A stretch of DNA of 64,000 nucleotides from Longimicrobiales bacterium (GCA_965238005.1 OZ250165.1:2432001-2496000); one strand, 5' to 3'; numbered from the stretch's first letter, positions 1-64,000 are shown. Program-made: numbers and translations. The notes: a model not told the origin generated them from the sequence alone.

Positions 1-63
1 TCTGTTCAGCGTTCCGTGATCACCGACGCTCTCGCCGACTGCTGAGAGCGCCTGGCACAGGCC

Positions 64-777
64 TCAGGCCGGCGTCGACGCCGCTTCCGTCCCCTGTCCC
101 GGCGCCGGAGTCTCCGGAGCTTCCTCGTCCTCCCCGTCCCTCGGTCCCTCTGCCGCGAGGGAAGCCCGCACGTCCTCACCCATGGCCGCCGCGAACTCGG
201 GCTCGGCCACTCCTTCCATGAGCCGCCAGCTCGACTCCAGGAACAGCCGGCGGAACTCGTCCTCGCTGATCCTGAGCAGTCCACGCTGATAGATGGACAC
301 GAGCCCGTGGGCGTGTGCCCAGATGGTTCGTGCTACGGTTTCGGGCGAACCGGACTTCAACATCCCGGACTCCATGCCCTCGCGAACCCTGTCCACCATG
401 AACTGACCGGTGGCACACGCCTGGTCCGTGGCGTCGTGGGGCAGGGCTCCGTGGCCCATGAGCTCGTGAGCCGTATGCAGGAGCTGGTAGTACCGGGGAT
501 GCTCGAGGGCGTATGCCAGGTACCAGCGCCCGGTCAGGCTGAAGCGCTCCATGGGAGTGCGACCCTCCAAGGCCCGATATAGGTACTGGGCGAACACCTT
601 GAAGGCCTCTCCCACCACGTCCACCAGCACCATCTCCTTGCTCTCGTAGTGCCGGTAGAGCGCAGGCGCCGTGACTCCCAATCGCTTGGCGAGCTTCCGC
701 ATGGACAATCCCTCCAGCCCGCCGATGATGAGGAGGTCGCACGCCTCCGACAGAATCTGATCTCTTTGTGTAGACAT
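64..777 (-). CDS. TetR/AcrR family transcriptional regulator (probably leaderless)
   Basis: N-terminal HTH LSMRKLAKRLGVTAPALYRHYESK; C-terminal W-x-x-x-HG (WHG-like) segment; start taken at ATG 777 (MSTQRDQIL). Confidence 0.9.
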   Translation of the reverse strand: MSTQRDQILSEACDLLIIGGLEGLSMRKLAKRLGVTAPALYRHYESKEMVLVDVVGEAFKVFAQYLYRALEGRTPMERFSLTGRWYLAYALEHPRYYQLLHTAHELMGHGALPHDATDQACATGQFMVDRVREGMESGMLKSGSPETVARTIWAHAHGLVSIYQRGLLRISEDEFRRLFLESSWRLMEGVAEPEFAAAMGEDVRASLAAEGPRDGEDEEAPETPAPGQGTEAASTPA

Positions 778-778
778 G

Positions 779-813
779 GTTAACAGTGTAAACAAGACGA
801 AAAGTTAAGTCAA
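779..813 (-). promoter_or_regulatory. sigma70-type promoter TTGACT-N17-TACACT with an overlapping near-palindromic operator GTTAACAGTGTAAAC (779-793)
   Basis: -35 at 813-808 and -10 at 790-785 on the minus strand; -10 ends 7 nt before the tetR ATG; the inverted repeat overlaps the -10. Confidence 0.7.
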
Positions 814-999
814 CTGCCTATTGTGCCAAAAGGTGCATATGGTTCTGTGAATGCTGTTCAGGACGGTGGGCCATGGGATGGTGGTGGCTTGAACTGCTGA
901 ATCACCGAGAGTGGGGCTCCACCACAGGAGACGAGGCAGTAGGATCGGCTCTAGAGGACAGGTTCGTAGTAGACCTGCCCGAGAATCCCCCGGAAGCTG

Positions 1000-1182
1000 G
1001 TGCCGAGCAACGCGGGCAACGCGGCCGAAGGCCGTGGTCCGAGGAGGAGGAACGCCGCAGGGCCGGATGCGTCGGTGCTCGAGCCGAGCGACCTTCATGC
1101 TCGTCGTGAGCGCCGAGTTGACCGCGAGACGATCGAGCGCAGCGAGATCAATGGCCGAGACACTTCTGGGACACCACACTAG
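1000..1182. repeat. Partial copy of miniature inverted-repeat element family A
   Basis: ~70 bp core closely matches the reverse complement of 52640-52715; ends in TGGCCGAGACACTTCTGGGACACCACACTAG, like the right ends of the copies ending at 15097 and 52790; left terminus not found. Confidence 0.7.
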
Positions 1183-1246
1183 GGGTGACTTCGCTTGGCG
1201 ACCCGCCCATCGATCGTGACGAAGGCCACCCACGGCCACGAACCGC

Positions 1247-2002
1247 TCAGTCGCCCGGTGCACTCCGCAGCGACGCCACGATGAGGTCGCGGTTCAGACG
1301 GGCGATGTACTTGACGCTGATCCCCTTGGGGCACGCAACCTCGCAGGCACCGTGATTCGTGCAGTTGCCGAATCCTTCCGCGTCGTGCACCCCCACCATG
1401 CCCAGCGCCCGGGAGTCGCGCTCCGGCTGCCCCTGAGGCAGTAGCCCCAGATGGGAGATCTTGGCGGCCGCAAACAGCATGGCCGAGGCGTTCGGACAAG
1501 CCGCCACACACGCCCCGCAGCCGATACATGTGGCCGCGTCCATGGCGTCGTCCGCCTTGTCCTTCTCGACGGGGAGGGCGTTCGCGTCGGGAGCGCTGCC
1601 TGCCCGAATCGAGACGTAGCCGCCCGCCTCGATGATACGGTCGAAGGGCGACCGATCCACGACCAGGTCCTTGAGAATGGGGAACGCCGTGGCGCGCCAC
1701 GGCTCGATCCAGATCTCGTCGCCGTCCCGGAATGTCCGCATGTGGAGCTCACACGTGGTGGTCATCGTCTTGGGGCCGTGGGGCACTCCGTTGATCATCA
1801 TGCCGCAGGCGCCGCAGATCCCTTCCCTGCAGTCGTGCTCAAAGGCGATGGGCTCGGCGCCGTCCTTGATGAGTCGTTCGTTCACCTCGTCGAGCATCTC
1901 CAGGAAGGACATGTCCGGGCTGACGTCCCTCGGGTGGTGTGTCTCGAAGGCGCCTGCCTGGTCGGGGCCCGCCTGCCGCCAGACGTGGAGCGTGAGGTCC
2001 AT
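1247..2002 (-). CDS. sdhB: Succinate dehydrogenase/fumarate reductase Fe-S subunit
   Basis: [22 protein letters not shown] and [12 protein letters not shown]ys clusters. Confidence 0.95.
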
Positions 2003-3918
2003 TACTTGTAGCTCCTCTGCGACAGCGGAACGTGCTCGAACTCCAGGGCCTCCGAGTGACGGACGGGCTCATTCCCCTTCCCCCTGTACTCCCAGACGGC
2101 AACGTGGGTGAAGTTCTCGTCGTCCCGCCGGGCTTCGCCCTCGGCGGTTGTGTGCTCCGAGCGATAGTGGGCCCCGCACGACTCGTCCCTCTTGAGGGCG
2201 TCGTGACACATGGTCTCGGCGAACTCCAGAAAGTCGGCCACCCGTCCGGCCTTCTCCAGCGACTGGTTCAGCGTCTGGGCGCTACCGGGCACGCGAACGT
2301 CCCGCCAAAAGCGCTCTCGAATCTCGGGGATCCCGTCGAGAGCCTCCCGTAGACCCTGTGCGTTCCGCTCCATACCGCAGCGGTTCCATATGAGGTGACC
2401 CAACTCCTGATGGAACTCGTCCACGGTCCTAGAGCCGTCCACGTCCAAGAGCCTGCGCGCCGTCTCCTGCACCTCTCTCTCGACGCTTCGGAACTCGACG
2501 GCGTCCGTGCTCAGGTCGTGGTCGTGCGTCATCCGGGCCAGGTAGTTCCCGATGGTCATGGGCAAGATGAAGTACCCGTCGGCGAGGCCCTGCATGAGGG
2601 CGCTGGCGCCCAGGCGGTTGGCTCCGTGGTCCGAGAAGTTGGCCTCTCCGATGACGAACAGACCCGGTACCGTGCTCTGGAGATCGTAGTCGACCCACAG
2701 GCCGCCCATGGTATAGTGCGGCGCCGGGTAGATCCGCATGGGCACGCGGTACGGGTCCTCACCCGTGATGTTCTCGTACATCTCGAAGAGGTTGCCGTAG
2801 CGCTCGGCGATGGTATCCTGCCCGAGACGCTCGATGGAGTCTGAGAAATCGAGGAAGACCCCGTTGCTCCGGGGTCCCGCCCCGTGGCCCATGTCCACCA
2901 TCTCCTTGGCGCGCCGCGAAGCCACGTCCCGGGGGACCAGGTTCCCGAAGCTGGGATAGATGCGCTCCAGGTAGTAGTCCCGCTCGTCTTCGGGGATGTC
3001 TAGGGGCGCTCGGTTGTCACCCTGGCTCTGCGACACCCAAATGCGGCCGTCGTTTCTGAGCGACTCGCTCATGAGGGTGAGCTTGGACTGATACTCCCCG
3101 GCGGGCGGAATGCACGTGGGGTGGATCTGCGTGAAGCAGGGGTTGGCGAAGCCCGCGCCGCGCTTGTGAGCTCTCCAGGTCGCCGTGACGTTGCACGCCT
3201 TGGCGTTGGTGGAAAGGTAGAAGACGTTCGAGTACCCGCCGGTGGCCAGGACCACCGCATCTCCCATGTGGGATTCCACCTTCCCGCTCACCAGGTCGCG
3301 CGTGACGATCCCCCGGGCCTCGCCCTCCACGACCACCACGTCGAGCATCTCGTGGCGGGTGTGCATCTGCACCATTCCGCTCTTCACGGCCCGCTGTAGA
3401 GCCTGGTAGGCGCCCAGAAGAAGCTGCTGTCCTGTCTGCCCGCGGGCGTAGAACGTACGGGATACCTGGGCTCCACCGAAGGAGCGATTGGCTAGTAATC
3501 CCCCGTACTCCCTTGCGAAGGGCACGCCCTGGGCCACCGCCTGGTCGATGATGTTCTCGCTCACCTGAGCGAGCCGATAGACGTTGGCCTCCCGAGAACG
3601 GAAGTCCCCACCCTTCACCGTGTCGTAGAAGAGGCGGTACGTGCTGTCCCCGTCGTTCTGGTAGTTCTTCGACGCGTTGATCCCGCCTTGCGCCGCGATG
3701 GAGTGGGCCCGCCGTGCCGAGTCGTGATACGTAAAGACCTTCACCATGTAGCCGAGCTCGGCCATTGTGGCGGCCGCCGCCGCACCGGCAAGCCCCGTAC
3801 CCACCATGATGACGTCGTATTTCCGCTTGTTGGCCGGGTTTACCAGCTTCATGTCGAAGCGGTGCTTGTTCCACTTCTGATCGATGGGGCCGGCCGGGAT
3901 TCCTGGATTCAGTTCCAT
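2002..3918 (-). CDS. sdhA: Succinate dehydrogenase flavoprotein subunit
   Basis: GTGLAG FAD motif, [23 protein letters not shown]. Confidence 0.95.
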
Positions 3919-3932
3919 GCCCTACCGACTCC

Positions 3933-4625
3933 CTAGCGAAGGACTCCCATCAGGGCCGCGAAGGGCACCGACAGGAATCCTCCCACGATGACAAAGGTGA
4001 GCACGGCGGCGAACGGGCGACGCAGGTGGTCGTAACGAGGATGGCTCGCGCCCAGGGTCTGGAAGATGCTCCACAAGCCATGGTACAGGTGAAGCCCGAG
4101 AGCCAGGGTTGCCACGGTATAGGCGCCCACCACCAGCGGGCTCTGGAACCCGATGACGAGGTTGTGATACACGGCGCCGTGCGCGAAGTCCGGATGGACC
4201 GATCCGACGGTCATATGAAGCAGATGGTAGATGATGTAGAGAAGGATGATGACCCCACCCCAGCGCATCGTCCTCGACGCGTAGCTGAAGGAGATGGACT
4301 CCTCCTTGGCGTAACGTGTCGTCCTGGCCGCCCGGCTCTGAAGGTAGAGCTGCGTCGCCGACACGATGTGCATGCCGATGAGCGCCAGCATGAGGAGCCG
4401 GATACCCCAGAGGCCGAAGCCCTCCGGAAGGACGGGCTCGCCCATGGTCCGCAGAAACTCTGCGTACTCGTCGATGTGGTAGATGCCGGCTTCGTTGGTG
4501 CCCAGGAAGGCCTTCAGGTTCCCGGTCATGTGGCCGAAGAGGTAGCCCACCATGACGAGACCGGATACCGCCATGGTGGTCTTCTTGCCCACCGATGAAC
4601 CGTATAAAGTAAATATTCGACGCAT
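3933..4625 (-). CDS. sdhC: Succinate dehydrogenase cytochrome b subunit
   Basis: SSVGKK..MAVSG start, five TM helices, heme His residues (GHM, MHI, HLLH, HLYHG); first gene of the sdh operon. Confidence 0.9.
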   Translation of the reverse strand: MRRIFTLYGSSVGKKTTMAVSGLVMVGYLFGHMTGNLKAFLGTNEAGIYHIDEYAEFLRTMGEPVLPEGFGLWGIRLLMLALIGMHIVSATQLYLQSRAARTTRYAKEESISFSYASRTMRWGGVIILLYIIYHLLHMTVGSVHPDFAHGAVYHNLVIGFQSPLVVGAYTVATLALGLHLYHGLWSIFQTLGASHPRYDHLRRPFAAVLTFVIVGGFLSVPFAALMGVLR

Positions 4626-4707
4626 GGTGTCTCCCACCGATCAGCGCCGGCGGTGCTGTGGGTCCGGCCGACGAGACGGGGCGGCAGCCCCGGACCGACC
4701 CCCAGCG

Positions 4708-5640
4708 TCAGCCGGCGAGAGCCTCCATCGTGCTCCGGACGGCATCGACGCTGCTCGCCAGATCCGCGGCCTCGGCCTCGGTGATCTCCACTTCGACGAT
4801 CTCCAGCAGGCCGCCCTCGCCCAGCTTGCACGGAACGCCCAGGAAAATGCCGTCGTGGCCGAACTCGCCCTGGAGATACGCCGCGCACGGGAGGATACGT
4901 CGCTTGTTCTTCACGATGGCCTCGGCCATCTGAACGGCTGCCGCCGACGGAGCATAGTAGGCGCTTCCGGTCTTCAGGTGGCCAACGATCTCCGCTCCTC
5001 CCTTGCGAGTACGCTCGATGAGGGCATCGATGCGATCTCGGTCCAGAAAGTGTGTCAGCGGGATCCCCGAGATGTTGGTGGTGGAGACCAGCGGCACCAT
5101 CGTGTCGCCGTGCCCCCCGAGCACCAGAGCCTGGATGTCTTCGACGCTCACGTCGAGCTCTATGGCGATGAAGGAGCGATAGCGGGCCGTGTCCAGGACG
5201 CCGGCCATGCCGATCACCCTCTCCCTGGGGAAACCCGTGGTCTGCATCGCCACGTACGACATGACGTCGAGGGGGTTCGACACCATGATGATGATGGAGT
5301 CGGGCGCCACCCTGGCGATCTCCTGCGACACCGACTCTACGATGCCGGCGTTCGTCCTGAGGAGGTCGTCTCGGCTCATGCCCGGCTTGCGAGCGATTCC
5401 GGCCGTGACAATGAAGAGTTCCGACCCTGCGGCCGCCTCGTAGTCGTTGGAACCGATGATCTGCGAGTCGAAGCCTTCGACGGGTGCGCTCTCCCACTGA
5501 TCGAGCCCCTTTCCCTGAGGGATTCCCTCGACGATGTCGATGAGAACGACTTCGCGGGCGAGCTCTTTTTCTGCCAGTCGCTGGGCACAGGTCGCTCCGA
5601 CGTGACCCGCACCCACGACCGTGATCTTGTGGACGCTCAT
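4708..5640 (-). CDS. mdh: Malate dehydrogenase (LDH-like)
   Basis: GAGHVG, ARKPGMSRDDL, LGGHGD, GSAYYAP. Confidence 0.95.
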   Translation of the reverse strand: MSVHKITVVGAGHVGATCAQRLAEKELAREVVLIDIVEGIPQGKGLDQWESAPVEGFDSQIIGSNDYEAAAGSELFIVTAGIARKPGMSRDDLLRTNAGIVESVSQEIARVAPDSIIIMVSNPLDVMSYVAMQTTGFPRERVIGMAGVLDTARYRSFIAIELDVSVEDIQALVLGGHGDTMVPLVSTTNISGIPLTHFLDRDRIDALIERTRKGGAEIVGHLKTGSAYYAPSAAAVQMAEAIVKNKRRILPCAAYLQGEFGHDGIFLGVPCKLGEGGLLEIVEVEITEAEAADLASSVDAVRSTMEALAG

Positions 5641-6620
5641 CAGCCCCCGGTCTGGGAGAGGGCCACGAGACCTCCCGACCCTTCGTCACTTCCCTGGATC
5701 AGGTAATGCCGCTCAGGCTTGATGCGGAGCGTTTCTTCGATGAGCGGAACCAGGTCGGACCCCTGGCGAAGCGGGTCTCGCAGGTTGGTCTGGAGAGAAC
5801 CGAAGAGACACGGGCGGAGCTGGCCATCGGCGGTCAGGCGCATGCGGTTGCAGCGGTCGCAGAAATTGTGACTCATGGGAGTGATGACTCCGACCGTGCC
5901 ACGCCCGTCTGGGAAGCGAAAATACGTGGCCGGGCCGTTCCCTCGAGGACCCTCCACCGGCTCCAGCTCCCCCAGCTTCCGGATCCTGGCAAGGGCATCC
6001 TGGCAGGACACGAAGTTGTCCGCGCTCAGTTCCAGGTTGGACCCCGTGGGCATGAGCTCGATGAAGCGCACGTGCCAGGGTCTGTGCCTCGTGATGAGGG
6101 CGAACGACTCGATTTCGTCGTCATTCTGGCCACCGATGAGCACGACATTGATCTTGAGCGGCTCGAAGCCGAGGTTCTCGGCGGCTTCCAGCCCGGCCAT
6201 GATGCGGCCGAAAGAGTTTGGTCGCCGGGCGATGGCGTCCACCCGATCGGCCCTCAGCGAGTCCAACGAGATGTTGACCCGATTCACGCCGGCATCACGG
6301 AGCAGCTCCCCCTGGTCGGCCAGAAGCACCGCATTGGTGGAGAGCGAGATGTCTTCGATCTCTGGGATCTCGGACACCATGCGAATCAGCCTGTGGAGGT
6401 CCTTTCGGACCAGCGGCTCTCCCCCGGTGATGCGAACCCGCTTGAGGCCCATCCCGGCCATGACCCGGACGATGTGCGCGATCTCCTCGTAGCTGAGAAG
6501 GCTCTCGCGCTTGAGCCAGTCGAGTCCCTCCATTGGCATACAGTATACGCACCTGAGATTGCACTTGTCGGTGACGGAGATACGGAGGTACTCCACTCGG
6601 CGGCCGAACTGATCGATCAT
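5640..6620 (-). CDS. moaA: GTP 3',8-cyclase (radical SAM)
   Basis: YLRISVTDKCNLRCVYC, FCDRCNRMRLTADG, C-terminal GG. Confidence 0.95.
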   Translation of the reverse strand: MIDQFGRRVEYLRISVTDKCNLRCVYCMPMEGLDWLKRESLLSYEEIAHIVRVMAGMGLKRVRITGGEPLVRKDLHRLIRMVSEIPEIEDISLSTNAVLLADQGELLRDAGVNRVNISLDSLRADRVDAIARRPNSFGRIMAGLEAAENLGFEPLKINVVLIGGQNDDEIESFALITRHRPWHVRFIELMPTGSNLELSADNFVSCQDALARIRKLGELEPVEGPRGNGPATYFRFPDGRGTVGVITPMSHNFCDRCNRMRLTADGQLRPCLFGSLQTNLRDPLRQGSDLVPLIEETLRIKPERHYLIQGSDEGSGGLVALSQTGG

Positions 6621-7069
6621 GGCCGATCAACCTCCCGGAGCCGGGCGACAGGAGTCGTCCCGGCCACCCACTCCTCCATGCCGTCGCCATAGAGCTCCTT
6701 CTTCCAGACGGGAAGGCGCTTCTTGATCTCCTCGATGATGAATCGGGAGCTCTCGTAGGCCTCGGCACGGTGGGGGCTCGAGACCGCTATGGCCACGCTG
6801 ACATCACCCACCACCAGGTCACCGATACGGTGTACCACGGCGATGCGATCGGTTCCCAGCACACTCGCGGCCTCGTCCGCGATCTCGGTGAGAATTCCGG
6901 CGGCCATCTCCTTGTACGCGTCGTAGCGGACGCCCCCCACCGAGCGGCCCTCACTGTGATCGCGTACGACACCGACGAACAGGAGACCGGCTCCATCCTC
7001 GTCCGCTCCCACCCGAGCCAGGACTTCGGCCGGATCGATGGGGGCCCCGACAACCGCGACGAACGTCAC
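6617..7069 (-). CDS. moaE: Molybdopterin synthase catalytic subunit
   Basis: HRIGDL, SSPHR, PVWKKE motifs. Confidence 0.93.
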   Translation of the reverse strand: MTFVAVVGAPIDPAEVLARVGADEDGAGLLFVGVVRDHSEGRSVGGVRYDAYKEMAAGILTEIADEAASVLGTDRIAVVHRIGDLVVGDVSVAIAVSSPHRAEAYESSRFIIEEIKKRLPVWKKELYGDGMEEWVAGTTPVARLREVDRP

Positions 7070-7070
7070 G

Positions 7071-7316
7071 TCAGCCCCCCGCCACTGGAGGGATCAGCGC
7101 CACCTCGTCACCTTCACTGAGGAGTGCGGCCGGGTCCGCGTAGCTCTGATTCACGGCTACGGCTGGGTCGCTGGGCAGAACCGTGAACGCCCCTCCACGG
7201 GAGCGGAGCGCCGACACCAAATCCGATACCGTCGCCCCCTCTGGGAGATCGAGAAGAAGCTCCCCGGTGCCGAGGAGCTCTCGATAGGATGCGAAGAACA
7301 GGGTGCGGATTTCCAC
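7071..7316 (-). CDS. moaD: Molybdopterin synthase sulfur carrier
   Basis: LFFASYRE, VAVNQ, C-terminal PPVAGG. Confidence 0.93.
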   Translation of the reverse strand: MEIRTLFFASYRELLGTGELLLDLPEGATVSDLVSALRSRGGAFTVLPSDPAVAVNQSYADPAALLSEGDEVALIPPVAGG

Positions 7317-7380
7317 GGATTTGGGGGCGCCCAGGAGCTAGTAACAGTCTCGGGAGAGTAGAGGAACCCCACCGCTCCGG

Positions 7381-7941
7381 TCAACGTTCCAGTGGGAAGC
7401 CTCCCGGTGGCCCGAGCCCCGCACCCGGCCCTCGGCCCGGTGGGGGACCCATGCCACGACCTCCGCCCGCGCGAATGCTCTGAATCCTCTGATTCAGCTG
7501 TTCGCGCATGACGACAAAGTGCAGAAGCTGACGAGCGCTCAGAACTCCCACCAGCGCCTCCTGCTCTTCCCGGAAGAGCCGCACCTCTTCCTCGCGCAGC
7601 CGGATCATCTCCTGGAGAGCCTCGCTGGCCTGTTCTTCGGTGAGCTCGCCCTCCGTCCCGAGACGCATCAACTGTCTCCGGGTGCCCTGCTCGTCCTGCA
7701 CGAACTCCAATCGCTGCTCGCGGAAGCCCGCCAACACCTCCTGGAATCTCTGTTGCTGCTCGTCGGTGAGCCCGAGCCGCTGCCGAACCATGGCGTCGAA
7801 GCGGCCCCGGATCATCTGCTCCATCTGAGCGCGCCGGGCACCTCCCGGACGCTGTTGCGGCGGGCCCCTTCGCTGGGCGGCGACACCCTCGACGCCCATC
7901 ATTACGAGCAGGGCCATCAAGAAGCCGATCGAGCTCTTCAT
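7381..7941 (-). CDS. Secreted Spy/CpxP-like helical protein
   Basis: Signal peptide, LGLTDEQQ and VLSARQ (LTxxQ-like) motifs, G/P-rich tail; third gene of the ECF locus. Confidence 0.6.
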   Translation of the reverse strand: MKSSIGFLMALLVMMGVEGVAAQRRGPPQQRPGGARRAQMEQMIRGRFDAMVRQRLGLTDEQQQRFQEVLAGFREQRLEFVQDEQGTRRQLMRLGTEGELTEEQASEALQEMIRLREEEVRLFREEQEALVGVLSARQLLHFVVMREQLNQRIQSIRAGGGRGMGPPPGRGPGAGLGPPGGFPLER

Positions 7942-8390
7942 CCTCCGAGCTCCTCCAACAAGAGAGCCAGATCCTCCTCGGACAGTTCTTCCAGCATCGA
8001 AGCACCGGCCACGAAGGCGTCGTCACTAGCCCAACCCATCAAGAACGACTCCTGTGCGAGCTGGCTCGTCTCAGGCAGAGTCTGGGCGCGCTGCCAGACG
8101 AGCGCCGTCCCCAAAGCGAGAACCACCGTTGCGGCAGCCGGGAGTCGCCAGCCCAACAACCACCGCGTACGCACTCTGTCGCGGGCCACCGCTTCCTTGA
8201 TCTCGGCAGCCAAGCCGGCAGGCGGCGCAGGTGTGGTCGTTCGGATCTGCCGGAGCAGCGCGACTTCGTCACTGCACTCCGCACAAGCGGATACATGCAC
8301 TTCGATCCGGGAGAGCTCCTCGTCGAGGAGCTCTCCCCGGACCAGCCCCGGTAGCAGGTCCTTTGTGTCTGCGCACGTGCTGTCCTTCAT
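7938..8390 (-). CDS. Zinc-binding (zf-HC2/ZAS) membrane anti-sigma factor
   Basis: HVSACAEC (HxxxCxxC) plus one TM helix; overlaps the sigma factor stop. Confidence 0.85.
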   Translation of the reverse strand: MKDSTCADTKDLLPGLVRGELLDEELSRIEVHVSACAECSDEVALLRQIRTTTPAPPAGLAAEIKEAVARDRVRTRWLLGWRLPAAATVVLALGTALVWQRAQTLPETSQLAQESFLMGWASDDAFVAGASMLEELSEEDLALLLEELGG

Positions 8391-8947
8391 GGCTCCAACA
8401 TCTCCCTAAGGCGGCGGATCCCGTGATGGTAGTTCACTCGAGCCGAACCCTCTGAAGAACCGATGATCTCACCGATCTCCCTAAAGCTCAAGCCATCGTC
8501 GATTCTCAGCGTCACCGAGAGCCTCTGTTTGTTGGGGAGCTCGTCCACGGCTTCCCGGACGCGAGCCGCCTCGGAACGGAGAGCAACCTCCGTCGACGGG
8601 TCGTTTCCGGGGGCCGCGATGGCGCCCACATCCCCGAGTCCCCGCTCCTTCCGCCTGCCGACCTTGCGGAGAAGCCCACGGGCCTCGTTGCCCGCGATGG
8701 CCAGGAGCCACGTCCTGAAGGCGGCGTCTCCCCGGAACCGGTCCAGGGCTTTGAACGCCTTGATAAAACAGTCCTGGCTCGCATCCTCTGCAAGATCCTC
8801 GTCTCCAATGATTACCAAGCACGTCCGAAAGACCACGCCGTGATTCCGATCCACCAGCAGGTCCATCGCCCGACTGTCGCCAGCCTGTGCACGGCGAACC
8901 AGCTCCTCGTCGGAAGGTGGCTCGGTGCGTCGGTCCTCGGCCATCAT
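8387..8947 (-). CDS. ECF sigma-70 family factor
   Basis: Region 2 AEDASQDCFIKAF..FRTWLLAIAGN; region 4 LSFREIGEIIGSSEGS. Confidence 0.92.
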   Translation of the reverse strand: MMAEDRRTEPPSDEELVRRAQAGDSRAMDLLVDRNHGVVFRTCLVIIGDEDLAEDASQDCFIKAFKALDRFRGDAAFRTWLLAIAGNEARGLLRKVGRRKERGLGDVGAIAAPGNDPSTEVALRSEAARVREAVDELPNKQRLSVTLRIDDGLSFREIGEIIGSSEGSARVNYHHGIRRLREMLEP

Positions 8948-9069
8948 GAATCAGATGCTCGTCGTCACCGAAGCGTTAAGTCCGTTGGGACGACGGAAGG
9001 CGAACGGGCCCAGACGACGCTGGATTGGGCTCGAGGCAAGACGAACCGGATACGCGACGGGCAGCGGTG

Positions 9070-9372
9070 CTACTCTACCGGCTGCCCGTCGAGCTGACTG
9101 ACGCGCGTCCGAAGGTGCTTTGAGGGCTTGAACACCGGAACGCTCCTGGACGGCACCTCCACACCTTCGCCAGTCCGTGGGTTCCGGGCCATCCGGCTCT
9201 TCCGCTTTCGCACCTTGAAGGTTCCGAACCCACGGATCTCGATGTTCTCTCCGTTGGCCAATGCCCGCTTTACGGCGTTGAGGAATCCATCGACAATCAG
9301 GGCGCAGTCCTTCTTGGTGATCCCGGGACCGATGGCTTCCGCGACCTGTTCGACGAGGTCCGCCTTGGTCAT
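9070..9372 (-). CDS. HU/IHF family DNA-binding protein
   Basis: MTKADLV, IRGFGTF, RNPRTG; start at ATG 9372. Confidence 0.92.
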   Translation of the reverse strand: MTKADLVEQVAEAIGPGITKKDCALIVDGFLNAVKRALANGENIEIRGFGTFKVRKRKSRMARNPRTGEGVEVPSRSVPVFKPSKHLRTRVSQLDGQPVE

Positions 9373-9460
9373 CCATTCCTCCGCAATGCGAAAAGTCCGA
9401 GCGATGGCAGGGCTGCCACGGTAACGCTCTCGAACCTGGAACGTCAAGTGCCCCTTGGAC

Positions 9461-10585
9461 CTACGGGCGCCGGGCCTCCATGAGTGCGATGAACTGATCG
9501 AAAAGGTACCGACTGTCGTGGGGTCCCGGAGCAGCTTCAGGGTGATACTGGACCGCAAACACGGGCCGTTCCCGGTGGACCACGCCCTCCGCGGTTCCGT
9601 CATAGAGATTGACGTGCGTAAGCCGGAGCTCCGGAGCTCCGGGAATCTCGTCCCCTTCTCCCAGGGTCACCGCGAATCCATGGTTCTGGGACGTGATCTC
9701 CACGGTATTCTGGTCGAGATTGCGGACCGGGTGGTTTCCCCCGTGATGACCGAAGGGGAGCTTGTAAGTCCTGGCACCGAAGGCCCGTGCGATGAGCTGG
9801 TGGCCAAGGCAGATTCCGAAGACGGGGGTGTCGTTTTCGGAAAGCCGGAGGATGGCGGCCTCGGCCTTCTCGACAGCTGAAGGATCCCCCGGTCCGTTGG
9901 AGACGAACATCCCGTCGGGGTGCTCGGCGAGAATGTCCTCCACCGACGTATCCGCGGGAATGACCGTCACACGGCAGCCCCCCTCGGCCAGAAGCCGCGG
10001 CGAGTGAGCCTTGACGCCGAAGTCGTAGGCGAGAACGTGGAAGCGCTCCTCGCCCACGGCCTCGACCACGTAGGGGTCGTCCGTGGATACGCCACAGGCC
10101 AGATCGAGACCTTCCATGCGTGGATGCGCAAGCACGCTCTCCAGCAGGGCCTCCTCGTCCGTCTCCGCCGGCGCGATGGCACCGCGCATGGCTCCCTCGG
10201 ATCGGATATGGCGGGTCAGTGCCCTGGTGTCGACCTCTGCGATTCCAACAACGCCGTGGGCCGTCAGATATTCCTCCAGCGAAGCCGTCGCCCGCCACGA
10301 AGAGTGCTGCGGGGGAAGCTCACGAACCACAAACCCGGTGACCTGTGGGCTATCCGACTCCCGGTCTTGGTCGTTCACTCCGTAGTTGCCGATCAGCGGA
10401 TACGTCATGACGACGTGCTGACCAGAATACGACGGATCCGTGAGGATCTCCTGGTAGCCTGTCATGGAGGTGTTGAAGACCACCTCCCCCAGTGAGGGGC
10501 CCGGGGCGCCGACGCGAAAACCGTCGAAGCGCCGGCCGTCCTCGAGGAGCAGGTACACGGGTTCGCGTGGATGAGTGCGAGCCAC
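9461..10585 (-). CDS. carA: Carbamoyl-phosphate synthase small subunit
   Basis: GEVVFNTSMTGYQE, SNGPGDP, GICLGHQ, QYHPEA. Confidence 0.96.
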   Translation of the reverse strand: MARTHPREPVYLLLEDGRRFDGFRVGAPGPSLGEVVFNTSMTGYQEILTDPSYSGQHVVMTYPLIGNYGVNDQDRESDSPQVTGFVVRELPPQHSSWRATASLEEYLTAHGVVGIAEVDTRALTRHIRSEGAMRGAIAPAETDEEALLESVLAHPRMEGLDLACGVSTDDPYVVEAVGEERFHVLAYDFGVKAHSPRLLAEGGCRVTVIPADTSVEDILAEHPDGMFVSNGPGDPSAVEKAEAAILRLSENDTPVFGICLGHQLIARAFGARTYKLPFGHHGGNHPVRNLDQNTVEITSQNHGFAVTLGEGDEIPGAPELRLTHVNLYDGTAEGVVHRERPVFAVQYHPEAAPGPHDSRYLFDQFIALMEARRP

Positions 10586-10797
10586 CAGCTAAAGGCCTCA
10601 AGTCCGAGTTAGATGTGTTGCCGTCAGTAGCCTCCGACCGCCGGCGGAATCTAGAACCGGAGCAAACCGAGTCAAGCTTACGCGCCACCCGTTCCGCGGC
10701 CCCTTTCGGCACCCTACCTTTCTCGCGATCCGCCGGAGGGCGAGCGCCGGCACCCATCCAGCAGGCAGACAATTGACCCAGGAGAAGAAGAGCCAAA

Positions 10798-11370
10798 ATG
10801 ACGGAGCCGCCCGAGATCGCCATCTACGCCGACGAGTCGTGCCTCGGCAACCAGTTCAGGACCCGTGCCAACCCTGGAGGCGCCGGAGGTCTCGTCGAGT
10901 ACTGGACAAGTGATGAGTGGGTGCGCCGGGACTACTGGGTCTCCGAGCCGGACACGACCAACAACCGCATGGCCCTTCGAAGCACGATCGAGGGCCTGAC
11001 TCTGCTACGGAAGCGCCGGTGCAGGGTCCACTTCGTCTCGGACAGCCAGTACATCGTGAAGGGGATGAAGGAGTGGCTGAAGGGGTGGAAGGCCCGGGGG
11101 TGGAGACGGAAGGGCGGTGAGATCGGCAACCTGGACCTCTGGAAGGAGCTAGATCGAATCGCCTCAGGGCACGAAGTCCGGTGGAGCTGGATTCGCGGCC
11201 ACGGCGGCCACGCGCAGAACGAGTACGCCAACCACCTGGCCACCCGAGCCGCCAAAGAGGGCACGGCGTCTGGGGGGCTCGTCGAGAGCGGATACCAGGT
11301 CTGGTTGGAAGAGCAGCGCGACAAGCAAGGTCGCTATCTCGATCATTTAGAGAACGCCCCGCCCGAATGA
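10798..11370 (+). CDS. rnhA: Ribonuclease HI
   Basis: IYADESC, TTNNRMAL, SDSQY, N.DLW, WIRGHGG..NE; the usual Glu of NNRME reads Ala here. Confidence 0.85.
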   Translation: MTEPPEIAIYADESCLGNQFRTRANPGGAGGLVEYWTSDEWVRRDYWVSEPDTTNNRMALRSTIEGLTLLRKRRCRVHFVSDSQYIVKGMKEWLKGWKARGWRRKGGEIGNLDLWKELDRIASGHEVRWSWIRGHGGHAQNEYANHLATRAAKEGTASGGLVESGYQVWLEEQRDKQGRYLDHLENAPPE

Positions 11371-11421
11371 TCAATCGGTGCACGGAACCGGCTACGAGGC
11401 CTGCAAAAGCAAAACCCTGCC

Positions 11422-11466
11422 AAAAAAAAGGAGCCCCCGGCGCGGCAAGCCGCTTCGAGGGCTCCT
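11422..11466 (-). terminator. Rho-independent terminator
   Basis: AGGAGCCC...GGGCTCCT stem followed by a run of 8 T on the minus strand. Confidence 0.8.
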
Positions 11467-11768
11467 ATTTCGTTGGTAGAAGCTTCGTCTCGCTTGGAGT
11501 CCTACCCACCTTCCGGCTCGCCTTACGGCTCGCCTTCTGTCGGGCAGCTGACTCAGCTTCCCTTGTCCCGTTGTCGCGCGGTCAGCAACTTCGGGTCCTC
11601 CGAGCTCCGGAGGGTTCAGCGGAGACCAACGACTCCTCCGCCGGCTCACCGAGGTCCAATCCTCGACTCGCTTCCACCGCTACGACGTCCCGTCCGGTGA
11701 ATCACGTTTCGCGATCCGCATGAAGGGATGACCAACGCCATCGAATCAGCGTGCCACACCGGAAACGC
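11422..11768 (-). ncRNA. Candidate structured ncRNA (~345 nt), family not recognised
   Basis: Bounded by a near-consensus promoter and an intrinsic terminator; no credible ORF; several hairpins, 5'/3' complementarity and about 16 GGA trinucleotides. Confidence 0.5.
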
Positions 11769-11774
11769 ACCTAC

Positions 11775-11803
11775 AGTATGGGCGGGCTCCTCCCTCGCGT
11801 CAA
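11775..11803 (-). promoter_or_regulatory. sigma70-type promoter TTGACG-N17-CATACT
   Basis: Near-consensus hexamers with an exact 17-nt spacer, pointing into the ORF-less interval. Confidence 0.65.
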
Positions 11804-12000
11804 GCTTCTAGAGCGTCGTCCGCGGCAAAACATATATTATCCCCCAACCAATTGTCAATCATAGTGTTACGCGATCGTGGAGATCGGTTTCGACCCCTCC
11901 GACGGAGGCCCGTAAACAGATTGGTTTTTCTCGCTCACACAGGGAAAGACGGGCGAGATCCGCGTTTGGGGTTCCGAAACAATAAGCCCCTTGAACGACC

Positions 12001-12714
12001 TCAGACCGCCTCTGAGGTAGGCTCATTTGTTGGCCCGCCAACACCAATATCGCGCTCAAACGCACTTGCGAAGGACTCGCGGACGACGGGGATGACCTCT
12101 GCGACTCCGATGGGCCGGGCGAGCTCTCTGGAGAGCGACGTCACCGAGCGGTCCGCGATGCCACACGGAACGATCGTCTGGTAGTAGGAGAGGTCGCTGT
12201 CGACGTTCAGCGCGAAGCCGTGGGAGGTGATCCAACCGCTGGACACACGGACGCCGATGGCCGCGATCTTTCGATCCTCCACCCAAACGCCCGTCAACCC
12301 CGGTACCGTTTCCCCCCGGACCCCCAGCTCCTCCAAGGCGGCGATGAGCATAGTCTCGAGGTCTCTCAAATAGCCGAGCAGATCCTGGCGATCGGGCTTG
12401 AGGTCCAGGATGGGGTAGCCCACGAGTTGGCCCGGACCGTGGTAGGTAACGTCACCTCCCCGCCCCGCTTCGAAGAGCTCGAGGCCGAGCTGAGTTCTGC
12501 GTGCGTCGTCGGCCAGCACGTGCTCGAGATTCGATCCTGTGCCGAGGGTGATGACGTGGGGATGCTCCAGGAGGAGGAGCTGGTCCGGTACCTCACCGGC
12601 ACGCCGACGCGCTACCAGATCCTCCTGGAGCTCCAGGGCCTCCCCGTACGGGACGAGGCCAAGGCTCTGTACCTCCAGCTCTGCCGAGTCACTCGAATAC
12701 GGAGGGTCCGACAC
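12001..12714 (-). CDS. lipB: Octanoyltransferase
   Basis: LLEHPHVITLG, RGGDVTYHGPGQLVGYP, KIAAIG, HGFALN, IVPCG. Confidence 0.95.
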   Translation of the reverse strand: MSDPPYSSDSAELEVQSLGLVPYGEALELQEDLVARRRAGEVPDQLLLLEHPHVITLGTGSNLEHVLADDARRTQLGLELFEAGRGGDVTYHGPGQLVGYPILDLKPDRQDLLGYLRDLETMLIAALEELGVRGETVPGLTGVWVEDRKIAAIGVRVSSGWITSHGFALNVDSDLSYYQTIVPCGIADRSVTSLSRELARPIGVAEVIPVVRESFASAFERDIGVGGPTNEPTSEAV

Positions 12715-12720
12715 CGGATG

Positions 12721-12812
12721 TTAGTGTCCTGCTTCCAAAGTGGCGCGGCCAGTCGAGGGCACGGTGCATCCGACCCTCTTGGTGGCTCCCGAACTTCGGA
12801 AACGGGACACTA
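12721..12812. mobile_element. MITE-like element family A, 92-bp internally deleted copy
   Basis: Imperfect TIRs TAGTGTCCTGCTTCCAAAGT / ACTTCGGAAACGGGACACTA; reverse complement aligns to both ends of 14911-15097; the terminal TAG is the E2 stop codon. Confidence 0.75.
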
Positions 12813-14216
12813 TGCGTCCTCGGGGAAGTCCTCCAGGAGCGCTTTGAGTCCCGAGAGGAATCTCGCGGCGTCGGCGCCATCCACGATCCGGTGATCGTAC
12901 CCGAGGGAGAAGAGCGACCGCTTCCGGATAGCGATGGCGTCCGTGCCCGTGGCCGGATCCTCCACCACCACAGTCCGCTTCTCGATGGCACCCGTGCCCA
13001 GGATCGCTGCGGTACCCTTCGGGATGACAGGCATCCCGACCAGAGTGCCGAGGACACCCGGGTTCGTGATGGAGAACGTGGCGCCCTGAATCTCCGACGG
13101 GTTGAGCCGCCTGGAGCGCGCCCGCTCGGCAAGGTCAATGATCTTCTTGCCGATGCCAACCAGGCTCAGATCGTCGGCGTCGTGGATCACTGGGACGATG
13201 AGCCCGGGATCGAGATCCACCGCCATACCGATGTTCACGTTGCCGCGGTGGATGATGCTGTTCCCTGACACCGTTCCGTTGACGTTCGGGAAGCTGCGCA
13301 GCAGGCGCGAGCACGCCCACGCCACGAAGGCCGTGTAGCTGACCCTGGCCCCCTGCTCCGCCCACTTGGCCTTGTTCGCAGCCCGGATCCGGTCCACGCG
13401 CGAGAAGTCGATCTCGATGAACGAGTGCACATGGGGTGCCACCCGCTTCGCCAGAACCATGTGCTTCGCCGTGAGCCGACGGATCTTGTCCATGGGCTCC
13501 ACCTGGTCGCCCTCGCGGACCGGGAACTCGGGGTGCTGCACCTCCCCGTAGAAGGCGGTCCAGAGGTCGGACGGAGCTGCTGCCGCCGCCGGTTGCGCGG
13601 CGGGTGCCGGAGCGGCCGGCTGCGCGACGGCCGGAGCTGGTTCGGTGGACGGAGCGACCGTAGGCTGCGCCGCAGCTCCGCCGCCCTCAATGAAGCTCAG
13701 GATGTCCTGCTTGGTGACCCGGCCGGCGTGGCCCGTGCCCGGCACGTCACGGATGGCGATTCCGTGCTCCTCGGCGATGCGCCTGACCACCGGAGTGGAC
13801 TTCGTCCGCAAGCGGTCCTCCGCCAACTGGGGGGCCCCGTCTTCGGACGGAGCCGGAGCACTCGGAGGAGGTGCGGGCTCAGCATCCGGCGCCGGTGTTT
13901 GCTCATCGGCAATGGGTGGTACCGCTGGAGCCGTTTCGGCCATCTCGGCTGGTTCGGCTACGGCCGGAGCACCACCCTCCGTGTCGATGAACGCTACGAT
14001 CGTGCCCACCTCGACCGTCTCCCCCTCCTGGATCCTGACCTCCACCAGGGTCCCCGACTGCGGGGAGGGGATCTCGGCGTCCACCTTGTCGGTGGAGATC
14101 TCCAGGATCGGCTCGTCTCGCTCGACCTTGTCCCCGACCTGCTTCAGCCACTTCGATACCGTGCCCTCGGCGATGGACTCACCCATCTGGGGCATGGGAA
14201 CCTCGATGCGGGCCAC
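12810..14216 (-). CDS. 2-oxoacid dehydrogenase E2 (dihydrolipoamide acyltransferase)
   Basis: Lipoyl domain STDKVDAE, subunit-binding domain TPVVRRIAEEHG, catalytic DHRIVDG. Confidence 0.93.
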   Translation of the reverse strand: MARIEVPMPQMGESIAEGTVSKWLKQVGDKVERDEPILEISTDKVDAEIPSPQSGTLVEVRIQEGETVEVGTIVAFIDTEGGAPAVAEPAEMAETAPAVPPIADEQTPAPDAEPAPPPSAPAPSEDGAPQLAEDRLRTKSTPVVRRIAEEHGIAIRDVPGTGHAGRVTKQDILSFIEGGGAAAQPTVAPSTEPAPAVAQPAAPAPAAQPAAAAAPSDLWTAFYGEVQHPEFPVREGDQVEPMDKIRRLTAKHMVLAKRVAPHVHSFIEIDFSRVDRIRAANKAKWAEQGARVSYTAFVAWACSRLLRSFPNVNGTVSGNSIIHRGNVNIGMAVDLDPGLIVPVIHDADDLSLVGIGKKIIDLAERARSRRLNPSEIQGATFSITNPGVLGTLVGMPVIPKGTAAILGTGAIEKRTVVVEDPATGTDAIAIRKRSLFSLGYDHRIVDGADAARFLSGLKALLEDFPEDA

Positions 14217-14310
14217 TCTGTTCTCTCCGATCTGTCGGTGCTCGAATCCGAATCGGCGACCCCAGAGTACCCGGAGGCTCGGTGGGCGGTCCCACGGTCG
14301 CCGTCCTGTC

Positions 14311-14486
14311 CTAGGAGCCCGTCCGGGTAATGGGGAGAGCCGCGTTAGGAGGCGCCACGAGGCCAGCCCCTAGGCGGCTCCCCGAAGGCATAGCCATAGC
14401 TACGTCGAGGGGCGCCAGCAACAGGGGGCACCGCCGCGAAGCGGTGGTCGGCCCCGTGCCGCCCTAGTCGGCCCCGTGCCGCCCTA
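14311..14486. repeat. Family B element (left end CTAGGAGCCCGTCCGG), right end missing, with a 20-bp tandem duplication
   Basis: Left end is the reverse complement of 45173-45188; internal GGGCACCGCCGCGAAGCGGTGGTC hairpin; GTCGGCCCCGTGCCGCCCTA repeated at 14447-14466 and 14467-14486. Confidence 0.6.
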
Positions 14487-14909
14487 ACCGGGCACCGACA
14501 GGGCACCAGCCCTGTTGGTCGGGCACAGGGGGGTTACGCGGTTGATCGGGTGTCTCTCCTCGTCGTATGCCGGCGAGATGAAGTCCATGAACTGCATCTC
14601 CACCACCGGTCGAAGCCCCATGTGCGCCGCCCCGGCCGCCGCCCCCGTGAAGCCGCCCTCGACGATGGGGGTATCGATGACGCGCTTTTCCCCGAAATAG
14701 TCCAGGAAGCCCCGCGTGACCTTGAACGCGCCACCGTAGACTCCAATGTCCTCCCCGATGAGGAAGACCGTGTCATCGGCGACCATCTCCTCGAAGAGAC
14801 CCTCGCTGACGGCCTCGAGGAAAGTCACGGTCTCACTGCGTTCGGTCTTCGTTACGTGCTCCGGCTTGACCGTGGTCACGACCGTGTCCGACTCGCGCTT
14901 CGCCGTCAT
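14484..14909 (-). pseudogene. 3'-truncated 2-oxoacid dehydrogenase E1 beta subunit
   Basis: [36 protein letters not shown]; similarity stops at ~14561 (~116 aa; the family is ~325 aa), then unrelated sequence. Confidence 0.8.
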
Positions 14910-14910
14910 G

Positions 14911-15097
14911 CTAGTGTTCCGTTTCCGAAGTTCGCGAGCCACCAAAAGGGTCAGGGCGCCGTGGGATCAAGGCGGGACGACACGGCGTAGCGCAAGCGGG
15001 CACCGCGCGAAGCGTGGTCGTAAGGAGTTCCAACGCCGAGGCCACGGATGCACCGTGCCCCTCGACTGGCCGAGACACTTTGGCAACGGGACACTGG
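14911..15097. mobile_element. MITE-like element family A, ~187-bp copy
   Basis: TIRs CTAGTGTTCCGTTTCCGAAGT / ACTTTGGCAACGGGACACTGG; internal GCGAAGC hairpin at 15007-15013. Confidence 0.75.
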
Positions 15098-15138
15098 CAT
15101 CGCCGCTCCGGCCTCCTGGCCCAAGGAACGATAGACGG

Positions 15139-15522
15139 TCAGTCGTTGCCTTCGTCGTTGCCGGTCGGGTTGTTGGCTTCACCAGTCTCGGTCGCCCCTT
15201 GTCCACCCTGATCGAGGGTGGGAAGGATCGGCTGCGCCGCAGGAGCCGTGGGCTGAGCGTCCGGACGAAGAATCGACTCGGGCAGCTGCGCTCGGGACGA
15301 CATGATGGACAGCACCAACGCCAACGCCATGAAGACGGATCCGGTGGTCCACGTGGCTCTGGTCAAGACGGTCGTGGCCTGCCGGCCACCCAGGATTCCG
15401 TCCGTGGCGGCGGCACCACCACCCATTGCCGCCAGACCGCCGCCCTTCCCCGACTGGAGGAGGACCACGACGCCGAGGAGAATCCCGTCGAGTACCAGGA
15501 GCGCAAGCAGTAAACCGAACAT
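15139..15522 (-). CDS. secG: Preprotein translocase subunit SecG
   Basis: VLLQSGKGGGLAAMGGG, two TM helices; downstream of tpiA. Confidence 0.92.
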   Translation of the reverse strand: MFGLLLALLVLDGILLGVVVLLQSGKGGGLAAMGGGAAATDGILGGRQATTVLTRATWTTGSVFMALALVLSIMSSRAQLPESILRPDAQPTAPAAQPILPTLDQGGQGATETGEANNPTGNDEGND

Positions 15523-15603
15523 GATCGTCTGGCTGAGAGGGTGCGAAACAGCAGATAAACCTCGCCGAGAAGCCCCCATGTGTCAACCCGGAAACCCTTG
15601 TAG

Positions 15604-16353
15604 TCAGCCGGCTTCAGCGATTACGGCGAAGGACTTGGCATCGAGGCTGGCACCCCCCACCAAGACCCCATCCACATCCGAGGCGGCCAGCAGCTCAGCC
15701 ACGTTGGAGGGCTTCACGCTGCCCCCATAGAGGATCGGCACTTCGGCGGCTCGATCCGCCCCCAGCGTCTCGACCATACGCTCCCGGAGAGTCCCGTGAG
15801 CGGCTGCGGCATCGGCCGAGGTCGCGGTCTCACCCGTACCGATGGCCCATACGGGCTCATAGGCCAGGAGGAAGCGTGGCGCACCCTCGGGGAGACCTTC
15901 CAGAGCTGCATCCAGCTGGCGGACAATCACCTCGTCGACACGACCCGCCTGGCGCTCTTCCAGTGTCTCTCCGACGCACACCACTGGAATGAGCCCCTCC
16001 CCGAGCGCCGCGGAGACCTTCTGCCGAACCTCGTCGTCCGTCTCGCCGAAAACGTGTCTGCGCTCGGAGTGACCCACGAGAGCGTACTGAGCCCCGGCGG
16101 ACAGGGCCATACCGGCCGAGTGCTCTCCCGTGTAGGCTCCCTTGGGCTCCCAGTGGATGTTCTGGATCCCCAGGGCCACCTCCGGACGGCCTGTGCGGGC
16201 TTCGACGGCGGCCAGCAGCGATATGGCAGGGGGGAAGATCACAATCGTTGGCTCTGGGTTCGAGAGCTCGGGCGAGAACTGGTAGAAGAATTCCCGCGTG
16301 GCGGAGGGGCCGTGATGCATCTTCCAATTGCCTGCGATTAGAGTTGGTCTCAC
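15604..16353 (-). CDS. tpiA: Triosephosphate isomerase
   Basis: AGNWKM, GHSERR, AYEPVWAIGTG, LYGGSV; start GTG 16353. Confidence 0.96.
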   Translation of the reverse strand: MRPTLIAGNWKMHHGPSATREFFYQFSPELSNPEPTIVIFPPAISLLAAVEARTGRPEVALGIQNIHWEPKGAYTGEHSAGMALSAGAQYALVGHSERRHVFGETDDEVRQKVSAALGEGLIPVVCVGETLEERQAGRVDEVIVRQLDAALEGLPEGAPRFLLAYEPVWAIGTGETATSADAAAAHGTLRERMVETLGADRAAEVPILYGGSVKPSNVAELLAASDVDGVLVGGASLDAKSFAVIAEAG

Positions 16354-16436
16354 TGGTCTTCCCCTTGGTGTCCTGTATTCTTGTGGTGCCCCGGATCCCT
16401 TAGATGTGCTCGATCGGAAGTTGTCATCGCAGCCCA

Positions 16437-17651
16437 TCAGCCCGACCGATCGGACAGCGCCTCGAGTCCCGGCAGCTCGGCGCCGGACAGGAAGTGGAGA
16501 GCCGCACCTCCCCCCGTGGATACATACGTCATCCGCGAAGCGACACCGGCGGCTTCGGCCGCCGCGGCCAAGTCGCCCCCACCGAGCACCACCGTGGCCC
16601 CGTCGGCGGCGGCCTGGGCGGCCACCTCGGCCATGGCGATCGTCCCGACCCCGAACTCCGGCACCTCGAACATTCCCATGGGGCCGTTCCAGACCACCGT
16701 CCCGGCGGCGGCCACCTCCTCGGCGAAGAGCCGGGTCGACGCCGGGCCGATGTCGCCGATCCGCTCCTCCGGCCTCACTTCCGTGCGAGGGACCTCTCGC
16801 GTCACGGCCCCGTCAGTAAGCTCCAGGGCAGTCACGACGTCCACCGGAAGCAGGATCTTGTCGCCGGCCCCGGCCATCAGATCGCGAGCAACCTCGATCC
16901 GGTCTGGCTCCACTAGGGACTGGCCCACCTCGAGGCCAAGAGTCAGGAAGAACGTGTTGGTCATTGCCCCACCGATGAGCAGCCGATCCACGGCCGGAAG
17001 AAGCGCCTCGATGACCTCGATCTTCCCTGAGATCTTCGCCCCACCGATGACCGCCACGAAGGGATGTTCGGGCTCGACGAGGGCGTCACCCAGGAAGCGG
17101 AGCTCGTTCTCCATGAGGTAGCCCGCCACGGCCTCGCCTCCGGCGTCCCGAACGGCGTCTGCGATGCCCGTGGTCGACGCATGGGCCCTGTGGGCGCTTC
17201 CGAAGGCATCGTTGACAAACAGGGTGGCACCGTGCCGAAGCTCCTCAGCCCACGCTCGTTCGTTGGATGTCTCTCCCTCGTAGAAGCGCGTGTTCTCCAG
17301 GAGTAGGACGCCTCCCTCCTCCAAGGCCTCCACTGCTTCACGGGCTTCGGGACCCGTAGTCGCGGGACAGAAGTGGACCGGACTCGCGAGCAGTACTTCC
17401 AGCCGCTTGGCGACTCCGCGAAGGGACAGGGCCGCATCGGGCCGCCCCTTCGGACGCCCCAGGTGTGAGAGAAGAACGACCCTCGCCCGGCCCTGGACGA
17501 GGTGGTGGAGAGTGGGAAGCGTCCGGTCTAGGCGCGTCTGGTCGGTGACCTGGCCGTCGTCGTCCAGAGGCACATTGTAGTCGACTCGGACGACCACGAC
17601 GCGGTCCGCGAGCGATTCAAGAGGAAGGTCTTGGAGGGTCTTCTTGGCCAT
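16437..17651 (-). CDS. pgk: Phosphoglycerate kinase
   Basis: RVDYNVP, SHLGRP, LLENTRF, WNGPMG, STGGGA. Confidence 0.96.
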   Translation of the reverse strand: MAKKTLQDLPLESLADRVVVVRVDYNVPLDDDGQVTDQTRLDRTLPTLHHLVQGRARVVLLSHLGRPKGRPDAALSLRGVAKRLEVLLASPVHFCPATTGPEAREAVEALEEGGVLLLENTRFYEGETSNERAWAEELRHGATLFVNDAFGSAHRAHASTTGIADAVRDAGGEAVAGYLMENELRFLGDALVEPEHPFVAVIGGAKISGKIEVIEALLPAVDRLLIGGAMTNTFFLTLGLEVGQSLVEPDRIEVARDLMAGAGDKILLPVDVVTALELTDGAVTREVPRTEVRPEERIGDIGPASTRLFAEEVAAAGTVVWNGPMGMFEVPEFGVGTIAMAEVAAQAAADGATVVLGGGDLAAAAEAAGVASRMTYVSTGGGAALHFLSGAELPGLEALSDRSG

Positions 17652-17764
17652 TAGCGTTGGAACATACAGAAGCCCGCCCGAACCGCTACCGGACGGTCAG
17701 GCTCCGACGTGCCCGTATGGGCTCCCACGCACGCGGGAGGGTGGCAACGATTTCCAGCGTGTAA

Positions 17765-18082
17765 TCACCGGCGGCCACTTCGGTCAGCTCCACGGCAACG
17801 TATTCGGTTACCCCAACCGTCGTCTCTCCCCCACACCTCCGGGTCGTCCGGAACTCGTGCACTCCGGAGGGACATACGTAAAGCCGGACCGCGGAAGGTC
17901 ACGTGCGAGCCCGCGCCGTAATCCCAGAAGACGGTCCTTAGCTCACTGCCCTCGCCCATGGCTCGCACGGAAACGGGAGGGCCGTAGCGGAGCAACACCT
18001 CGACCGCATCGGTGTCCAGGTCTCCGAATCGGAGGTTTGCGTAAGTGGCCCTTGCGAGGTGCTCCGCTTCGCGCTCGTTCAC
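17765..18082 (-). CDS. Hypothetical protein
   Basis: 105-aa ORF with GAGG upstream, co-oriented between gap and pgk; no recognised motif. Confidence 0.4.
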   Translation of the reverse strand: MNEREAEHLARATYANLRFGDLDTDAVEVLLRYGPPVSVRAMGEGSELRTVFWDYGAGSHVTFRGPALRMSLRSARVPDDPEVWGRDDGWGNRIRCRGADRSGRR

Positions 18083-18179
18083 CTCTGTGGTGAGGATCGG
18101 ATCGCGCGTGCCCCAGAACGCGTCGAGCGCGACTCGGAATTAAGCCACTGCCGCAAAACACTTTGTTCCCCGTCGACCC

Positions 18180-18431
18180 TCAGTGGGTTCCCCCTCCACC
18201 TTCGTCTACCACGACCCTTGCTGCGGCCTGTTCCTGACTGGAGCTGCTCGCACTCAACTCCAGGACCGCCTCACAATGCCCGCAATTCAAACGCCGAGCC
18301 GAACCCACATCCAGGAAGGCACCATCGCGGTGCCCGCAGACGGGGCACGTGTACGAAAACCACGGCTCCGAGGTGCCAGCCCCCTTGGCCCCCTGTCGAT
18401 CCCGTGACCCGCGCAGAGATTCGGGGTCCAT
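18180..18431 (-). CDS. Small zinc-ribbon-like protein
   Basis: CPVC...CGHC; starts 4 nt after the gap stop. Confidence 0.55.
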   Translation of the reverse strand: MDPESLRGSRDRQGAKGAGTSEPWFSYTCPVCGHRDGAFLDVGSARRLNCGHCEAVLELSASSSSQEQAAARVVVDEGGGGTH

Positions 18432-18434
18432 CGG

Positions 18435-19493
<1,059 letters not shown>

Positions 19494-20237
19494 TTAGACA
19501 TAGGGACAGGCCCGTGCAAAGGTCGATAGAAAGACCTCTGCGGCGCCTGCCTGAACGAGCCCTCGGGCCGCCGCCGACGCGGTGGAGCCGGTGGTCAAGA
19601 CGTCATCCACGAGCAGCACCCGGGCGCCTGAAAGCACGACCACGGCGTCGTCCCTGACCGCAAAGGCCTTCTTGACGTTAGCCCGGCGCTGAGCCGGGTG
19701 CAACCCGACCTGAGTGGGGCCTCCATGGCGCCTTTCGAGGGCCTCCTGAAGTGGCCGGCCCACCTCTTCGGAAACCGCCGAAGCGAGGAGGTGGGCCTGG
19801 TTGTAACCCCTCGATCGCATCCGTCGCCTGGTCGTCGGGACTGGGACCACGAGATAAGGGCCCGAGGCCAGGGGAGGAGGTATCGCGCACCGAGCCATCC
19901 GGGGGCCCATGAAGCCCGCCAGCTCGGCCCAACCACCGTACTTGAGTCCATGGACCAGATCGTCCGCCGGGGGTCTGAGCACCACCGCCGAGCGCGCGCC
20001 CGTCAGCTCCGCACCCCAACCGCCGCACTCCAGGCACACCGGCCCCAGCACGGCCCGCGAGCCGAGGGGATAGCCGCACCGGTCGCAGCGGGGCCAAGGC
20101 GGCTCCCGAAGCCTGGTCCGGCAGCGTCCGCACACCAGCTCCGAGGTGCGCTCCAGAGGAAGGTGGTCTCCACAGCCCAGGCAGGCCGCGGGCAGAAAGA
20201 AGTCGAGCAGTTCACGAGCGAGACTCCCGTGGCTCAT
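19494..20237 (-). CDS. comF: ComF family protein (Zn ribbon + PRTase)
   Basis: CxxC pairs, RGYNQA, LLVDDVLTTGST. Confidence 0.9.
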   Translation of the reverse strand: MSHGSLARELLDFFLPAACLGCGDHLPLERTSELVCGRCRTRLREPPWPRCDRCGYPLGSRAVLGPVCLECGGWGAELTGARSAVVLRPPADDLVHGLKYGGWAELAGFMGPRMARCAIPPPLASGPYLVVPVPTTRRRMRSRGYNQAHLLASAVSEEVGRPLQEALERRHGGPTQVGLHPAQRRANVKKAFAVRDDAVVVLSGARVLLVDDVLTTGSTASAAARGLVQAGAAEVFLSTFARACPYV

Positions 20238-21085
20238 GGCGGTGGGTGGCTCGTCCTGGCAGCGGCCAGCGCACGCCTCATGGCGCCCACGGGGCCGGGT
20301 TCTCCCCACCACCTCTCGAAGGCCACCGCTCCCTGTTGCACGAGCATCTCCCCCCCGTCCACGGCTCGAAGCCCGAGGCTCTCGGCCGATTCCACGAACG
20401 AAGTGGTGTCCGAACCATACACCAGATCGATGACGGCACCCGCCCTCGCCAGACGGCCCAGGTCGACTGGGAGCTTATCGCCGGGAGCAAGGCCCAGCCG
20501 CGTCGCGTTCACGACCAGGTCGAAGATGCCGTCGTGCATGGCTCGCGGAGCCTCGGCCACCCGCACCCTCTCTCCGCCGATCCGTCTTGCAACCGTCCGT
20601 GCCCGCTCCGTCGTGCGATTCAGGAGGAGCACATCCTCGACGCCATCGTCCAGGAGTGCCACGAGGGCCGCCCGGGCCGCGCCGCCCGCCCCGAGGAGCA
20701 ACACACGGAATCCCTCGGGAGATCTTCCGAGGAAGTGCTGGAGCGCCCGGCGAAAGCCTTCGACATCGGTGTTGTCGCCGCAGACCTTTCCGTCTCTGCC
20801 CCAGAAGGTGTTGCAGGCCCCCGTACGCCTTACCGCCTCGGACCGCTCATCAAGGAACGAGGCGGCCTTCTCCTTGTGTGGCAGGGTGATGTTCCCCCCT
20901 CCCCCCGCGCGCCCGAGGCCGTGCATGAAGCCCACCAAATCGGGTGCCTCGCACCGGAGGGCCACGTACACGCCATCCACCCCGGCCTCGCGGAATGCGG
21001 CGTTCTGGATCACCGGGGAGAGTGAGTGATCTACCGGATCCCCCAGGAGTGCCAGCACCCGCGTTCTCGAAGTGACCGATGTCAT
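20234..21085 (-). CDS. aroE: Shikimate dehydrogenase
   Basis: GDPVDHSLSP, NITLPHK, NTDVEG, GAGGAAR; start ATG 21085. Confidence 0.93.
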   Translation of the reverse strand: MTSVTSRTRVLALLGDPVDHSLSPVIQNAAFREAGVDGVYVALRCEAPDLVGFMHGLGRAGGGGNITLPHKEKAASFLDERSEAVRRTGACNTFWGRDGKVCGDNTDVEGFRRALQHFLGRSPEGFRVLLLGAGGAARAALVALLDDGVEDVLLLNRTTERARTVARRIGGERVRVAEAPRAMHDGIFDLVVNATRLGLAPGDKLPVDLGRLARAGAVIDLVYGSDTTSFVESAESLGLRAVDGGEMLVQQGAVAFERWWGEPGPVGAMRRALAAARTSHPPP

Positions 21086-21624
21086 GGGTCGTTTCCCGCT
21101 ATCGATTTCCCGACATCCTCTGACTCCTCCGCAACCTCCAAGTCCCTGGAGTCGCGGTGGAGCCTTGCCACGGCGGCTTCCACCAACTCCTCCAGGATGC
21201 GGAAGCTGTCCCGATAGGCCTCGATGTCGCCAGCGAAGGGATCGGGAACCCCCCAGCCCCGGCCGCTCTCCTGACCCTCGGCGAAGGCCGACAGCATGGC
21301 CGCCTTGCCATGGCCGCCAAGCGCCTCCACCGCCGCCAACTGGTAGGCGCCCATGGTGAGGACGACGTCCGCCCACTCGACCAGCTCCTCGCTCAGAGGG
21401 CTGCTTCGGTGACCTTCGAGATCGAGTCCCTGTTCTGCCGCGGCCTGGACTGCTCCCTCGCTGGCGGTACTCCCTGGGAAGGCGGAGACCCCCGCCGACC
21501 GGGTCTCGGCGTCGTCCCACGCGAGGCGCTCGAGCATACGTTCGGCGATGGCACGGGCCATGGGACTCCGGCAGGTGTTTCCCGTGCACACGAACAAGAG
21601 ACGGAGGCGGGCCCGTTCACTCAC
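21082..21624 (-). CDS. Low molecular weight protein tyrosine/arginine phosphatase
   Basis: LFVCTGNTCRSPMA P-loop, PDPF; start GTG 21624. Confidence 0.9.
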   Translation of the reverse strand: MSERARLRLLFVCTGNTCRSPMARAIAERMLERLAWDDAETRSAGVSAFPGSTASEGAVQAAAEQGLDLEGHRSSPLSEELVEWADVVLTMGAYQLAAVEALGGHGKAAMLSAFAEGQESGRGWGVPDPFAGDIEAYRDSFRILEELVEAAVARLHRDSRDLEVAEESEDVGKSIAGNDP

Positions 21625-22303
21625 TGGACCTGGCCTCGATAACTGGACTGGCCTCGATCTCGGGGAGCACGCAACGAACTCGACCCAGAGGTATGGTGCC
21701 CTGCCGCACCACAACAGCCGCGGCTCCGGAGCAGTCGACGATGGTGGAAGGTGGCGAGGGAGGGAGGGTCCCTCCATCGAGGACCCAGAGCTCCTCGCCC
21801 ACGCCGAGGGCCCGCGCCAACTCCATGGCGCGATGCGCATCCAGCGCCGGTGGCTCGCCCGGCTCGTTGGCACTCGTGGATACGAGCGGCCCATCGAGCC
21901 CTTCGACCAGAGCCTTCACGAGGGGGTGAGGGCTCATCCGAACCGCTACGGCCCCCGATGCGCCACGGACCCCGGGGGGAAAGTGGGCTTCGGGATCAGA
22001 GAGGATCAGGGTGACGGAGCCCGGCCAGAATACGTCTGCGAGCTGAGCCGCCGCCTCCGTCCAGATCAGTTCGTCCACGGTCTCCTTGCGCGGAATCAGA
22101 ATCAGCATGGGCTTCCCGGATTCCCGGCCCTTAAGGGCGGCAAGCCTCGCGACGACATCGTCACTCGGGATTCCCCCGAACCCATAGACGGTCTCGGTGG
22201 GATATGCCAGGAGTCCCCCACCTCTGAGGTGCTCGAGGATGGGCGCGACGTCCAGGTCGTCCACGGGAATCGACCGAAGGTCCAGGAGCCGTGGCCCGCT
22301 CAC
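21617..22303 (-). CDS. tsaC: L-threonylcarbamoyladenylate synthase (Sua5/YrdC)
   Basis: YPTETVYG, KGR, WPG, STSAN, STIVD; start GTG overlapping the ispD stop. Confidence 0.9.
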   Translation of the reverse strand: MSGPRLLDLRSIPVDDLDVAPILEHLRGGGLLAYPTETVYGFGGIPSDDVVARLAALKGRESGKPMLILIPRKETVDELIWTEAAAQLADVFWPGSVTLILSDPEAHFPPGVRGASGAVAVRMSPHPLVKALVEGLDGPLVSTSANEPGEPPALDAHRAMELARALGVGEELWVLDGGTLPPSPPSTIVDCSGAAAVVVRQGTIPLGRVRCVLPEIEASPVIEARSSE

Positions 22304-23022
22304 GGCGCCCGTCGGGCCAGGACCGACTCCGCCACTTCCAGATCTTCCTGGCGCGTGATCTTCAGGTTCGTGGGCGACGATTCCACCATGACCACCCTGC
22401 CCCCACTCTTCTCGACCAGTGCCGCGTCGTCGGTGGCCGGCCAATCCTCGGCTACCGCCCGCCGATAAGCCTCGAGGATCTGTGCTCCCGGAAAGGCCTG
22501 GGGGGTCTGCGCGTGCCAGAGGCTCGAGCGCTCGGGAGTCCCGGTGACGCTCCCGAATTCATCGACCCGTTTTATGGTGTCCACGGCCGAGAAGCCGGCA
22601 ACGGCCCCCGCGCCGCCCGCGGCCACTTCGATACATCGGGCGATAACCTCGGGCGATACCAGGGGGCGGGCCCCATCATGCACCACGACGACGTCGAGGT
22701 CTGGAGGCAGCGCCTGAAGTCCCGCCCACACCGAGTCGCGGCGGGTCTCGCCCCCCTCGACGACCCGGATGCGATCGTCCCGGTCGGTCAGCCAGGAGGG
22801 GGGTTGCTCCACGTGTTCGGCGGGGAGCGTCACGACGACGACCCGCACGCCCGGGTGAGCAAGAAACGGCTGGACGGCTCGAAGAAGGATGGGCTCGCCG
22901 GCTAGGCTGAGAAACTGCTTGCGCTCCCCGCCCATGCGCCGAGCCATCCCGGCTGCGGGCACCACGATCCCGACGCTGGGGGCCTGCCCCGCCTCCGCAC
23001 CGTCAGCCGAGGGTCCGCTCAC
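22300..23022 (-). CDS. ispD: 2-C-methyl-D-erythritol 4-phosphate cytidylyltransferase
   Basis: PAAG..RRMG, VHDGARP, QTPQAF, TDD, NLKIT. Confidence 0.95.
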   Translation of the reverse strand: MSGPSADGAEAGQAPSVGIVVPAAGMARRMGGERKQFLSLAGEPILLRAVQPFLAHPGVRVVVVTLPAEHVEQPPSWLTDRDDRIRVVEGGETRRDSVWAGLQALPPDLDVVVVHDGARPLVSPEVIARCIEVAAGGAGAVAGFSAVDTIKRVDEFGSVTGTPERSSLWHAQTPQAFPGAQILEAYRRAVAEDWPATDDAALVEKSGGRVVMVESSPTNLKITRQEDLEVAESVLARRAP

Positions 23023-24434
23023 AGACCGTCGTGCCCGCCTGCCCCCGGGTCGGCCTCGTCCCGCTGCTCGCTGGTCACTGAATCGAAGCGCGTGTACGCT
23101 TTGTGGAAGTACAGGTTCACTACGCCGGTAGGGCCGTTACGCTGCTTTGCGACCATCAGCTCGGACTTCCCCTCCAGAGAGTTTCCGTCCTTGTCCACGG
23201 GGCCAAAGTAGTACTCGGGCCGGTACAGAAACATGACCAGATCGGCATCCTGCTCGATCGACCCACTGTCACGCAGGTCCGACAGTTGAGGCCGCCGATC
23301 CGTCCGCTGCTCCGGAGCCCGGTTGAGTTGGCTAACGGCGATGACGGGAACGTTGAGCTCCCGGGCCAGGGCCTTCAGGCCCCGGGAGATCTCGCTGACC
23401 TCCTGGACCCGGTTCTCCCACCTCGTGTTGCCCGACATGAGCTGCATGTAGTCGATGATCAACAGGCCGAGATCCGTATCGGACTTCAGCCGTCGGGCCT
23501 TGGCCCGCATCTCCAGGATCGTGCTTCCCGGCGAGTCGTCGATCCAAAGCGGAGCGGTGTTGAGGTGCCCAGCCGCCGCCGCGAGACGCTGGTATTCGTC
23601 CGGGCTCAGCTTGCCACGACGGAGCCTTTGGGCATCCACGCGACCCTCGGCACACAGGAAGCGCTGGACTAGCTGCTCCTTCGACATCTCCAGGGAGAAG
23701 ATGGCCACCGTCGTGTTGTGCTCGATGGCCGCGGTCTGCGCCACGTTCAGGACCCAGGAGGTCTTTCCCATCGAGGGCCGGGCGGCCACCACGATCAGGT
23801 CACCCTTCTGCAAGCCCGTTGTCATGCGGTCCAGGTCTCTCAAGCCGGTGGCCACGCCCGTGATTCCCCCGGCGGACTCCTGCAGCCGCTCGATGTGCTC
23901 GAAGGTCGGCCACAGGATCTCCTTGATCCACACGAAGCCCTCCCGGGCGTGGCTCTCGGCTACCCGGAAGACCCGCTGCTCCGCCTGGTCCAGCACCTCC
24001 TCCACGTCCCGCTCACCCTGGTCGTAGACGTCCCGGATGATGTCCGACGCGGCGCCGATGAGCCGCCTTAGGAGCGCCTTGTCCCGGACGATGCGCGCGT
24101 GGTACTCGATGTTGGCCGCCGTCGGCACGGCATCCAACAGCTCCGCCAGATAGGTGGCGCCACCGGCCGATTCGAGCTCGTTCGTCTTCTTGAGCTCTTC
24201 GTTGAGCGTGATCACGTCGACCACGTCGCCGCGCTCGAAGAGGCGGGCCATGGACCGGAACAGGCGCCGGTTGGCCTCCCGGTAGAACATGGAGTCGTCG
24301 ACGACCTCGATGGCCCTGGCGACAGCATCGTTGTCGATGAGCATTCCACCCAGAACCGAGACCTCCGCCTCGAGAGAGTACGGTGGCTGGCGGTCGTACT
24401 CGGGCGCCGCCGCAGGGATCGATGCAGTCTCCAT
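23019..24434 (-). CDS. dnaB: Replicative DNA helicase
   Basis: AARPSMGKT Walker A, IIDYMQL, SQLNR, DLRDSGSIEQDAD; no intein. Confidence 0.96.
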   Translation of the reverse strand: METASIPAAAPEYDRQPPYSLEAEVSVLGGMLIDNDAVARAIEVVDDSMFYREANRRLFRSMARLFERGDVVDVITLNEELKKTNELESAGGATYLAELLDAVPTAANIEYHARIVRDKALLRRLIGAASDIIRDVYDQGERDVEEVLDQAEQRVFRVAESHAREGFVWIKEILWPTFEHIERLQESAGGITGVATGLRDLDRMTTGLQKGDLIVVAARPSMGKTSWVLNVAQTAAIEHNTTVAIFSLEMSKEQLVQRFLCAEGRVDAQRLRRGKLSPDEYQRLAAAAGHLNTAPLWIDDSPGSTILEMRAKARRLKSDTDLGLLIIDYMQLMSGNTRWENRVQEVSEISRGLKALARELNVPVIAVSQLNRAPEQRTDRRPQLSDLRDSGSIEQDADLVMFLYRPEYYFGPVDKDGNSLEGKSELMVAKQRNGPTGVVNLYFHKAYTRFDSVTSEQRDEADPGAGGHDGL

Positions 24435-25216
24435 CAGCTTCCGTCCATTACCTGTCGAAGGAGCTGGAGATCGTCCCATGTGGAGCGGGTCCAGCCCGGG
24501 TTTCGTAGCAGCGCCGCCGGGTGGTAGGTCACCACCAGGGGGACGCCTTGGTAGCTATACACAGAGCCTCGCAGCTTCCCGAGGGGTCGATCGGTCGCCG
24601 TCAGGAGCTGAGCGGCGAAGGTGCCTACGGCCAGAATAACCTCCGGCGCAACCAGCGCAATCTGCCCCTTCAAATACGGCGCACAGAGGTTGATTTCATC
24701 CGCCATGGGATCGCGATTCCCAGGCGGACGACACTTGAGCACGTTGCAGATGTAGACGGACTCCTGCCGCGACAGATCCACCGACGCCAGGATAAGATCG
24801 AGGAGCTTCCCCGCCTGGCCGACGAACGGAAGACCGGTGCGATCCTCGTTGGCGCCGGGGGCCTCTCCCACGACCATGAGGCGCGCGTTGGGATTCCCGT
24901 CGGAGAAGACCACGTTCGTTCTCGTGTGGGCCAGCCGACAGAGCTGGCACACCTCGGCGGTGGCCTTGAGTCCTTCGTAGTCCAAGGCGCCCAGGTCGCG
25001 CGGCTGCGCAGCGGCGCCGTCGTCCGGTTCCCCTGCACCCGCCGGCGGTGAGGCGACGCTCTCCCCCGTCGACCGGGCCATCGCGAGCGCTCCTGCGGTG
25101 GTCGCCAGGACCTGCTTCCTGGAGAGCTCATCCAGGAAGAGTTCCGGCATGCCGAGCTCCTTCTTCTGCCCTAGGAAGCGCACGACTCGTTCGATCTCCC
25201 GGGGGCTACGGCTCAC
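24434..25216 (-). CDS. Uracil-DNA glycosylase family 4
   Basis: CQLC, GEAPG, PFVG, KCRPPGNR, TYHPAALL. Confidence 0.93.
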   Translation of the reverse strand: MSRSPREIERVVRFLGQKKELGMPELFLDELSRKQVLATTAGALAMARSTGESVASPPAGAGEPDDGAAAQPRDLGALDYEGLKATAEVCQLCRLAHTRTNVVFSDGNPNARLMVVGEAPGANEDRTGLPFVGQAGKLLDLILASVDLSRQESVYICNVLKCRPPGNRDPMADEINLCAPYLKGQIALVAPEVILAVGTFAAQLLTATDRPLGKLRGSVYSYQGVPLVVTYHPAALLRNPGWTRSTWDDLQLLRQVMDGS

Positions 25217-26454
25217 GGGCGGCTCTCCAGGAGGCTCGTGACCCGGTCCAGGATGATCTCGGCCACCTCGTCCTTGCTCAGGAGAGGCAGCTCCTCGTTG
25301 GGCTTCCCCGGGGTGAGCAGGGTCACTCGATTCGTGTCCACCTCAAACCCGGCACCCTCCTCGGTCGCGTCGTTGGCCACGAGCAGGTCGAAGTCCTTCG
25401 TCTCGAGCTTCTTCTGGCCGTTCTCCAACAGGGATCGGGTCTCGAGGGCGAAGCCCACCACGATGGACCCCGTCTTGCGACGCCCCCGGGTTCCCCCGGC
25501 AACGTCGGGATTCTCGGTAAGGCTCAGGGCCAGCTCGGGCCCCACGCCGGCCCGCTTGAGCTTCCCCTCCGATGGATCCGCCGGGCGGAAGTCCGCCACG
25601 GCCGACGCGAAGATGGACACGTCCGCTTCGGGCAGGCCCTCCGACACCTCGTCGAACATCTCCTGGGCCGTCTCCACCCGAAGGACCTCGACCCCGTGCG
25701 GGTCTTGGAGAGCCACCGGCCCGGACACAACCCTGACCTCGGCCCCCCGCCTCCACGCAGCCGCCGCCAGGGCAAAGCCCATGCGGCCTGATGAACGATT
25801 CCCAAGGTAGCGCACCGGATCGATGGCCTCTCGGGTCGGACCCGCCGTCACCAGAACGCGCTTCCCCTCGAGGGGCGAGGGCGTGACCAGGGCACGGCCC
25901 ACCTCTTCGATGATCTCGGCGGGCTCGAGCATTCTCCCAGGCCCCTCCCCCTCGCCGTAGGCCAAGGGGCCCACGGCCGGTCCGGCGATGCGATAGGACG
26001 AGGACTCTCGCAGATGGGCGATGTTGGCCTGGGTCTGGGGATGCGCGAACATGCGATCGTTCATGGATGGACAGAGGACCACTGGGGCACGGGTTGCCAG
26101 AAGCGTGGTCGTGAGGAGGTCGTTGGCGCGTCCCTGGGCGGCCCGTGCCAGGAAGTCGGCCGTGGCCGGCGCCACGCACACCACGTCGGCCTCCCGCCCG
26201 AGTCTGATATGGAGCGCCGCGCCCTCGGCGGAGAAGAGCTCGGTGAGGGCCGGGCGGCCGGTCACACCCTCGAAGGAGAGGGGTTGGATGAACTGCCGGG
26301 CGCCGCGCGTGAGAACGGCATCCACGGTGGCACCGAGACGCGTGAGGTCACGGGCGAGCTGGACGGCCTTGTAGGCCGCGATGCCCCCTGTGACTCCAAG
26401 AACGACCCGGCGTCCCTCCCAAGGACGCCGCGGACCCAATACGCTTCCAGGCAA
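25213..26454 (-). CDS. coaBC: Phosphopantothenoylcysteine decarboxylase/ligase
   Basis: GVTGGIAAYK, TAGPTREAIDPVR, NRSSGRMG, GFALET. Confidence 0.95.
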   Translation of the reverse strand: MPGSVLGPRRPWEGRRVVLGVTGGIAAYKAVQLARDLTRLGATVDAVLTRGARQFIQPLSFEGVTGRPALTELFSAEGAALHIRLGREADVVCVAPATADFLARAAQGRANDLLTTTLLATRAPVVLCPSMNDRMFAHPQTQANIAHLRESSSYRIAGPAVGPLAYGEGEGPGRMLEPAEIIEEVGRALVTPSPLEGKRVLVTAGPTREAIDPVRYLGNRSSGRMGFALAAAAWRRGAEVRVVSGPVALQDPHGVEVLRVETAQEMFDEVSEGLPEADVSIFASAVADFRPADPSEGKLKRAGVGPELALSLTENPDVAGGTRGRRKTGSIVVGFALETRSLLENGQKKLETKDFDLLVANDATEEGAGFEVDTNRVTLLTPGKPNEELPLLSKDEVAEIILDRVTSLLESRP

Positions 26455-26491
26455 GGCCCCTCGCTTCTGGCAGACGCCGGGCCGGTGGGGG

Positions 26492-26707
26492 CTATTCCTC
26501 CCGCTTCCGACGCCCTACCAGGCGGAATTCGATCTGTCCGGAGGTGAGTGCCTCCAGCGACTTGGTGGTGAGCTTCTTCTCCTCACCGAGCGGGAGCGTC
26601 TCCCTCGGCAACGCGTTGAGCTCCCGAGCGTACTTCGCTGCCACGAGCACGCCGAGATACTTGCTCTGGGTGTGCTTGGCAGACTCGTCGGGTGTGAATA
26701 CGCGCAT
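26492..26707 (-). CDS. rpoZ: RNA polymerase omega subunit
   Basis: SKYLGVLVAAKYAREL; canonical gmk-rpoZ-coaBC order. Confidence 0.85.
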   Translation of the reverse strand: MRVFTPDESAKHTQSKYLGVLVAAKYARELNALPRETLPLGEEKKLTTKSLEALTSGQIEFRLVGRRKREE

Positions 26708-26732
26708 CAGCGAACTCCTGGGCGACGCCCTC

Positions 26733-27434
26733 TTACGTTGTTTTCCGGTAAGGACTTAAGGTACTCCAGCTCGGGGCGGAGGTGAAGCCCGCCTCGAGGA
26801 TCTCGTCGATTCGCCCTTGAAGTTGGCGAATCGTGCCGGATAAGTCGATGGCCCGAGAGGCCGGAGATCCCTCGCCGGCGGCGATGGCTCTCACCTCGCC
26901 GACGGCCTGATCCAGATCCTCGTTGACTACCACGTAGTCGAAATCCAGAGCCCGCTCCAGCTCTCCTCGGGCGTTTCGAAGCCTCCGCTTCACGCGCTCG
27001 TCGTCCTCCGTTCCCCTCCCTCTGAGGCGCTCCACGAGGGTATCGGCGGAGGGCGGAAGAACGAAGACGAGGATCGCGTCCGGGACACGGGTCCGCAGCT
27101 GCATGGCACCCTGGACGTCGATGTCCATGACAAGGTGCTGTCCCCGTTCCAACGCCGCGTGGAGGTTCCTTCCCGGGGTGCCGTACATGTGCCCATGCAC
27201 CTCGGCCCACTCCAGCAGCTCCCCGGCGTCCAGCATCACCTGGAAGTCCGACTCTTCTACGAAGTGATAGTGTACGCCGTCCGCCTCGTGCTCCCGGGCC
27301 GGGCGCGTCGTGGCTGAGACCGAGAACACGAAGTCGTCCCATCCTCGGACGAGGGCCTTGGCAATGGACGTCTTCCCCGCCCCGCTGGGGGCGGCCAGAA
27401 CCACCGCTGGGGCTTCGCGGCCGCCCGAGCTCAC
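26733..27434 (-). CDS. gmk: Guanylate kinase
   Basis: APSGAGKT, SATTRPAR..E.DGVHY, YGTP. Confidence 0.95.
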   Translation of the reverse strand: MSSGGREAPAVVLAAPSGAGKTSIAKALVRGWDDFVFSVSATTRPAREHEADGVHYHFVEESDFQVMLDAGELLEWAEVHGHMYGTPGRNLHAALERGQHLVMDIDVQGAMQLRTRVPDAILVFVLPPSADTLVERLRGRGTEDDERVKRRLRNARGELERALDFDYVVVNEDLDQAVGEVRAIAAGEGSPASRAIDLSGTIRQLQGRIDEILEAGFTSAPSWSTLSPYRKTT

Positions 27435-28324
27435 TCCACGTTCTCCAGCTGCTCGCGGAGGCGCTCGATCTCTTCCTTGAGGGAGACCGCCGCCTGACCG
27501 ATCTCCGAGTCGTTGGCCTTGGACCCGACGGTGTTGGCCTCCCGGTGCATCTCCTGGATCACGAACCCCAGGCGCTTGCCCACGGGCTCGGGAGGATCGG
27601 TCGCCAGGGTCTCACGGAAGAGCTCAACGTGAGAGCGGAAGCGAACGAGCTCCTCGTTGATGTCCCACTTCTCGGCCAGGTACGCGATCTCGCGGGCCAG
27701 CCTGTCCTCGTCCACTGGATGGCCTTCCATGAGCTCGGCCACCGCCCCCCGAAGGCGATCCCGCTCTTCGACCAGGCGCTCCGGCGCCCGTCGCTCCATG
27801 AGGCCGAGGTGGGTCTCGATGGCATCCAGTCGCTCCTTCAGATCCGCCTGTAGTCTGGCTCCCTCGGTCTCCCGCATGCCGACCACGGCCCCGGCGGCCG
27901 CCTCAGTGAGCTCCTTGATCACGGCCGTGTCCACGTCGGCAGACCCGCTCGCCGGGTCAGGGGCCCTGAAGATCTCCCCGAAGCGGGCCACGTGGGACAG
28001 CTCCACCGGCCCCTCGAGATCCAGCTCGCTCCTGAGGGTCTCCAAGAGCTCCCGGTAACGCGTGGCCTTGTCCAGATCGAGCTCCGGAAGGGCCTGGTCT
28101 CCGCTCGTGAGGCCGCGGTCCACCGTGAGGGTGTAGGTCACGTGCCCCCGTCCGATGAAGAGGCGCAGCCAGGACTGGATCTCGGTCTCGAGCCGGTCGA
28201 AGCCCGGCGGCGTCCGCAGGCTGGCGTTGAAGAACCGATGGTTGACGGTCCTGATCTCGACACGGACGAGGCCAGCGTCGGTGGCCTCCTCAGCCTCGCC
28301 GAAGCCGGTCATGCTTCGAATCAT
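27431..28324 (-). CDS. yicC: YicC/YloC family endoribonuclease
   Basis: MIRSMTGFG, DINEELVR, QEMHREANTVGSK, REQLENVE. Confidence 0.93.
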   Translation of the reverse strand: MIRSMTGFGEAEEATDAGLVRVEIRTVNHRFFNASLRTPPGFDRLETEIQSWLRLFIGRGHVTYTLTVDRGLTSGDQALPELDLDKATRYRELLETLRSELDLEGPVELSHVARFGEIFRAPDPASGSADVDTAVIKELTEAAAGAVVGMRETEGARLQADLKERLDAIETHLGLMERRAPERLVEERDRLRGAVAELMEGHPVDEDRLAREIAYLAEKWDINEELVRFRSHVELFRETLATDPPEPVGKRLGFVIQEMHREANTVGSKANDSEIGQAAVSLKEEIERLREQLENVE

Positions 28325-28389
28325 CTCAGAAAGTCCCTCGTGAATCGCAGAATGTAAGGAGGCGGTCCATCCAATTCCTCACGGTTCAT

Positions 28390-30459
28390 CTAATTATTCA
28401 TGGTCCAGCGAACCCCGTACAGTGTGCGAAAGCGGGGCTGCTGGCGACCGGGAAAGTCGAAGTTGTCGTCCTTCCCCGCGACGTTCTCCCAGCGAATGAA
28501 GATGTTCAAATTGACGATCCGCACCTGGATCAGCGTGAACCAGTCCTGGTAGAAAGGCACCCGTAGCAGAGGCGGTCCGGCCGGCTCGCCGTCGGGATCC
28601 GGCTCCGGGTCTCCCCCAGAGTCTACGGGATCGGCTACCGGCGGATCGGGATCGATGATGGGCAGAAGCATGGGATCGCGACCGGCCACTCCAATCGTCC
28701 CCCAGACCTCCAGGTTCCTCGACTCCTTGAAGACCCCGTGGTAGGTGATGGCTCCGTCCCAGGTGCGCTTGGGGAGGTAGGCCTGCTCTTCGTCCCACGA
28801 CTGGAAGGCCGCTTCCACCCTGAACCCCGACATGGGGAGGGGCAGGCTGACGGATACCTCGTAGCCGGTGCGCTTTCCGCCCTGCAACGCCACCGCGTCC
28901 CGATCCAGGAGAAGCCCCAGGGGGCGTAGTGAGTCCGCTTCCACCGAGAGCCACGCTCCCGACAAAGCCAGACTCCTCCAGGTGAAGGTGGCTCCAGCAC
29001 GTATTCCGGTCCGTTCCGTGAAGCGCGCCACGGGCCTCTCCAGGGGCTGGATGCTGTCCTGTGGCTCCGGTTCGGGATCCGGGGGTGGGGCCTCGGGATC
29101 CTCCGGATCCTGTGGCTCCGGCTCGAGGGATCGAAGGTACTCCTCGAACTCCGGAACGAAGGGTGCACCGCTTTTGCCGTCCTCGTAGGAGGCGAAGAGG
29201 GACAGTCCCAGCAGCGGTGCCGTGACGGCACGGGCTCTCCAGGAAGAAGCGCTCTCATCGGACCAGCGCTCCAGCCGCAGTGATCCGTCGACCGAGAGCG
29301 ACTGTGGCTGGGACCCGCCCACCGCCAGCTCATAGGTGCTGGTCGGCAAGCCCTCGCCGGAAAGAAACCGGGCGGCGGCATTCCCCCAGGCTCGTCCCCT
29401 CTCGTAGCCGGCCCGAAGCCCGAGCTGGGAGCGCCTGGCGTCGATGCCGCCGTACACGGGGTCGTCCACGTCGCCCGTCAGGGACGAGGCACCCCAGTAG
29501 GCTTCACCGATCAAGTCGTTCGTGAAGCGCCACCTTCCCCTCAGGTTCCAGTCGTTCCGGGTGAGGTTGCTGGGAAAGTCCTCCACGTCGGTCTTCGTGG
29601 CGAAGCGTCGGAGCTCCGCCGAGAGTCCGCCCCGATTGCTTCGGGCCACGGCGTACCTGAGCCCGATTCCGCTGAGGGAGCCGGCGGCGTCGAGACCCGG
29701 CCCCCGAGTCTCCACCCGATCCAGCGTGAACGTGAGGGCGCCGCCCAGCGAGTTGGGGTGGGCCAAGACGCCGCGGAGGACGTTCGTGCTCAGATCGCCC
29801 GTTCCCACGTCCACCATGCTCACGGGCTCCGGCTCGGTGGGCTCCCGGGTTCGGATCTCGATGCGTAGCTCTCCGGGATGCCGCTCCACCCGCACCTCGT
29901 CGAGTCCTGCCAGGCCGATGCGCGACAGATCCGCCGCCCCCCCATCCAGGGGGACCCACTCGAAGCCGTCCCAAAGGACCCGGACGCGCCCTCCCGCGGC
30001 GCCGAATGCCATGGCGGCCAGGGGCGTCCCGTAGTCTCCCCCCTTCAGGGCGATCACTCCCGGAACTTGACTGACCAGCTCGGCGAGCGTGAGCGCCCGA
30101 TTGGACGCCAGTGCGGATCGATCCCAGCTCCACACCGCCACTTCCCAGGAGGGCGCTACGCCGGACCGGAACTGCGGAAACGTATCCACGGCGCTGGACA
30201 GGGAGTCGACCACGGCCGCCAGCGAGTCCAGAACCTGCTGGAGCGAATCCGACACCACCGGCAGACTGTCCGGTACCTGCAGACTGTCCGGTGCCTGCAG
30301 CGTGTCCGGCACCTGGGCGCTCGCGATCCCGGGCATCAGGACGCCCGCGAGGGCGAGCCCCGTGGCGAAGCACCCAACGCGCAACGCCCCGGCCGTGCGG
30401 GCCCGGGGCGCGTAAGAGCGGCGGAAGGCCAGTCTCACGCGGCCCGGCTTCGAACCCAC
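28390..30459 (-). CDS. Putative outer-membrane beta-barrel protein with TonB plug-like N-domain (start uncertain)
   Basis: Signal-like segment, xxDSL repeats, LAELVSQVPGV plug-like segment, C-terminal YGVRW beta-signal-like end. Confidence 0.6.
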   Translation of the reverse strand: MGSKPGRVRLAFRRSYAPRARTAGALRVGCFATGLALAGVLMPGIASAQVPDTLQAPDSLQVPDSLPVVSDSLQQVLDSLAAVVDSLSSAVDTFPQFRSGVAPSWEVAVWSWDRSALASNRALTLAELVSQVPGVIALKGGDYGTPLAAMAFGAAGGRVRVLWDGFEWVPLDGGAADLSRIGLAGLDEVRVERHPGELRIEIRTREPTEPEPVSMVDVGTGDLSTNVLRGVLAHPNSLGGALTFTLDRVETRGPGLDAAGSLSGIGLRYAVARSNRGGLSAELRRFATKTDVEDFPSNLTRNDWNLRGRWRFTNDLIGEAYWGASSLTGDVDDPVYGGIDARRSQLGLRAGYERGRAWGNAAARFLSGEGLPTSTYELAVGGSQPQSLSVDGSLRLERWSDESASSWRARAVTAPLLGLSLFASYEDGKSGAPFVPEFEEYLRSLEPEPQDPEDPEAPPPDPEPEPQDSIQPLERPVARFTERTGIRAGATFTWRSLALSGAWLSVEADSLRPLGLLLDRDAVALQGGKRTGYEVSVSLPLPMSGFRVEAAFQSWDEEQAYLPKRTWDGAITYHGVFKESRNLEVWGTIGVAGRDPMLLPIIDPDPPVADPVDSGGDPEPDPDGEPAGPPLLRVPFYQDWFTLIQVRIVNLNIFIRWENVAGKDDNFDFPGRQQPRFRTLYGVRWTMNN

Positions 30460-31925
30460 TGAACCAGGAGCCTCGTGGGGAATCCGGCGGCGCCTTTGCG
30501 CTGATACGGGAGCTTCCCTTCGCCGTATGCGGTGCCCGCGATGTCCAGATGGGCCCAGCTAAAGTCGCCCACGAACTCCCTGAGGAAGCAAGCCGCCGTG
30601 ATGCTGCCGCCAGGACGCCCGCCGACGTTCACGATGTCGGCCACCTTGCTGTCGATCTGCCGACGATAGTCGTCCCACAGGGGGAGCGGCCAGCAGCGCT
30701 CTCCCGCCAGATCGCCGGCATCCCTGAGCTCGTCCACGAGATCACTGTCCGTGCCCAGGACGGCGGCAGCGTGATGCCCCAGAGCGATGACGACGGAGCC
30801 TGTCAGCGTCGCACAATCGACGATGGCGGCGGGCCCCAGGCTCTGGGCGTACGAGAGGGCGTCGGCCAGGATCAGACGACCCTCGGCGTCGGTGTTTACG
30901 ACTTCGATGGTCTTCCCCTCCCGTGATCCGATGATGTCTCCAGGCTTGAGGGCACTCCCGTTGAGGAGGTTCTCGGAAGACGGCACGATCCCTACCACGT
31001 TCAGTGAGACCTTCAGCTCGGCCACGGCCTGCATGGCGCCGATGACCGCCGCCCCACCAGACATGTCGAAGATCATGTCCTCCATGCCCTTCGCCGGCTT
31101 GATGGAGATTCCCCCGGCATCGAAGGTCAGGCCCTTTCCCACCAGGACCAGGGGTGGATCCCCCTCTCCTCCTCCGTCATGGCGGAGGACGATGAGCCTG
31201 GGCTCCTGGTCCGAGCCCTTCGCCACCGCGAGGAGAGCGTGCATGTTCTCGGCCCGGAGCTCGTCGGGCCCCATCACGGTGATGTCGAGACCCCGCTCTC
31301 CGGCCATTCTCGACGCCTCGTCGCCGAGGTGGGTCGGCGTCGCGACGTTGCCGGGTCGCGACTGGAGCGTCCGCGCGAAGTTGGCCGCCCGGCCGATGAT
31401 GTGGCCGACCTCGGCGCCCCGCCCCGCCTCTTCGAGGTCCGATGAATCGGTCATGACCGTGAAGTCGGACACCTCAGGCGGATCATCGCCGTCGGAGGCA
31501 CTCTTCATCTCCGTGAAGCGCCAGGCCGCCAACACCGCACCCTCGGCCGCCGCCTGCCCGGCATGCTCGGCTCCGGTCTGCTCCATGCCACCCAAGTACA
31601 CGCCGACTCTCACGACGCCGCTGGACTCGGCCGCCCTCACGGTGTGCCCGGCCCAGCGCCGGACCGCCTCGGAATCCAGCTCCGAGGCCTTCCCCGCCCC
31701 GAGCAGGAGGAGTCGACGTGGCCCGCCGTCTCCACTCAGATATGCGACGACGAACTCGCCCAGCTTCCCCTTGAGATCCTCGGACAAGTAGGAGCCCGAA
31801 GCCACGTCCGCTAGATCCGCCGGAAGCGCCGGGTCTGCACCCTCTTCGGTCTCGAAGACCGGAACGGCCAGGAGTGGTATGTCGAAGCCGGCTGCACCGG
31901 CCGAGGAGACGTGATGAACGTTCAT
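30435..31925 (-). CDS. pepA: Leucyl aminopeptidase (M17)
   Basis: VGKGLTFDAGG, NTDAEGRL, HLDIAG. Confidence 0.95.
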   Translation of the reverse strand: MNVHHVSSAGAAGFDIPLLAVPVFETEEGADPALPADLADVASGSYLSEDLKGKLGEFVVAYLSGDGGPRRLLLLGAGKASELDSEAVRRWAGHTVRAAESSGVVRVGVYLGGMEQTGAEHAGQAAAEGAVLAAWRFTEMKSASDGDDPPEVSDFTVMTDSSDLEEAGRGAEVGHIIGRAANFARTLQSRPGNVATPTHLGDEASRMAGERGLDITVMGPDELRAENMHALLAVAKGSDQEPRLIVLRHDGGGEGDPPLVLVGKGLTFDAGGISIKPAKGMEDMIFDMSGGAAVIGAMQAVAELKVSLNVVGIVPSSENLLNGSALKPGDIIGSREGKTIEVVNTDAEGRLILADALSYAQSLGPAAIVDCATLTGSVVIALGHHAAAVLGTDSDLVDELRDAGDLAGERCWPLPLWDDYRRQIDSKVADIVNVGGRPGGSITAACFLREFVGDFSWAHLDIAGTAYGEGKLPYQRKGAAGFPTRLLVQWVRSRAA

Positions 31926-31938
31926 GTCGTCTTTCGCT

Positions 31939-33174
31939 CTACATGCGCTCGATGACCGCCTGGCCGAACTCGGAGGTCTTCACCGTGGTGGCCCCCTCCA
32001 TCTGGCGCTCGAGGTCGTATGTGACGGTCTTGGCGTCGATGGCGCCTCCCATGCCACGGTTCACCGCCTCGGCTGCTTCGTTCCAGCCCAGATGCTCGAG
32101 CATCATCACGGCTGAGAGGATCAGCGAACCGGGGTTCACCTTGTCCAAGTTGGTGTACTTGGGGGCCGTTCCGTGAGTCGCCTCGAAGAGCGCCACCTCG
32201 TCGCCGACGTTGGCCCCGGGCGCCATGCCGAGACCGCCGACCTGTGCGGCGCACGCATCGGAGAGATAGTCGCCGTTGAGATTCGGGGTCACGATGACGT
32301 CGTACTCGTCCGGTCGTAGAAGCACCTGCTGGAACATGGCATCGGCGATACGATCGTTGACGAGCAGCTTGCCGGCGGGATCGGCGCCGTCCCAGACTTC
32401 CGACTCGGCGATCGTGGCATCCGCAAACTCTTCCTGAGCCACCTCGTATCCCCAGTCCCTGAAGGCCCCTTCGGTGAACTTCATGATGTTCCCCTTGTGG
32501 ACCAGCGTCACGGCCCTGCGGTTCCGATCGAGGGCGTATCGGATGGCGGCGGCCACGTGTCTTTTCGTCCCAAAGGGGCTGATCGGCTTGATCCCGATGC
32601 CACTCTCCTCGCGGATGGACGAGCCCATCTCGTCGACCAGGAACGCCCGTACACGCCGTGCCTCGGCGCTGCCGGAAGCCCATTCGATTCCGGCGTAGAC
32701 GTCCTCCGTGCTCTCACGGTAGATGACCACGTCGAGCCTCTCGGGCTCCTTCATCGGTGAGGGCACTCCTTCGATCCACCGGACCGGTCGGATGCAGGAG
32801 TAGAGGTCGAGAACCTGTCGAAGGGTAACGCTCAGCGAGCGGATGCCTCCACCCACGGGTGTGGTCAAGGGTCCTTTGATCCCAACTTTGAACTCCCGGA
32901 GAGCCTCGAAGGTCTCCTCCGGCAGCCACTCGCCGGTCTTCTCGCTTGCCTTCTCGCCCGAGTAGATCTCCATCCACGCGATCCGGCGCTCGCCGCCGTA
33001 CACCTTCGCAACGGAGGCATCGACGACGGCCTGGGTGGCACGCCAGATGTCGGGACCGATCCCGTCTCCCTCGATGAACGGGATGATCGGTTGGGCCGGT
33101 ACGACCGGCTTGCCACGCTCTATCGTGATCCGCTCGCCATCCGCCGGTACGGTGGCGTAGCTGTATTCGGTCAC
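31939..33174 (-). CDS. icd: Isocitrate dehydrogenase (NADP)
   Basis: [45 protein letters not shown]. Confidence 0.95.
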
Positions 33175-33368
33175 GGAACGCTCCGCTGCGGTGTCGTGGA
33201 CTGTGGAATCGGGCAGGCCCGGCCTGGAAAAGAGGGCCCTGGTGGAACCCTAAAGATACCTGGGTAGCTAAGAGGGCGCCAATCGACCGCCCCCCCCCGG
33301 ATATTCCTGCGCGCCGTCCTGCGCGCCGTCACTTGCCTGGTTGGTCCCCAGGGTCGATCTTCCAAAGG

Positions 33369-33393
33369 CTAGTTGAGATTCGTTCTCAACTAG
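33369..33393. promoter_or_regulatory. Palindromic Fur-like iron-regulator box
   Basis: CTAGTTGAGA-TTCGT-TCTCAACTAG with perfect 10-bp arms, ~60 bp upstream of the Fe(III) binding protein. Confidence 0.7.
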
Positions 33394-33455
33394 TCGAGAA
33401 TCGAAGGATGATCCCTTGGAATCGTGATTCAACGTCGTCGCAGGGAGGGTTGTGC

Positions 33456-34508
33456 ATGAAGCGGTTGCACGTATCGGGCCTCTGTACCGTCATGGGAGTG
33501 GCCCTCTTGGCCGCCTGCTCCGGAGACGGACAGGCGGAGGGTGCCTCGGAGGATGCCGGCGTCGTCAACGTCTACAGCCATCGGCACTACGACACCGACC
33601 AAGAGCTTTTCCGCCGGTTCACCGAGCTGACCGGCATACAGGTCAACGTTCAGACGGCGTCCGCCGACGAGCTGATCACGCGCCTCGAGACCGAGGGTGC
33701 AAGCACGCGGGCCGACCTGCTGATCACGGTGGATGCCGGTCGTCTGCAGCGGGCCAAGAAGCGAAACCTGCTGCGCAGCGCCTCCTCCGAGGTACTGCAG
33801 TCGAACGTACCCGCGCATCTGAGGGATCCGGAGGGCTACTGGTACGGACTCACGCAGAGGGCCCGCGTCATCGCCTACTCGCTGGATCGAGTGTCCGCCG
33901 ACGAGCTGTCGACGTATGAGGATCTGGCCGACCCCAAGTGGCGAGGCCGCATTCTCGTGCGCAGCTCCGAGAACATCTACAACCAGTCGCTCCTGGCATC
34001 CATGATCGCCGTTCACGGCGAGGACGCGGCGGACGAATGGGCGCGCGGCGTGGTGCTGAACATGGCCCGGGCCCCCCAGGGCGGGGACCGCGATCAGGTC
34101 AAGGACTTGGCGGCCGGGGTCGGCGATGTGGCCATCACGAATACGTACTACGTCGGGCTGCTTCTCAACGGGGACGATGAGAGTGATCGCGAGCTGGCTC
34201 AGAAGGTGGGAATCTTCTTTCCCAATCAGGACGATCGGGGCGCTCACGTGAACGTGAGTGGGGCGGGAGTGACGGCACACTCGCCCAATCCGGAAAACGC
34301 CCTGAGGCTCCTGGAATTCCTCACCGACTCGGAAGCGCAGACCGGATACGCGGAGGCGAACTTCGAGTACCCGGTAAAACCGGGCATCGCATGGGCGGAG
34401 ACGCTTCAGGAGTGGGGCGAGTTCCGGCCCGACACGCTCAACCTATCCGTTCTCGGGGAGCTCAACGCCCGCGCCGTGATCATCTTCGACCGGGCCGGGT
34501 GGCGATAA
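33456..34508 (+). CDS. Fe(III) ABC transporter substrate-binding lipoprotein (FutA/FbpA type)
   Basis: Lipobox LAAC, VYSHRHY, YNQSL, NTYY, HVNVSG; RBS GGAGG. Confidence 0.92.
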   Translation: MKRLHVSGLCTVMGVALLAACSGDGQAEGASEDAGVVNVYSHRHYDTDQELFRRFTELTGIQVNVQTASADELITRLETEGASTRADLLITVDAGRLQRAKKRNLLRSASSEVLQSNVPAHLRDPEGYWYGLTQRARVIAYSLDRVSADELSTYEDLADPKWRGRILVRSSENIYNQSLLASMIAVHGEDAADEWARGVVLNMARAPQGGDRDQVKDLAAGVGDVAITNTYYVGLLLNGDDESDRELAQKVGIFFPNQDDRGAHVNVSGAGVTAHSPNPENALRLLEFLTDSEAQTGYAEANFEYPVKPGIAWAETLQEWGEFRPDTLNLSVLGELNARAVIIFDRAGWR

Positions 34509-34528
34509 GGGCTGCTTAGGGGCTGGTC

Positions 34529-36265
34529 ATGGCCACGGCCATTCGTTCGAGGGCCCGGAGCGCATGGAGCGCCCTCCGGGCTTTCTGGCGTCAATCGCGT
34601 AGCGAGTTCCGAGGCGGGCTCACCCCCTGGAGCGTGTCGGCGCTGGTGGTGGTGGCTCTCACGACCCTCCCCCTGCTGGTGATCACCGTGGGGGTCTTCG
34701 GGCCCCGTACCGAGATCTGGCAGCACTTGGCCAGTACCGTTCTCCCGGTGTACGTGGGAAACTCGGCGTTGCTCATGGTGGGGGTGGGCGTGTTGGCTCT
34801 TTTCCTCGGGCTGGCGCCGGCCTGGCTCGTGTCGGCCTACGAGTTCCCCGGACGGCGCACCTTCGAGTGGAGCCTGGTCCTGCCGTTGGCCATCCCCACC
34901 TACATCATCGCCTACACCTACGCCGGCGTCTTCGAGTACGGGAGCGCCATGTCGGGCGTGCTGAGTGCTCTCTGGCCCGGGGCCGAGACGTGGCGGGTCC
35001 GATCGGCGATCATGTCCCGCGGAGGTGTCACCGTCATGATGGCCCTGGTGCTCTACCCGTACGTGTACGTCATCGCCCGGGCCTCCTTCCTCCGACAGTC
35101 GGGCGCCGTGCTGGAGACCGCGCGCAGTCTGGGGCGGGGACCGTGGAACACGTTCTTCCGGGTGGCCCTTCCCATGTCACGTCCAGCGGTCGTAGGCGGG
35201 TTGACGCTGGTGCTCATGGAGGTGCTCAACGAGTACGGAGCCGTGAAGTACTTCGGTGTGCCCACGTTCACGACGGGGATCTTCCGGGCCTGGTTCCCGT
35301 TGAACGACCCCACGTCAGCCATGCGCCTTTCGGGTATCCTGCTCCTTTTCGTCTTCTCGCTCATCGTCTTCGAGCGGGCACAGAGAGGCCGGGCCCGTTT
35401 CGATGATGGCGCAAGGGGGTACCGACCCAGCGAGAGGCAGAGGCTGGGAAGGCGGGGGCGATGGCTCTCGTTTGCCGCATGCCTCCTACCGTTGACGCTG
35501 GGCTTCCTGGTTCCGGTCCTCCAGCTCCTGGAGTGGGCGACCCGGGCCGGGTTCGGAGCGCTGGACGCACGCTTTGTGGAGCTCACGCTCCACAGCTTTA
35601 CACTGGCCCTCACCGCCGCGCTTCTGGCGGTCCTTGCGGCCCTGCTCATCGCGTACGCCGTACGGCTGAGCCCCACCCCCTTCCTCCGCCTCGCCTCGAA
35701 GGTGGCGGTCCTGGGCTATTCGATTCCGGGAGCCGTCATCGCAGTGGGCGTCTTCATCCCGTTCGTGTGGGTGGACCGACACGTGGACGCGTTCATGAGA
35801 GCGTCCTTCGGCCTCCCCACGGGGCTCCTGCTGAGCGGAACACTGGTGGCTCTCGTCGTCGCGTACGTGGTGCGCTTCCTGGCCGTGGCGCTCAACCCCC
35901 TCGAGTCGGGCTTCAAGCGCCTGTGCGGCAATCTCGACGAGAGCTCGAGATCGCTGGGAGTTCCGCCGCTCAACACGCTCTGGAGGGTGGACCTGCCTTT
36001 GCTCAAGGGCACCCTTCTGAGCGCCGCCCTTCTGGTCTTCGTGGACGTGCTCAAGGAGCTGCCCCTCACCCTGATTCTCCGCCCGTTCAACTTCGACACC
36101 CTGGCCACCCGGGCCTTCCAACTCGCCACCGACGAGCAGCTGACCCAGTCGGCCGTGCCCGCGCTGCTCATCGTCACCGTGGGTCTGGTGCCCGTGATCG
36201 TGCTGAACAAGCTTATCGGGAGGGGCGGCCCCGGGGACGGCGGAGGCGGTTCGAGCGGCAAGTAG
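34529..36265 (+). CDS. Fe(III) ABC transporter permease (FutB/FbpB type)
   Basis: Duplicated EAA-type loops, KELPLTLILRPFNFDTLA; no ATPase gene adjacent. Confidence 0.92.
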   Translation: MATAIRSRARSAWSALRAFWRQSRSEFRGGLTPWSVSALVVVALTTLPLLVITVGVFGPRTEIWQHLASTVLPVYVGNSALLMVGVGVLALFLGLAPAWLVSAYEFPGRRTFEWSLVLPLAIPTYIIAYTYAGVFEYGSAMSGVLSALWPGAETWRVRSAIMSRGGVTVMMALVLYPYVYVIARASFLRQSGAVLETARSLGRGPWNTFFRVALPMSRPAVVGGLTLVLMEVLNEYGAVKYFGVPTFTTGIFRAWFPLNDPTSAMRLSGILLLFVFSLIVFERAQRGRARFDDGARGYRPSERQRLGRRGRWLSFAACLLPLTLGFLVPVLQLLEWATRAGFGALDARFVELTLHSFTLALTAALLAVLAALLIAYAVRLSPTPFLRLASKVAVLGYSIPGAVIAVGVFIPFVWVDRHVDAFMRASFGLPTGLLLSGTLVALVVAYVVRFLAVALNPLESGFKRLCGNLDESSRSLGVPPLNTLWRVDLPLLKGTLLSAALLVFVDVLKELPLTLILRPFNFDTLATRAFQLATDEQLTQSAVPALLIVTVGLVPVIVLNKLIGRGGPGDGGGGSSGK

Positions 36266-36335
36266 CGCAGGATCCCCACGAAATCAATCCAACCACATCG
36301 AGGTCCGCTTGCCCTTCTTTACTCTTCGACGTATC

Positions 36336-36358
36336 TTGACTTTCGGTTTTTATTCGGT
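36336..36358 (+). promoter_or_regulatory. Direct-repeat operator copy 1 (CTTTCGGTTTTTATTCGG) overlapping a TTGACT -35
   Basis: TTCGG at 36342 and 36353; immediately upstream of imuB. Confidence 0.75.
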
Positions 36359-36381
36359 ATCCGTTCAAGGCCTTTTTGTCC

Positions 36382-37731
36382 ATGTCCGAGCCCCGTTCGC
36401 GTGTGTACAGTGGTCCTACCCACCCAGCCGTTCGAGGGTGGGAGACCAGGGGCGCCACCACCACCCAGCGACGAGGAAGCCGCCAAGCACTCTGCGCCTG
36501 GCTGCCCACCTTCGAGCTTCGACTGGAGCTGGTCCGGAGCCCGGAGCTGGACGCTACGTCCGTAGCCCTTCTCTCCCCCGGCGAGAACACCCGGAGAACG
36601 GTCTGGCAGGTCTCCGAGCGGGCCTCCATCGCCGGCGTACGCCCTGGGCAACTCATCTCTCAGGCCGTCGCCCTCTGCCCTTCCCTCACCCTCCTGGAGC
36701 CCGATCCGGCCCACTACGACGCTGCCCAGGAGGAGCTCCTGGAGACCCTGTCGGGCCTGAGCCCCATCGTGGAGCCTGCCGGCCGCGGAAGGGTCTTCGT
36801 GGGAATGGACGGGCTCGGACGGCTCTACGGCTCACCACCGCGCCAGGTAGACAGAGTTCTCGGAGCGCTCCTCACGATCTTCCCCCGTCCACTGGTGGCC
36901 GCCATGAGAATGGGGTGGGCCTCGGGGAAGTTCGGAGCCTGGGTGGCCGCGGCCGGAGCGGGCCCCGGACGACCCGTGATCGTGGAAGGAGAGGAGCTCC
37001 TCTCCTTCCTGGGCCCCTGCCCCGTCTCCGTGCTTCCGGTCGATACGGTCATGGTCGAGCGGCTCGAGCGGCTCGGCATCGACACCCTGGGCGATCTGAT
37101 CCGTCTCCCGACCCCAGCCTTGATCGGTCAGTTCGGATCCGACGGGCAAAGGGCTCGGGCCTGGGCCACGGGCGAGCGGATCGATTCCGTCCAGCCGTAC
37201 CATCGACCTCGACCGATCCGATCTTCACTCGACTTCCACACTCCCGTGGGGCAGGTGGAAACGCTCCACGGGGCACTGGACCGGCTCCTGGAACGAGCGT
37301 TGGCGCGTCCGGAGCGTCAGGGCAGGAGCATACAGGGTGTGGGTCTGGCCGCTCGCCTGGAGGGTGAGGGCTCGTGGGCCCTGAAGACGGTCCTTCGGGA
37401 GCCCACGGCGCATCGCGAGCGAATCGCCTTCGTCCTTCGCGCCCGGATGGCCCTGTCACCTCCCCCTCGGGCCGTGGAAGCCCTGACCGTGGAGTTCTTC
37501 CAGTTCGGCCCTGCCACGTCTCAGAACGACCTCTTCGACCGGGGGGAGTCCAGTGGCAGAGAAGAGTGCGGGCGGGAGCTGTCCGAGGGCACCGTCCCCT
37601 CCGCCCTCAGGGAGGCCGTTCAGGAATTGAAGCTGAAGCTCGGCCACTCACCACTCTATCGCGTCGTAGAGGTGGACCCCTGGTCCCGGATCCCCGAGCG
37701 GAGACATGCGCTGCTGAATTTCGAGCCGTGA
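36382..37731 (+). CDS. imuB: ImuB-like catalytically inactive Y-family polymerase lacking the ImuB-C domain
   Basis: CAWLPTFEL in place of the catalytic DxDxF; no SxDE; HhH LERLGIDTLGDL; clamp-binding-like QNDLF; ends at a RecA-NT-like LKLKLG...SRIPERR motif. Confidence 0.85.
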   Translation: MSEPRSRVYSGPTHPAVRGWETRGATTTQRRGSRQALCAWLPTFELRLELVRSPELDATSVALLSPGENTRRTVWQVSERASIAGVRPGQLISQAVALCPSLTLLEPDPAHYDAAQEELLETLSGLSPIVEPAGRGRVFVGMDGLGRLYGSPPRQVDRVLGALLTIFPRPLVAAMRMGWASGKFGAWVAAAGAGPGRPVIVEGEELLSFLGPCPVSVLPVDTVMVERLERLGIDTLGDLIRLPTPALIGQFGSDGQRARAWATGERIDSVQPYHRPRPIRSSLDFHTPVGQVETLHGALDRLLERALARPERQGRSIQGVGLAARLEGEGSWALKTVLREPTAHRERIAFVLRARMALSPPPRAVEALTVEFFQFGPATSQNDLFDRGESSGREECGRELSEGTVPSALREAVQELKLKLGHSPLYRVVEVDPWSRIPERRHALLNFEP

Positions 37732-37739
37732 TTTAACAT

Positions 37740-38261
37740 TTGATCAAGGACACGGCGATAGAGATGACCGAGATCCCACTCAAGCTCACCATCCTGCTGG
37801 TGGTCGCGGCAGCCGGCTGCTCGGACGGAAGCAGTAGCCAGGGATCGTCGAACCGGACACCGCCAGCGGACCCGTCAACGGACGCATCATCATCTCCGAG
37901 CTCCTGGGTGGAGAGTGCGGGACTTCGTCCCGGATCATCAGCTACGCCCCCGACGAGACCGATCCCCTGGTCCTGGTCGCTTCCGGTTCGAACATCATGT
38001 CACAAGATCGTCTTTGGCCGCGGGGGACCCGAGCAACCGCGGTCCATGTGGGTGATAGACCTCGCCACCAGAGACGAGTCGGAGATTCTTACCGGCGTGC
38101 AGTGGGCCGTTGCCATAAGGCCGGGGGCCTGTATACGTATCATTCTTGAACTTTTATACGTATACGCTAGGCGAGCGCATGGTAATGACCGGACTGGTCA
38201 CGGGCAGCGGGGAATCTCCTCGGCCTCGGCGAGCTGGGCGGCAGTCAGGGAGCCCCGATAG
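37740..38261 (+). pseudogene. Probable degraded lipoprotein/TolB-like remnant
   Basis: Lipobox-like AAGC, low-complexity middle, short KIVF...MWVIDLAT segment; incoherent ORF. Confidence 0.3.
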
Positions 38262-38541
38262 GGGGCCAGACCGGAGCGCCACACACCCTGTGCGTCCTCC
38301 GCCAACGCTGGTGCAACGCTGGTGGGCCGTTTCCTCCACAGGAGGCCCTGAGCGTCGGCTGATTCGGAGGCCTTCCGCCGTGTCGTGGCTACGGATTTTC
38401 GGTCCCGGGTCCTCCGGTCGCGCCCCGTGCCGTCGAACTTCGGTGTGGCGATTCTTCGTCGTCGCAAGTGCCCCGCCGAACGCGTAAATTACGTAATACC
38501 AGCTACATGACAGACGGCCGTATCCGTCGGAAGGCCGGACG

Positions 38542-39114
38542 ATGCCAGGTTCCGATGTAGTCACGGTCGAGTTCGAGTTCACCCCCGAAGACTGGGTCAG
38601 GGCCAACGCCACGCACTCGTGGAACTCGGAGTTGACGAAGAAGGCGCTCAAACAGATGCAGGTGCTTTTCGCCATGATCGTCGGGCTCATGGCCCTGCTC
38701 ATGCTCCTTGGCGGATCGGCAGTGGGTGCCATCGCCATGTTGCTCGCCGGCACGGTCTTGGTGGGTGTGCTCAAGCCTCTCGTCCGCATCTCCCAGCGGC
38801 GCCAGATCAAGAAGGTCGCCGACCTCGGCCTCATCAACGGCATCTTCGGACCGCATCGCGTGGAGCTGCGGGACGAAGGCATCTTGGATTCCACCACCGG
38901 ATACGAATTCCTCGTGAGATGGAGCGCCATCGAGGACATCAAGGAGTCGGACGGCTCCTTCCTCATCTACTCGGGCGCCAACTCCTTCCTGACCATCCCA
39001 TCCTCGGCGTTCCCCGACGCCGAGACGCTGCGAGCGTTCGGCGATCGCTTCTTCGAGCGTCTCAGCCAAACAGAGACGCCGGCGTTGCCCGATGAGGGAG
39101 AGCGCGGGGACTAG
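38542..39114 (+). CDS. YcxB-like membrane protein
   Basis: Two TM helices followed by a WSAIEDIKE...FLIY...IPSSAF C-terminal domain. Confidence 0.7.
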   Translation: MPGSDVVTVEFEFTPEDWVRANATHSWNSELTKKALKQMQVLFAMIVGLMALLMLLGGSAVGAIAMLLAGTVLVGVLKPLVRISQRRQIKKVADLGLINGIFGPHRVELRDEGILDSTTGYEFLVRWSAIEDIKESDGSFLIYSGANSFLTIPSSAFPDAETLRAFGDRFFERLSQTETPALPDEGERGD

Positions 39115-39189
39115 CGGACACCGGCCGTCCCGTCGGTTGGCCCTCCATCAGACGGGGTGACGTCAAGGAGCGGACATCCCATTCCTGAA

Positions 39190-39222
39190 TTGCATCGCCC
39201 ATCCTTTCGGTTTATATTCGGT
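39190..39222 (+). promoter_or_regulatory. Promoter TTGCAT-N17-TATATT overlapped by operator copy 2 (CTTTCGGTTTATATTCGG)
   Basis: -35 at 39190-39195, -10 at 39213-39218; TTCGG at 39206 and 39217. Confidence 0.8.
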
Positions 39223-39252
39223 TTCCGTGGAAACCCCATAGACCGAAATGTG

Positions 39253-39561
39253 ATGAGCCCTCCGACCCCGTCATCCAACGGCGCCAACAACAGCCGGCCC
39301 AGCAGGCTTCAACGGCAAAGGCTTCGCCCGTTGAAGTCCCCCTCCCCCGTCCAGGTCCGGACCGACGCCGACGGGTTGCCCACCGAGCTGCACCGATGTG
39401 GGAAGCGGTTTCGGGTGGCGGCGGTACGCGAGCGCTGGAGGATCGACGATGAGTGGTGGCGGAATCCCATCTCAAGGGAGTACTTCGCCCTGGTTCTGGA
39501 GGACGGGCGCCCCATCATCCTCTTCCGGGACCTCGTCGCCGGGGGATGGTACGGACAGTGA
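39253..39561 (+). CDS. Stand-alone ImuB C-terminal-domain-like protein (DUF6504-like)
   Basis: LRPL..P.PVQV...G.P...RWRIDDEWW...REYF.L.LEDG...LFRD....WY pattern matches the C-terminal domain of full-length ImuB. Confidence 0.75.
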   Translation: MSPPTPSSNGANNSRPSRLQRQRLRPLKSPSPVQVRTDADGLPTELHRCGKRFRVAAVRERWRIDDEWWRNPISREYFALVLEDGRPIILFRDLVAGGWYGQ

Positions 39562-40247
39562 AGATCCTCCGGATCCACCTCGCCCCCCGTAGCAGAAACA
39601 GGGTGCTGGTGCACCTCGAGGACCTGGACCCGCTGGAGATCGCCCTGGACGTCATGGACCGGTCCGGGGTTCACGTGGGCTCCGAGCTCGAGCCCGCGGA
39701 TCTCGCCCACCTGCGGGAAGACGACACGAAATGGCGCGTTCGTCAGGTCGCCCTCCACCTCCTCTCCTCTCGCCCCCGTGGGGAGCAGGAGCTCCGCACC
39801 CGTCTCCGGGCGAAGAGCTTCCCCCCTGCCCTGGTGGAGTGGTGCATCCACCTCCTCAGAGAGCAGGGGCTCCTGGACGATCATGCCTTCGCTTCGGCAT
39901 ACGTGCGAAGCCGCATTCGCCTCCGCCCGCGGGGGCGCTTTCGTCTGAGCCAAGAATTGCGACAGAAGGGGGTGGCTGTCGAAGTCGTCGAGAAAGCGAT
40001 CGAGGACGCCTTCCTCGATGAAGCAACGTCGGAGCACAAGCTGGCCAGGGAGGCCGCTCAGAGGTGGGTGCAGCGCCAGAGCCGGACGGTGGCCAAGGCG
40101 CTCGCGGCGCATGACCGTTCCCCGGAGCGTGAGCGGGGCCGACGACGTCTGCACGCTTTCCTGAACCGCCGGGGCTTCGCACCCGACGCCATTCGCGCCG
40201 CTCTAACGGCCGCGTTGGAGAGGGCCGCCGATCTCTGTGCGCCCTAG
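39558..40247 (+). CDS. recX: Regulatory protein RecX
   Basis: ALHLLSSRPRGEQELRTRL, GLLDDHAFA, QELRQKGV, FLNRRGF; GTG start overlaps the upstream TGA (GTGA). Confidence 0.88.
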   Translation: MKILRIHLAPRSRNRVLVHLEDLDPLEIALDVMDRSGVHVGSELEPADLAHLREDDTKWRVRQVALHLLSSRPRGEQELRTRLRAKSFPPALVEWCIHLLREQGLLDDHAFASAYVRSRIRLRPRGRFRLSQELRQKGVAVEVVEKAIEDAFLDEATSEHKLAREAAQRWVQRQSRTVAKALAAHDRSPERERGRRRLHAFLNRRGFAPDAIRAALTAALERAADLCAP

Positions 40248-40249
40248 TT

Positions 40250-43200
40250 CTAGCTGGCCCGGGCGTCCGAGTCCTCGTCGCGCATCTCCTTCAGCGCGTC
40301 GTGGATTCCCTGGGTCAGGTCTCGCTCCTGGCGTAGCGCAACGAGGAGCCGCTCGGCCTCCTTGGCCTCGTAAGTGAGCTGTCCGGAAGTCACGATGACC
40401 TGGTCCACGACCGCCTTCTGACTGCCCAGTGATTCCAGTCCCGCCCGGATATCCATGAGCAGACCGTCGGCACGGGCGAGACGCCCCTCGGCGTTCTCGA
40501 TCTGCCGTTGCCGCTCGTCGATGCTCGCAAGCACCTCGGTCATCTCCTCCGCCTTGGCCCGCACCACCTCAAGGTTCTCGCTCGCGGTTTGCACCTCGTC
40601 GGTCGCCGCGGAGATGGCCCGCACATCCTCCAGGGTGCGCTCCGCCCGGGCGAAGAGGTCCTGGACCTCTTCGCGAACCTGATCGATGCTCCCCTGCCTT
40701 GCCGCCAGCGTCTCGATGGAGCGGCCGAGCTCCTGCTCGACCTTGTCGAGGTCGGCGAGCTTCTCCTCGAACTGGGTGATGCGCTTCTCCGCGAAGCGCA
40801 GGCTGCCGGCCCGCGCCTCGAGGCGCTCGGCTCGCATGCCGACCTTCTCGGACTGCTCCTCCGCAGCGACCAAGTGCTCGGTAACGGAGCGGAGCTGATC
40901 CTCCAGTGCCTGGAGGTCCGTGGCCGTCTCCTGGCGCAAGGTGGCCACTCGATCGAGATGCTCGGTGGCCTTGTCCAGAGCCTGCTGGCGTTGGGCGATA
41001 TCGGCGGCGACCCGATCCACTCGCTCCGACAGCGACGTGATGTACTCCGAGCGCTCCACTGCCGCGTCCACTCCCTCGCCCAGCTCCGCCATGTGGTCTT
41101 CGGCCTTGCGTACGGCGGCGGTCACGTCTTCGATGACGGCCCGTACCTTGTCGGCCGCCTCGGCCTGCGCGGACACCGCCTCGAAGCGACGATCGGCGTC
41201 GGCGAGGCTGACCAGCAGATTGCTCGTGCGCTCGTCGAGCTGAGTCCCGGTCTCCCTCAGCTCCGACATGCGATTGTCGAGCTCCGTCAGCGACGGCTCG
41301 CGCGCTTCCAGATGTGAGGCGGCCGCCAAGACCCGGTCGGCGTTCTGCCGCATGTGGTCGAGGTTGGCGGTCAGGTCGTCGAGCTGCGTGATCCGCGGGC
41401 GGAGCTCGCGGATGGACTCCTGCGTGGTGGCTAGCCACGCGCCGGTCTCGAGTTGTCCGGCCTGCATCCGCTCGATCTCCGCGCGGGTGGCCCGCAGACG
41501 CTCCATGGCGTTGACGACCTCCTCTCGCGATCCCCTGAGGGTGGTGAGATCACGAATGGCGTCCTGGACCTCGGACTGTCGAGCCTCGATCCGCTCGAGG
41601 CGGTTGGCCGCCTCGACGGCCGACGCCTCAGCTCTCGACATCCCGTCCCGCATCCCGGTGACCAGCTCCACCTGCTCACTGAGTTGATCGAGCTGAGACG
41701 ACAACGACGTCGAGCGAGCAGACAGGTGGTCACCGCTGCGGGTGGCCTCACTGACCCGCTGGCTCGCGTCGTCGAGGGCACGGAAGCGATTCTCGAACTC
41801 CGTCACTCCCGTGCGCAGATCCACGATCCGCTGATCGATGGCCCCCAGGCTGGCCCGCCCGAGCTCGAAGCTCTGCGTGCTGCGCCGTACCTCCTCCCGC
41901 AGCCCGGCCAGCGTCGACCGCAACTCCTCGTCTTCCCTCCGGATATTCGCCTGTCCGGCCCGGAGCTCGGTAAATTGCTCGGTCACCTTGGCGTTCAGGG
42001 CGCGGAGCGCCTCGACGCTCGTGTTGACCTTCTTCACCTCCTTGACCTGCGCCCGGGCTTCCTTGAGCTTCGACTCCAGCTCCCAGTGGAGGTCCGTGAG
42101 GGCCCGTGCCTGTGCCTCCGTTCGATCGATGGCCTCTCGCTGGCGCTCCAGAGCGGCAGTCTTCTGGCTCACGTGATCGGACAGTCCACGCAACGCGTTC
42201 AACTGCCGCTCGGTGCGACCCGCCAGCTCCTCGGCCTTGGTGAGGTCCTGCATCGTGTTCTCGACCGAGGCCACACGACTGGTTGCGTATTCCACGCCCT
42301 GATCCACGGCGTCCATCCTGGTCCGGATCTCTTTGTACCGGGAAAGGAGGGCTTCCTGCGAGCTCCGGGTGTCCGCCTGATCCTCCCGGATGCGAGCGAC
42401 ATCCTGGCTGTAGTCGAGGAACTGGGCTCTCGCCTCTTCCACCTGTGTGCGGAGCTTCGAGAGGGCCCCCTTCGGTCCGGAGAGCTCGGCGATCTCCTGC
42501 CTGGCCACGGACACCGACTGTACCCCCTCGCGGAGATCGGAGACGTTCGAGTCCAGATCCTTGACCTCCTTGGAGGCCGACTGGATCGCGTCGAGGGCCT
42601 TCCGCTGATTCTCGGCCACCGCGTCGGCCTGCTGGGCGATGGCCGCCATCTGTGCCTCAAGCTGGCCAAGATCGAGTGTGCGGCCCTCGATGCGGCTGAG
42701 CTCCTCCTTGAGCTTCCCGAGATCATCCCGAACCGCAGAGAGGTCTCCCTTGGGGCCGAGCAGCTCCGCCATGGCCGTCCTGGCGTCGGCCACGGCGTCC
42801 ACCTGAGCGTGTAGGGAGGTCACCTGGCCCTCGAGCTTGTCGGCCGAGCTCGTGCTCCGCTCCAGCGACCCGGAGAGCTCATTCTGGGATTCGGCGATCT
42901 CTTCGATCCGCCTCTCGACGACGTCGAGCTGAGCGAAGGACTCCCTCAGTCCGGTCCCGCGATCCTGCATCTGCTGGATCTCCTCGCGGATCACGTTCAC
43001 CCTCTTGAGCAGGGTGGCGACGGTACCGGAGGGCCCGAGCAGGTCCGCCATGGCCGTCCTGGCATCGGCCACCGCCTCCACCTGAGCGTGCAGGGTGGTC
43101 ACCTGGCCCTCGAGCTTGTCGGCCGAGCTCGAGCTTCGCTCCAGGGATCCGGCGAGCTCATCCTGAGATGCGGAGACCCCTTTGATCCGCCTCTCGACGA

Positions 43201-44305
43201 CGTCAAGCTGAGCGACGGTCTCCTTCAGTCCGGTCCCGCGATCCTGCATCTCCCGAAGCTCCTCACGAAGAACGCTCACCTGCGTGAGCAGGGTGGCGAC
43301 GGTACCGGAGGGCCCGAGCAGGTCCGCCATGGCCGTCCTGGCATCGGCCACGGCGTCCACCTGCGAATGTAGGGAGGTCACCTGGCCCTCGAGCTTGTCG
43401 GCCGAGCTCGAGCTTCGCTCCAGGGATCCGGCGAGCTCATCCTGAGATGCGGAGACCCCTTTGATCCGCCTCTCGACGACGTCAAGCTGAGCGACGGTCT
43501 CCTTCAGTCCGGTCCCGCGATCCTGCATCTCCCGAAGCTCCTCACGAAGAACGCTCACCTGCGTGAGCAGGGTGGCGACGGTACCGGAGGGGCCGAGCAG
43601 CTCCGCCATGGCCGTCCTGGCGTCGGCCACGGCGTCCACCTGCGAATGTAGGGAGGTCACCTGGCCCTCGAGCTTGTCGGCCGAGCTCGTGCTCCGTTCC
43701 AGCGACCCGGCGAGCTCATTCTGGGATTCGGCGATCTCTTCGATCCGCCTCTCGACGATGTCGAGCTGAGCGAAGGACTCCTTCAGTCCGGTCCCGCGAT
43801 CCTGCATCTGCTGAAGCTCCTCGCGGAGCACGTTCACCCTCTTGAGCAGTGTGGCGACCGTACCGTAGGGCCCGGCCATCTCCGTGATGTCGCCCGTGGC
43901 CGTGCCGACCTCGTCTACCATGGACCGGATGTCCCGGACCTGCATGTTCAGATCGCTGACCCTCCGAGACGCGTCGTCCAACGTGGTGGTGGCTTTGCTC
44001 TGCGACTCCGTGAGCTCCTTCGCCCGCTGCTCGACCGAGTCGACCTGGGCCGAGATGTCGGTGAACGAGTCGACCCGCGTCTGGAGCTCGGTGACCTGCT
44101 GGCTCATGGCCTCCGTGCTGGCCTGGACGGCGGCCAATGGGCCAGAGGCGTCGTGGAGGATCTGTTGCGCCTCCTCCGACCGCTTCACGAGGTCCCGGAG
44201 CGCTTTCCGGTCCCTCTTGGCCTGGGCGAATATCTTTTGGAGCTCTTCGGGGAGCTCTGTGATCTCACCGCTGCCACCGAAGAACGACTTGATCCAGGAA
44301 GCCAT
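40250..44305 (-). CDS. Large coiled-coil protein (~1351 aa) with 93-aa tandem repeats
   Basis: GAGAGG RBS before ATG 44305; heptad-rich, with no TM helix, signal peptide or Walker motif; N-terminus MASWIKSFFGG. Confidence 0.85.
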   Translation of the reverse strand: MASWIKSFFGGSGEITELPEELQKIFAQAKRDRKALRDLVKRSEEAQQILHDASGPLAAVQASTEAMSQQVTELQTRVDSFTDISAQVDSVEQRAKELTESQSKATTTLDDASRRVSDLNMQVRDIRSMVDEVGTATGDITEMAGPYGTVATLLKRVNVLREELQQMQDRGTGLKESFAQLDIVERRIEEIAESQNELAGSLERSTSSADKLEGQVTSLHSQVDAVADARTAMAELLGPSGTVATLLTQVSVLREELREMQDRGTGLKETVAQLDVVERRIKGVSASQDELAGSLERSSSSADKLEGQVTSLHSQVDAVADARTAMADLLGPSGTVATLLTQVSVLREELREMQDRGTGLKETVAQLDVVERRIKGVSASQDELAGSLERSSSSADKLEGQVTTLHAQVEAVADARTAMADLLGPSGTVATLLKRVNVIREEIQQMQDRGTGLRESFAQLDVVERRIEEIAESQNELSGSLERSTSSADKLEGQVTSLHAQVDAVADARTAMAELLGPKGDLSAVRDDLGKLKEELSRIEGRTLDLGQLEAQMAAIAQQADAVAENQRKALDAIQSASKEVKDLDSNVSDLREGVQSVSVARQEIAELSGPKGALSKLRTQVEEARAQFLDYSQDVARIREDQADTRSSQEALLSRYKEIRTRMDAVDQGVEYATSRVASVENTMQDLTKAEELAGRTERQLNALRGLSDHVSQKTAALERQREAIDRTEAQARALTDLHWELESKLKEARAQVKEVKKVNTSVEALRALNAKVTEQFTELRAGQANIRREDEELRSTLAGLREEVRRSTQSFELGRASLGAIDQRIVDLRTGVTEFENRFRALDDASQRVSEATRSGDHLSARSTSLSSQLDQLSEQVELVTGMRDGMSRAEASAVEAANRLERIEARQSEVQDAIRDLTTLRGSREEVVNAMERLRATRAEIERMQAGQLETGAWLATTQESIRELRPRITQLDDLTANLDHMRQNADRVLAAASHLEAREPSLTELDNRMSELRETGTQLDERTSNLLVSLADADRRFEAVSAQAEAADKVRAVIEDVTAAVRKAEDHMAELGEGVDAAVERSEYITSLSERVDRVAADIAQRQQALDKATEHLDRVATLRQETATDLQALEDQLRSVTEHLVAAEEQSEKVGMRAERLEARAGSLRFAEKRITQFEEKLADLDKVEQELGRSIETLAARQGSIDQVREEVQDLFARAERTLEDVRAISAATDEVQTASENLEVVRAKAEEMTEVLASIDERQRQIENAEGRLARADGLLMDIRAGLESLGSQKAVVDQVIVTSGQLTYEAKEAERLLVALRQERDLTQGIHDALKEMRDEDSDARAS
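42475..43890. repeat. 279-bp intragenic tandem repeat (4 near-identical units + 1 diverged)
   Basis: ATGGCCGTCCTGGC at 42771, 43050, 43329 and 43608 (279-bp spacing). Confidence 0.95.
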
Positions 44306-44544
44306 GATTCCTCTCGATCGGGGTTTCCGAGAAAATGTCACCCGGTCCCGGAAAATACCATGTGGCCTCCCTTCCCGGCGAGCGTGCTGGAGTGAAGGCT
44401 AGCATCCACTCCAATTGCTGGACTCCATGGCTGTGGCGCAAGTGGATCAGGTCTTGGCGCATCTTTTTCAACCCGATGCGGTAATAGGCCTGGGCATTTC
44501 CTCTGGCGACACGGGCGTGATCGGGGGGACCAGGAGGGGAGACA

Positions 44545-45153
44545 GTGGAAGCACTCGTATACGAATTCGGCGCCTGGCTCGAGTCCATCGGAGTGTGGGC
44601 GTACTTCCTGGCGCCACTGGCCATGGCCCTCGTCGCCATCCTTCCCATCCCCGCCGAATTCCCGGCGGTCCTGAACGGAATGATGTTCGGCCCCGTGCTC
44701 GGGACCGTCTTCACCTGGGGTGGAGCCTTGGCCGGCGCTCAGGTCAGCTTCGAGCTGGCACGGAAGCTCGGACGGCCTCTCGCGGAGCGATTCGTCCCCG
44801 AGAAGTCCCTGGAGAAAGCCGATCAGATCGTCCTCAATGCCGACTGGTGGGGCTTGCTTCTTCCGCGATTCATCCCGCTCATCGCGTTCACCGCCCTCAA
44901 CTGGGGCGCCGGACTCACGCCGGTGCCGCGTGGCCGGTTCTTCTGGACGACGGCCGTTGGCATCTTTCCCGGTGCGCTTGTGCTCACCGCATCGGGAGCC
45001 GGTCTTCCCTTCCTCCTCGAGCGCTTCCCGGTCACGACTTGGGCGATCGCCGGGTTGATCACGGCATACGGGGGGTACCGTCTCTACCGGAGAAACACGC
45101 CGCGCCGATCCCAGGCCCCGAAGGTCGGCTCCACGACCGCATCGGCCGGCTAG
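44545..45153 (+). CDS. TVP38/TMEM64 (VTT/DedA superfamily) membrane protein
   Basis: PIPAE...NGMMFGP..G, RFIPLIAF..LNWGAGLT. Confidence 0.88.
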   Translation: MEALVYEFGAWLESIGVWAYFLAPLAMALVAILPIPAEFPAVLNGMMFGPVLGTVFTWGGALAGAQVSFELARKLGRPLAERFVPEKSLEKADQIVLNADWWGLLLPRFIPLIAFTALNWGAGLTPVPRGRFFWTTAVGIFPGALVLTASGAGLPFLLERFPVTTWAIAGLITAYGGYRLYRRNTPRRSQAPKVGSTTASAG

Positions 45154-45188
45154 GAGCCGCCCCACCCTATTCCCGGACGGGCTCCTAG
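45150..45188. repeat. 39-bp minimal family B element
   Basis: CTAGGAGCC...CCGGACGGGCTCCTAG; the left TAG is the stop codon of the VTT gene. Confidence 0.55.
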
Positions 45189-45247
45189 TCTAGGGAGGGA
45201 TCGGCCAGACAGAGCCCACATAGCGGGGGCCCGGTAACCGGAGTCGT

Positions 45248-46105
45248 CTACCCGTCTCCGCTGAGGGACGTCCAACCTCTGGCGTAGAGGCCCACGGGCC
45301 GAGCCAGGTATCCGGGGTACCCCTCGGCCGCTTCCCCGGCGCTGCGGGCATCCAGCTCCACGACGGCCAGCGGATCCGTCCCCTCGTAAAGGACCTCACC
45401 GTCGGGAGCCACGGCCAGCGAAGGCCCACCGATGTCCACGTCGAACTCCGGCCGGGGCCGGTTCACGGAGAGCAGGTACGCATCCGCCATGACCGCGTTG
45501 GCCCGGAGCACCAGCCGCCAGCGCTCGTACGTCGCATTGGGGGTCGCGCGGGGCACCAGGAGCACCTCCGCCCCCTGGCTCCGGAGCAGCTGCGACCCCT
45601 GAGGGCGGTTGATGTCGGAGCAGATCTGAACCCCGACGGTGATCCCGGGTCCAGGCATGGCCCGGGGCGGCTCCGTGCCCGGCACGTAGTGCGACGTTTC
45701 CCAGTAGCCCTCCTCCTCCGGCAGATGGACCTTCCGGTACCGGCCCAGCTCCCGCCCCCGGGCGTCGAACAGGATGGCGGTGTTGTGCCGCTGGCCGGTC
45801 TCCGGGTCGAGCACAATCGCTCCGCCGAGCAGTGCGATGCCCGCATCGCGGGCCGCCTCCGCCAGGATGCTCTGCCGCGGACCCCCCGGGGGCTCGGCGT
45901 CCTCCGTCTGAGCTTGCTTGGTGGCGGGCGACCAGGGGTTGAGCGGGAGCTCCGGAAGGACGGCCAGGCGGGCACCCAGTGCACGAGCCTCACCCAGGCG
46001 CTCTCGCAGTCGGGCGCGGTCCTCATCCGTGTGAAAGACGTCCGTCACCAGCGCTATGACCACTAGGTCATCCACCCACACTCTCCAGATTCTCAGATGG
46101 CTCAC
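45248..46105 (-). CDS. Carbon-nitrogen hydrolase (nitrilase superfamily); start uncertain
   Basis: VLPEL, YRKVHLP, QICSD (E-K-C triad). Confidence 0.9.
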   Translation of the reverse strand: MSHLRIWRVWVDDLVVIALVTDVFHTDEDRARLRERLGEARALGARLAVLPELPLNPWSPATKQAQTEDAEPPGGPRQSILAEAARDAGIALLGGAIVLDPETGQRHNTAILFDARGRELGRYRKVHLPEEEGYWETSHYVPGTEPPRAMPGPGITVGVQICSDINRPQGSQLLRSQGAEVLLVPRATPNATYERWRLVLRANAVMADAYLLSVNRPRPEFDVDIGGPSLAVAPDGEVLYEGTDPLAVVELDARSAGEAAEGYPGYLARPVGLYARGWTSLSGDG

Positions 46106-46107
46106 CG

Positions 46108-46137
46108 AAAGAGGGGCGGCCCGAGGGCCGCCCCTCT
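46108..46137 (-). terminator. Intrinsic terminator after ggt
   Basis: AGAGGGGCGGCC-loop-GGCCGCCCCTCT stem followed by a short T run on the minus strand. Confidence 0.65.
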
Positions 46138-46162
46138 GGCTCGACGCGCTGCGCAGACCGTG

Positions 46163-48037
46163 CTACCAGGCTATGCCGTAGTCGTCACCGTGGTGGCTAG
46201 AGCCTCCCCAGAAGGTCCCGTGCTCCCAGTCGAAGAAGATGGCGTTGATGGGTCCGGAAGTCCTCTCCGAGAACGTCAGGCTGTACCCCATGCGCCTCAG
46301 GTCGGCCTGCACCCAGGGCGGCGTGGCCTGCTGAACCAGCATGCGACCGGGGCTACTCTCGTGGTCGCCGAACGAGCCGCGCATCTGGAAGCTGTTGATG
46401 TTGGCCGCTTCGGCCGCCTGCTGCACGTTCATGTCGAACTCGACGATGTTCAGGAAGAACTGGAGCAGGTTCTGGTCCTGGCCGTCTCCACCCTGGACCG
46501 CGAACGACATGAAGGGCTTGCCGTCCTTCACGGCCAGGCTGGGCGTGAGCGTGGCTCGGGGCCTCTTGCCGGGCTCCACGACGTTGTAGGGGTTGTCCTC
46601 CTCGTTGACGATGAAGCTCTGCATGCGCTGGCTCAGGCCTACCCCGGTCTGGCCGGCGACCACGGCCGGGATCCACCCGCCGCTGGGCGTGATCGAGACC
46701 ACCCAGCCCTCCTCGTCGGCGGCCTGGATCGACGTGGTGCCCAGGTAGAAGTCGTCCTCGAAGTCCGCCATGGCCTGGGATCCGGCCGCCTCGGTCACGG
46801 TGCGGCCCTTCTCGTTCCACTGCTCCAGGTACCGCAAGAACGGGTTGGTCCCGCCCTGGAAGGGATAGGGGTCGCCGGGGCCCAGGTTCGGGTCGTTCTT
46901 CTCCCAGTCGACCTGGCCGGCCCTCTGCTTGGCATAGTCCTTGGAGAGCAGTCCCTCGAGGGGTTCCTCCGGCGGGTAGTAGGGATCGCCATAGTAGAAG
47001 TCGCGATCCGCGAAGGCCAGGTTCATGGTCTGGTACAGGGCGTGGATGTAGCGGCTACTGTTATAGCCCATGGCCTTGAGGTCGAAGTTCTCGAGGATGT
47101 TCAACGCCTGCAGCAGGACGGGTCCCTGCACCCAGGTCGTCAGCTTGTAGACGTCGATGCCCTTGTAGCTCGTCTTCACCGGCTCCTCGAGGTAAACCTG
47201 CCAGTTGGCCAGATCCTCCATGGTGATGAGCCCCCCCTGTTCCTGGGTGCCCCTCACGAGCTCCTGGGCGATATCCCCCTTGTAGAAGCGATCGTACGCG
47301 GCGTAGATGGCCTCCCTGCGGCCCTTGCCCTGGGCCAGCGCATCGCGCTCGGCCTCGACCAGTTTTTCGAGCGTGCGCTTGAGGTCGGGCTGGCGGAAGA
47401 TCTCACCCTCCCTGGGCGCCGGGTTCTCGGCGTCGTCGGGGTGCGTCAGGTAGACCGCACGGGAGTAGGGCCACTCGCGGATGCGGTCGATCTGGCCGTG
47501 GATGCCTCGCACGGCGCCGGCCTCGATGGCGTAGCCGTCGGCCATCTGGATGGCCGGCTCGAGCACCTCGGCCAGGCTCAGCGTGCCGAACTCGGCCAGC
47601 ATGGTCATCAGCCCGCCCGGCGTGCCCGGAGTCACCGCCGCCAAGGGCCCGTACTGGGGCGGAAAGTCCATCCCCTTCTCACGGAAGAAGTCCACCGTGG
47701 CGCCCGTCGGCGCGACGCCCAGCGCGTTGACGCCGATGACCTTGCCGGTGTTCGGGTTGTATATGAGTGCCTGGGTCTCTCCGCCCCAGCTCAGAACGTC
47801 CCACATGGTAGCGGTGGCGGCGAGCATGGCGCTGGCGGCGTCCACCGCGTTTCCGCCCTTCTGGAAGATCATGGCGCCGGCGGTGGCCCCGAGGGGCTTG
47901 CCGGTGATGGCCACCCAGTGCGTGCCGTGCAGGACCGGCTTCTGCGTCCGCTGCGCCTCCAGGACCCAAGGGCTCAGCGCGAAGATCAGCATGAGTGCGA
48001 GGCTCAGCCGAAGCAGGACCCTCGTTCGTGCCCTCAT
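46163..48037 (-). CDS. ggt: Gamma-glutamyltransferase family protein, secreted
   Basis: Signal peptide, GGNAVDAA, GTTS nucleophile site, PGKRPRATL, QGGDGQ. Confidence 0.9.
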   Translation of the reverse strand: MRARTRVLLRLSLALMLIFALSPWVLEAQRTQKPVLHGTHWVAITGKPLGATAGAMIFQKGGNAVDAASAMLAATATMWDVLSWGGETQALIYNPNTGKVIGVNALGVAPTGATVDFFREKGMDFPPQYGPLAAVTPGTPGGLMTMLAEFGTLSLAEVLEPAIQMADGYAIEAGAVRGIHGQIDRIREWPYSRAVYLTHPDDAENPAPREGEIFRQPDLKRTLEKLVEAERDALAQGKGRREAIYAAYDRFYKGDIAQELVRGTQEQGGLITMEDLANWQVYLEEPVKTSYKGIDVYKLTTWVQGPVLLQALNILENFDLKAMGYNSSRYIHALYQTMNLAFADRDFYYGDPYYPPEEPLEGLLSKDYAKQRAGQVDWEKNDPNLGPGDPYPFQGGTNPFLRYLEQWNEKGRTVTEAAGSQAMADFEDDFYLGTTSIQAADEEGWVVSITPSGGWIPAVVAGQTGVGLSQRMQSFIVNEEDNPYNVVEPGKRPRATLTPSLAVKDGKPFMSFAVQGGDGQDQNLLQFFLNIVEFDMNVQQAAEAANINSFQMRGSFGDHESSPGRMLVQQATPPWVQADLRRMGYSLTFSERTSGPINAIFFDWEHGTFWGGSSHHGDDYGIAW

Positions 48038-48145
48038 CGTTCCTCCTAGGCTTCGTACGATTGACGACCGTGGTTGCGTAGCGATCAAGGTACTTGGAGA
48101 GGTTCGACCACGCACCAGATGCGGTTTCCCGGGTGCTCGCCCCGC

Positions 48146-49354
48146 TCAGAAGAAGTGGGTCAACGACAGGTATAGCACGGTGGGCGTGGGCCCGAACTCG
48201 GAGCCGATGCTAGTGTCCAGCGCGAACGCGTCGTCCCCCACGCCGATGAAAAAGCCCCCACGCAGGCTCGAGTTGGAGCCGAAGCCCCACGTTCCGCCGC
48301 CCGACAGGAGGACGCTGCCATCCGAAAGGCTGGTGAGGGCCAGAAGGTCCGCAGCCCACAGCGGATGGATCTGGTACGAGGCCTGGGTGGCCAGGGCGTC
48401 GCGTGCCAGCAACTGAAGCTCGCCCCGTTGGAACGCAGAGGAGAGAGTCGTCTGGAAGAGCTCGTCGGAATCCGCGGCACCGAAGCCGTCCCGCTGATAC
48501 TCGACGATCAAGTACAGATCCCGACGGTACACAGCCACCCGCCGGTCGACCCCCACCGTGCCCCTGAGCACGGCTCCGACCCCCCCGTCCCGGACCGAGA
48601 CCTCGGTGCGAACGGCCCACCCGGCCAACTCCCCCACGGCGCTCACCGCCCCCGCCGCGTCGTCGAACAGCACGCCACCCCATGCCGCGACATCCCATCC
48701 CCGCCAGTTGGTCTTGCCCCGCACGAGGGCCGTCAGCTGGTCTCCACCCGGCGACGACGTGGGGCGTACCACCAGCTCCACCTCGCTGAAGGCTCCCGGA
48801 TAGGCACGAACCCGGACGCCGTCGATGCCGACCCGATACTCACGGAACGGATCGGCCGGGTCGAACGGCGCGAAGGGATCGGCAGGTGTGAGGATCAGGG
48901 TGCTTGCCCACGAAACGACCTGTCTCCCCACAGAGAGCTCAACCGACTCACCCACGGGGAGAGTGAGGGCCAGACGATCCACACGATGTCGCCACAAGAC
49001 CTGGTCGCTCGCCTCCGCCGTCCAGTCGAGCTCCAGCCAGTTGACCCCGGCGCTCGGGACCACAGCAACCGCCCCGGTGCCGAGCACATCTTCACCGCTG
49101 ACCTGGAGGGTGTGCCCGTACGCGAAGTCCAGGCCGAAGGGCCCCACGGAGGGAGCCCACATGACACGGAAGCGTTGGAAATCGGTGAGTCCCGAATCGC
49201 TTACCGGGCTTTCGCCCGAGCGGCTGAAGAGGTTCAGGTAGTAGGCGGAGAGGTCGGGCACTTGAGCGTCGAGCACGGCCGCACCGAACGCCAGGTACAG
49301 GACCGATACGATCAGTCCCCGTCGCAGTCCCCGCCGGGGCTCTGCTCCCCTCAC
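48146..49354 (-). CDS. Putative outer-membrane beta-barrel partner of the ABC exporter
   Basis: Signal peptide, GRQVVSW and GIDGVR strands, terminal Phe. Confidence 0.65.
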   Translation of the reverse strand: MRGAEPRRGLRRGLIVSVLYLAFGAAVLDAQVPDLSAYYLNLFSRSGESPVSDSGLTDFQRFRVMWAPSVGPFGLDFAYGHTLQVSGEDVLGTGAVAVVPSAGVNWLELDWTAEASDQVLWRHRVDRLALTLPVGESVELSVGRQVVSWASTLILTPADPFAPFDPADPFREYRVGIDGVRVRAYPGAFSEVELVVRPTSSPGGDQLTALVRGKTNWRGWDVAAWGGVLFDDAAGAVSAVGELAGWAVRTEVSVRDGGVGAVLRGTVGVDRRVAVYRRDLYLIVEYQRDGFGAADSDELFQTTLSSAFQRGELQLLARDALATQASYQIHPLWAADLLALTSLSDGSVLLSGGGTWGFGSNSSLRGGFFIGVGDDAFALDTSIGSEFGPTPTVLYLSLTHFF

Positions 49355-49369
49355 CTGTCAAGCGATCCT

Positions 49370-50083
49370 TTACTGCCTCTCGTCCGATGTGACCTGCCCG
49401 TCGACGAGGCGCACGCGGCGGCGCGCCCGCTCCATCACGCGGGGGTCGTGGGTCGAGAAGAGGAACGTGGTGCGGTGCTCCCGGTTCAGCCGCTCCATGA
49501 CGTCCAGAAGCGCGTCGCTGGTATGGGAGTCGAGATTGGCCGTGGGCTCGTCCGCGAGGACGAGTGTGGGCTCGCCTACCACGGCCCGGGCGACCGCTAC
49601 CCGCTGTTGCTGGCCACCGGAGAGCTTTCCGGGCTTTCGGTCCTCCAAGCCCTCGAGGCCGATCTCCTGGAAGAGCTCCCCCACTCGCCGGTGGCGCTCC
49701 TCGGTGGGCACTCCCCTCAGCAGGAGCGAGAACTCCGCATTCTCCAGAGCCGACAGCACGGGGAGCAGGTTGAAGGCCTGGAAGACGAAGCCGATGCTCT
49801 CGAGCCGGAGCCGGGCCAGCTCCTTGTCGGAGAACTCGGTGATCTCCTGCTCGCCTACCCAGATCCGCCCTCGGGTGGGGCGGGTCAGCCCTCCGAGCAG
49901 GTTGAGAAGGGTCGTCTTCCCGGACCCGGAAGGGCCGGCCATGGCCATGAAGTCTCCTTCGTGGATCTCCAGGGTGACACCACGGACCGCTTCCACTTCC
50001 TCGGGCTCCTGGGGATAGACCTTCCAGAGATCCTCGGTGCGCACGGCTACCTCGGTGGCCAAGGACGGGTTCTCGTTCGTCAT
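49370..50083 (-). CDS. ABC transporter ATP-binding protein (LolD/MacB type)
   Basis: GPSGSGKT, LSGGQQQRV, LADEPTANLD, STHD. Confidence 0.95.
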   Translation of the reverse strand: MTNENPSLATEVAVRTEDLWKVYPQEPEEVEAVRGVTLEIHEGDFMAMAGPSGSGKTTLLNLLGGLTRPTRGRIWVGEQEITEFSDKELARLRLESIGFVFQAFNLLPVLSALENAEFSLLLRGVPTEERHRRVGELFQEIGLEGLEDRKPGKLSGGQQQRVAVARAVVGEPTLVLADEPTANLDSHTSDALLDVMERLNREHRTTFLFSTHDPRVMERARRRVRLVDGQVTSDERQ

Positions 50084-51339
50084 TCGAATTTCAGGGCCTC
50101 CGCCACGTCGATCCTGGTGGCCTGGATGGCGGGATAGATGGATGCGGTGATTCCCACTACGGCGATGGACACGACGCTCTGGAGGACCTGAACGGCCCGA
50201 AACTCGGGAACGATGACCGGATCCATGACGATGCCCGAGAAGGTGAAGTCGTTGTCCATGAGGAAGGAGAAGTCCAAACCGTCGCGGAAGAAGATCCACG
50301 TCAGCGCGAAGCCGGCGATCATGCCCACCACGCCGGCCAGCGCCGTGAGGAGAACTCCCTCGAGGAAGATGACGACTCCCGTCTCTTTCGGCGTGAGGCC
50401 GAGAGCCTGGAGCACGCCGAACTCACGCCTCCGATAGAGGACCGACATGAGGATGGTGTTGAGCACGGCAAGGGCGACGATGGCGAACAGAATCGAGTGG
50501 AAGACGAAGTCGCCGTAGTCGTCGATGCGCACGGCGCTATGGAGCTGCGGGTACGCTTCGGTCCAGCTCACGACCCGGATCCCGTCACCGTCCAGGCCCT
50601 CCTCCAGAGCTTGGATGGCATCGGGCACGACCCGGCTCCCCGGAAGGATGGCCCCCACCGTGGTGACGGCCCCCTCGGCGTCCAGCCAGGCACGGGCCGT
50701 GGTGATGGGAATGTGAACCAGGCCCTCGTCCACCTCCGGGAGACCGCTCCTGAAAACGCCCACCACACGGACGAGCTGCCCTTCGATCTCACCGTCCGTC
50801 GACTGGGCCGTTAGGACGAAGCGCGAGCCGAGCCTGAGGCCGAGGCGCTCGGCCAACCCGGTGCCCACGTAAGCGGCCAGGCGGTCATCGACCTCGAGGT
50901 ATCGTCCCTCCACGACCTGCTCCGCCACGTGCGAGAAGTCGGACTCCGCCGCCGGATCCACGCCCTCGATCCCCACGGGCACGGCGGACGTCGTGGAGCT
51001 GGCGAGGCCGTTCGTCGAGAGCCGGATCGTGGTGGCCAGGGGGGCCATGGTAGCCGTCAGGTCGCCGAGAGCCGCGAGCGCGGCCTCGGCCTCGAGCCCC
51101 TCGAGTCGGTCGTCGAGGCTTCCGCTCTCCAAGTGGTCCGGAGCCTGAAGAAGAACGTGCCCGGCGCCCATGCGCACGCCGGCGTTGATCCAGTCCTCGT
51201 GTCCACCGTCGGCCAGTGATCGCGAGAACATGAGGAGTGCCAGGCCCAGGGCCATGGCCGAGGCCGTGAGGAGGCTCCTCCGGGTCTCCCGCCAAACACC
51301 TCGCCCGGCGAGGCGCATCAGGATCAGCGTGCGCCTCAT
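50080..51339 (-). CDS. FtsX/LolE-type ABC permease
   Basis: One TM + periplasmic domain + three TMs; RRREFGVLQALG. Confidence 0.9.
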   Translation of the reverse strand: MRRTLILMRLAGRGVWRETRRSLLTASAMALGLALLMFSRSLADGGHEDWINAGVRMGAGHVLLQAPDHLESGSLDDRLEGLEAEAALAALGDLTATMAPLATTIRLSTNGLASSTTSAVPVGIEGVDPAAESDFSHVAEQVVEGRYLEVDDRLAAYVGTGLAERLGLRLGSRFVLTAQSTDGEIEGQLVRVVGVFRSGLPEVDEGLVHIPITTARAWLDAEGAVTTVGAILPGSRVVPDAIQALEEGLDGDGIRVVSWTEAYPQLHSAVRIDDYGDFVFHSILFAIVALAVLNTILMSVLYRRREFGVLQALGLTPKETGVVIFLEGVLLTALAGVVGMIAGFALTWIFFRDGLDFSFLMDNDFTFSGIVMDPVIVPEFRAVQVLQSVVSIAVVGITASIYPAIQATRIDVAEALKFE

Positions 51340-52604
51340 GTGTCCGCCAGTGCGTCGGCCGGTGGGATCTTCACCGCCCGATACGCAGGGTAGAACGCCG
51401 CCAGGATCGAGGTCACCAGGAGGCCGACGGCACTGTACAGGGGACCTTCAAGGGTATACTCCGCCCTGAGAACGGGTCGGACGACGGCCCCCGCCATCGT
51501 GAAGTCTCCGAACATGCGCGAGAGGTCCGGCGGATAGTTGTGAAGCCAATACAGCACGGGCAGTGAGATGGCGACCCCGACGGCGAGGGCCAGAGTGCCG
51601 AGGATGAGCCCCTCGTAGACCACGGTTCGCGCCACGCTCATGGGCTGTGTGCCCAAGGCCCGTACCACCGCGAACTCGCGACGCCGCTCGTACGTACTGA
51701 GGAGCATGGTGTTGGCCACCCCGAACATGGCCATCACGAAGACGATCCCCACGATGATGGCGTTCACGGCCTTGGCGAGATTGGCGTACTCCGCCAACTC
51801 CGCCCGGAAGATCGTCCAGGGCCGAGGGGCGATCGGATACCCAAGGTCCTGGGCTGACAGGGCGGACGCCAGGGAATCCCCCACGGCCACGGCGCTCCAG
51901 GGATCGTCCAGTGAAGCGGCGATCTCGTGTACGCGATTGGGCGGCATCGCCATCAGATCCTGAAGAGCTCCGATGGGAAGCACCGCCAGGGACCCGTCCA
52001 GCGCCGGCATCCCGGTGTCGAAGACTCCGCTGATCCTATACAGATCGTTGCCCAGGGAGCCGTCGGTGGCCGGCACCACGAGGACGACCTCATCGCCGGG
52101 CCCGACATCGAGGATCGCGGCCATCTCGCTCCCGACCAGGATCTCCCGCTCTCCGGCTCTGGGCGGGCGCCCCTCCAGCGGCATAGCGAGAAGACGGGTG
52201 ACCCGGGGTTCCCGCTCGGGGTCCACACCCACCAGGACTCCGGCCACCGTCTCCCGCCCGGAGCTCACGAGGCCGCCCCCGTAGACGCGAGGCGCCGCGG
52301 CCGTCACTCCAGGAAGCGCCATCGTGGCGCGCACCAGCCCCTCGACGTCGATCCCGTCTCGACCACCGAGGGTCGAGTACATGCTTCGCTCGGGGTAGTA
52401 GTCTGGGGCGTGCACCTGGAGCTGCCCCGAGACCAGATTGGTCCCCGTCTCGATCATCTCGGCAATCATGCCGTGCCAGGTTCCGATCATGGTCACGGAC
52501 GCGAGATACCCGAAGGCGAGGGCCGAGGCGGTGATGAGCGTGCGCTTCCAATTGCGCCAGAGGTTCCGCCACGCCAGGCGCCACCACACCCACCGATCTC
52601 CCAT
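51336..52604 (-). CDS. FtsX/LolE-type ABC permease
   Basis: LAWRNLWRN, ERRREFAVVRALG. Confidence 0.9.
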   Translation of the reverse strand: MGDRWVWWRLAWRNLWRNWKRTLITASALAFGYLASVTMIGTWHGMIAEMIETGTNLVSGQLQVHAPDYYPERSMYSTLGGRDGIDVEGLVRATMALPGVTAAAPRVYGGGLVSSGRETVAGVLVGVDPEREPRVTRLLAMPLEGRPPRAGEREILVGSEMAAILDVGPGDEVVLVVPATDGSLGNDLYRISGVFDTGMPALDGSLAVLPIGALQDLMAMPPNRVHEIAASLDDPWSAVAVGDSLASALSAQDLGYPIAPRPWTIFRAELAEYANLAKAVNAIIVGIVFVMAMFGVANTMLLSTYERRREFAVVRALGTQPMSVARTVVYEGLILGTLALAVGVAISLPVLYWLHNYPPDLSRMFGDFTMAGAVVRPVLRAEYTLEGPLYSAVGLLVTSILAAFYPAYRAVKIPPADALADT

Positions 52605-52790
52605 CTAGTGTCCCGTCCCAGAAGTTCGCTGGCATTCGGGCGCCGATGCATCCATCCTAGCGGCGTTGCTCCTCCTCGGACCACGGCCTTCGGCCGCGGT
52701 GCCCGCGCTGCTATTCCTCGTCGTCGCGCCTTGCCAGGACGGCGCCTCGGCACCCTCGGTTCGGACCGAACTTCTGGGACGGGACACCAG
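52605..52790. mobile_element. MITE-like element family A, 186-bp copy
   Basis: 24-bp TIR CTAGTGTCCCGTCCCAGAAGTTCG with one mismatch; fills the whole intergenic gap. Confidence 0.85.
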
Positions 52791-53591
52791 CTACCTTTGG
52801 CGACGGAGGTTGCGTAGCGAGAAGAACTCCTCGTCCACGCCGATGTCGAACTCCAGCTCATGGTACTGGATAACCGTGACCTCGCCGGGATCGTCCGCCG
52901 GCTCCACGGTCATGACGGTGGGAACCAACCGGCCGCCCATCACCAGGTGACCGCTGAAGGTCATGGTGCGGATCAGCTCATCGGACTCGTCGTAATATCG
53001 AGCCCAGGTGGGCATCAGGTCGTCCCGTCGCACCTGGTAGCGAATCTTGCCCCAGACCACGGGAGCCTCGGGGCGAGGGAGCAGGAGAAACTCCCAGACG
53101 TCCATGCCGTCCCTGGCCCCCTCGAACTCGATCTCGATCTCGTAGTCGTCGGCGAGCGTGCTCTCCTTCACGAGGTCATCGTTGGTGAAGTGCGAGCCCA
53201 TCCACGAGCCCATCATCATGGACGACGGCACCTTGATGGTGCGGTCCACCCTGGGCAGGTAGTTCCAGACCTCCTGCCCCGCCTTCAGGGTGGCTATGCC
53301 GGCCTCCTTGGCCGGTGTCTCCACCCGGACGAGCGCGTATTCGGTCCCCAGGGACCAGGCGCGGAGCGTGAGGGAGCGCTCCCAGTGCTCGGTCCGGATG
53401 TCCATGGTAAAGCGAGCCTCGCTGGACTCGCCTCTGAGCAGGCGGTCCACCTGATCGATGATCTCCCGGGCCGACTGAGCCCGGGCCGCCTGAGCCTGAG
53501 CCGCCTGAACTCGGGCCGGAAAAGGTGTCAGAACGCAAAGAAAAGCGGCCAACAGTGTCGCGACTGCGGGCCAGGGCCGAAAGGAAGTCAT
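52791..53591 (-). CDS. LolA-like outer membrane lipoprotein-sorting protein
   Basis: Signal peptide, WNYLP, WMGSHFTNDD, FSLRNL; first gene of the ABC cluster. Confidence 0.85.
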   Translation of the reverse strand: MTSFRPWPAVATLLAAFLCVLTPFPARVQAAQAQAARAQSAREIIDQVDRLLRGESSEARFTMDIRTEHWERSLTLRAWSLGTEYALVRVETPAKEAGIATLKAGQEVWNYLPRVDRTIKVPSSMMMGSWMGSHFTNDDLVKESTLADDYEIEIEFEGARDGMDVWEFLLLPRPEAPVVWGKIRYQVRRDDLMPTWARYYDESDELIRTMTFSGHLVMGGRLVPTVMTVEPADDPGEVTVIQYHELEFDIGVDEEFFSLRNLRRQR

Positions 53592-54007
53592 GGTCCGTCA
53601 GGGGGTGGGCCCTCGAACGTGTAGCACCACGCCTCACCCTCGAGGACCGTCTCCCCATCCTTTCGCCGCACCGTGACGGCCAAGTTGGTCACCGGCTTCG
53701 TCTCGTGGACGCTCAGGACCACCGCCTCGGCGGTTATGGTATCACCGATGAAGACGGGGGCGGTGAACTTCCACTCCTGGCTCATGAACACAGTGCCGGG
53801 ACCCGGCATGTCCATGGCGACGAGGGCATGCAACAGGCCCGTCGTCAGGCCCCCCTGCACCACCAACTTGCCGAACGGCGTGGCGGCCACGAACTCCTCG
53901 TCGAAGTGGAGGGGGTTGTGGTCCCCGCTCAGAGCGGCGAACTGGGCTACGTGTGTGGATGTGAGCGTGATACTGCGAGAAGCTCGGTCGCCAACGCGCA
54001 CGTTCAT
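53588..54007 (-). CDS. MaoC family dehydratase
   Basis: FAALSGDHNPLH, PGPG, APVFIGDT. Confidence 0.92.
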   Translation of the reverse strand: MNVRVGDRASRSITLTSTHVAQFAALSGDHNPLHFDEEFVAATPFGKLVVQGGLTTGLLHALVAMDMPGPGTVFMSQEWKFTAPVFIGDTITAEAVVLSVHETKPVTNLAVTVRRKDGETVLEGEAWCYTFEGPPPDGP

Positions 54008-54183
54008 GGGCTTGGTCCGGTCGCGGTTTCCAGGTGCCTCGAAAGCTAGTCGAGTGCCCCGTTCCAGGGCAGTTAGCCACCAATATCGGATAAGGCACGC
54101 TCTTGAACTCGGCCATGAATGGGGGCATCCTGGAGACACAACCGCCTGACCTCCCTTGGATCGAACCGAGTGGAATAACCGTC

Positions 54184-55275
54184 ATGAGGCTCAAGACCAG
54201 CCCGGCCATCGAGGAAGCCCTGATCGCGATCGGCTTGCTAGGCGCCGCGATCTACCTGTATTACGTCATAGCGTTCTGGGGCATGGCCGATCGCTTTCAA
54301 CCAGGCGTGTTCAGAGACTACGTCACGGGGGCGGGGATGCAGGTGGAGATGTTCGTGGTGTGGGTCGGCTTCGGGGTCGCCGTCGCGGCCACCAACGCGT
54401 GGCTGGAATCCCCGCGCCTTCGTGAGCGTCCCTTCGGGCAGATCATTCTGATCAGAAGTGGGGTTTATCTGGCGGCGTTCTTTGTCGTCAGCGGTGCCAT
54501 TCACGTGATCCTGGGACTCTTCGTCCTCTCGGAGGCGGACCACATGGCGTTGATGGCCACTCTCAGCGGTCGGTTCGTCGTGTCGGCCTCGAGCTCGCTC
54601 GTTCTGAGCGTCGTCGGAGTCAACTTCCTCCTCGAGGTCCGCCGCAAGGTTGGTCCCGGCAACCTGATCGCTCTTCTCACGGGGCGTTATCACCGACCGA
54701 AAGATGAGGAGAGGTTGTTCCTGTTCCTGGATCTCAAGGACTCGACCGCGATCGCGGAGTCGTTGGGGCACAATGCGTACAGCCAGTTCCTGCGGTCCTG
54801 CTTTCAGGATCTCACGGCATTTGTGCTCCGGTACGGAGCCCAGATCTATCAGTACGTGGGAGACGAGGTGGTCCTCACGTGGGCGAGCACTAAGCCGCAC
54901 TCGAAAGAGAGCTGCCTCCAGACGTTCTTCGCCTTCCAAAACGAGCTCGAGCGGAAGAGCCACTGGTACCTCTCCAAGTTCGGCCTCGCACCGGAGTTCC
55001 GGGCTGGGGTGGATATGGGGACCGTCACTGTTGCAGAGGTCGGAGACGTAAAGCGGGAGATCGCCTACCACGGCGACCCCCTCAACACGGCCGCCCGGCT
55101 TCTGGAGCTCTGCAAGCAGTTCGGTCGCAGCATTCTGATCACCGGAGAGGTCGAAAAGGCGATATCGCGATCTCCGGACTTTCTCACGGAATGGCAGGGG
55201 GAACTCACTCTCAGGGGGAAGTCGGAGGACGTCGCCGTCTACGGAGTCTCCCTGCAGGTGGCGCCGAGCGCGTAG
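54184..55275 (+). CDS. Membrane-anchored class III adenylate/guanylate cyclase
   Basis: Four TM helices, FLDLKDST, YVGDE, GDPLNTAARL, LRGK. Confidence 0.9.
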   Translation: MRLKTSPAIEEALIAIGLLGAAIYLYYVIAFWGMADRFQPGVFRDYVTGAGMQVEMFVVWVGFGVAVAATNAWLESPRLRERPFGQIILIRSGVYLAAFFVVSGAIHVILGLFVLSEADHMALMATLSGRFVVSASSSLVLSVVGVNFLLEVRRKVGPGNLIALLTGRYHRPKDEERLFLFLDLKDSTAIAESLGHNAYSQFLRSCFQDLTAFVLRYGAQIYQYVGDEVVLTWASTKPHSKESCLQTFFAFQNELERKSHWYLSKFGLAPEFRAGVDMGTVTVAEVGDVKREIAYHGDPLNTAARLLELCKQFGRSILITGEVEKAISRSPDFLTEWQGELTLRGKSEDVAVYGVSLQVAPSA

Positions 55276-55342
55276 CAGGGATCGTCCCGACGGGCGCGCC
55301 GTGGGAGCCCTCGGTCAGCCCACCTCGCGCCTCACCTAATCG

Positions 55343-55403
55343 TTGCACAACAGCTACTTTCGGTTTACATGCGGTTCCTTGCCCCAAACAAAAACCGAAA
55401 GTC
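55343..55403 (+). promoter_or_regulatory. dnaE2 promoter (TTGCAC -35) with operator copies 3 (+) and 4 (-)
   Basis: CTTTCGGTTTACATGCGG at 55357-55374; minus strand GACTTTCGGTTTTTGTTTGG at 55403-55384. Confidence 0.75.
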
Positions 55404-58400
55404 GTGTCCATACCTCCCTATATCGAGCTCCACTGTCACTCCGGCTTCTCCTTCCTGGACGGGGCCTCCCATCCCGAGGAGCTGGTCTTTCGGGCCCTGG
55501 AGCTGGGCTATCCGGCCCTGGCCCTCACCGATCACAACGGACTGTACGGCTCCATGGAGTTCGCGCAGACAGCCCGGGCCGAGGGGCTCCAGCCCATCAC
55601 GGGTGCCGAGGTCACCGTGGCCCTGGACATCCCGGGGATCCCCCAAGGCCTGGACGGACTCGACGCGGCGGACCCGGACGGTGATCCGCTGATCCGTGGC
55701 TGTCACATGACCCTCCTGGCCGAGACCCCGGCCGGGTATGCCAACCTGTGCCGGCTCCTGAGCGAGGCGCATCTGGAGAGTGAGCGCGGCCGCCCCACCC
55801 TTCCCCTCTCCTCCCTCTTCGCCCGCACGGAGGGCCTCATCGCCCTCACCGGGTGCCGGCAAGGTCCCCTCCTGGTCGCCCTGGAAGACAGCGTGGCCAC
55901 CGCGGAGCTCCTGGCCCGGCGCCTTCAGGGCGCTTTCGGATTTGGGCGGCTCTTCGTGGAGCTCCAGGACAACCAGGAAAAGGGGGACGACTACCGGAAC
56001 CGGAGCCTTGGCCGCCTGGCCGATCGTCTCGGGATTCCCGTGGTGGCCACCGGCAACGTCCACTACCACCGCCTCGAGCGGCATCGGCTGCAGGACGTCT
56101 TCGTGTCGATCCGGAACCGGACCACCCTGAACGGATCTCACGCGCAGAGGCGCTCCAACGCGCGCTTCTACCTGGCCTCCCCGGAAGAGATGGCGAGCCG
56201 CTTCCAGGGCCGCCCCGACGCCCTGTCCCACACCCTGGACATCGCCGCGCGGTGCGCCACCTTCGACCTCACCAAGGATCTCGGCTACACCTTCCCCGAC
56301 TTCCAGGGGAGCGACCGGGAAGGAGCCCTGGAGACCCTGGCGGCCGTCTGTCTGGCGAAGCTGGACGAGCGCTATGGCGGCTCGAAGTTGGAAGACGAAG
56401 CACGGGAGCGGCTCCATCAGGAGCTCAGGCTCGTGGATCTACACTGCCTGGCCGGTTTCTTCCTCGTCTACCGCGACATCATGGAGCTGGCCCGCGAGGT
56501 GGCCGGCGAGATCCGGGGAACCGCGCCGCGTGCTCACGCAGGACTGCCGCCGGGACGGGGTCGAGGATCGTCGGTTTCATCCATCATCTGCTATCTCATC
56601 GGCCTGTCCCACGTGGATCCGGTGCAGACGAACCTCTTCCTTGGGCGCTTCCTGAACGAAGCGATGCGGAGCGTCCCCGACATCGACCTCGACTTCCCAC
56701 GGGACATCCGGGAAGAGCTGATCCTGCGGGTCTACCAGCGCTACGGGAACGAGCACGCCGGCCTCGTGTGCGCCTTCCCCACGTACCGGATCCGCTCCAC
56801 GCTCCGGGAGATCGGCAAAGCCTTGGATCTACCCATGGGCGACCTGGAGAAGCTCTCGAAGCTGGCGGAGCGTCGCTCGGGCGGAGGCCTCATGGACGAG
56901 CTCCAGCGCTTGCCGGAATTCCGCGAAAAGGCCGAGTCGCCCTCGTGGAAGGCGCTCTGTGAGCTGGCCGACGACATCAAGGGCCTTCCCCGCCACATCT
57001 CCCAGCACGTGGGAGGAATGATCATCTCTAGCAGACCTCTCGTGGAGATCGTCCCCCTGGAGCCGGCGGCGTGGGAAGGTCGGGTTCTCTGCCAGTGGGA
57101 CAAGGACTCCTGCGACGACGCGGGATTCATTAAGATCGACTTCCTGGCCCTGGGCATGCTCTCGCTGGTGGAAGAGGCGGTGGACCTCATCGCGGAGCGC
57201 CACGGCCAGGCTCCGGACCTGTCCCGCATCGACTTCGCCGACCAGGCGGTCTACGATCGCATCTGCTCGGGCGACACCATCGGCATGTTCCAGGTGGAGA
57301 GCCGGGCCCAGATACAGATGCTTCGGCGCGTCCAGCCCCGGAATCTGAAGGATCTGGCGGTCCAGGTGGCCATCGTCCGGCCCGGCCCCATCGTCGGAGG
57401 CGCGGTCAACCCGTACGTGCGACGCAGGGAGCTCCTGCGCGAAGACCCCGACTTCCGGGTGCCGTACGACCATCCTCTACTGGAGGAGGCCCTGGGTGAG
57501 ACGCTGGGCGTCATCATCTTCCAGGATCAGGTCCTCAAGGTCTGCCAGGCCCTGGCGGGGTTTTCCGACGGCCAGGCGGAGAGCCTGCGGCGCTCCATGA
57601 GCCGTAAGCGCTCCAAGGAGGCCATGGACTCGCACTGGGACGCCTTCCGGGACGGGACACGGGCACGAGGAGTCGACGAGGTCACGGCCCAGAAGGTCTT
57701 CCAGCAGGTGACGGCCTTCAGCGAGTTCGGCTTTCCCAAGTCGCACGCGGCGGCGTTCGGCCTCCTGGCCTATCAGTCGGCGTGGCTCCGCTACTATTAC
57801 GGCCCCGAGTTCTACGTGGGCCTCTTCAACAACCAGCCCATGGGCTTCTACTCCCTGGACACCCTGGGCCGGGACGCACGGCGCCACGGTATCGGAATCC
57901 GTCTTCCGGACGTGAATCGAAGCCGGGTGAAGTGCACGGCCGAAGACGACGATCTGAGGGTCGGCCTGGGGTTCGTCCGGGGCTGGGGCACCGACATCGC
58001 CGAGCGTGTCGTGGAGGAGCGGGAGCGGAACGGGCCTTTCCTGTCGCTCTCTGACTTCCTCCGACGGACGCCGGCGACCCTGAAGAGGCCCGCGGTGGAG
58101 AACCTGATCTGGGTGGGAGGCTTCGAGAGCTTCGGCCTCACGCGGAGGGAGCTCCTATGGCAGGCCGGCCTCTGGCTCGGTCCCGAGGACGATGCTGAGC
58201 GGAGCGGTGGACGGGACGACCACCCCCAGGCCGAGCTCGGCCTGGATGATCCGTACGCACGCATCGCGTTTTCCGACCTCGAGGACACGGAGCGGATGGT
58301 GGCGGAGTACCGCATGCTCCGCTTCTCCACAAAGCTCCATCCCCTGGCCCTGCTCCGGGGCGAGCTTCCTTCCGAGACCGTCACCGGCGATCGATTCCCA

Positions 58401-58802
58401 GACCTTCCGAACCACTCCACCGTGACGGTGGCGGGCATCGTGGTGGCACGCCAAAGGCCCTCAACGGCAAACGGCTATGTCTTTGTCCTGATGGAAGATG
58501 AGTGCGTCCCTATAAACGTGATTGTGAAGCCCAAAGTTTACGACGAATGCCGCACGACGGTGCGGATGGAGCCCTTCTTGGTGGTTCGGGGGCGCCTGCA
58601 GAAGGACGGGCTGACCATGAACGTGATCGCGTTCGACGTGAAGGCGGTACGAGTGCGTGAGACCGCCCAGCCCGAGGAGCTCCACCCTACCCTTCCCGGA
58701 GTGCTGGAGTGGTGGGCCGAGCCGGAGCGCGGAGTCCGGACTCCTTTCCGGTATCTGACGGCGCTGAGACAGTCCCCCCCAGGGGTGAAAAACTTCGGAT
58801 GA
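55404..58802 (+). CDS. dnaE2: Error-prone DNA polymerase III alpha (DnaE2/ImuC)
   Basis: PHP ELHCHSGFSFLDGASHPEEL, PDIDLDF, QWDKDS, KIDFLALGML, GFPKSHAA, NNQPMGFY, OB fold RQRPSTANG; start GTG 55404. Confidence 0.93.
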   Translation: MSIPPYIELHCHSGFSFLDGASHPEELVFRALELGYPALALTDHNGLYGSMEFAQTARAEGLQPITGAEVTVALDIPGIPQGLDGLDAADPDGDPLIRGCHMTLLAETPAGYANLCRLLSEAHLESERGRPTLPLSSLFARTEGLIALTGCRQGPLLVALEDSVATAELLARRLQGAFGFGRLFVELQDNQEKGDDYRNRSLGRLADRLGIPVVATGNVHYHRLERHRLQDVFVSIRNRTTLNGSHAQRRSNARFYLASPEEMASRFQGRPDALSHTLDIAARCATFDLTKDLGYTFPDFQGSDREGALETLAAVCLAKLDERYGGSKLEDEARERLHQELRLVDLHCLAGFFLVYRDIMELAREVAGEIRGTAPRAHAGLPPGRGRGSSVSSIICYLIGLSHVDPVQTNLFLGRFLNEAMRSVPDIDLDFPRDIREELILRVYQRYGNEHAGLVCAFPTYRIRSTLREIGKALDLPMGDLEKLSKLAERRSGGGLMDELQRLPEFREKAESPSWKALCELADDIKGLPRHISQHVGGMIISSRPLVEIVPLEPAAWEGRVLCQWDKDSCDDAGFIKIDFLALGMLSLVEEAVDLIAERHGQAPDLSRIDFADQAVYDRICSGDTIGMFQVESRAQIQMLRRVQPRNLKDLAVQVAIVRPGPIVGGAVNPYVRRRELLREDPDFRVPYDHPLLEEALGETLGVIIFQDQVLKVCQALAGFSDGQAESLRRSMSRKRSKEAMDSHWDAFRDGTRARGVDEVTAQKVFQQVTAFSEFGFPKSHAAAFGLLAYQSAWLRYYYGPEFYVGLFNNQPMGFYSLDTLGRDARRHGIGIRLPDVNRSRVKCTAEDDDLRVGLGFVRGWGTDIAERVVEERERNGPFLSLSDFLRRTPATLKRPAVENLIWVGGFESFGLTRRELLWQAGLWLGPEDDAERSGGRDDHPQAELGLDDPYARIAFSDLEDTERMVAEYRMLRFSTKLHPLALLRGELPSETVTGDRFPDLPNHSTVTVAGIVVARQRPSTANGYVFVLMEDECVPINVIVKPKVYDECRTTVRMEPFLVVRGRLQKDGLTMNVIAFDVKAVRVRETAQPEELHPTLPGVLEWWAEPERGVRTPFRYLTALRQSPPGVKNFG

Positions 58803-58811
58803 CGAAGGATC

Positions 58812-59033
58812 CTAAGGGTCGCCCCTCCACGTGTTGTTCGTGCGGTCCACGTCGGGGAAGAACATCCCGGGGTCGATGTCCACCCGGACCACAGCCCCAT
58901 CGACTCCGGTATCACGATCTCGAAGTCCGTCTCCCCGCTGAGGTGGCACCACCGGGCCCAGGATGGGACGCTCGATCTTCACGGTGGCCTGGGTCTCGAT
59001 GACCTGAGCGCCAGCGGAGGTGGGTCCGGCCAA
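58812..59033 (-). pseudogene. Remnant resembling the extreme C-terminus of an M1-type aminopeptidase
   Basis: VRVDIDPGMFFPDVDRTNNTW motif only. Confidence 0.35.
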
Positions 59034-59071
59034 GCCGGTGAGGATGACCTATACACAAATCCGTCCACGTC

Positions 59072-59962
59072 TCACGCTGATCGATCCGCCCTTTCGAGGT
59101 ACAACCTCATGCCGTCCCAGTCGCCGGCCGCGGTGAACGCGTCGAAATACCCGTCGATCTCGTCTCTCGGCCGGAACTCGGCGAGCTCCTCCCGCACCTC
59201 CGACTCGAAGACCGCCCGGTCGCTGTCGTCACCGGTGGCCATCGCCTCCTTCACCCGCTCCTGGAGCGCAAGCAGCCGCTGCCGCATCTGTCGCACGCGA
59301 CCGGCGAAATCCTCATGCAAGCCGAAGTGCGCCAGGCCGCTGAGGTCGGGCCCGATGGGCTCGATCTCGTCCAGGGTCTCGAGCCACGCAGGCACGCTCA
59401 GGCCGGGTGGGGGCGTCGGTGGATGCGTCGGTGCGCCGGGGGCGAGAATGACGCCCAGTGCGTCACCCGCCAGGAAGATTCCGTCCCGCTCGGCCAGGTA
59501 CGACACATGATGTCCGATATGACCTGGAGTCGGGAACACACGCACTCCTGGGACCGGGAGCCGAGTGGACGGCTCCCAGGCACGGATGCGCTCCTTGGGC
59601 ACAGGAAGCACCTCGCCCCAGAGGCGGTCATGGTGGTCCCCGAAGCTCCGTCGGGTGCTGGACACTAGCCGCTCAGGATCCACCATGTGCGGCGCACCAT
59701 CGACGTGGACGTGGACGACGAGTTGAGGATAGCGCTCGACCAGGTGTCCGGTGCCACCGGCGTGGTCCAGGTGCACGTGCGTGAGCAGCAGATGACGGAC
59801 GTCCGCCATCCCCAGGCCCTGCTCTTCGAGACCTGCTTCGAGTCCCTGGATGGACGTGCTGGGACCCGGATCCACTACGGCCGGCTCGGTCCCGTCGATC
59901 CAGTACGACGAGATCACCCCGGGCTGACCGAGGTGCACGAGGTCAATGGGGACGACCGACAT
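59072..59962 (-). CDS. MBL-fold metallo-hydrolase
   Basis: THVHLDHAGG, TPGH, GDA, HFG. Confidence 0.92.
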   Translation of the reverse strand: MSVVPIDLVHLGQPGVISSYWIDGTEPAVVDPGPSTSIQGLEAGLEEQGLGMADVRHLLLTHVHLDHAGGTGHLVERYPQLVVHVHVDGAPHMVDPERLVSSTRRSFGDHHDRLWGEVLPVPKERIRAWEPSTRLPVPGVRVFPTPGHIGHHVSYLAERDGIFLAGDALGVILAPGAPTHPPTPPPGLSVPAWLETLDEIEPIGPDLSGLAHFGLHEDFAGRVRQMRQRLLALQERVKEAMATGDDSDRAVFESEVREELAEFRPRDEIDGYFDAFTAAGDWDGMRLYLERADRSA

Positions 59963-60000
59963 GCTTCCCTCTCTATCGCCGACCGTCGGAGTCCATCGGA

Positions 60001-61308
60001 CTACCGATCTTCGATGGGTACGAAGTCCCTCCTGCTATTCCCCGTGAAGATCTGCCTGGGACGGGAGATGCGCTGTTCCTCGTCCTCCAACATCTCCTCC
60101 CACTGGGCGAGCCATCCAACGGTCCGCGGTATGGCGAAGAGCACGGGAAACATCTCCACCGGAAATCCCAGCGCCTGGTAGATGAGCCCGGAGTAGAAGT
60201 CGACGTTGGGATACAGGTTCCGGGATACGAAGTAGTCGTCCTCCAGGGCGATCCTCTCGAGCTCGAGGGCGATGTCCAGGAGGGGATTCCGTCCCGTGAT
60301 CTCGAACACCTCGTCCGCGGTCCGCTTGATGATGCTGGCCCGCGGATCATAGGCCTTGTACACGCGGTGCCCGAAGCCCATAAGGCGCTCTTCCTTGTTC
60401 TTCACGCCTTCCATGAAGGCGGGGATGTTGTCCATGGAGCGGATCCGCCCCAGCATCCTCAAAACCGCCTCGTTCGCTCCACCGTGAAGCGGCCCGAAAA
60501 GGGCGCCCATGGCACCGGCAAGGGCCGAGTAGGGATCCGCCTCGGCGCTGCCGATGACGCGCATCGTAGTCGCAGAGCAGTTCTGCTCGTGGTCCGCATG
60601 CAGGATGAAGAGCACGTCCAGGGCCCGCTCCAGGACCGGGTTGGGCTTGTACTCCCGCACGCCGATGCGGAAGAGCATGTTCAGGAAGTTCGCCGTGTAG
60701 GACAACTCGTTCTCGGGATAGACGGCGGGCAGCCCCCGGTGATGCCGGTAGGCGAGCCCCGCCAGGGTCGGCATCTTGGCCACCAGACGCTGGATCTGAA
60801 GCCACCGGTGTTCCGGATCCCGGATGTTCCTGCCGGCGGGGTAGAAGGTGTTTAGCGCCGCCACGCCGCTGATGACCATGCTCATGGCGTGCGCGTCGTA
60901 GCGGAAGCCGTTCATCACCGTGCGGAAGTTCTCGTGCACGTACGTGTGGGTCGTGATGCTCTCCGTGAAGTCGTCCAGCTCAGACTTGGTGGGGAGCTCA
61001 CCTCTCAGGATGAGGTAGCCCACCTCCAGGAAGGTGCTCCGCTCGGCGAGCTGCTCGATGGGATATCCACGGTACTCCAGGATTCCCTTCCCACCGTCGA
61101 TGAACGTGATCGAGCTTCGGGTTGAGGCAGTGTTCGAAAAGGCGGGATCGTACGACATCATGCCGAAGTCGTCGTCGTTGACCTTGATTTGGCGGAGATC
61201 CATGGCCCTGATGACATCACCCTCGTGAATATCGATCTCGTACTCACGATCCGTGCGGTTGTCCCGGATCGTCAGTGTGTTCTTTCCATCACTCTCGTTG
61301 TCGCCCAT
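60001..61308 (-). CDS. gltA: Citrate synthase
   Basis: LHADHEQN, GPLHGGAN, GFGHRVYK, YPNVDFYSG; start ATG 61308 (MGDNESD). Confidence 0.96.
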   Translation of the reverse strand: MGDNESDGKNTLTIRDNRTDREYEIDIHEGDVIRAMDLRQIKVNDDDFGMMSYDPAFSNTASTRSSITFIDGGKGILEYRGYPIEQLAERSTFLEVGYLILRGELPTKSELDDFTESITTHTYVHENFRTVMNGFRYDAHAMSMVISGVAALNTFYPAGRNIRDPEHRWLQIQRLVAKMPTLAGLAYRHHRGLPAVYPENELSYTANFLNMLFRIGVREYKPNPVLERALDVLFILHADHEQNCSATTMRVIGSAEADPYSALAGAMGALFGPLHGGANEAVLRMLGRIRSMDNIPAFMEGVKNKEERLMGFGHRVYKAYDPRASIIKRTADEVFEITGRNPLLDIALELERIALEDDYFVSRNLYPNVDFYSGLIYQALGFPVEMFPVLFAIPRTVGWLAQWEEMLEDEEQRISRPRQIFTGNSRRDFVPIEDR

Positions 61309-61465
61309 TTCGTCTCCGATGCCGGCCAAAACTTCCCGATCGAGCCCGGAAATGCCCTTGATTCTTGGATTCCTGAGAGTGTCCCCATAAGGGGGGACAA
61401 CATTTAAAGTTAAGGAATTATGCACTGCCGATGAAGGTGCTCTTTCGCGCGATTCTGCGCGGAAC

Positions 61466-61770
61466 TCAGGTGCGGCGTACCACGAGAGTGTCGACGGGGA
61501 CCGCCCGATCCGGATAGGCGAAGGTTGGGTTGAGCTCGACCTCCATGATGGAGGGATCTTGCTGGACCTAGCGGGCCACGGACCGCGCCAATTCCGACAC
61601 CGCCTCCAAGCTCGCCGGGGGCCTCCCTCGGTCGCCCGAGAGCACGGGCGCGATCCGAAGCTCCAACAGCATCTCGGCGACCTCGTCGGAGTGAGGCGGA
61701 AGGACGCGGCGCGACACGTCCTCGAGAGCCTCTGTCCGGGTGCCCCCCGCCCCGACCGTGAGCACACAGT
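61466..61770 (-). pseudogene. Fragment of an ADP-forming acyl-CoA synthetase ATP-grasp domain with an in-frame TAG
   Basis: GAGG..TEALEDVS...APVLSGDRGRPP...SVAR*VQQDPSIMEVELNP...AVPVD. Confidence 0.65.
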
Positions 61771-61950
61771 GTACCGGTCGTGAAGGGCGGGTCGGCGCTG
61801 ATAGGCTGGCTGTTCTAGCCACATCGAGATCATTCCCACGGTCCACCTCCTGGAAACGAGAAACGACCACTCCCGCAAGATGGGGTGGTGGTGGTGGGGC
61901 GAGCCGCCGTGAATGGCTCTACGGGAATCGACAAGACAGTCGCCCCTATT

Positions 61951-62564
61951 CTAAGCTTCTTCGTCCTGCTGCTCTGTGCGTGTGGCCGCGGGCAGCGCTG
62001 TTAAAACATCACCACTGGGGAGAAGGTCGTCGCGCACACCGAACGCAAGATCGTCCTCTTCCACTGGGCCCAGCCACATCATCCGCTCCTCGAGCCAACC
62101 AGCCAAATGCCTCTCAAAGCGGTCCATTAGGTCCTTCAGCGAGAGGCCGAAGCCAGCGTCGACGACCTGAAGCACAAAGAACACGGCCAGAACGACCGGA
62201 ACGAGGTACTGCACCCAGGCAGCGGAGAACTGTGGGAAGTTCCACGGGAACATCAGTACGACCCCGGCAATCAACAGGAGGAGGAAACCGAAACGGGGCA
62301 CGTACATCAGGTAGTGCGCGATGTCTCGGGCGGTGAGGGCTGTTCGTTCGCGTTGGATCTGGGCTCGCAAGGCTCCGCGCCTGTCGCGACGTCTGATCTC
62401 CTCCCAAGCGCGGCGAGATCCCCCTCCAGTCGACCCCGTCGCTCTGTCTCGTCTGCGAGCGCGAGTTCGAGATCCGCGCGTACATTGGCCTCTGCTCGGC
62501 GAAGCACCTCGCGGATGGTCCCCTCAGTGAACGCGTGGGGCTCTCCCAGCGTCAGATCCATCAC
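61951..62564 (-). pseudogene. Probable frameshifted membrane protein (coiled coil + two TM helices)
   Basis: ORFs 62307-62564 and 61951-62370 overlap in different frames and read as one continuous protein. Confidence 0.45.
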
Positions 62565-62807
62565 CGCTCCTTACCGGCCTGTTTCTCTTCGACGAGGTGT
62601 TGAAGAGCACGGCCCGGGAGAGCGGCTAGAGAGCGATCGGAGTGGCCGGGCGGGTCGTATGCCCTGCATCCCAGTCCCCGGCTGGAAGAGATCTCCACAT
62701 CGGGACGTCTCGTTCTCCTCACCCACATGAAGTCTTATCTTCATAGTGCGGGCCCGCCATGGCCGGGGGCGACAGGCGGTACGTCCATCTACTATCGGAC
62801 TGTAGGG

Positions 62808-63206
62808 ATGCACGATCTGATCTTCTACGACGGCGACTGCGGGTTCTGCGACTTCTATATGCGCGTGCTGGCTCAGCGGGACCGCCAAGGGCTTCTCTTC
62901 CGATTCGCTCCGCTGGGAGGAAGCGCGTACCAGGAAGCGTTCACTCCTGCCGATCAGGCCGCCTTGCCCGAGTCCATCGTGGTGTTGATGCCCGACGGTT
63001 CGACGCTAGTGCGGTCCAGAGCGATAGCCCACCTGTCCCGCCGGCTCGATGGCTACTGGAACCTCGCCTATTGGGCCATCACGCTCACACCGCGCCTGAT
63101 CGCGGATCCCGTGTACGACCTGATCGCGGCGGTGCGCAAGTTCCTGCCCCAGCGACGCACCTGCGCCCTCCTTCCGTCGGAGGTACAGGCGAGGTTCTTG
63201 GACTGA
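62808..63206 (+). CDS. DCC1-like thiol-disulfide oxidoreductase (DUF393)
   Basis: IFYDGDCGFC (DxxCxxC), RSRA, YDLIAAVR. Confidence 0.88.
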   Translation: MHDLIFYDGDCGFCDFYMRVLAQRDRQGLLFRFAPLGGSAYQEAFTPADQAALPESIVVLMPDGSTLVRSRAIAHLSRRLDGYWNLAYWAITLTPRLIADPVYDLIAAVRKFLPQRRTCALLPSEVQARFLD

Positions 63207-63236
63207 CCGACTTCAACAGACGGGACCTTCGGGTCG

Positions 63237-64000
63237 TCAGTTCAAATCTTCGGCTAGAGGGCGCGCGCTGCTGTCGTCCGGCGGCGAGAGTGGCACGATC
63301 AGAGGAAGTACCCAGTCCGCCGGCGCCGTATACCGTTCCACTGCTGCAAGGTCGACGCGGGGGTCGATCAGCCTCTGCTGGGCGCGACCGTTCAGAGAGG
63401 CCTGCGCGTTGGCGTACACCTCGACCTCTTCCATGCCCTGCTCTCGATATTGATCGCGGAGCCAGTGCGCGAACTGCAGAATCATGTGGGGCTTTTGAAC
63501 CATCTTGGCGTACTGCCGGGGTCCAAGGTACGGCCTCGGGTTGATCGTGGCCTCGACTCCGGAAACGGGGTCTTTGACGATGTACGTTACTGTGCCCCTC
63601 TTCGTACGAAGCATCATGTGCCACGAGAACATTCCGCCTTCTTCCGTCCAGTGCACGGTCCCCGGGTAGACGAGATGCCGAAAGGGGAAAAGCAGCTGGA
63701 ACGAGAAGTACGCTATCAGCCCTCCGGCGAGCAGCCGTTGACGGGATCTGAACGAAGTGGGCTGACGAACGGCGTCTAGCCCTCCGGAATGCTTCCGCCT
63801 GCCCGGCTTTGAGCCGGCCTTCAGTCGCGAGGAAACGAACCTCACCAGGGCTCGGGGCCAGTCCGGATCCAAGAAGAGAGTCGTTGCCGCAATCATGAAC
63901 CACGGGAAGATCCCGATGGCGAACATCTGGGAGTTCATCAGGTTGAACGAGACGGCGATCAGCAGGCCGAGCCACCGAGTCTTCCGCCACAAGAGCAGCG
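63237..64000 (-). CDS. HTTM domain / vitamin K-dependent carboxylase-like protein (5' end outside the window)
   Basis: F.IGIFPW, WTEEG..FSWHMMLR, SLNGR..QRLIDP.VDL. Confidence 0.88.
   Translation of the reverse strand, partial: LLLWRKTRWLGLLIAVSFNLMNSQMFAIGIFPWFMIAATTLFLDPDWPRALVRFVSSRLKAGSKPGRRKHSGGLDAVRQPTSFRSRQRLLAGGLIAYFSFQLLFPFRHLVYPGTVHWTEEGGMFSWHMMLRTKRGTVTYIVKDPVSGVEATINPRPYLGPRQYAKMVQKPHMILQFAHWLRDQYREQGMEEVEVYANAQASLNGRAQQRLIDPRVDLAAVERYTAPADWVLPLIVPLSPPDDSSARPLAEDLN

Follow-up and report, generated by a model that had tools for sequence, protein, structure and literature searches.

A TTCGG-N6-TTCGG direct repeat at lexA, recA and dispersed mutasome genes is a probable LexA operator of Gemmatimonadota

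The direct repeat TTCGG-N6-TTCGG is, judging from its placement and conservation, very likely the operator of LexA1, a presumably cleavable repressor of Gemmatimonadota. The motif was noticed in a window of 64,000 nucleotides (the whole stretch of DNA analysed here) from the genome of a Longimicrobiales-like member of Gemmatimonadota. The original prediction listed four 18-bp copies at mutasome genes, and all four are present, letter for letter, at the positions in Table 1. The half-sites repeat with a period of 11 bp at all sites. The pattern TTCGG-N6-TTCGG with one mismatch allowed is weakly enriched in the window (12 matches compared to 6.34 expected), and this count was reached in 2 of 100 shuffles. 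The longer shared form TTTCGGT-N5-TNCGGT occurs three times in the 4.84-Mb genome, and these three matches are the three mutasome promoters. The inverted box in the dnaE2 leader stops three bases short of the GTG start codon.

Table 1. Motif copies, predicted LexA-type boxes and downstream genes in the window. Bits are matrix scores for boxes and profile scores for proteins.
Feature	Position	Strand	Details
Motif copy (18 bp), imuB-like gene	36340..36357	+	CTTTCGGTTTTTATTCGG
LexA-type box, imuB-like gene	36340..36360	+	CTTTCGGTTTTTATTCGGTAT; 21.2 bits, 8th in genome
imuB-like Y-family polymerase homologue	36382..37731	+	449 aa; Pfam IMS 47.9 bits
Motif copy (18 bp), imuB-C/recX	39204..39221	+	CTTTCGGTTTATATTCGG
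LexA-type box, imuB-C/recX pair	39204..39224	+	CTTTCGGTTTATATTCGGTTT; 24.6 bits, 4th in genome
Small ImuB-C-like ORF	39253..39561	+	weak similarity; conserved in loci L205-L208 and L210
recX	39546..40247	+	233 aa; Pfam RecX_HTH1 and RecX_HTH2; NCBIfam RecX models
Motif copy (18 bp), dnaE2	55357..55374	+	CTTTCGGTTTACATGCGG
LexA-type box, dnaE2	55357..55377	+	CTTTCGGTTTACATGCGGTTC; 15.3 bits; second half-site degenerate
Motif copy (18 bp), dnaE2 leader	55384..55401	-	CTTTCGGTTTTTGTTTGG (reverse complement)
Second box, inverted, dnaE2 leader	55381..55401	-	CTTTCGGTTTTTGTTTGGGGC; 15.1 bits
dnaE2-type error-prone DNA polymerase	55404..58802	+	1132 aa; Pfam PHP, DNA_pol3_alpha, finger, HHH_6

The names proposed for the genes downstream of the motifs (imuB, imuB-C/recX and dnaE2) agree with the profile matches. 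The imuB-like protein matches DNA polymerase IV models at sub-threshold level alone; of 60 other genomes of the order, four encode a close orthologue. Similarity of the small ORF to ImuB-C is weak: it matches DUF6504 with an E-value of 0.021, and its residues 62-85 align with residues 482-506 of a canonical 530-aa ImuB (E 0.016). At four related loci (L095-L098) the ImuB-C-like ORF is located directly 3′ of the imuB-like gene. The recX start codon precedes the end of the ImuB-C ORF, the two reading frames overlapping by 16 bases. DnaE2 carries the full PolIII-alpha domain set and scores 936.5 bits with the NCBIfam model NF004225 "error-prone DNA polymerase", just below the cut-off of 939. ImuA was not found, recA being the only RecA family match in this genome; other genomes of the order have weak ImuA-like matches beside imuB/dnaE2. 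The ORF at 37740-38261 matches no family, and a search of 11 related loci gave no homologue. Of the parts of an imuA-imuB-dnaE2 cassette, the set described here has DnaE2 and a Y-family homologue; its ImuB-C-like part is a separate ORF, and no ImuA was found. The genes form three transcription units across 22 kb with one box set each, and ImuB-C is translationally coupled to recX.

The regulator gene had been predicted to lie outside the window, with copies of the motif at lexA. Indeed, lexA1 is located at genome position 2,582,226, about 86 kb beyond the window end, and two tandem TTCGG-N6-TTCGG boxes are found directly upstream of it. LexA1 scores 205 bits with TIGR00498 (cut-off 111), and its alignment with solved LexA structures spans the full length (3k2z, residues 1-201), with the GESM serine motif kept; a VAAG cleavage site and a lysine (KK) pair were read from the translation by eye. 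We could use 78 lexA loci of Gemmatimonadota, with 66-97% protein identity. Up to 200 bp upstream, 77 of them carry one or more sites that reach 14 bits and 72 carry two or more, counts that overstate the statistical weight because the relatives are non-independent samples. The flanks of the same loci contain three sites of at least 14 bits per 485,568 positions, and this flank rate is the informative part, since the matrix was trained on the same lexA sites. The order TTGCGT, box, TATCCT, box recurs upstream of lexA in the relatives when inspected by eye. The strongest and most conserved of the predicted sites are those at lexA1 itself, which is a classic sign of LexA autoregulation.

For the genome-wide scan we used a weight matrix built from the relatives' lexA sites alone, with this genome excluded; the regular expression that collected the sites itself required TTCG. 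Altogether, 26 matches of at least 18 bits were identified, compared to 4 and 5 in two mononucleotide shuffles. According to crude gene calls, 21 of them fall between genes; intergenic DNA makes up 21% of the genome. Eleven of the 26 lie outside a dispersed repeat described below: two at lexA, one each at imuB-C/recX, the imuB-like gene, a PA0069-family radical-SAM gene and mraZ, two at DUF5131 genes, two in unknown context and one within a gene. Sites of 17.3 and 16.6 bits were found at recA and gyrA, respectively. Thus, the enrichment that had been expected upstream of lexA, recA, uvrA, ssb or ruvA was recovered for lexA (with both sites) and recA but not for the other three: there is no box at uvrA, ssb, ruvA or a dinB-like gene, where the best matrix scores are 10.2 bits or less. 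These four are common SOS members elsewhere. The only matrix match at a locus 316 kb away (15.4 bits) was read as coincidence, because it falls within the HExxH-coding part of an ImmA-like ORF.

The motif had also been predicted to occur in orthologous promoters, and this was found for the imuB-like gene and dnaE2. All four close orthologues of the imuB-like gene have an upstream box (17.4-23.5 bits), as do all four of dnaE2 (21.8-23.4 bits, at most 65 bp from the start, in either orientation). At the recA loci of relatives, 13 of 30 have a box of at least 14 bits and seven more one of 10-14 bits; the matrix scan found none at the remaining 10. In the three nearest orthologous loci (L205, L206 and L210) the imuB-C/recX pair has a box at an unchanged distance (-244 to -249); 14 of the 18 recX loci scanned have none.

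The proposal that the boxes overlap the spacer or the -10 element of sigma-70-like promoters was not reproduced by a scan with the strict sigma-70 consensus, which found no promoter at the three window sites; the operator-promoter overlap is thus drawn from weaker hexamers seen by eye. Read this way, lexA box 1 is framed by the conserved TTGCGT-17-TATCCT, and the box of the imuB-like gene is flanked by TTGACT (36334-36339) and TATCCG in a TTGACT-16-TATCCG arrangement. In three settings (lexA box 1, the imuB-like gene and the dispersed repeat) a TAnnnT-like hexamer immediately adjoins the box, and the second lexA box lies downstream of the -10-like hexamer. This position, together with the occurrence of boxes in both orientations, fits a repressor better than an activator.

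From the sequence we infer that LexA1 binds the boxes, represses the adjoining genes and releases them upon DNA damage. A LexA1 dimer would occupy two half-sites one helical turn apart, and an operator located over or beside the core promoter would block RNA polymerase. The repressed set would include lexA, recA, the imuB-like gene, imuB-C/recX, dnaE2 and a few further genes. DNA damage would lead to RecA filaments, self-cleavage of LexA1 and joint derepression. The box would in this way coordinate an ImuA-less mutasome split over 22 kb and consisting of a Y-family ImuB-like protein, a standalone ImuB-C domain, DnaE2 and RecX.

The choice of LexA1 is made by inference, because the genome encodes a second LexA-like protein, LexA2. 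It is improbable that the box is bound by another damage-responsive regulator, be it the non-cleavable LexA2 or an unrelated repressor or activator. An activator site that takes the place of a -35 would show the same geometry, a box abutting a TAnnnT-like hexamer, and the actinobacterial PafBC system is such an activator with a site just upstream of the -10. The second lexA box past the -10 and the inverted boxes elsewhere suit a repressor better, and the location of the strongest and most conserved boxes at lexA1 argues against any other regulator. LexA2 was rejected as the binder: in a set of 30 LexA2 promoters no box reached 11 bits, the protein is without cleavage site, serine and lysine and thus cannot sense RecA by self-cleavage, and in a related genome (G025) the imuB-like gene and dnaE2 retain boxes while a LexA2 query yields a LexA1-level match alone (E 7.5e-14). 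In the copies at lexA, at the imuB-like gene and in the repeat, the box has a fixed position relative to a TATCCT-like hexamer. This, together with the missing canonical sigma-70 promoter at the window sites, could alternatively indicate a core promoter element, for instance one recognized by an alternative sigma factor. We consider a core promoter element highly improbable, since the orientation of the box with respect to the downstream gene varies (one of the four dnaE2 orthologue boxes and 5 of 13 recA sites are inverted), its distance to the start codon varies from -23 to about -250, the two lexA boxes lie one on each side of the -10-like hexamer, and identical half-sites 11 bp apart are spaced too closely for a -35/-10 pair.

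The dispersed repeat bears on how specific the motif is. Of the 83 genome sites with at least 14 bits, 27 are located in a lineage-specific repeat of about 220 bp that adjoins Ser/Thr-kinase paralogues, so the motif is not restricted to damage genes; the observation that it occurs only upstream of such genes is correct within the window but not genome-wide. The repeat has no evident link to DNA damage. These figures, together with the roughly twofold enrichment of the loose pattern in the window and 14 identical bases that the imuB-like box shares with the repeat (TTTATTCGGTATCC), could suggest that the window copies are chance matches or repeat fragments with no regulatory role at the mutasome genes. 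This is hardly credible, because the box is kept in the orthologous promoters of the imuB-like gene, dnaE2 and recX while the flanks have diverged, and G025, which carries box-bearing orthologues, gave no match to the repeat when searched. Among the 41 family genomes searched, only this genome and G093 have the box-bearing part of the repeat, and BLAST found no copy of the repeat in the window.

The repeat carries at least 27 boxes of 14-25 bits beside paralogous Ser/Thr-kinase genes and other loci, each box being followed by a -10-like TATCCT directed away from the kinase. An Rfam scan of ten copies gave no match at E-values up to 1, and, for 27 copies, RNAalifold found no consensus structure in the 110 bases downstream of the box. 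That the repeat has multiplied a LexA operator, placing at least 27 strong boxes beside kinase genes and other loci, is a tentative and rather doubtful reading. Should LexA1 indeed bind these boxes, the SOS response may extend to a whole family of kinases or to divergent small transcripts; another possibility is that the array serves as a decoy, buffering the amount of free LexA. Neither an SOS-wired kinase family nor a LexA decoy array of this kind was found in the literature searched.

The motif had been thought to match no known SOS box. It is indeed a variant with an 11-bp period, but it belongs to the direct-repeat class of LexA boxes and is better called a new variant of this class than unlike any known box. 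The alphaproteobacterial LexA box is the direct repeat GTTC-N7-GTTC (PMC8565304, PMC3323433). Both boxes are direct repeats and not palindromes, share the 11-bp period and the TTC core of the half-sites, and are located at lexA, recA and imuB/dnaE2-type genes. They differ in that GG follows TTC in 96-98% of the sites described here, whereas the base before TTC is not conserved in these sites: the leading G known from the alphaproteobacterial box is found in 24% of first and 51% of second half-sites. The alphaproteobacterial box has reportedly also been described in Acidobacterium capsulatum. For Balneolaeota, the LexA direct-repeat motif TTACACATATTTTWTACATA has been described (PMC7739468). 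The motif reported here resembles it as a probable LexA direct repeat identified by comparative genomics in a little-studied phylum, and its predicted regulon likewise centres on lexA and recA, with translesion polymerases and a radical-SAM protein; the half-site sequences are unrelated, and the motif reported here is known from sequence, whereas that of Balneolaeota has been confirmed by EMSA. The canonical boxes are palindromic (CTGT-N8-ACAG in E. coli and GAAC-N4-GTTC in Gram-positive bacteria; PMC3323433). The presumed LexA family, an autoregulated LexA and the targeting of recA and translesion polymerases would be common to both types, whereas the box described here has no dyad symmetry and differs in half-site and spacing. 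Reported SOS members include splB-type radical-SAM genes, imuA-imuB-dnaE2 and topoisomerase genes (PMC8565304).

Soils and sediments are rich in Gemmatimonadota. The non-subscription literature searched yielded neither a description of the DNA-damage response of the phylum nor a published LexA motif or SOS box for it. The claim can be checked with one purified protein and a few DNA fragments. A defined LexA box would make the SOS regulon predictable across hundreds of Gemmatimonadota genomes and metagenome bins. It would be another independent case of a LexA with a direct repeat, bearing on how repressor specificity changes, and would show how a mutasome without ImuA, in this case coupled to RecX, can remain co-regulated once its genes are scattered.

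The genome (G000) contains two LexA-like genes. The product of one of them, LexA1 (202 aa), scores 205 bits against the LexA equivalog model (cut-off 111), can be aligned with solved LexA structures over its full length and retains the serine motif GESM; its translation also contains the VAAG cleavage site and the lysine pair. The closest public lexA loci are titled Gemmatimonadota, Longimicrobiales or Gemmatimonadales, with a few titled just "uncultured bacterium", and the nearest one encodes a protein with 97% identity to LexA1. The lexA1 gene is immediately preceded by two tandem copies of the TTCGG-N6-TTCGG direct repeat (box), TTCGGGCAACGTTCGGG and TTCGGGTCCTATTCGGG. Read by eye, the promoter has the order TTGCGT, box 1 occupying the 17-bp spacer, TATCCT and box 2. 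Conservation was examined in the best 80 related lexA loci (66-97% identity), two of which were dropped because the upstream sequence was too short. At least one site with a matrix score of at least 14 bits was present within 200 bp upstream of lexA in 77 of the 78 loci, and at least two in 72. One of the lexA promoters with two boxes is that of a Longimicrobium sp. (locus L082). Since the matrix was trained on those lexA-upstream sites, the informative figure is the rate in the flanks: three sites of at least 14 bits per 485,568 positions scanned in the remainder of the same loci.

All four copies of the motif claimed by the original prediction were found in the window exactly where it had placed them and with the sequences it gave (see table). 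The loose TTCGG-N6-TTCGG pattern with one mismatch matches the window 12 times, which is a modest enrichment: 6.34 matches are expected, and as many as 12 arise in 2 of 100 shuffles. The genome as a whole (4,839,169 bases, 64.8% G+C) contains three instances of the longer form TTTCGGT-N5-TNCGGT, each at one of the three mutasome promoters of the window.

The matrix covers 21 positions and was built from 108 distinct sites of relatives only, with G000 excluded. Sites were collected by a regular expression forcing TTCG in both halves, and the unforced positions are still informative: G occupies the fifth half-site position in 98% and 96% of the sites, and the base preceding TTC is G in 24% in half-site 1 (unconserved) and in 51% in half-site 2 (weakly conserved). 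The scan of G000 yielded 26 matches of at least 18 bits (two mononucleotide shuffles gave 4 and 5) and 83 of at least 14 bits (34 and 41 in the shuffles). Crude gene calls place 21 of these 26 top matches in intergenic sequence, which makes up just 21% of the genome. Enrichment at SOS genes, as originally predicted, was seen at lexA and recA but not at uvrA, ssb and ruvA; no site above 10.2 bits was found in G000 at uvrA, a second uvrA-like gene, two ssb genes, ruvA, a dinB-like gene, lexA2 or dnaE1. The mraZ and gyrA boxes may connect cell division and DNA topology to the SOS response. The PA0069-family and DUF5131 proteins show weak matches to the NCBIfam "radical SAM mobile pair" models (proteins B and A).

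Boxes and associated features. Positions are those of the window (w) or the genome (g).
Feature	Position	Strand	Score (bits)	Remark
Box, imuB-like promoter	w 36340-36357	+	21.2	rank 8th in G000
imuB-like gene, Y-family (IMS) homologue	w 36382-37731			downstream of first box
Box, imuB-C/recX promoter	w 39204-39221	+	24.6	rank 4th in G000
102-aa ORF, ImuB-C-like	w 39253-39561			3' end overlaps recX start
recX	w 39546-40247			start overlaps ImuB-C-like ORF by 16 bases
Box, dnaE2 promoter (forward)	w 55357-55374	+	15.3	
Box, dnaE2 leader (inverted)	w 55384-55401	-	15.1	
dnaE2, error-prone DnaE2-type polymerase	w 55404-58802			downstream of dnaE2 boxes
lexA1 start	g 2,582,226			about 86 kb past the window
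lexA box 1			26.5	rank 2nd in G000
lexA box 2			28.7	rank 1st in G000
lexA2	g 1551105-1551758			locus L003, 1489-2142
recA box			17.3	
gyrA box	g 4542001		16.6	11 bp upstream of gyrA
mraZ box	g 2643455		18.2	91 bp upstream of mraZ, first gene of cell-division cluster; outside the dispersed repeat
Boxes upstream of PA0069-family radical-SAM gene and two DUF5131 paralogues	g 1087238, 4469932 and 2764366 (jointly)		21.6 (PA0069-family); 20.2 and 19.5 (DUF5131)	outside the dispersed repeat
Dispersed repeat (~220 bp), example copies	g 2166053-2166270, 1677824-1678036, 1356762-1356973			loci L084-L093, outside the window

Orthologous promoters were compared among relatives, which are non-independent samples, so that the counts describe conservation and are no statistical test. 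Of 60 further genomes from the order, just four contain close orthologues of the imuB-like gene (59-71% identity), and all four have upstream boxes of 17.4-23.5 bits. The same four genomes contain the close orthologues of dnaE2 (67-70% identity; sample of 5 of 30 loci), again all with a box (21.8-23.4 bits, at most 65 bp from the start, inverted in one of the four). The conservation expected by the original prediction is thus borne out at both genes. Among the more distant Y-family loci (18 of 30 matching loci were covered, close orthologues included), boxes of 22-27 bits were found in 4 of 14 and none in 10. The three nearest orthologous loci of imuB-C/recX carry a box at -244 to -249, the same as in G000, and it is absent from the 14 other loci examined (sample of 18 of 22 loci). 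For recA, 13 of the 30 loci have sites of at least 14 bits, five of them in the opposite orientation, seven have sites of 10-14 bits and ten, including two from unpublished genomes (G002 and G030), are without any.

Identical half-sites at a distance of 11 bp, one helical turn, would lie on the same face of the DNA. LexA1 would bind at the boxes and repress the adjacent genes, which would be induced after DNA damage. A repressor site rather than a promoter element is suggested by the position of the boxes, which occupy the presumed -35/-10 spacer or lie beside it, by the second box located 3' of the -10 at lexA and another in the dnaE2 leader, and by their occurrence in either orientation. The dnaE2 boxes (55357-55401) are convergent: CTTTCGGTTT and AAACCGAAAG, 25 bases apart, form an inverted repeat in the leader, which could pair as a hairpin in RNA, if transcribed.

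The second paralogue, LexA2, was considered as the binding protein as well. It is 27% identical to LexA1, scores slightly below the LexA equivalog cut-off and is found in most genomes of the order. At the positions aligned to LexA1 it has GEGF instead of GESM (the catalytic Ser is absent) and neither the lysine nor the Ala-Gly site; judged by its sequence, LexA2 is devoid of the residues needed for RecA-stimulated cleavage. None of the 30 LexA2 promoters examined has a box of at least 11 bits, and no other motif common to them was seen by eye. With this LexA2 query, orthologue-level matches are absent from several genomes of the order; one of them, G025, retains boxes at the imuB-like gene and dnaE2. 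The boxless promoters, G025 and the missing cleavage residues argue against LexA2 as the box binder. Taken together with the lexA1 sites, which are the strongest and most conserved, they led us to assign the box to LexA1 as its predicted binder.

No ImuA was found in G000, where RecA family searches match recA alone; other genomes of the order do have weak ImuA-like matches next to imuB and dnaE2. The 102-aa ImuB-C-like ORF is conserved in relatives and weakly similar to the C-terminal end of a canonical 530-aa ImuB (E 0.016) and to DUF6504 (E 0.021). ImuA-less variants in which ImuB-C is a separate protein and the other components are DnaE2 and a Y-family protein have been described (Timinskas and Venclovas, PMC6511836), and the G000 mutasome agrees with them in these three components. 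This fit and the weak similarities make the original label imuB-C/recX reasonable. Between the imuB-like gene and imuB-C, the window contains a 173-aa ORF without family match and a YcxB-like gene (37740-39114). Since the ImuB-C-like ORF is located directly 3' of the imuB-like gene in four close relatives, the operon seems to have been split by insertion of this segment. In G000 and the related genome G093, the imuB-like gene is separated from the imuB-C/recX pair, which has its own box, by a YcxB-like gene, an ORF of unknown function, or both. The 16-base overlap with recX suggests translational coupling. In relatives, recX adjoins this mutasome as well (loci L205, L206 and L210), and it is found beside dnaE2 in L177. 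The term recX did not turn up in a search of the text of PMC6511836, and a connection between RecX and an ImuA-less mutasome may therefore be undescribed so far. Directly downstream of recX lies a 1363-aa ORF on the minus strand (40250-44341) with solely coiled-coil-type Pfam matches.

The most unusual element of the case, and an unexpected one, is a repeat of about 220 bp dispersed over the genome, which holds 27 of the 83 sites of at least 14 bits and 15 of the 26 of at least 18 bits. BLAST detected 49 full or partial copies, 29 of which span the box region. Thirteen long copies extend into Ser/Thr-kinase paralogues (Pkinase and PD40 domains) that are encoded on the opposite strand, and include their 5' ends. 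The box precedes the start of the kinase gene by approximately 90-125 bp, and the TATCCT that comes after the box faces away from this gene. In several cases, the end of a short hydrophobic ORF comes after the repeat copy. Among 41 family genomes searched, the box-bearing part was found in G000 and G093 alone. Neither an Rfam family nor a consensus RNA fold was found for the repeat.

By its sequence, the Gemmatimonadota motif can be placed in the direct-repeat class of LexA boxes. As presented in the excerpts consulted, the alphaproteobacterial box, GTTC-N7-GTTC (PMC8565304, PMC3323433), has the same geometry with half-sites spaced by 11 bp, but conserves the G before TTC, whereas the Gemmatimonadota box conserves GG after it; the Balneolaeota LexA box, as excerpted from PMC7739468, is distinct too. 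No published Gemmatimonadota LexA motif was found in the literature searched, subscription journals being outside its scope. The box is a solid, testable regulatory motif at the level of the phylum, and a moderate surprise for specialists.
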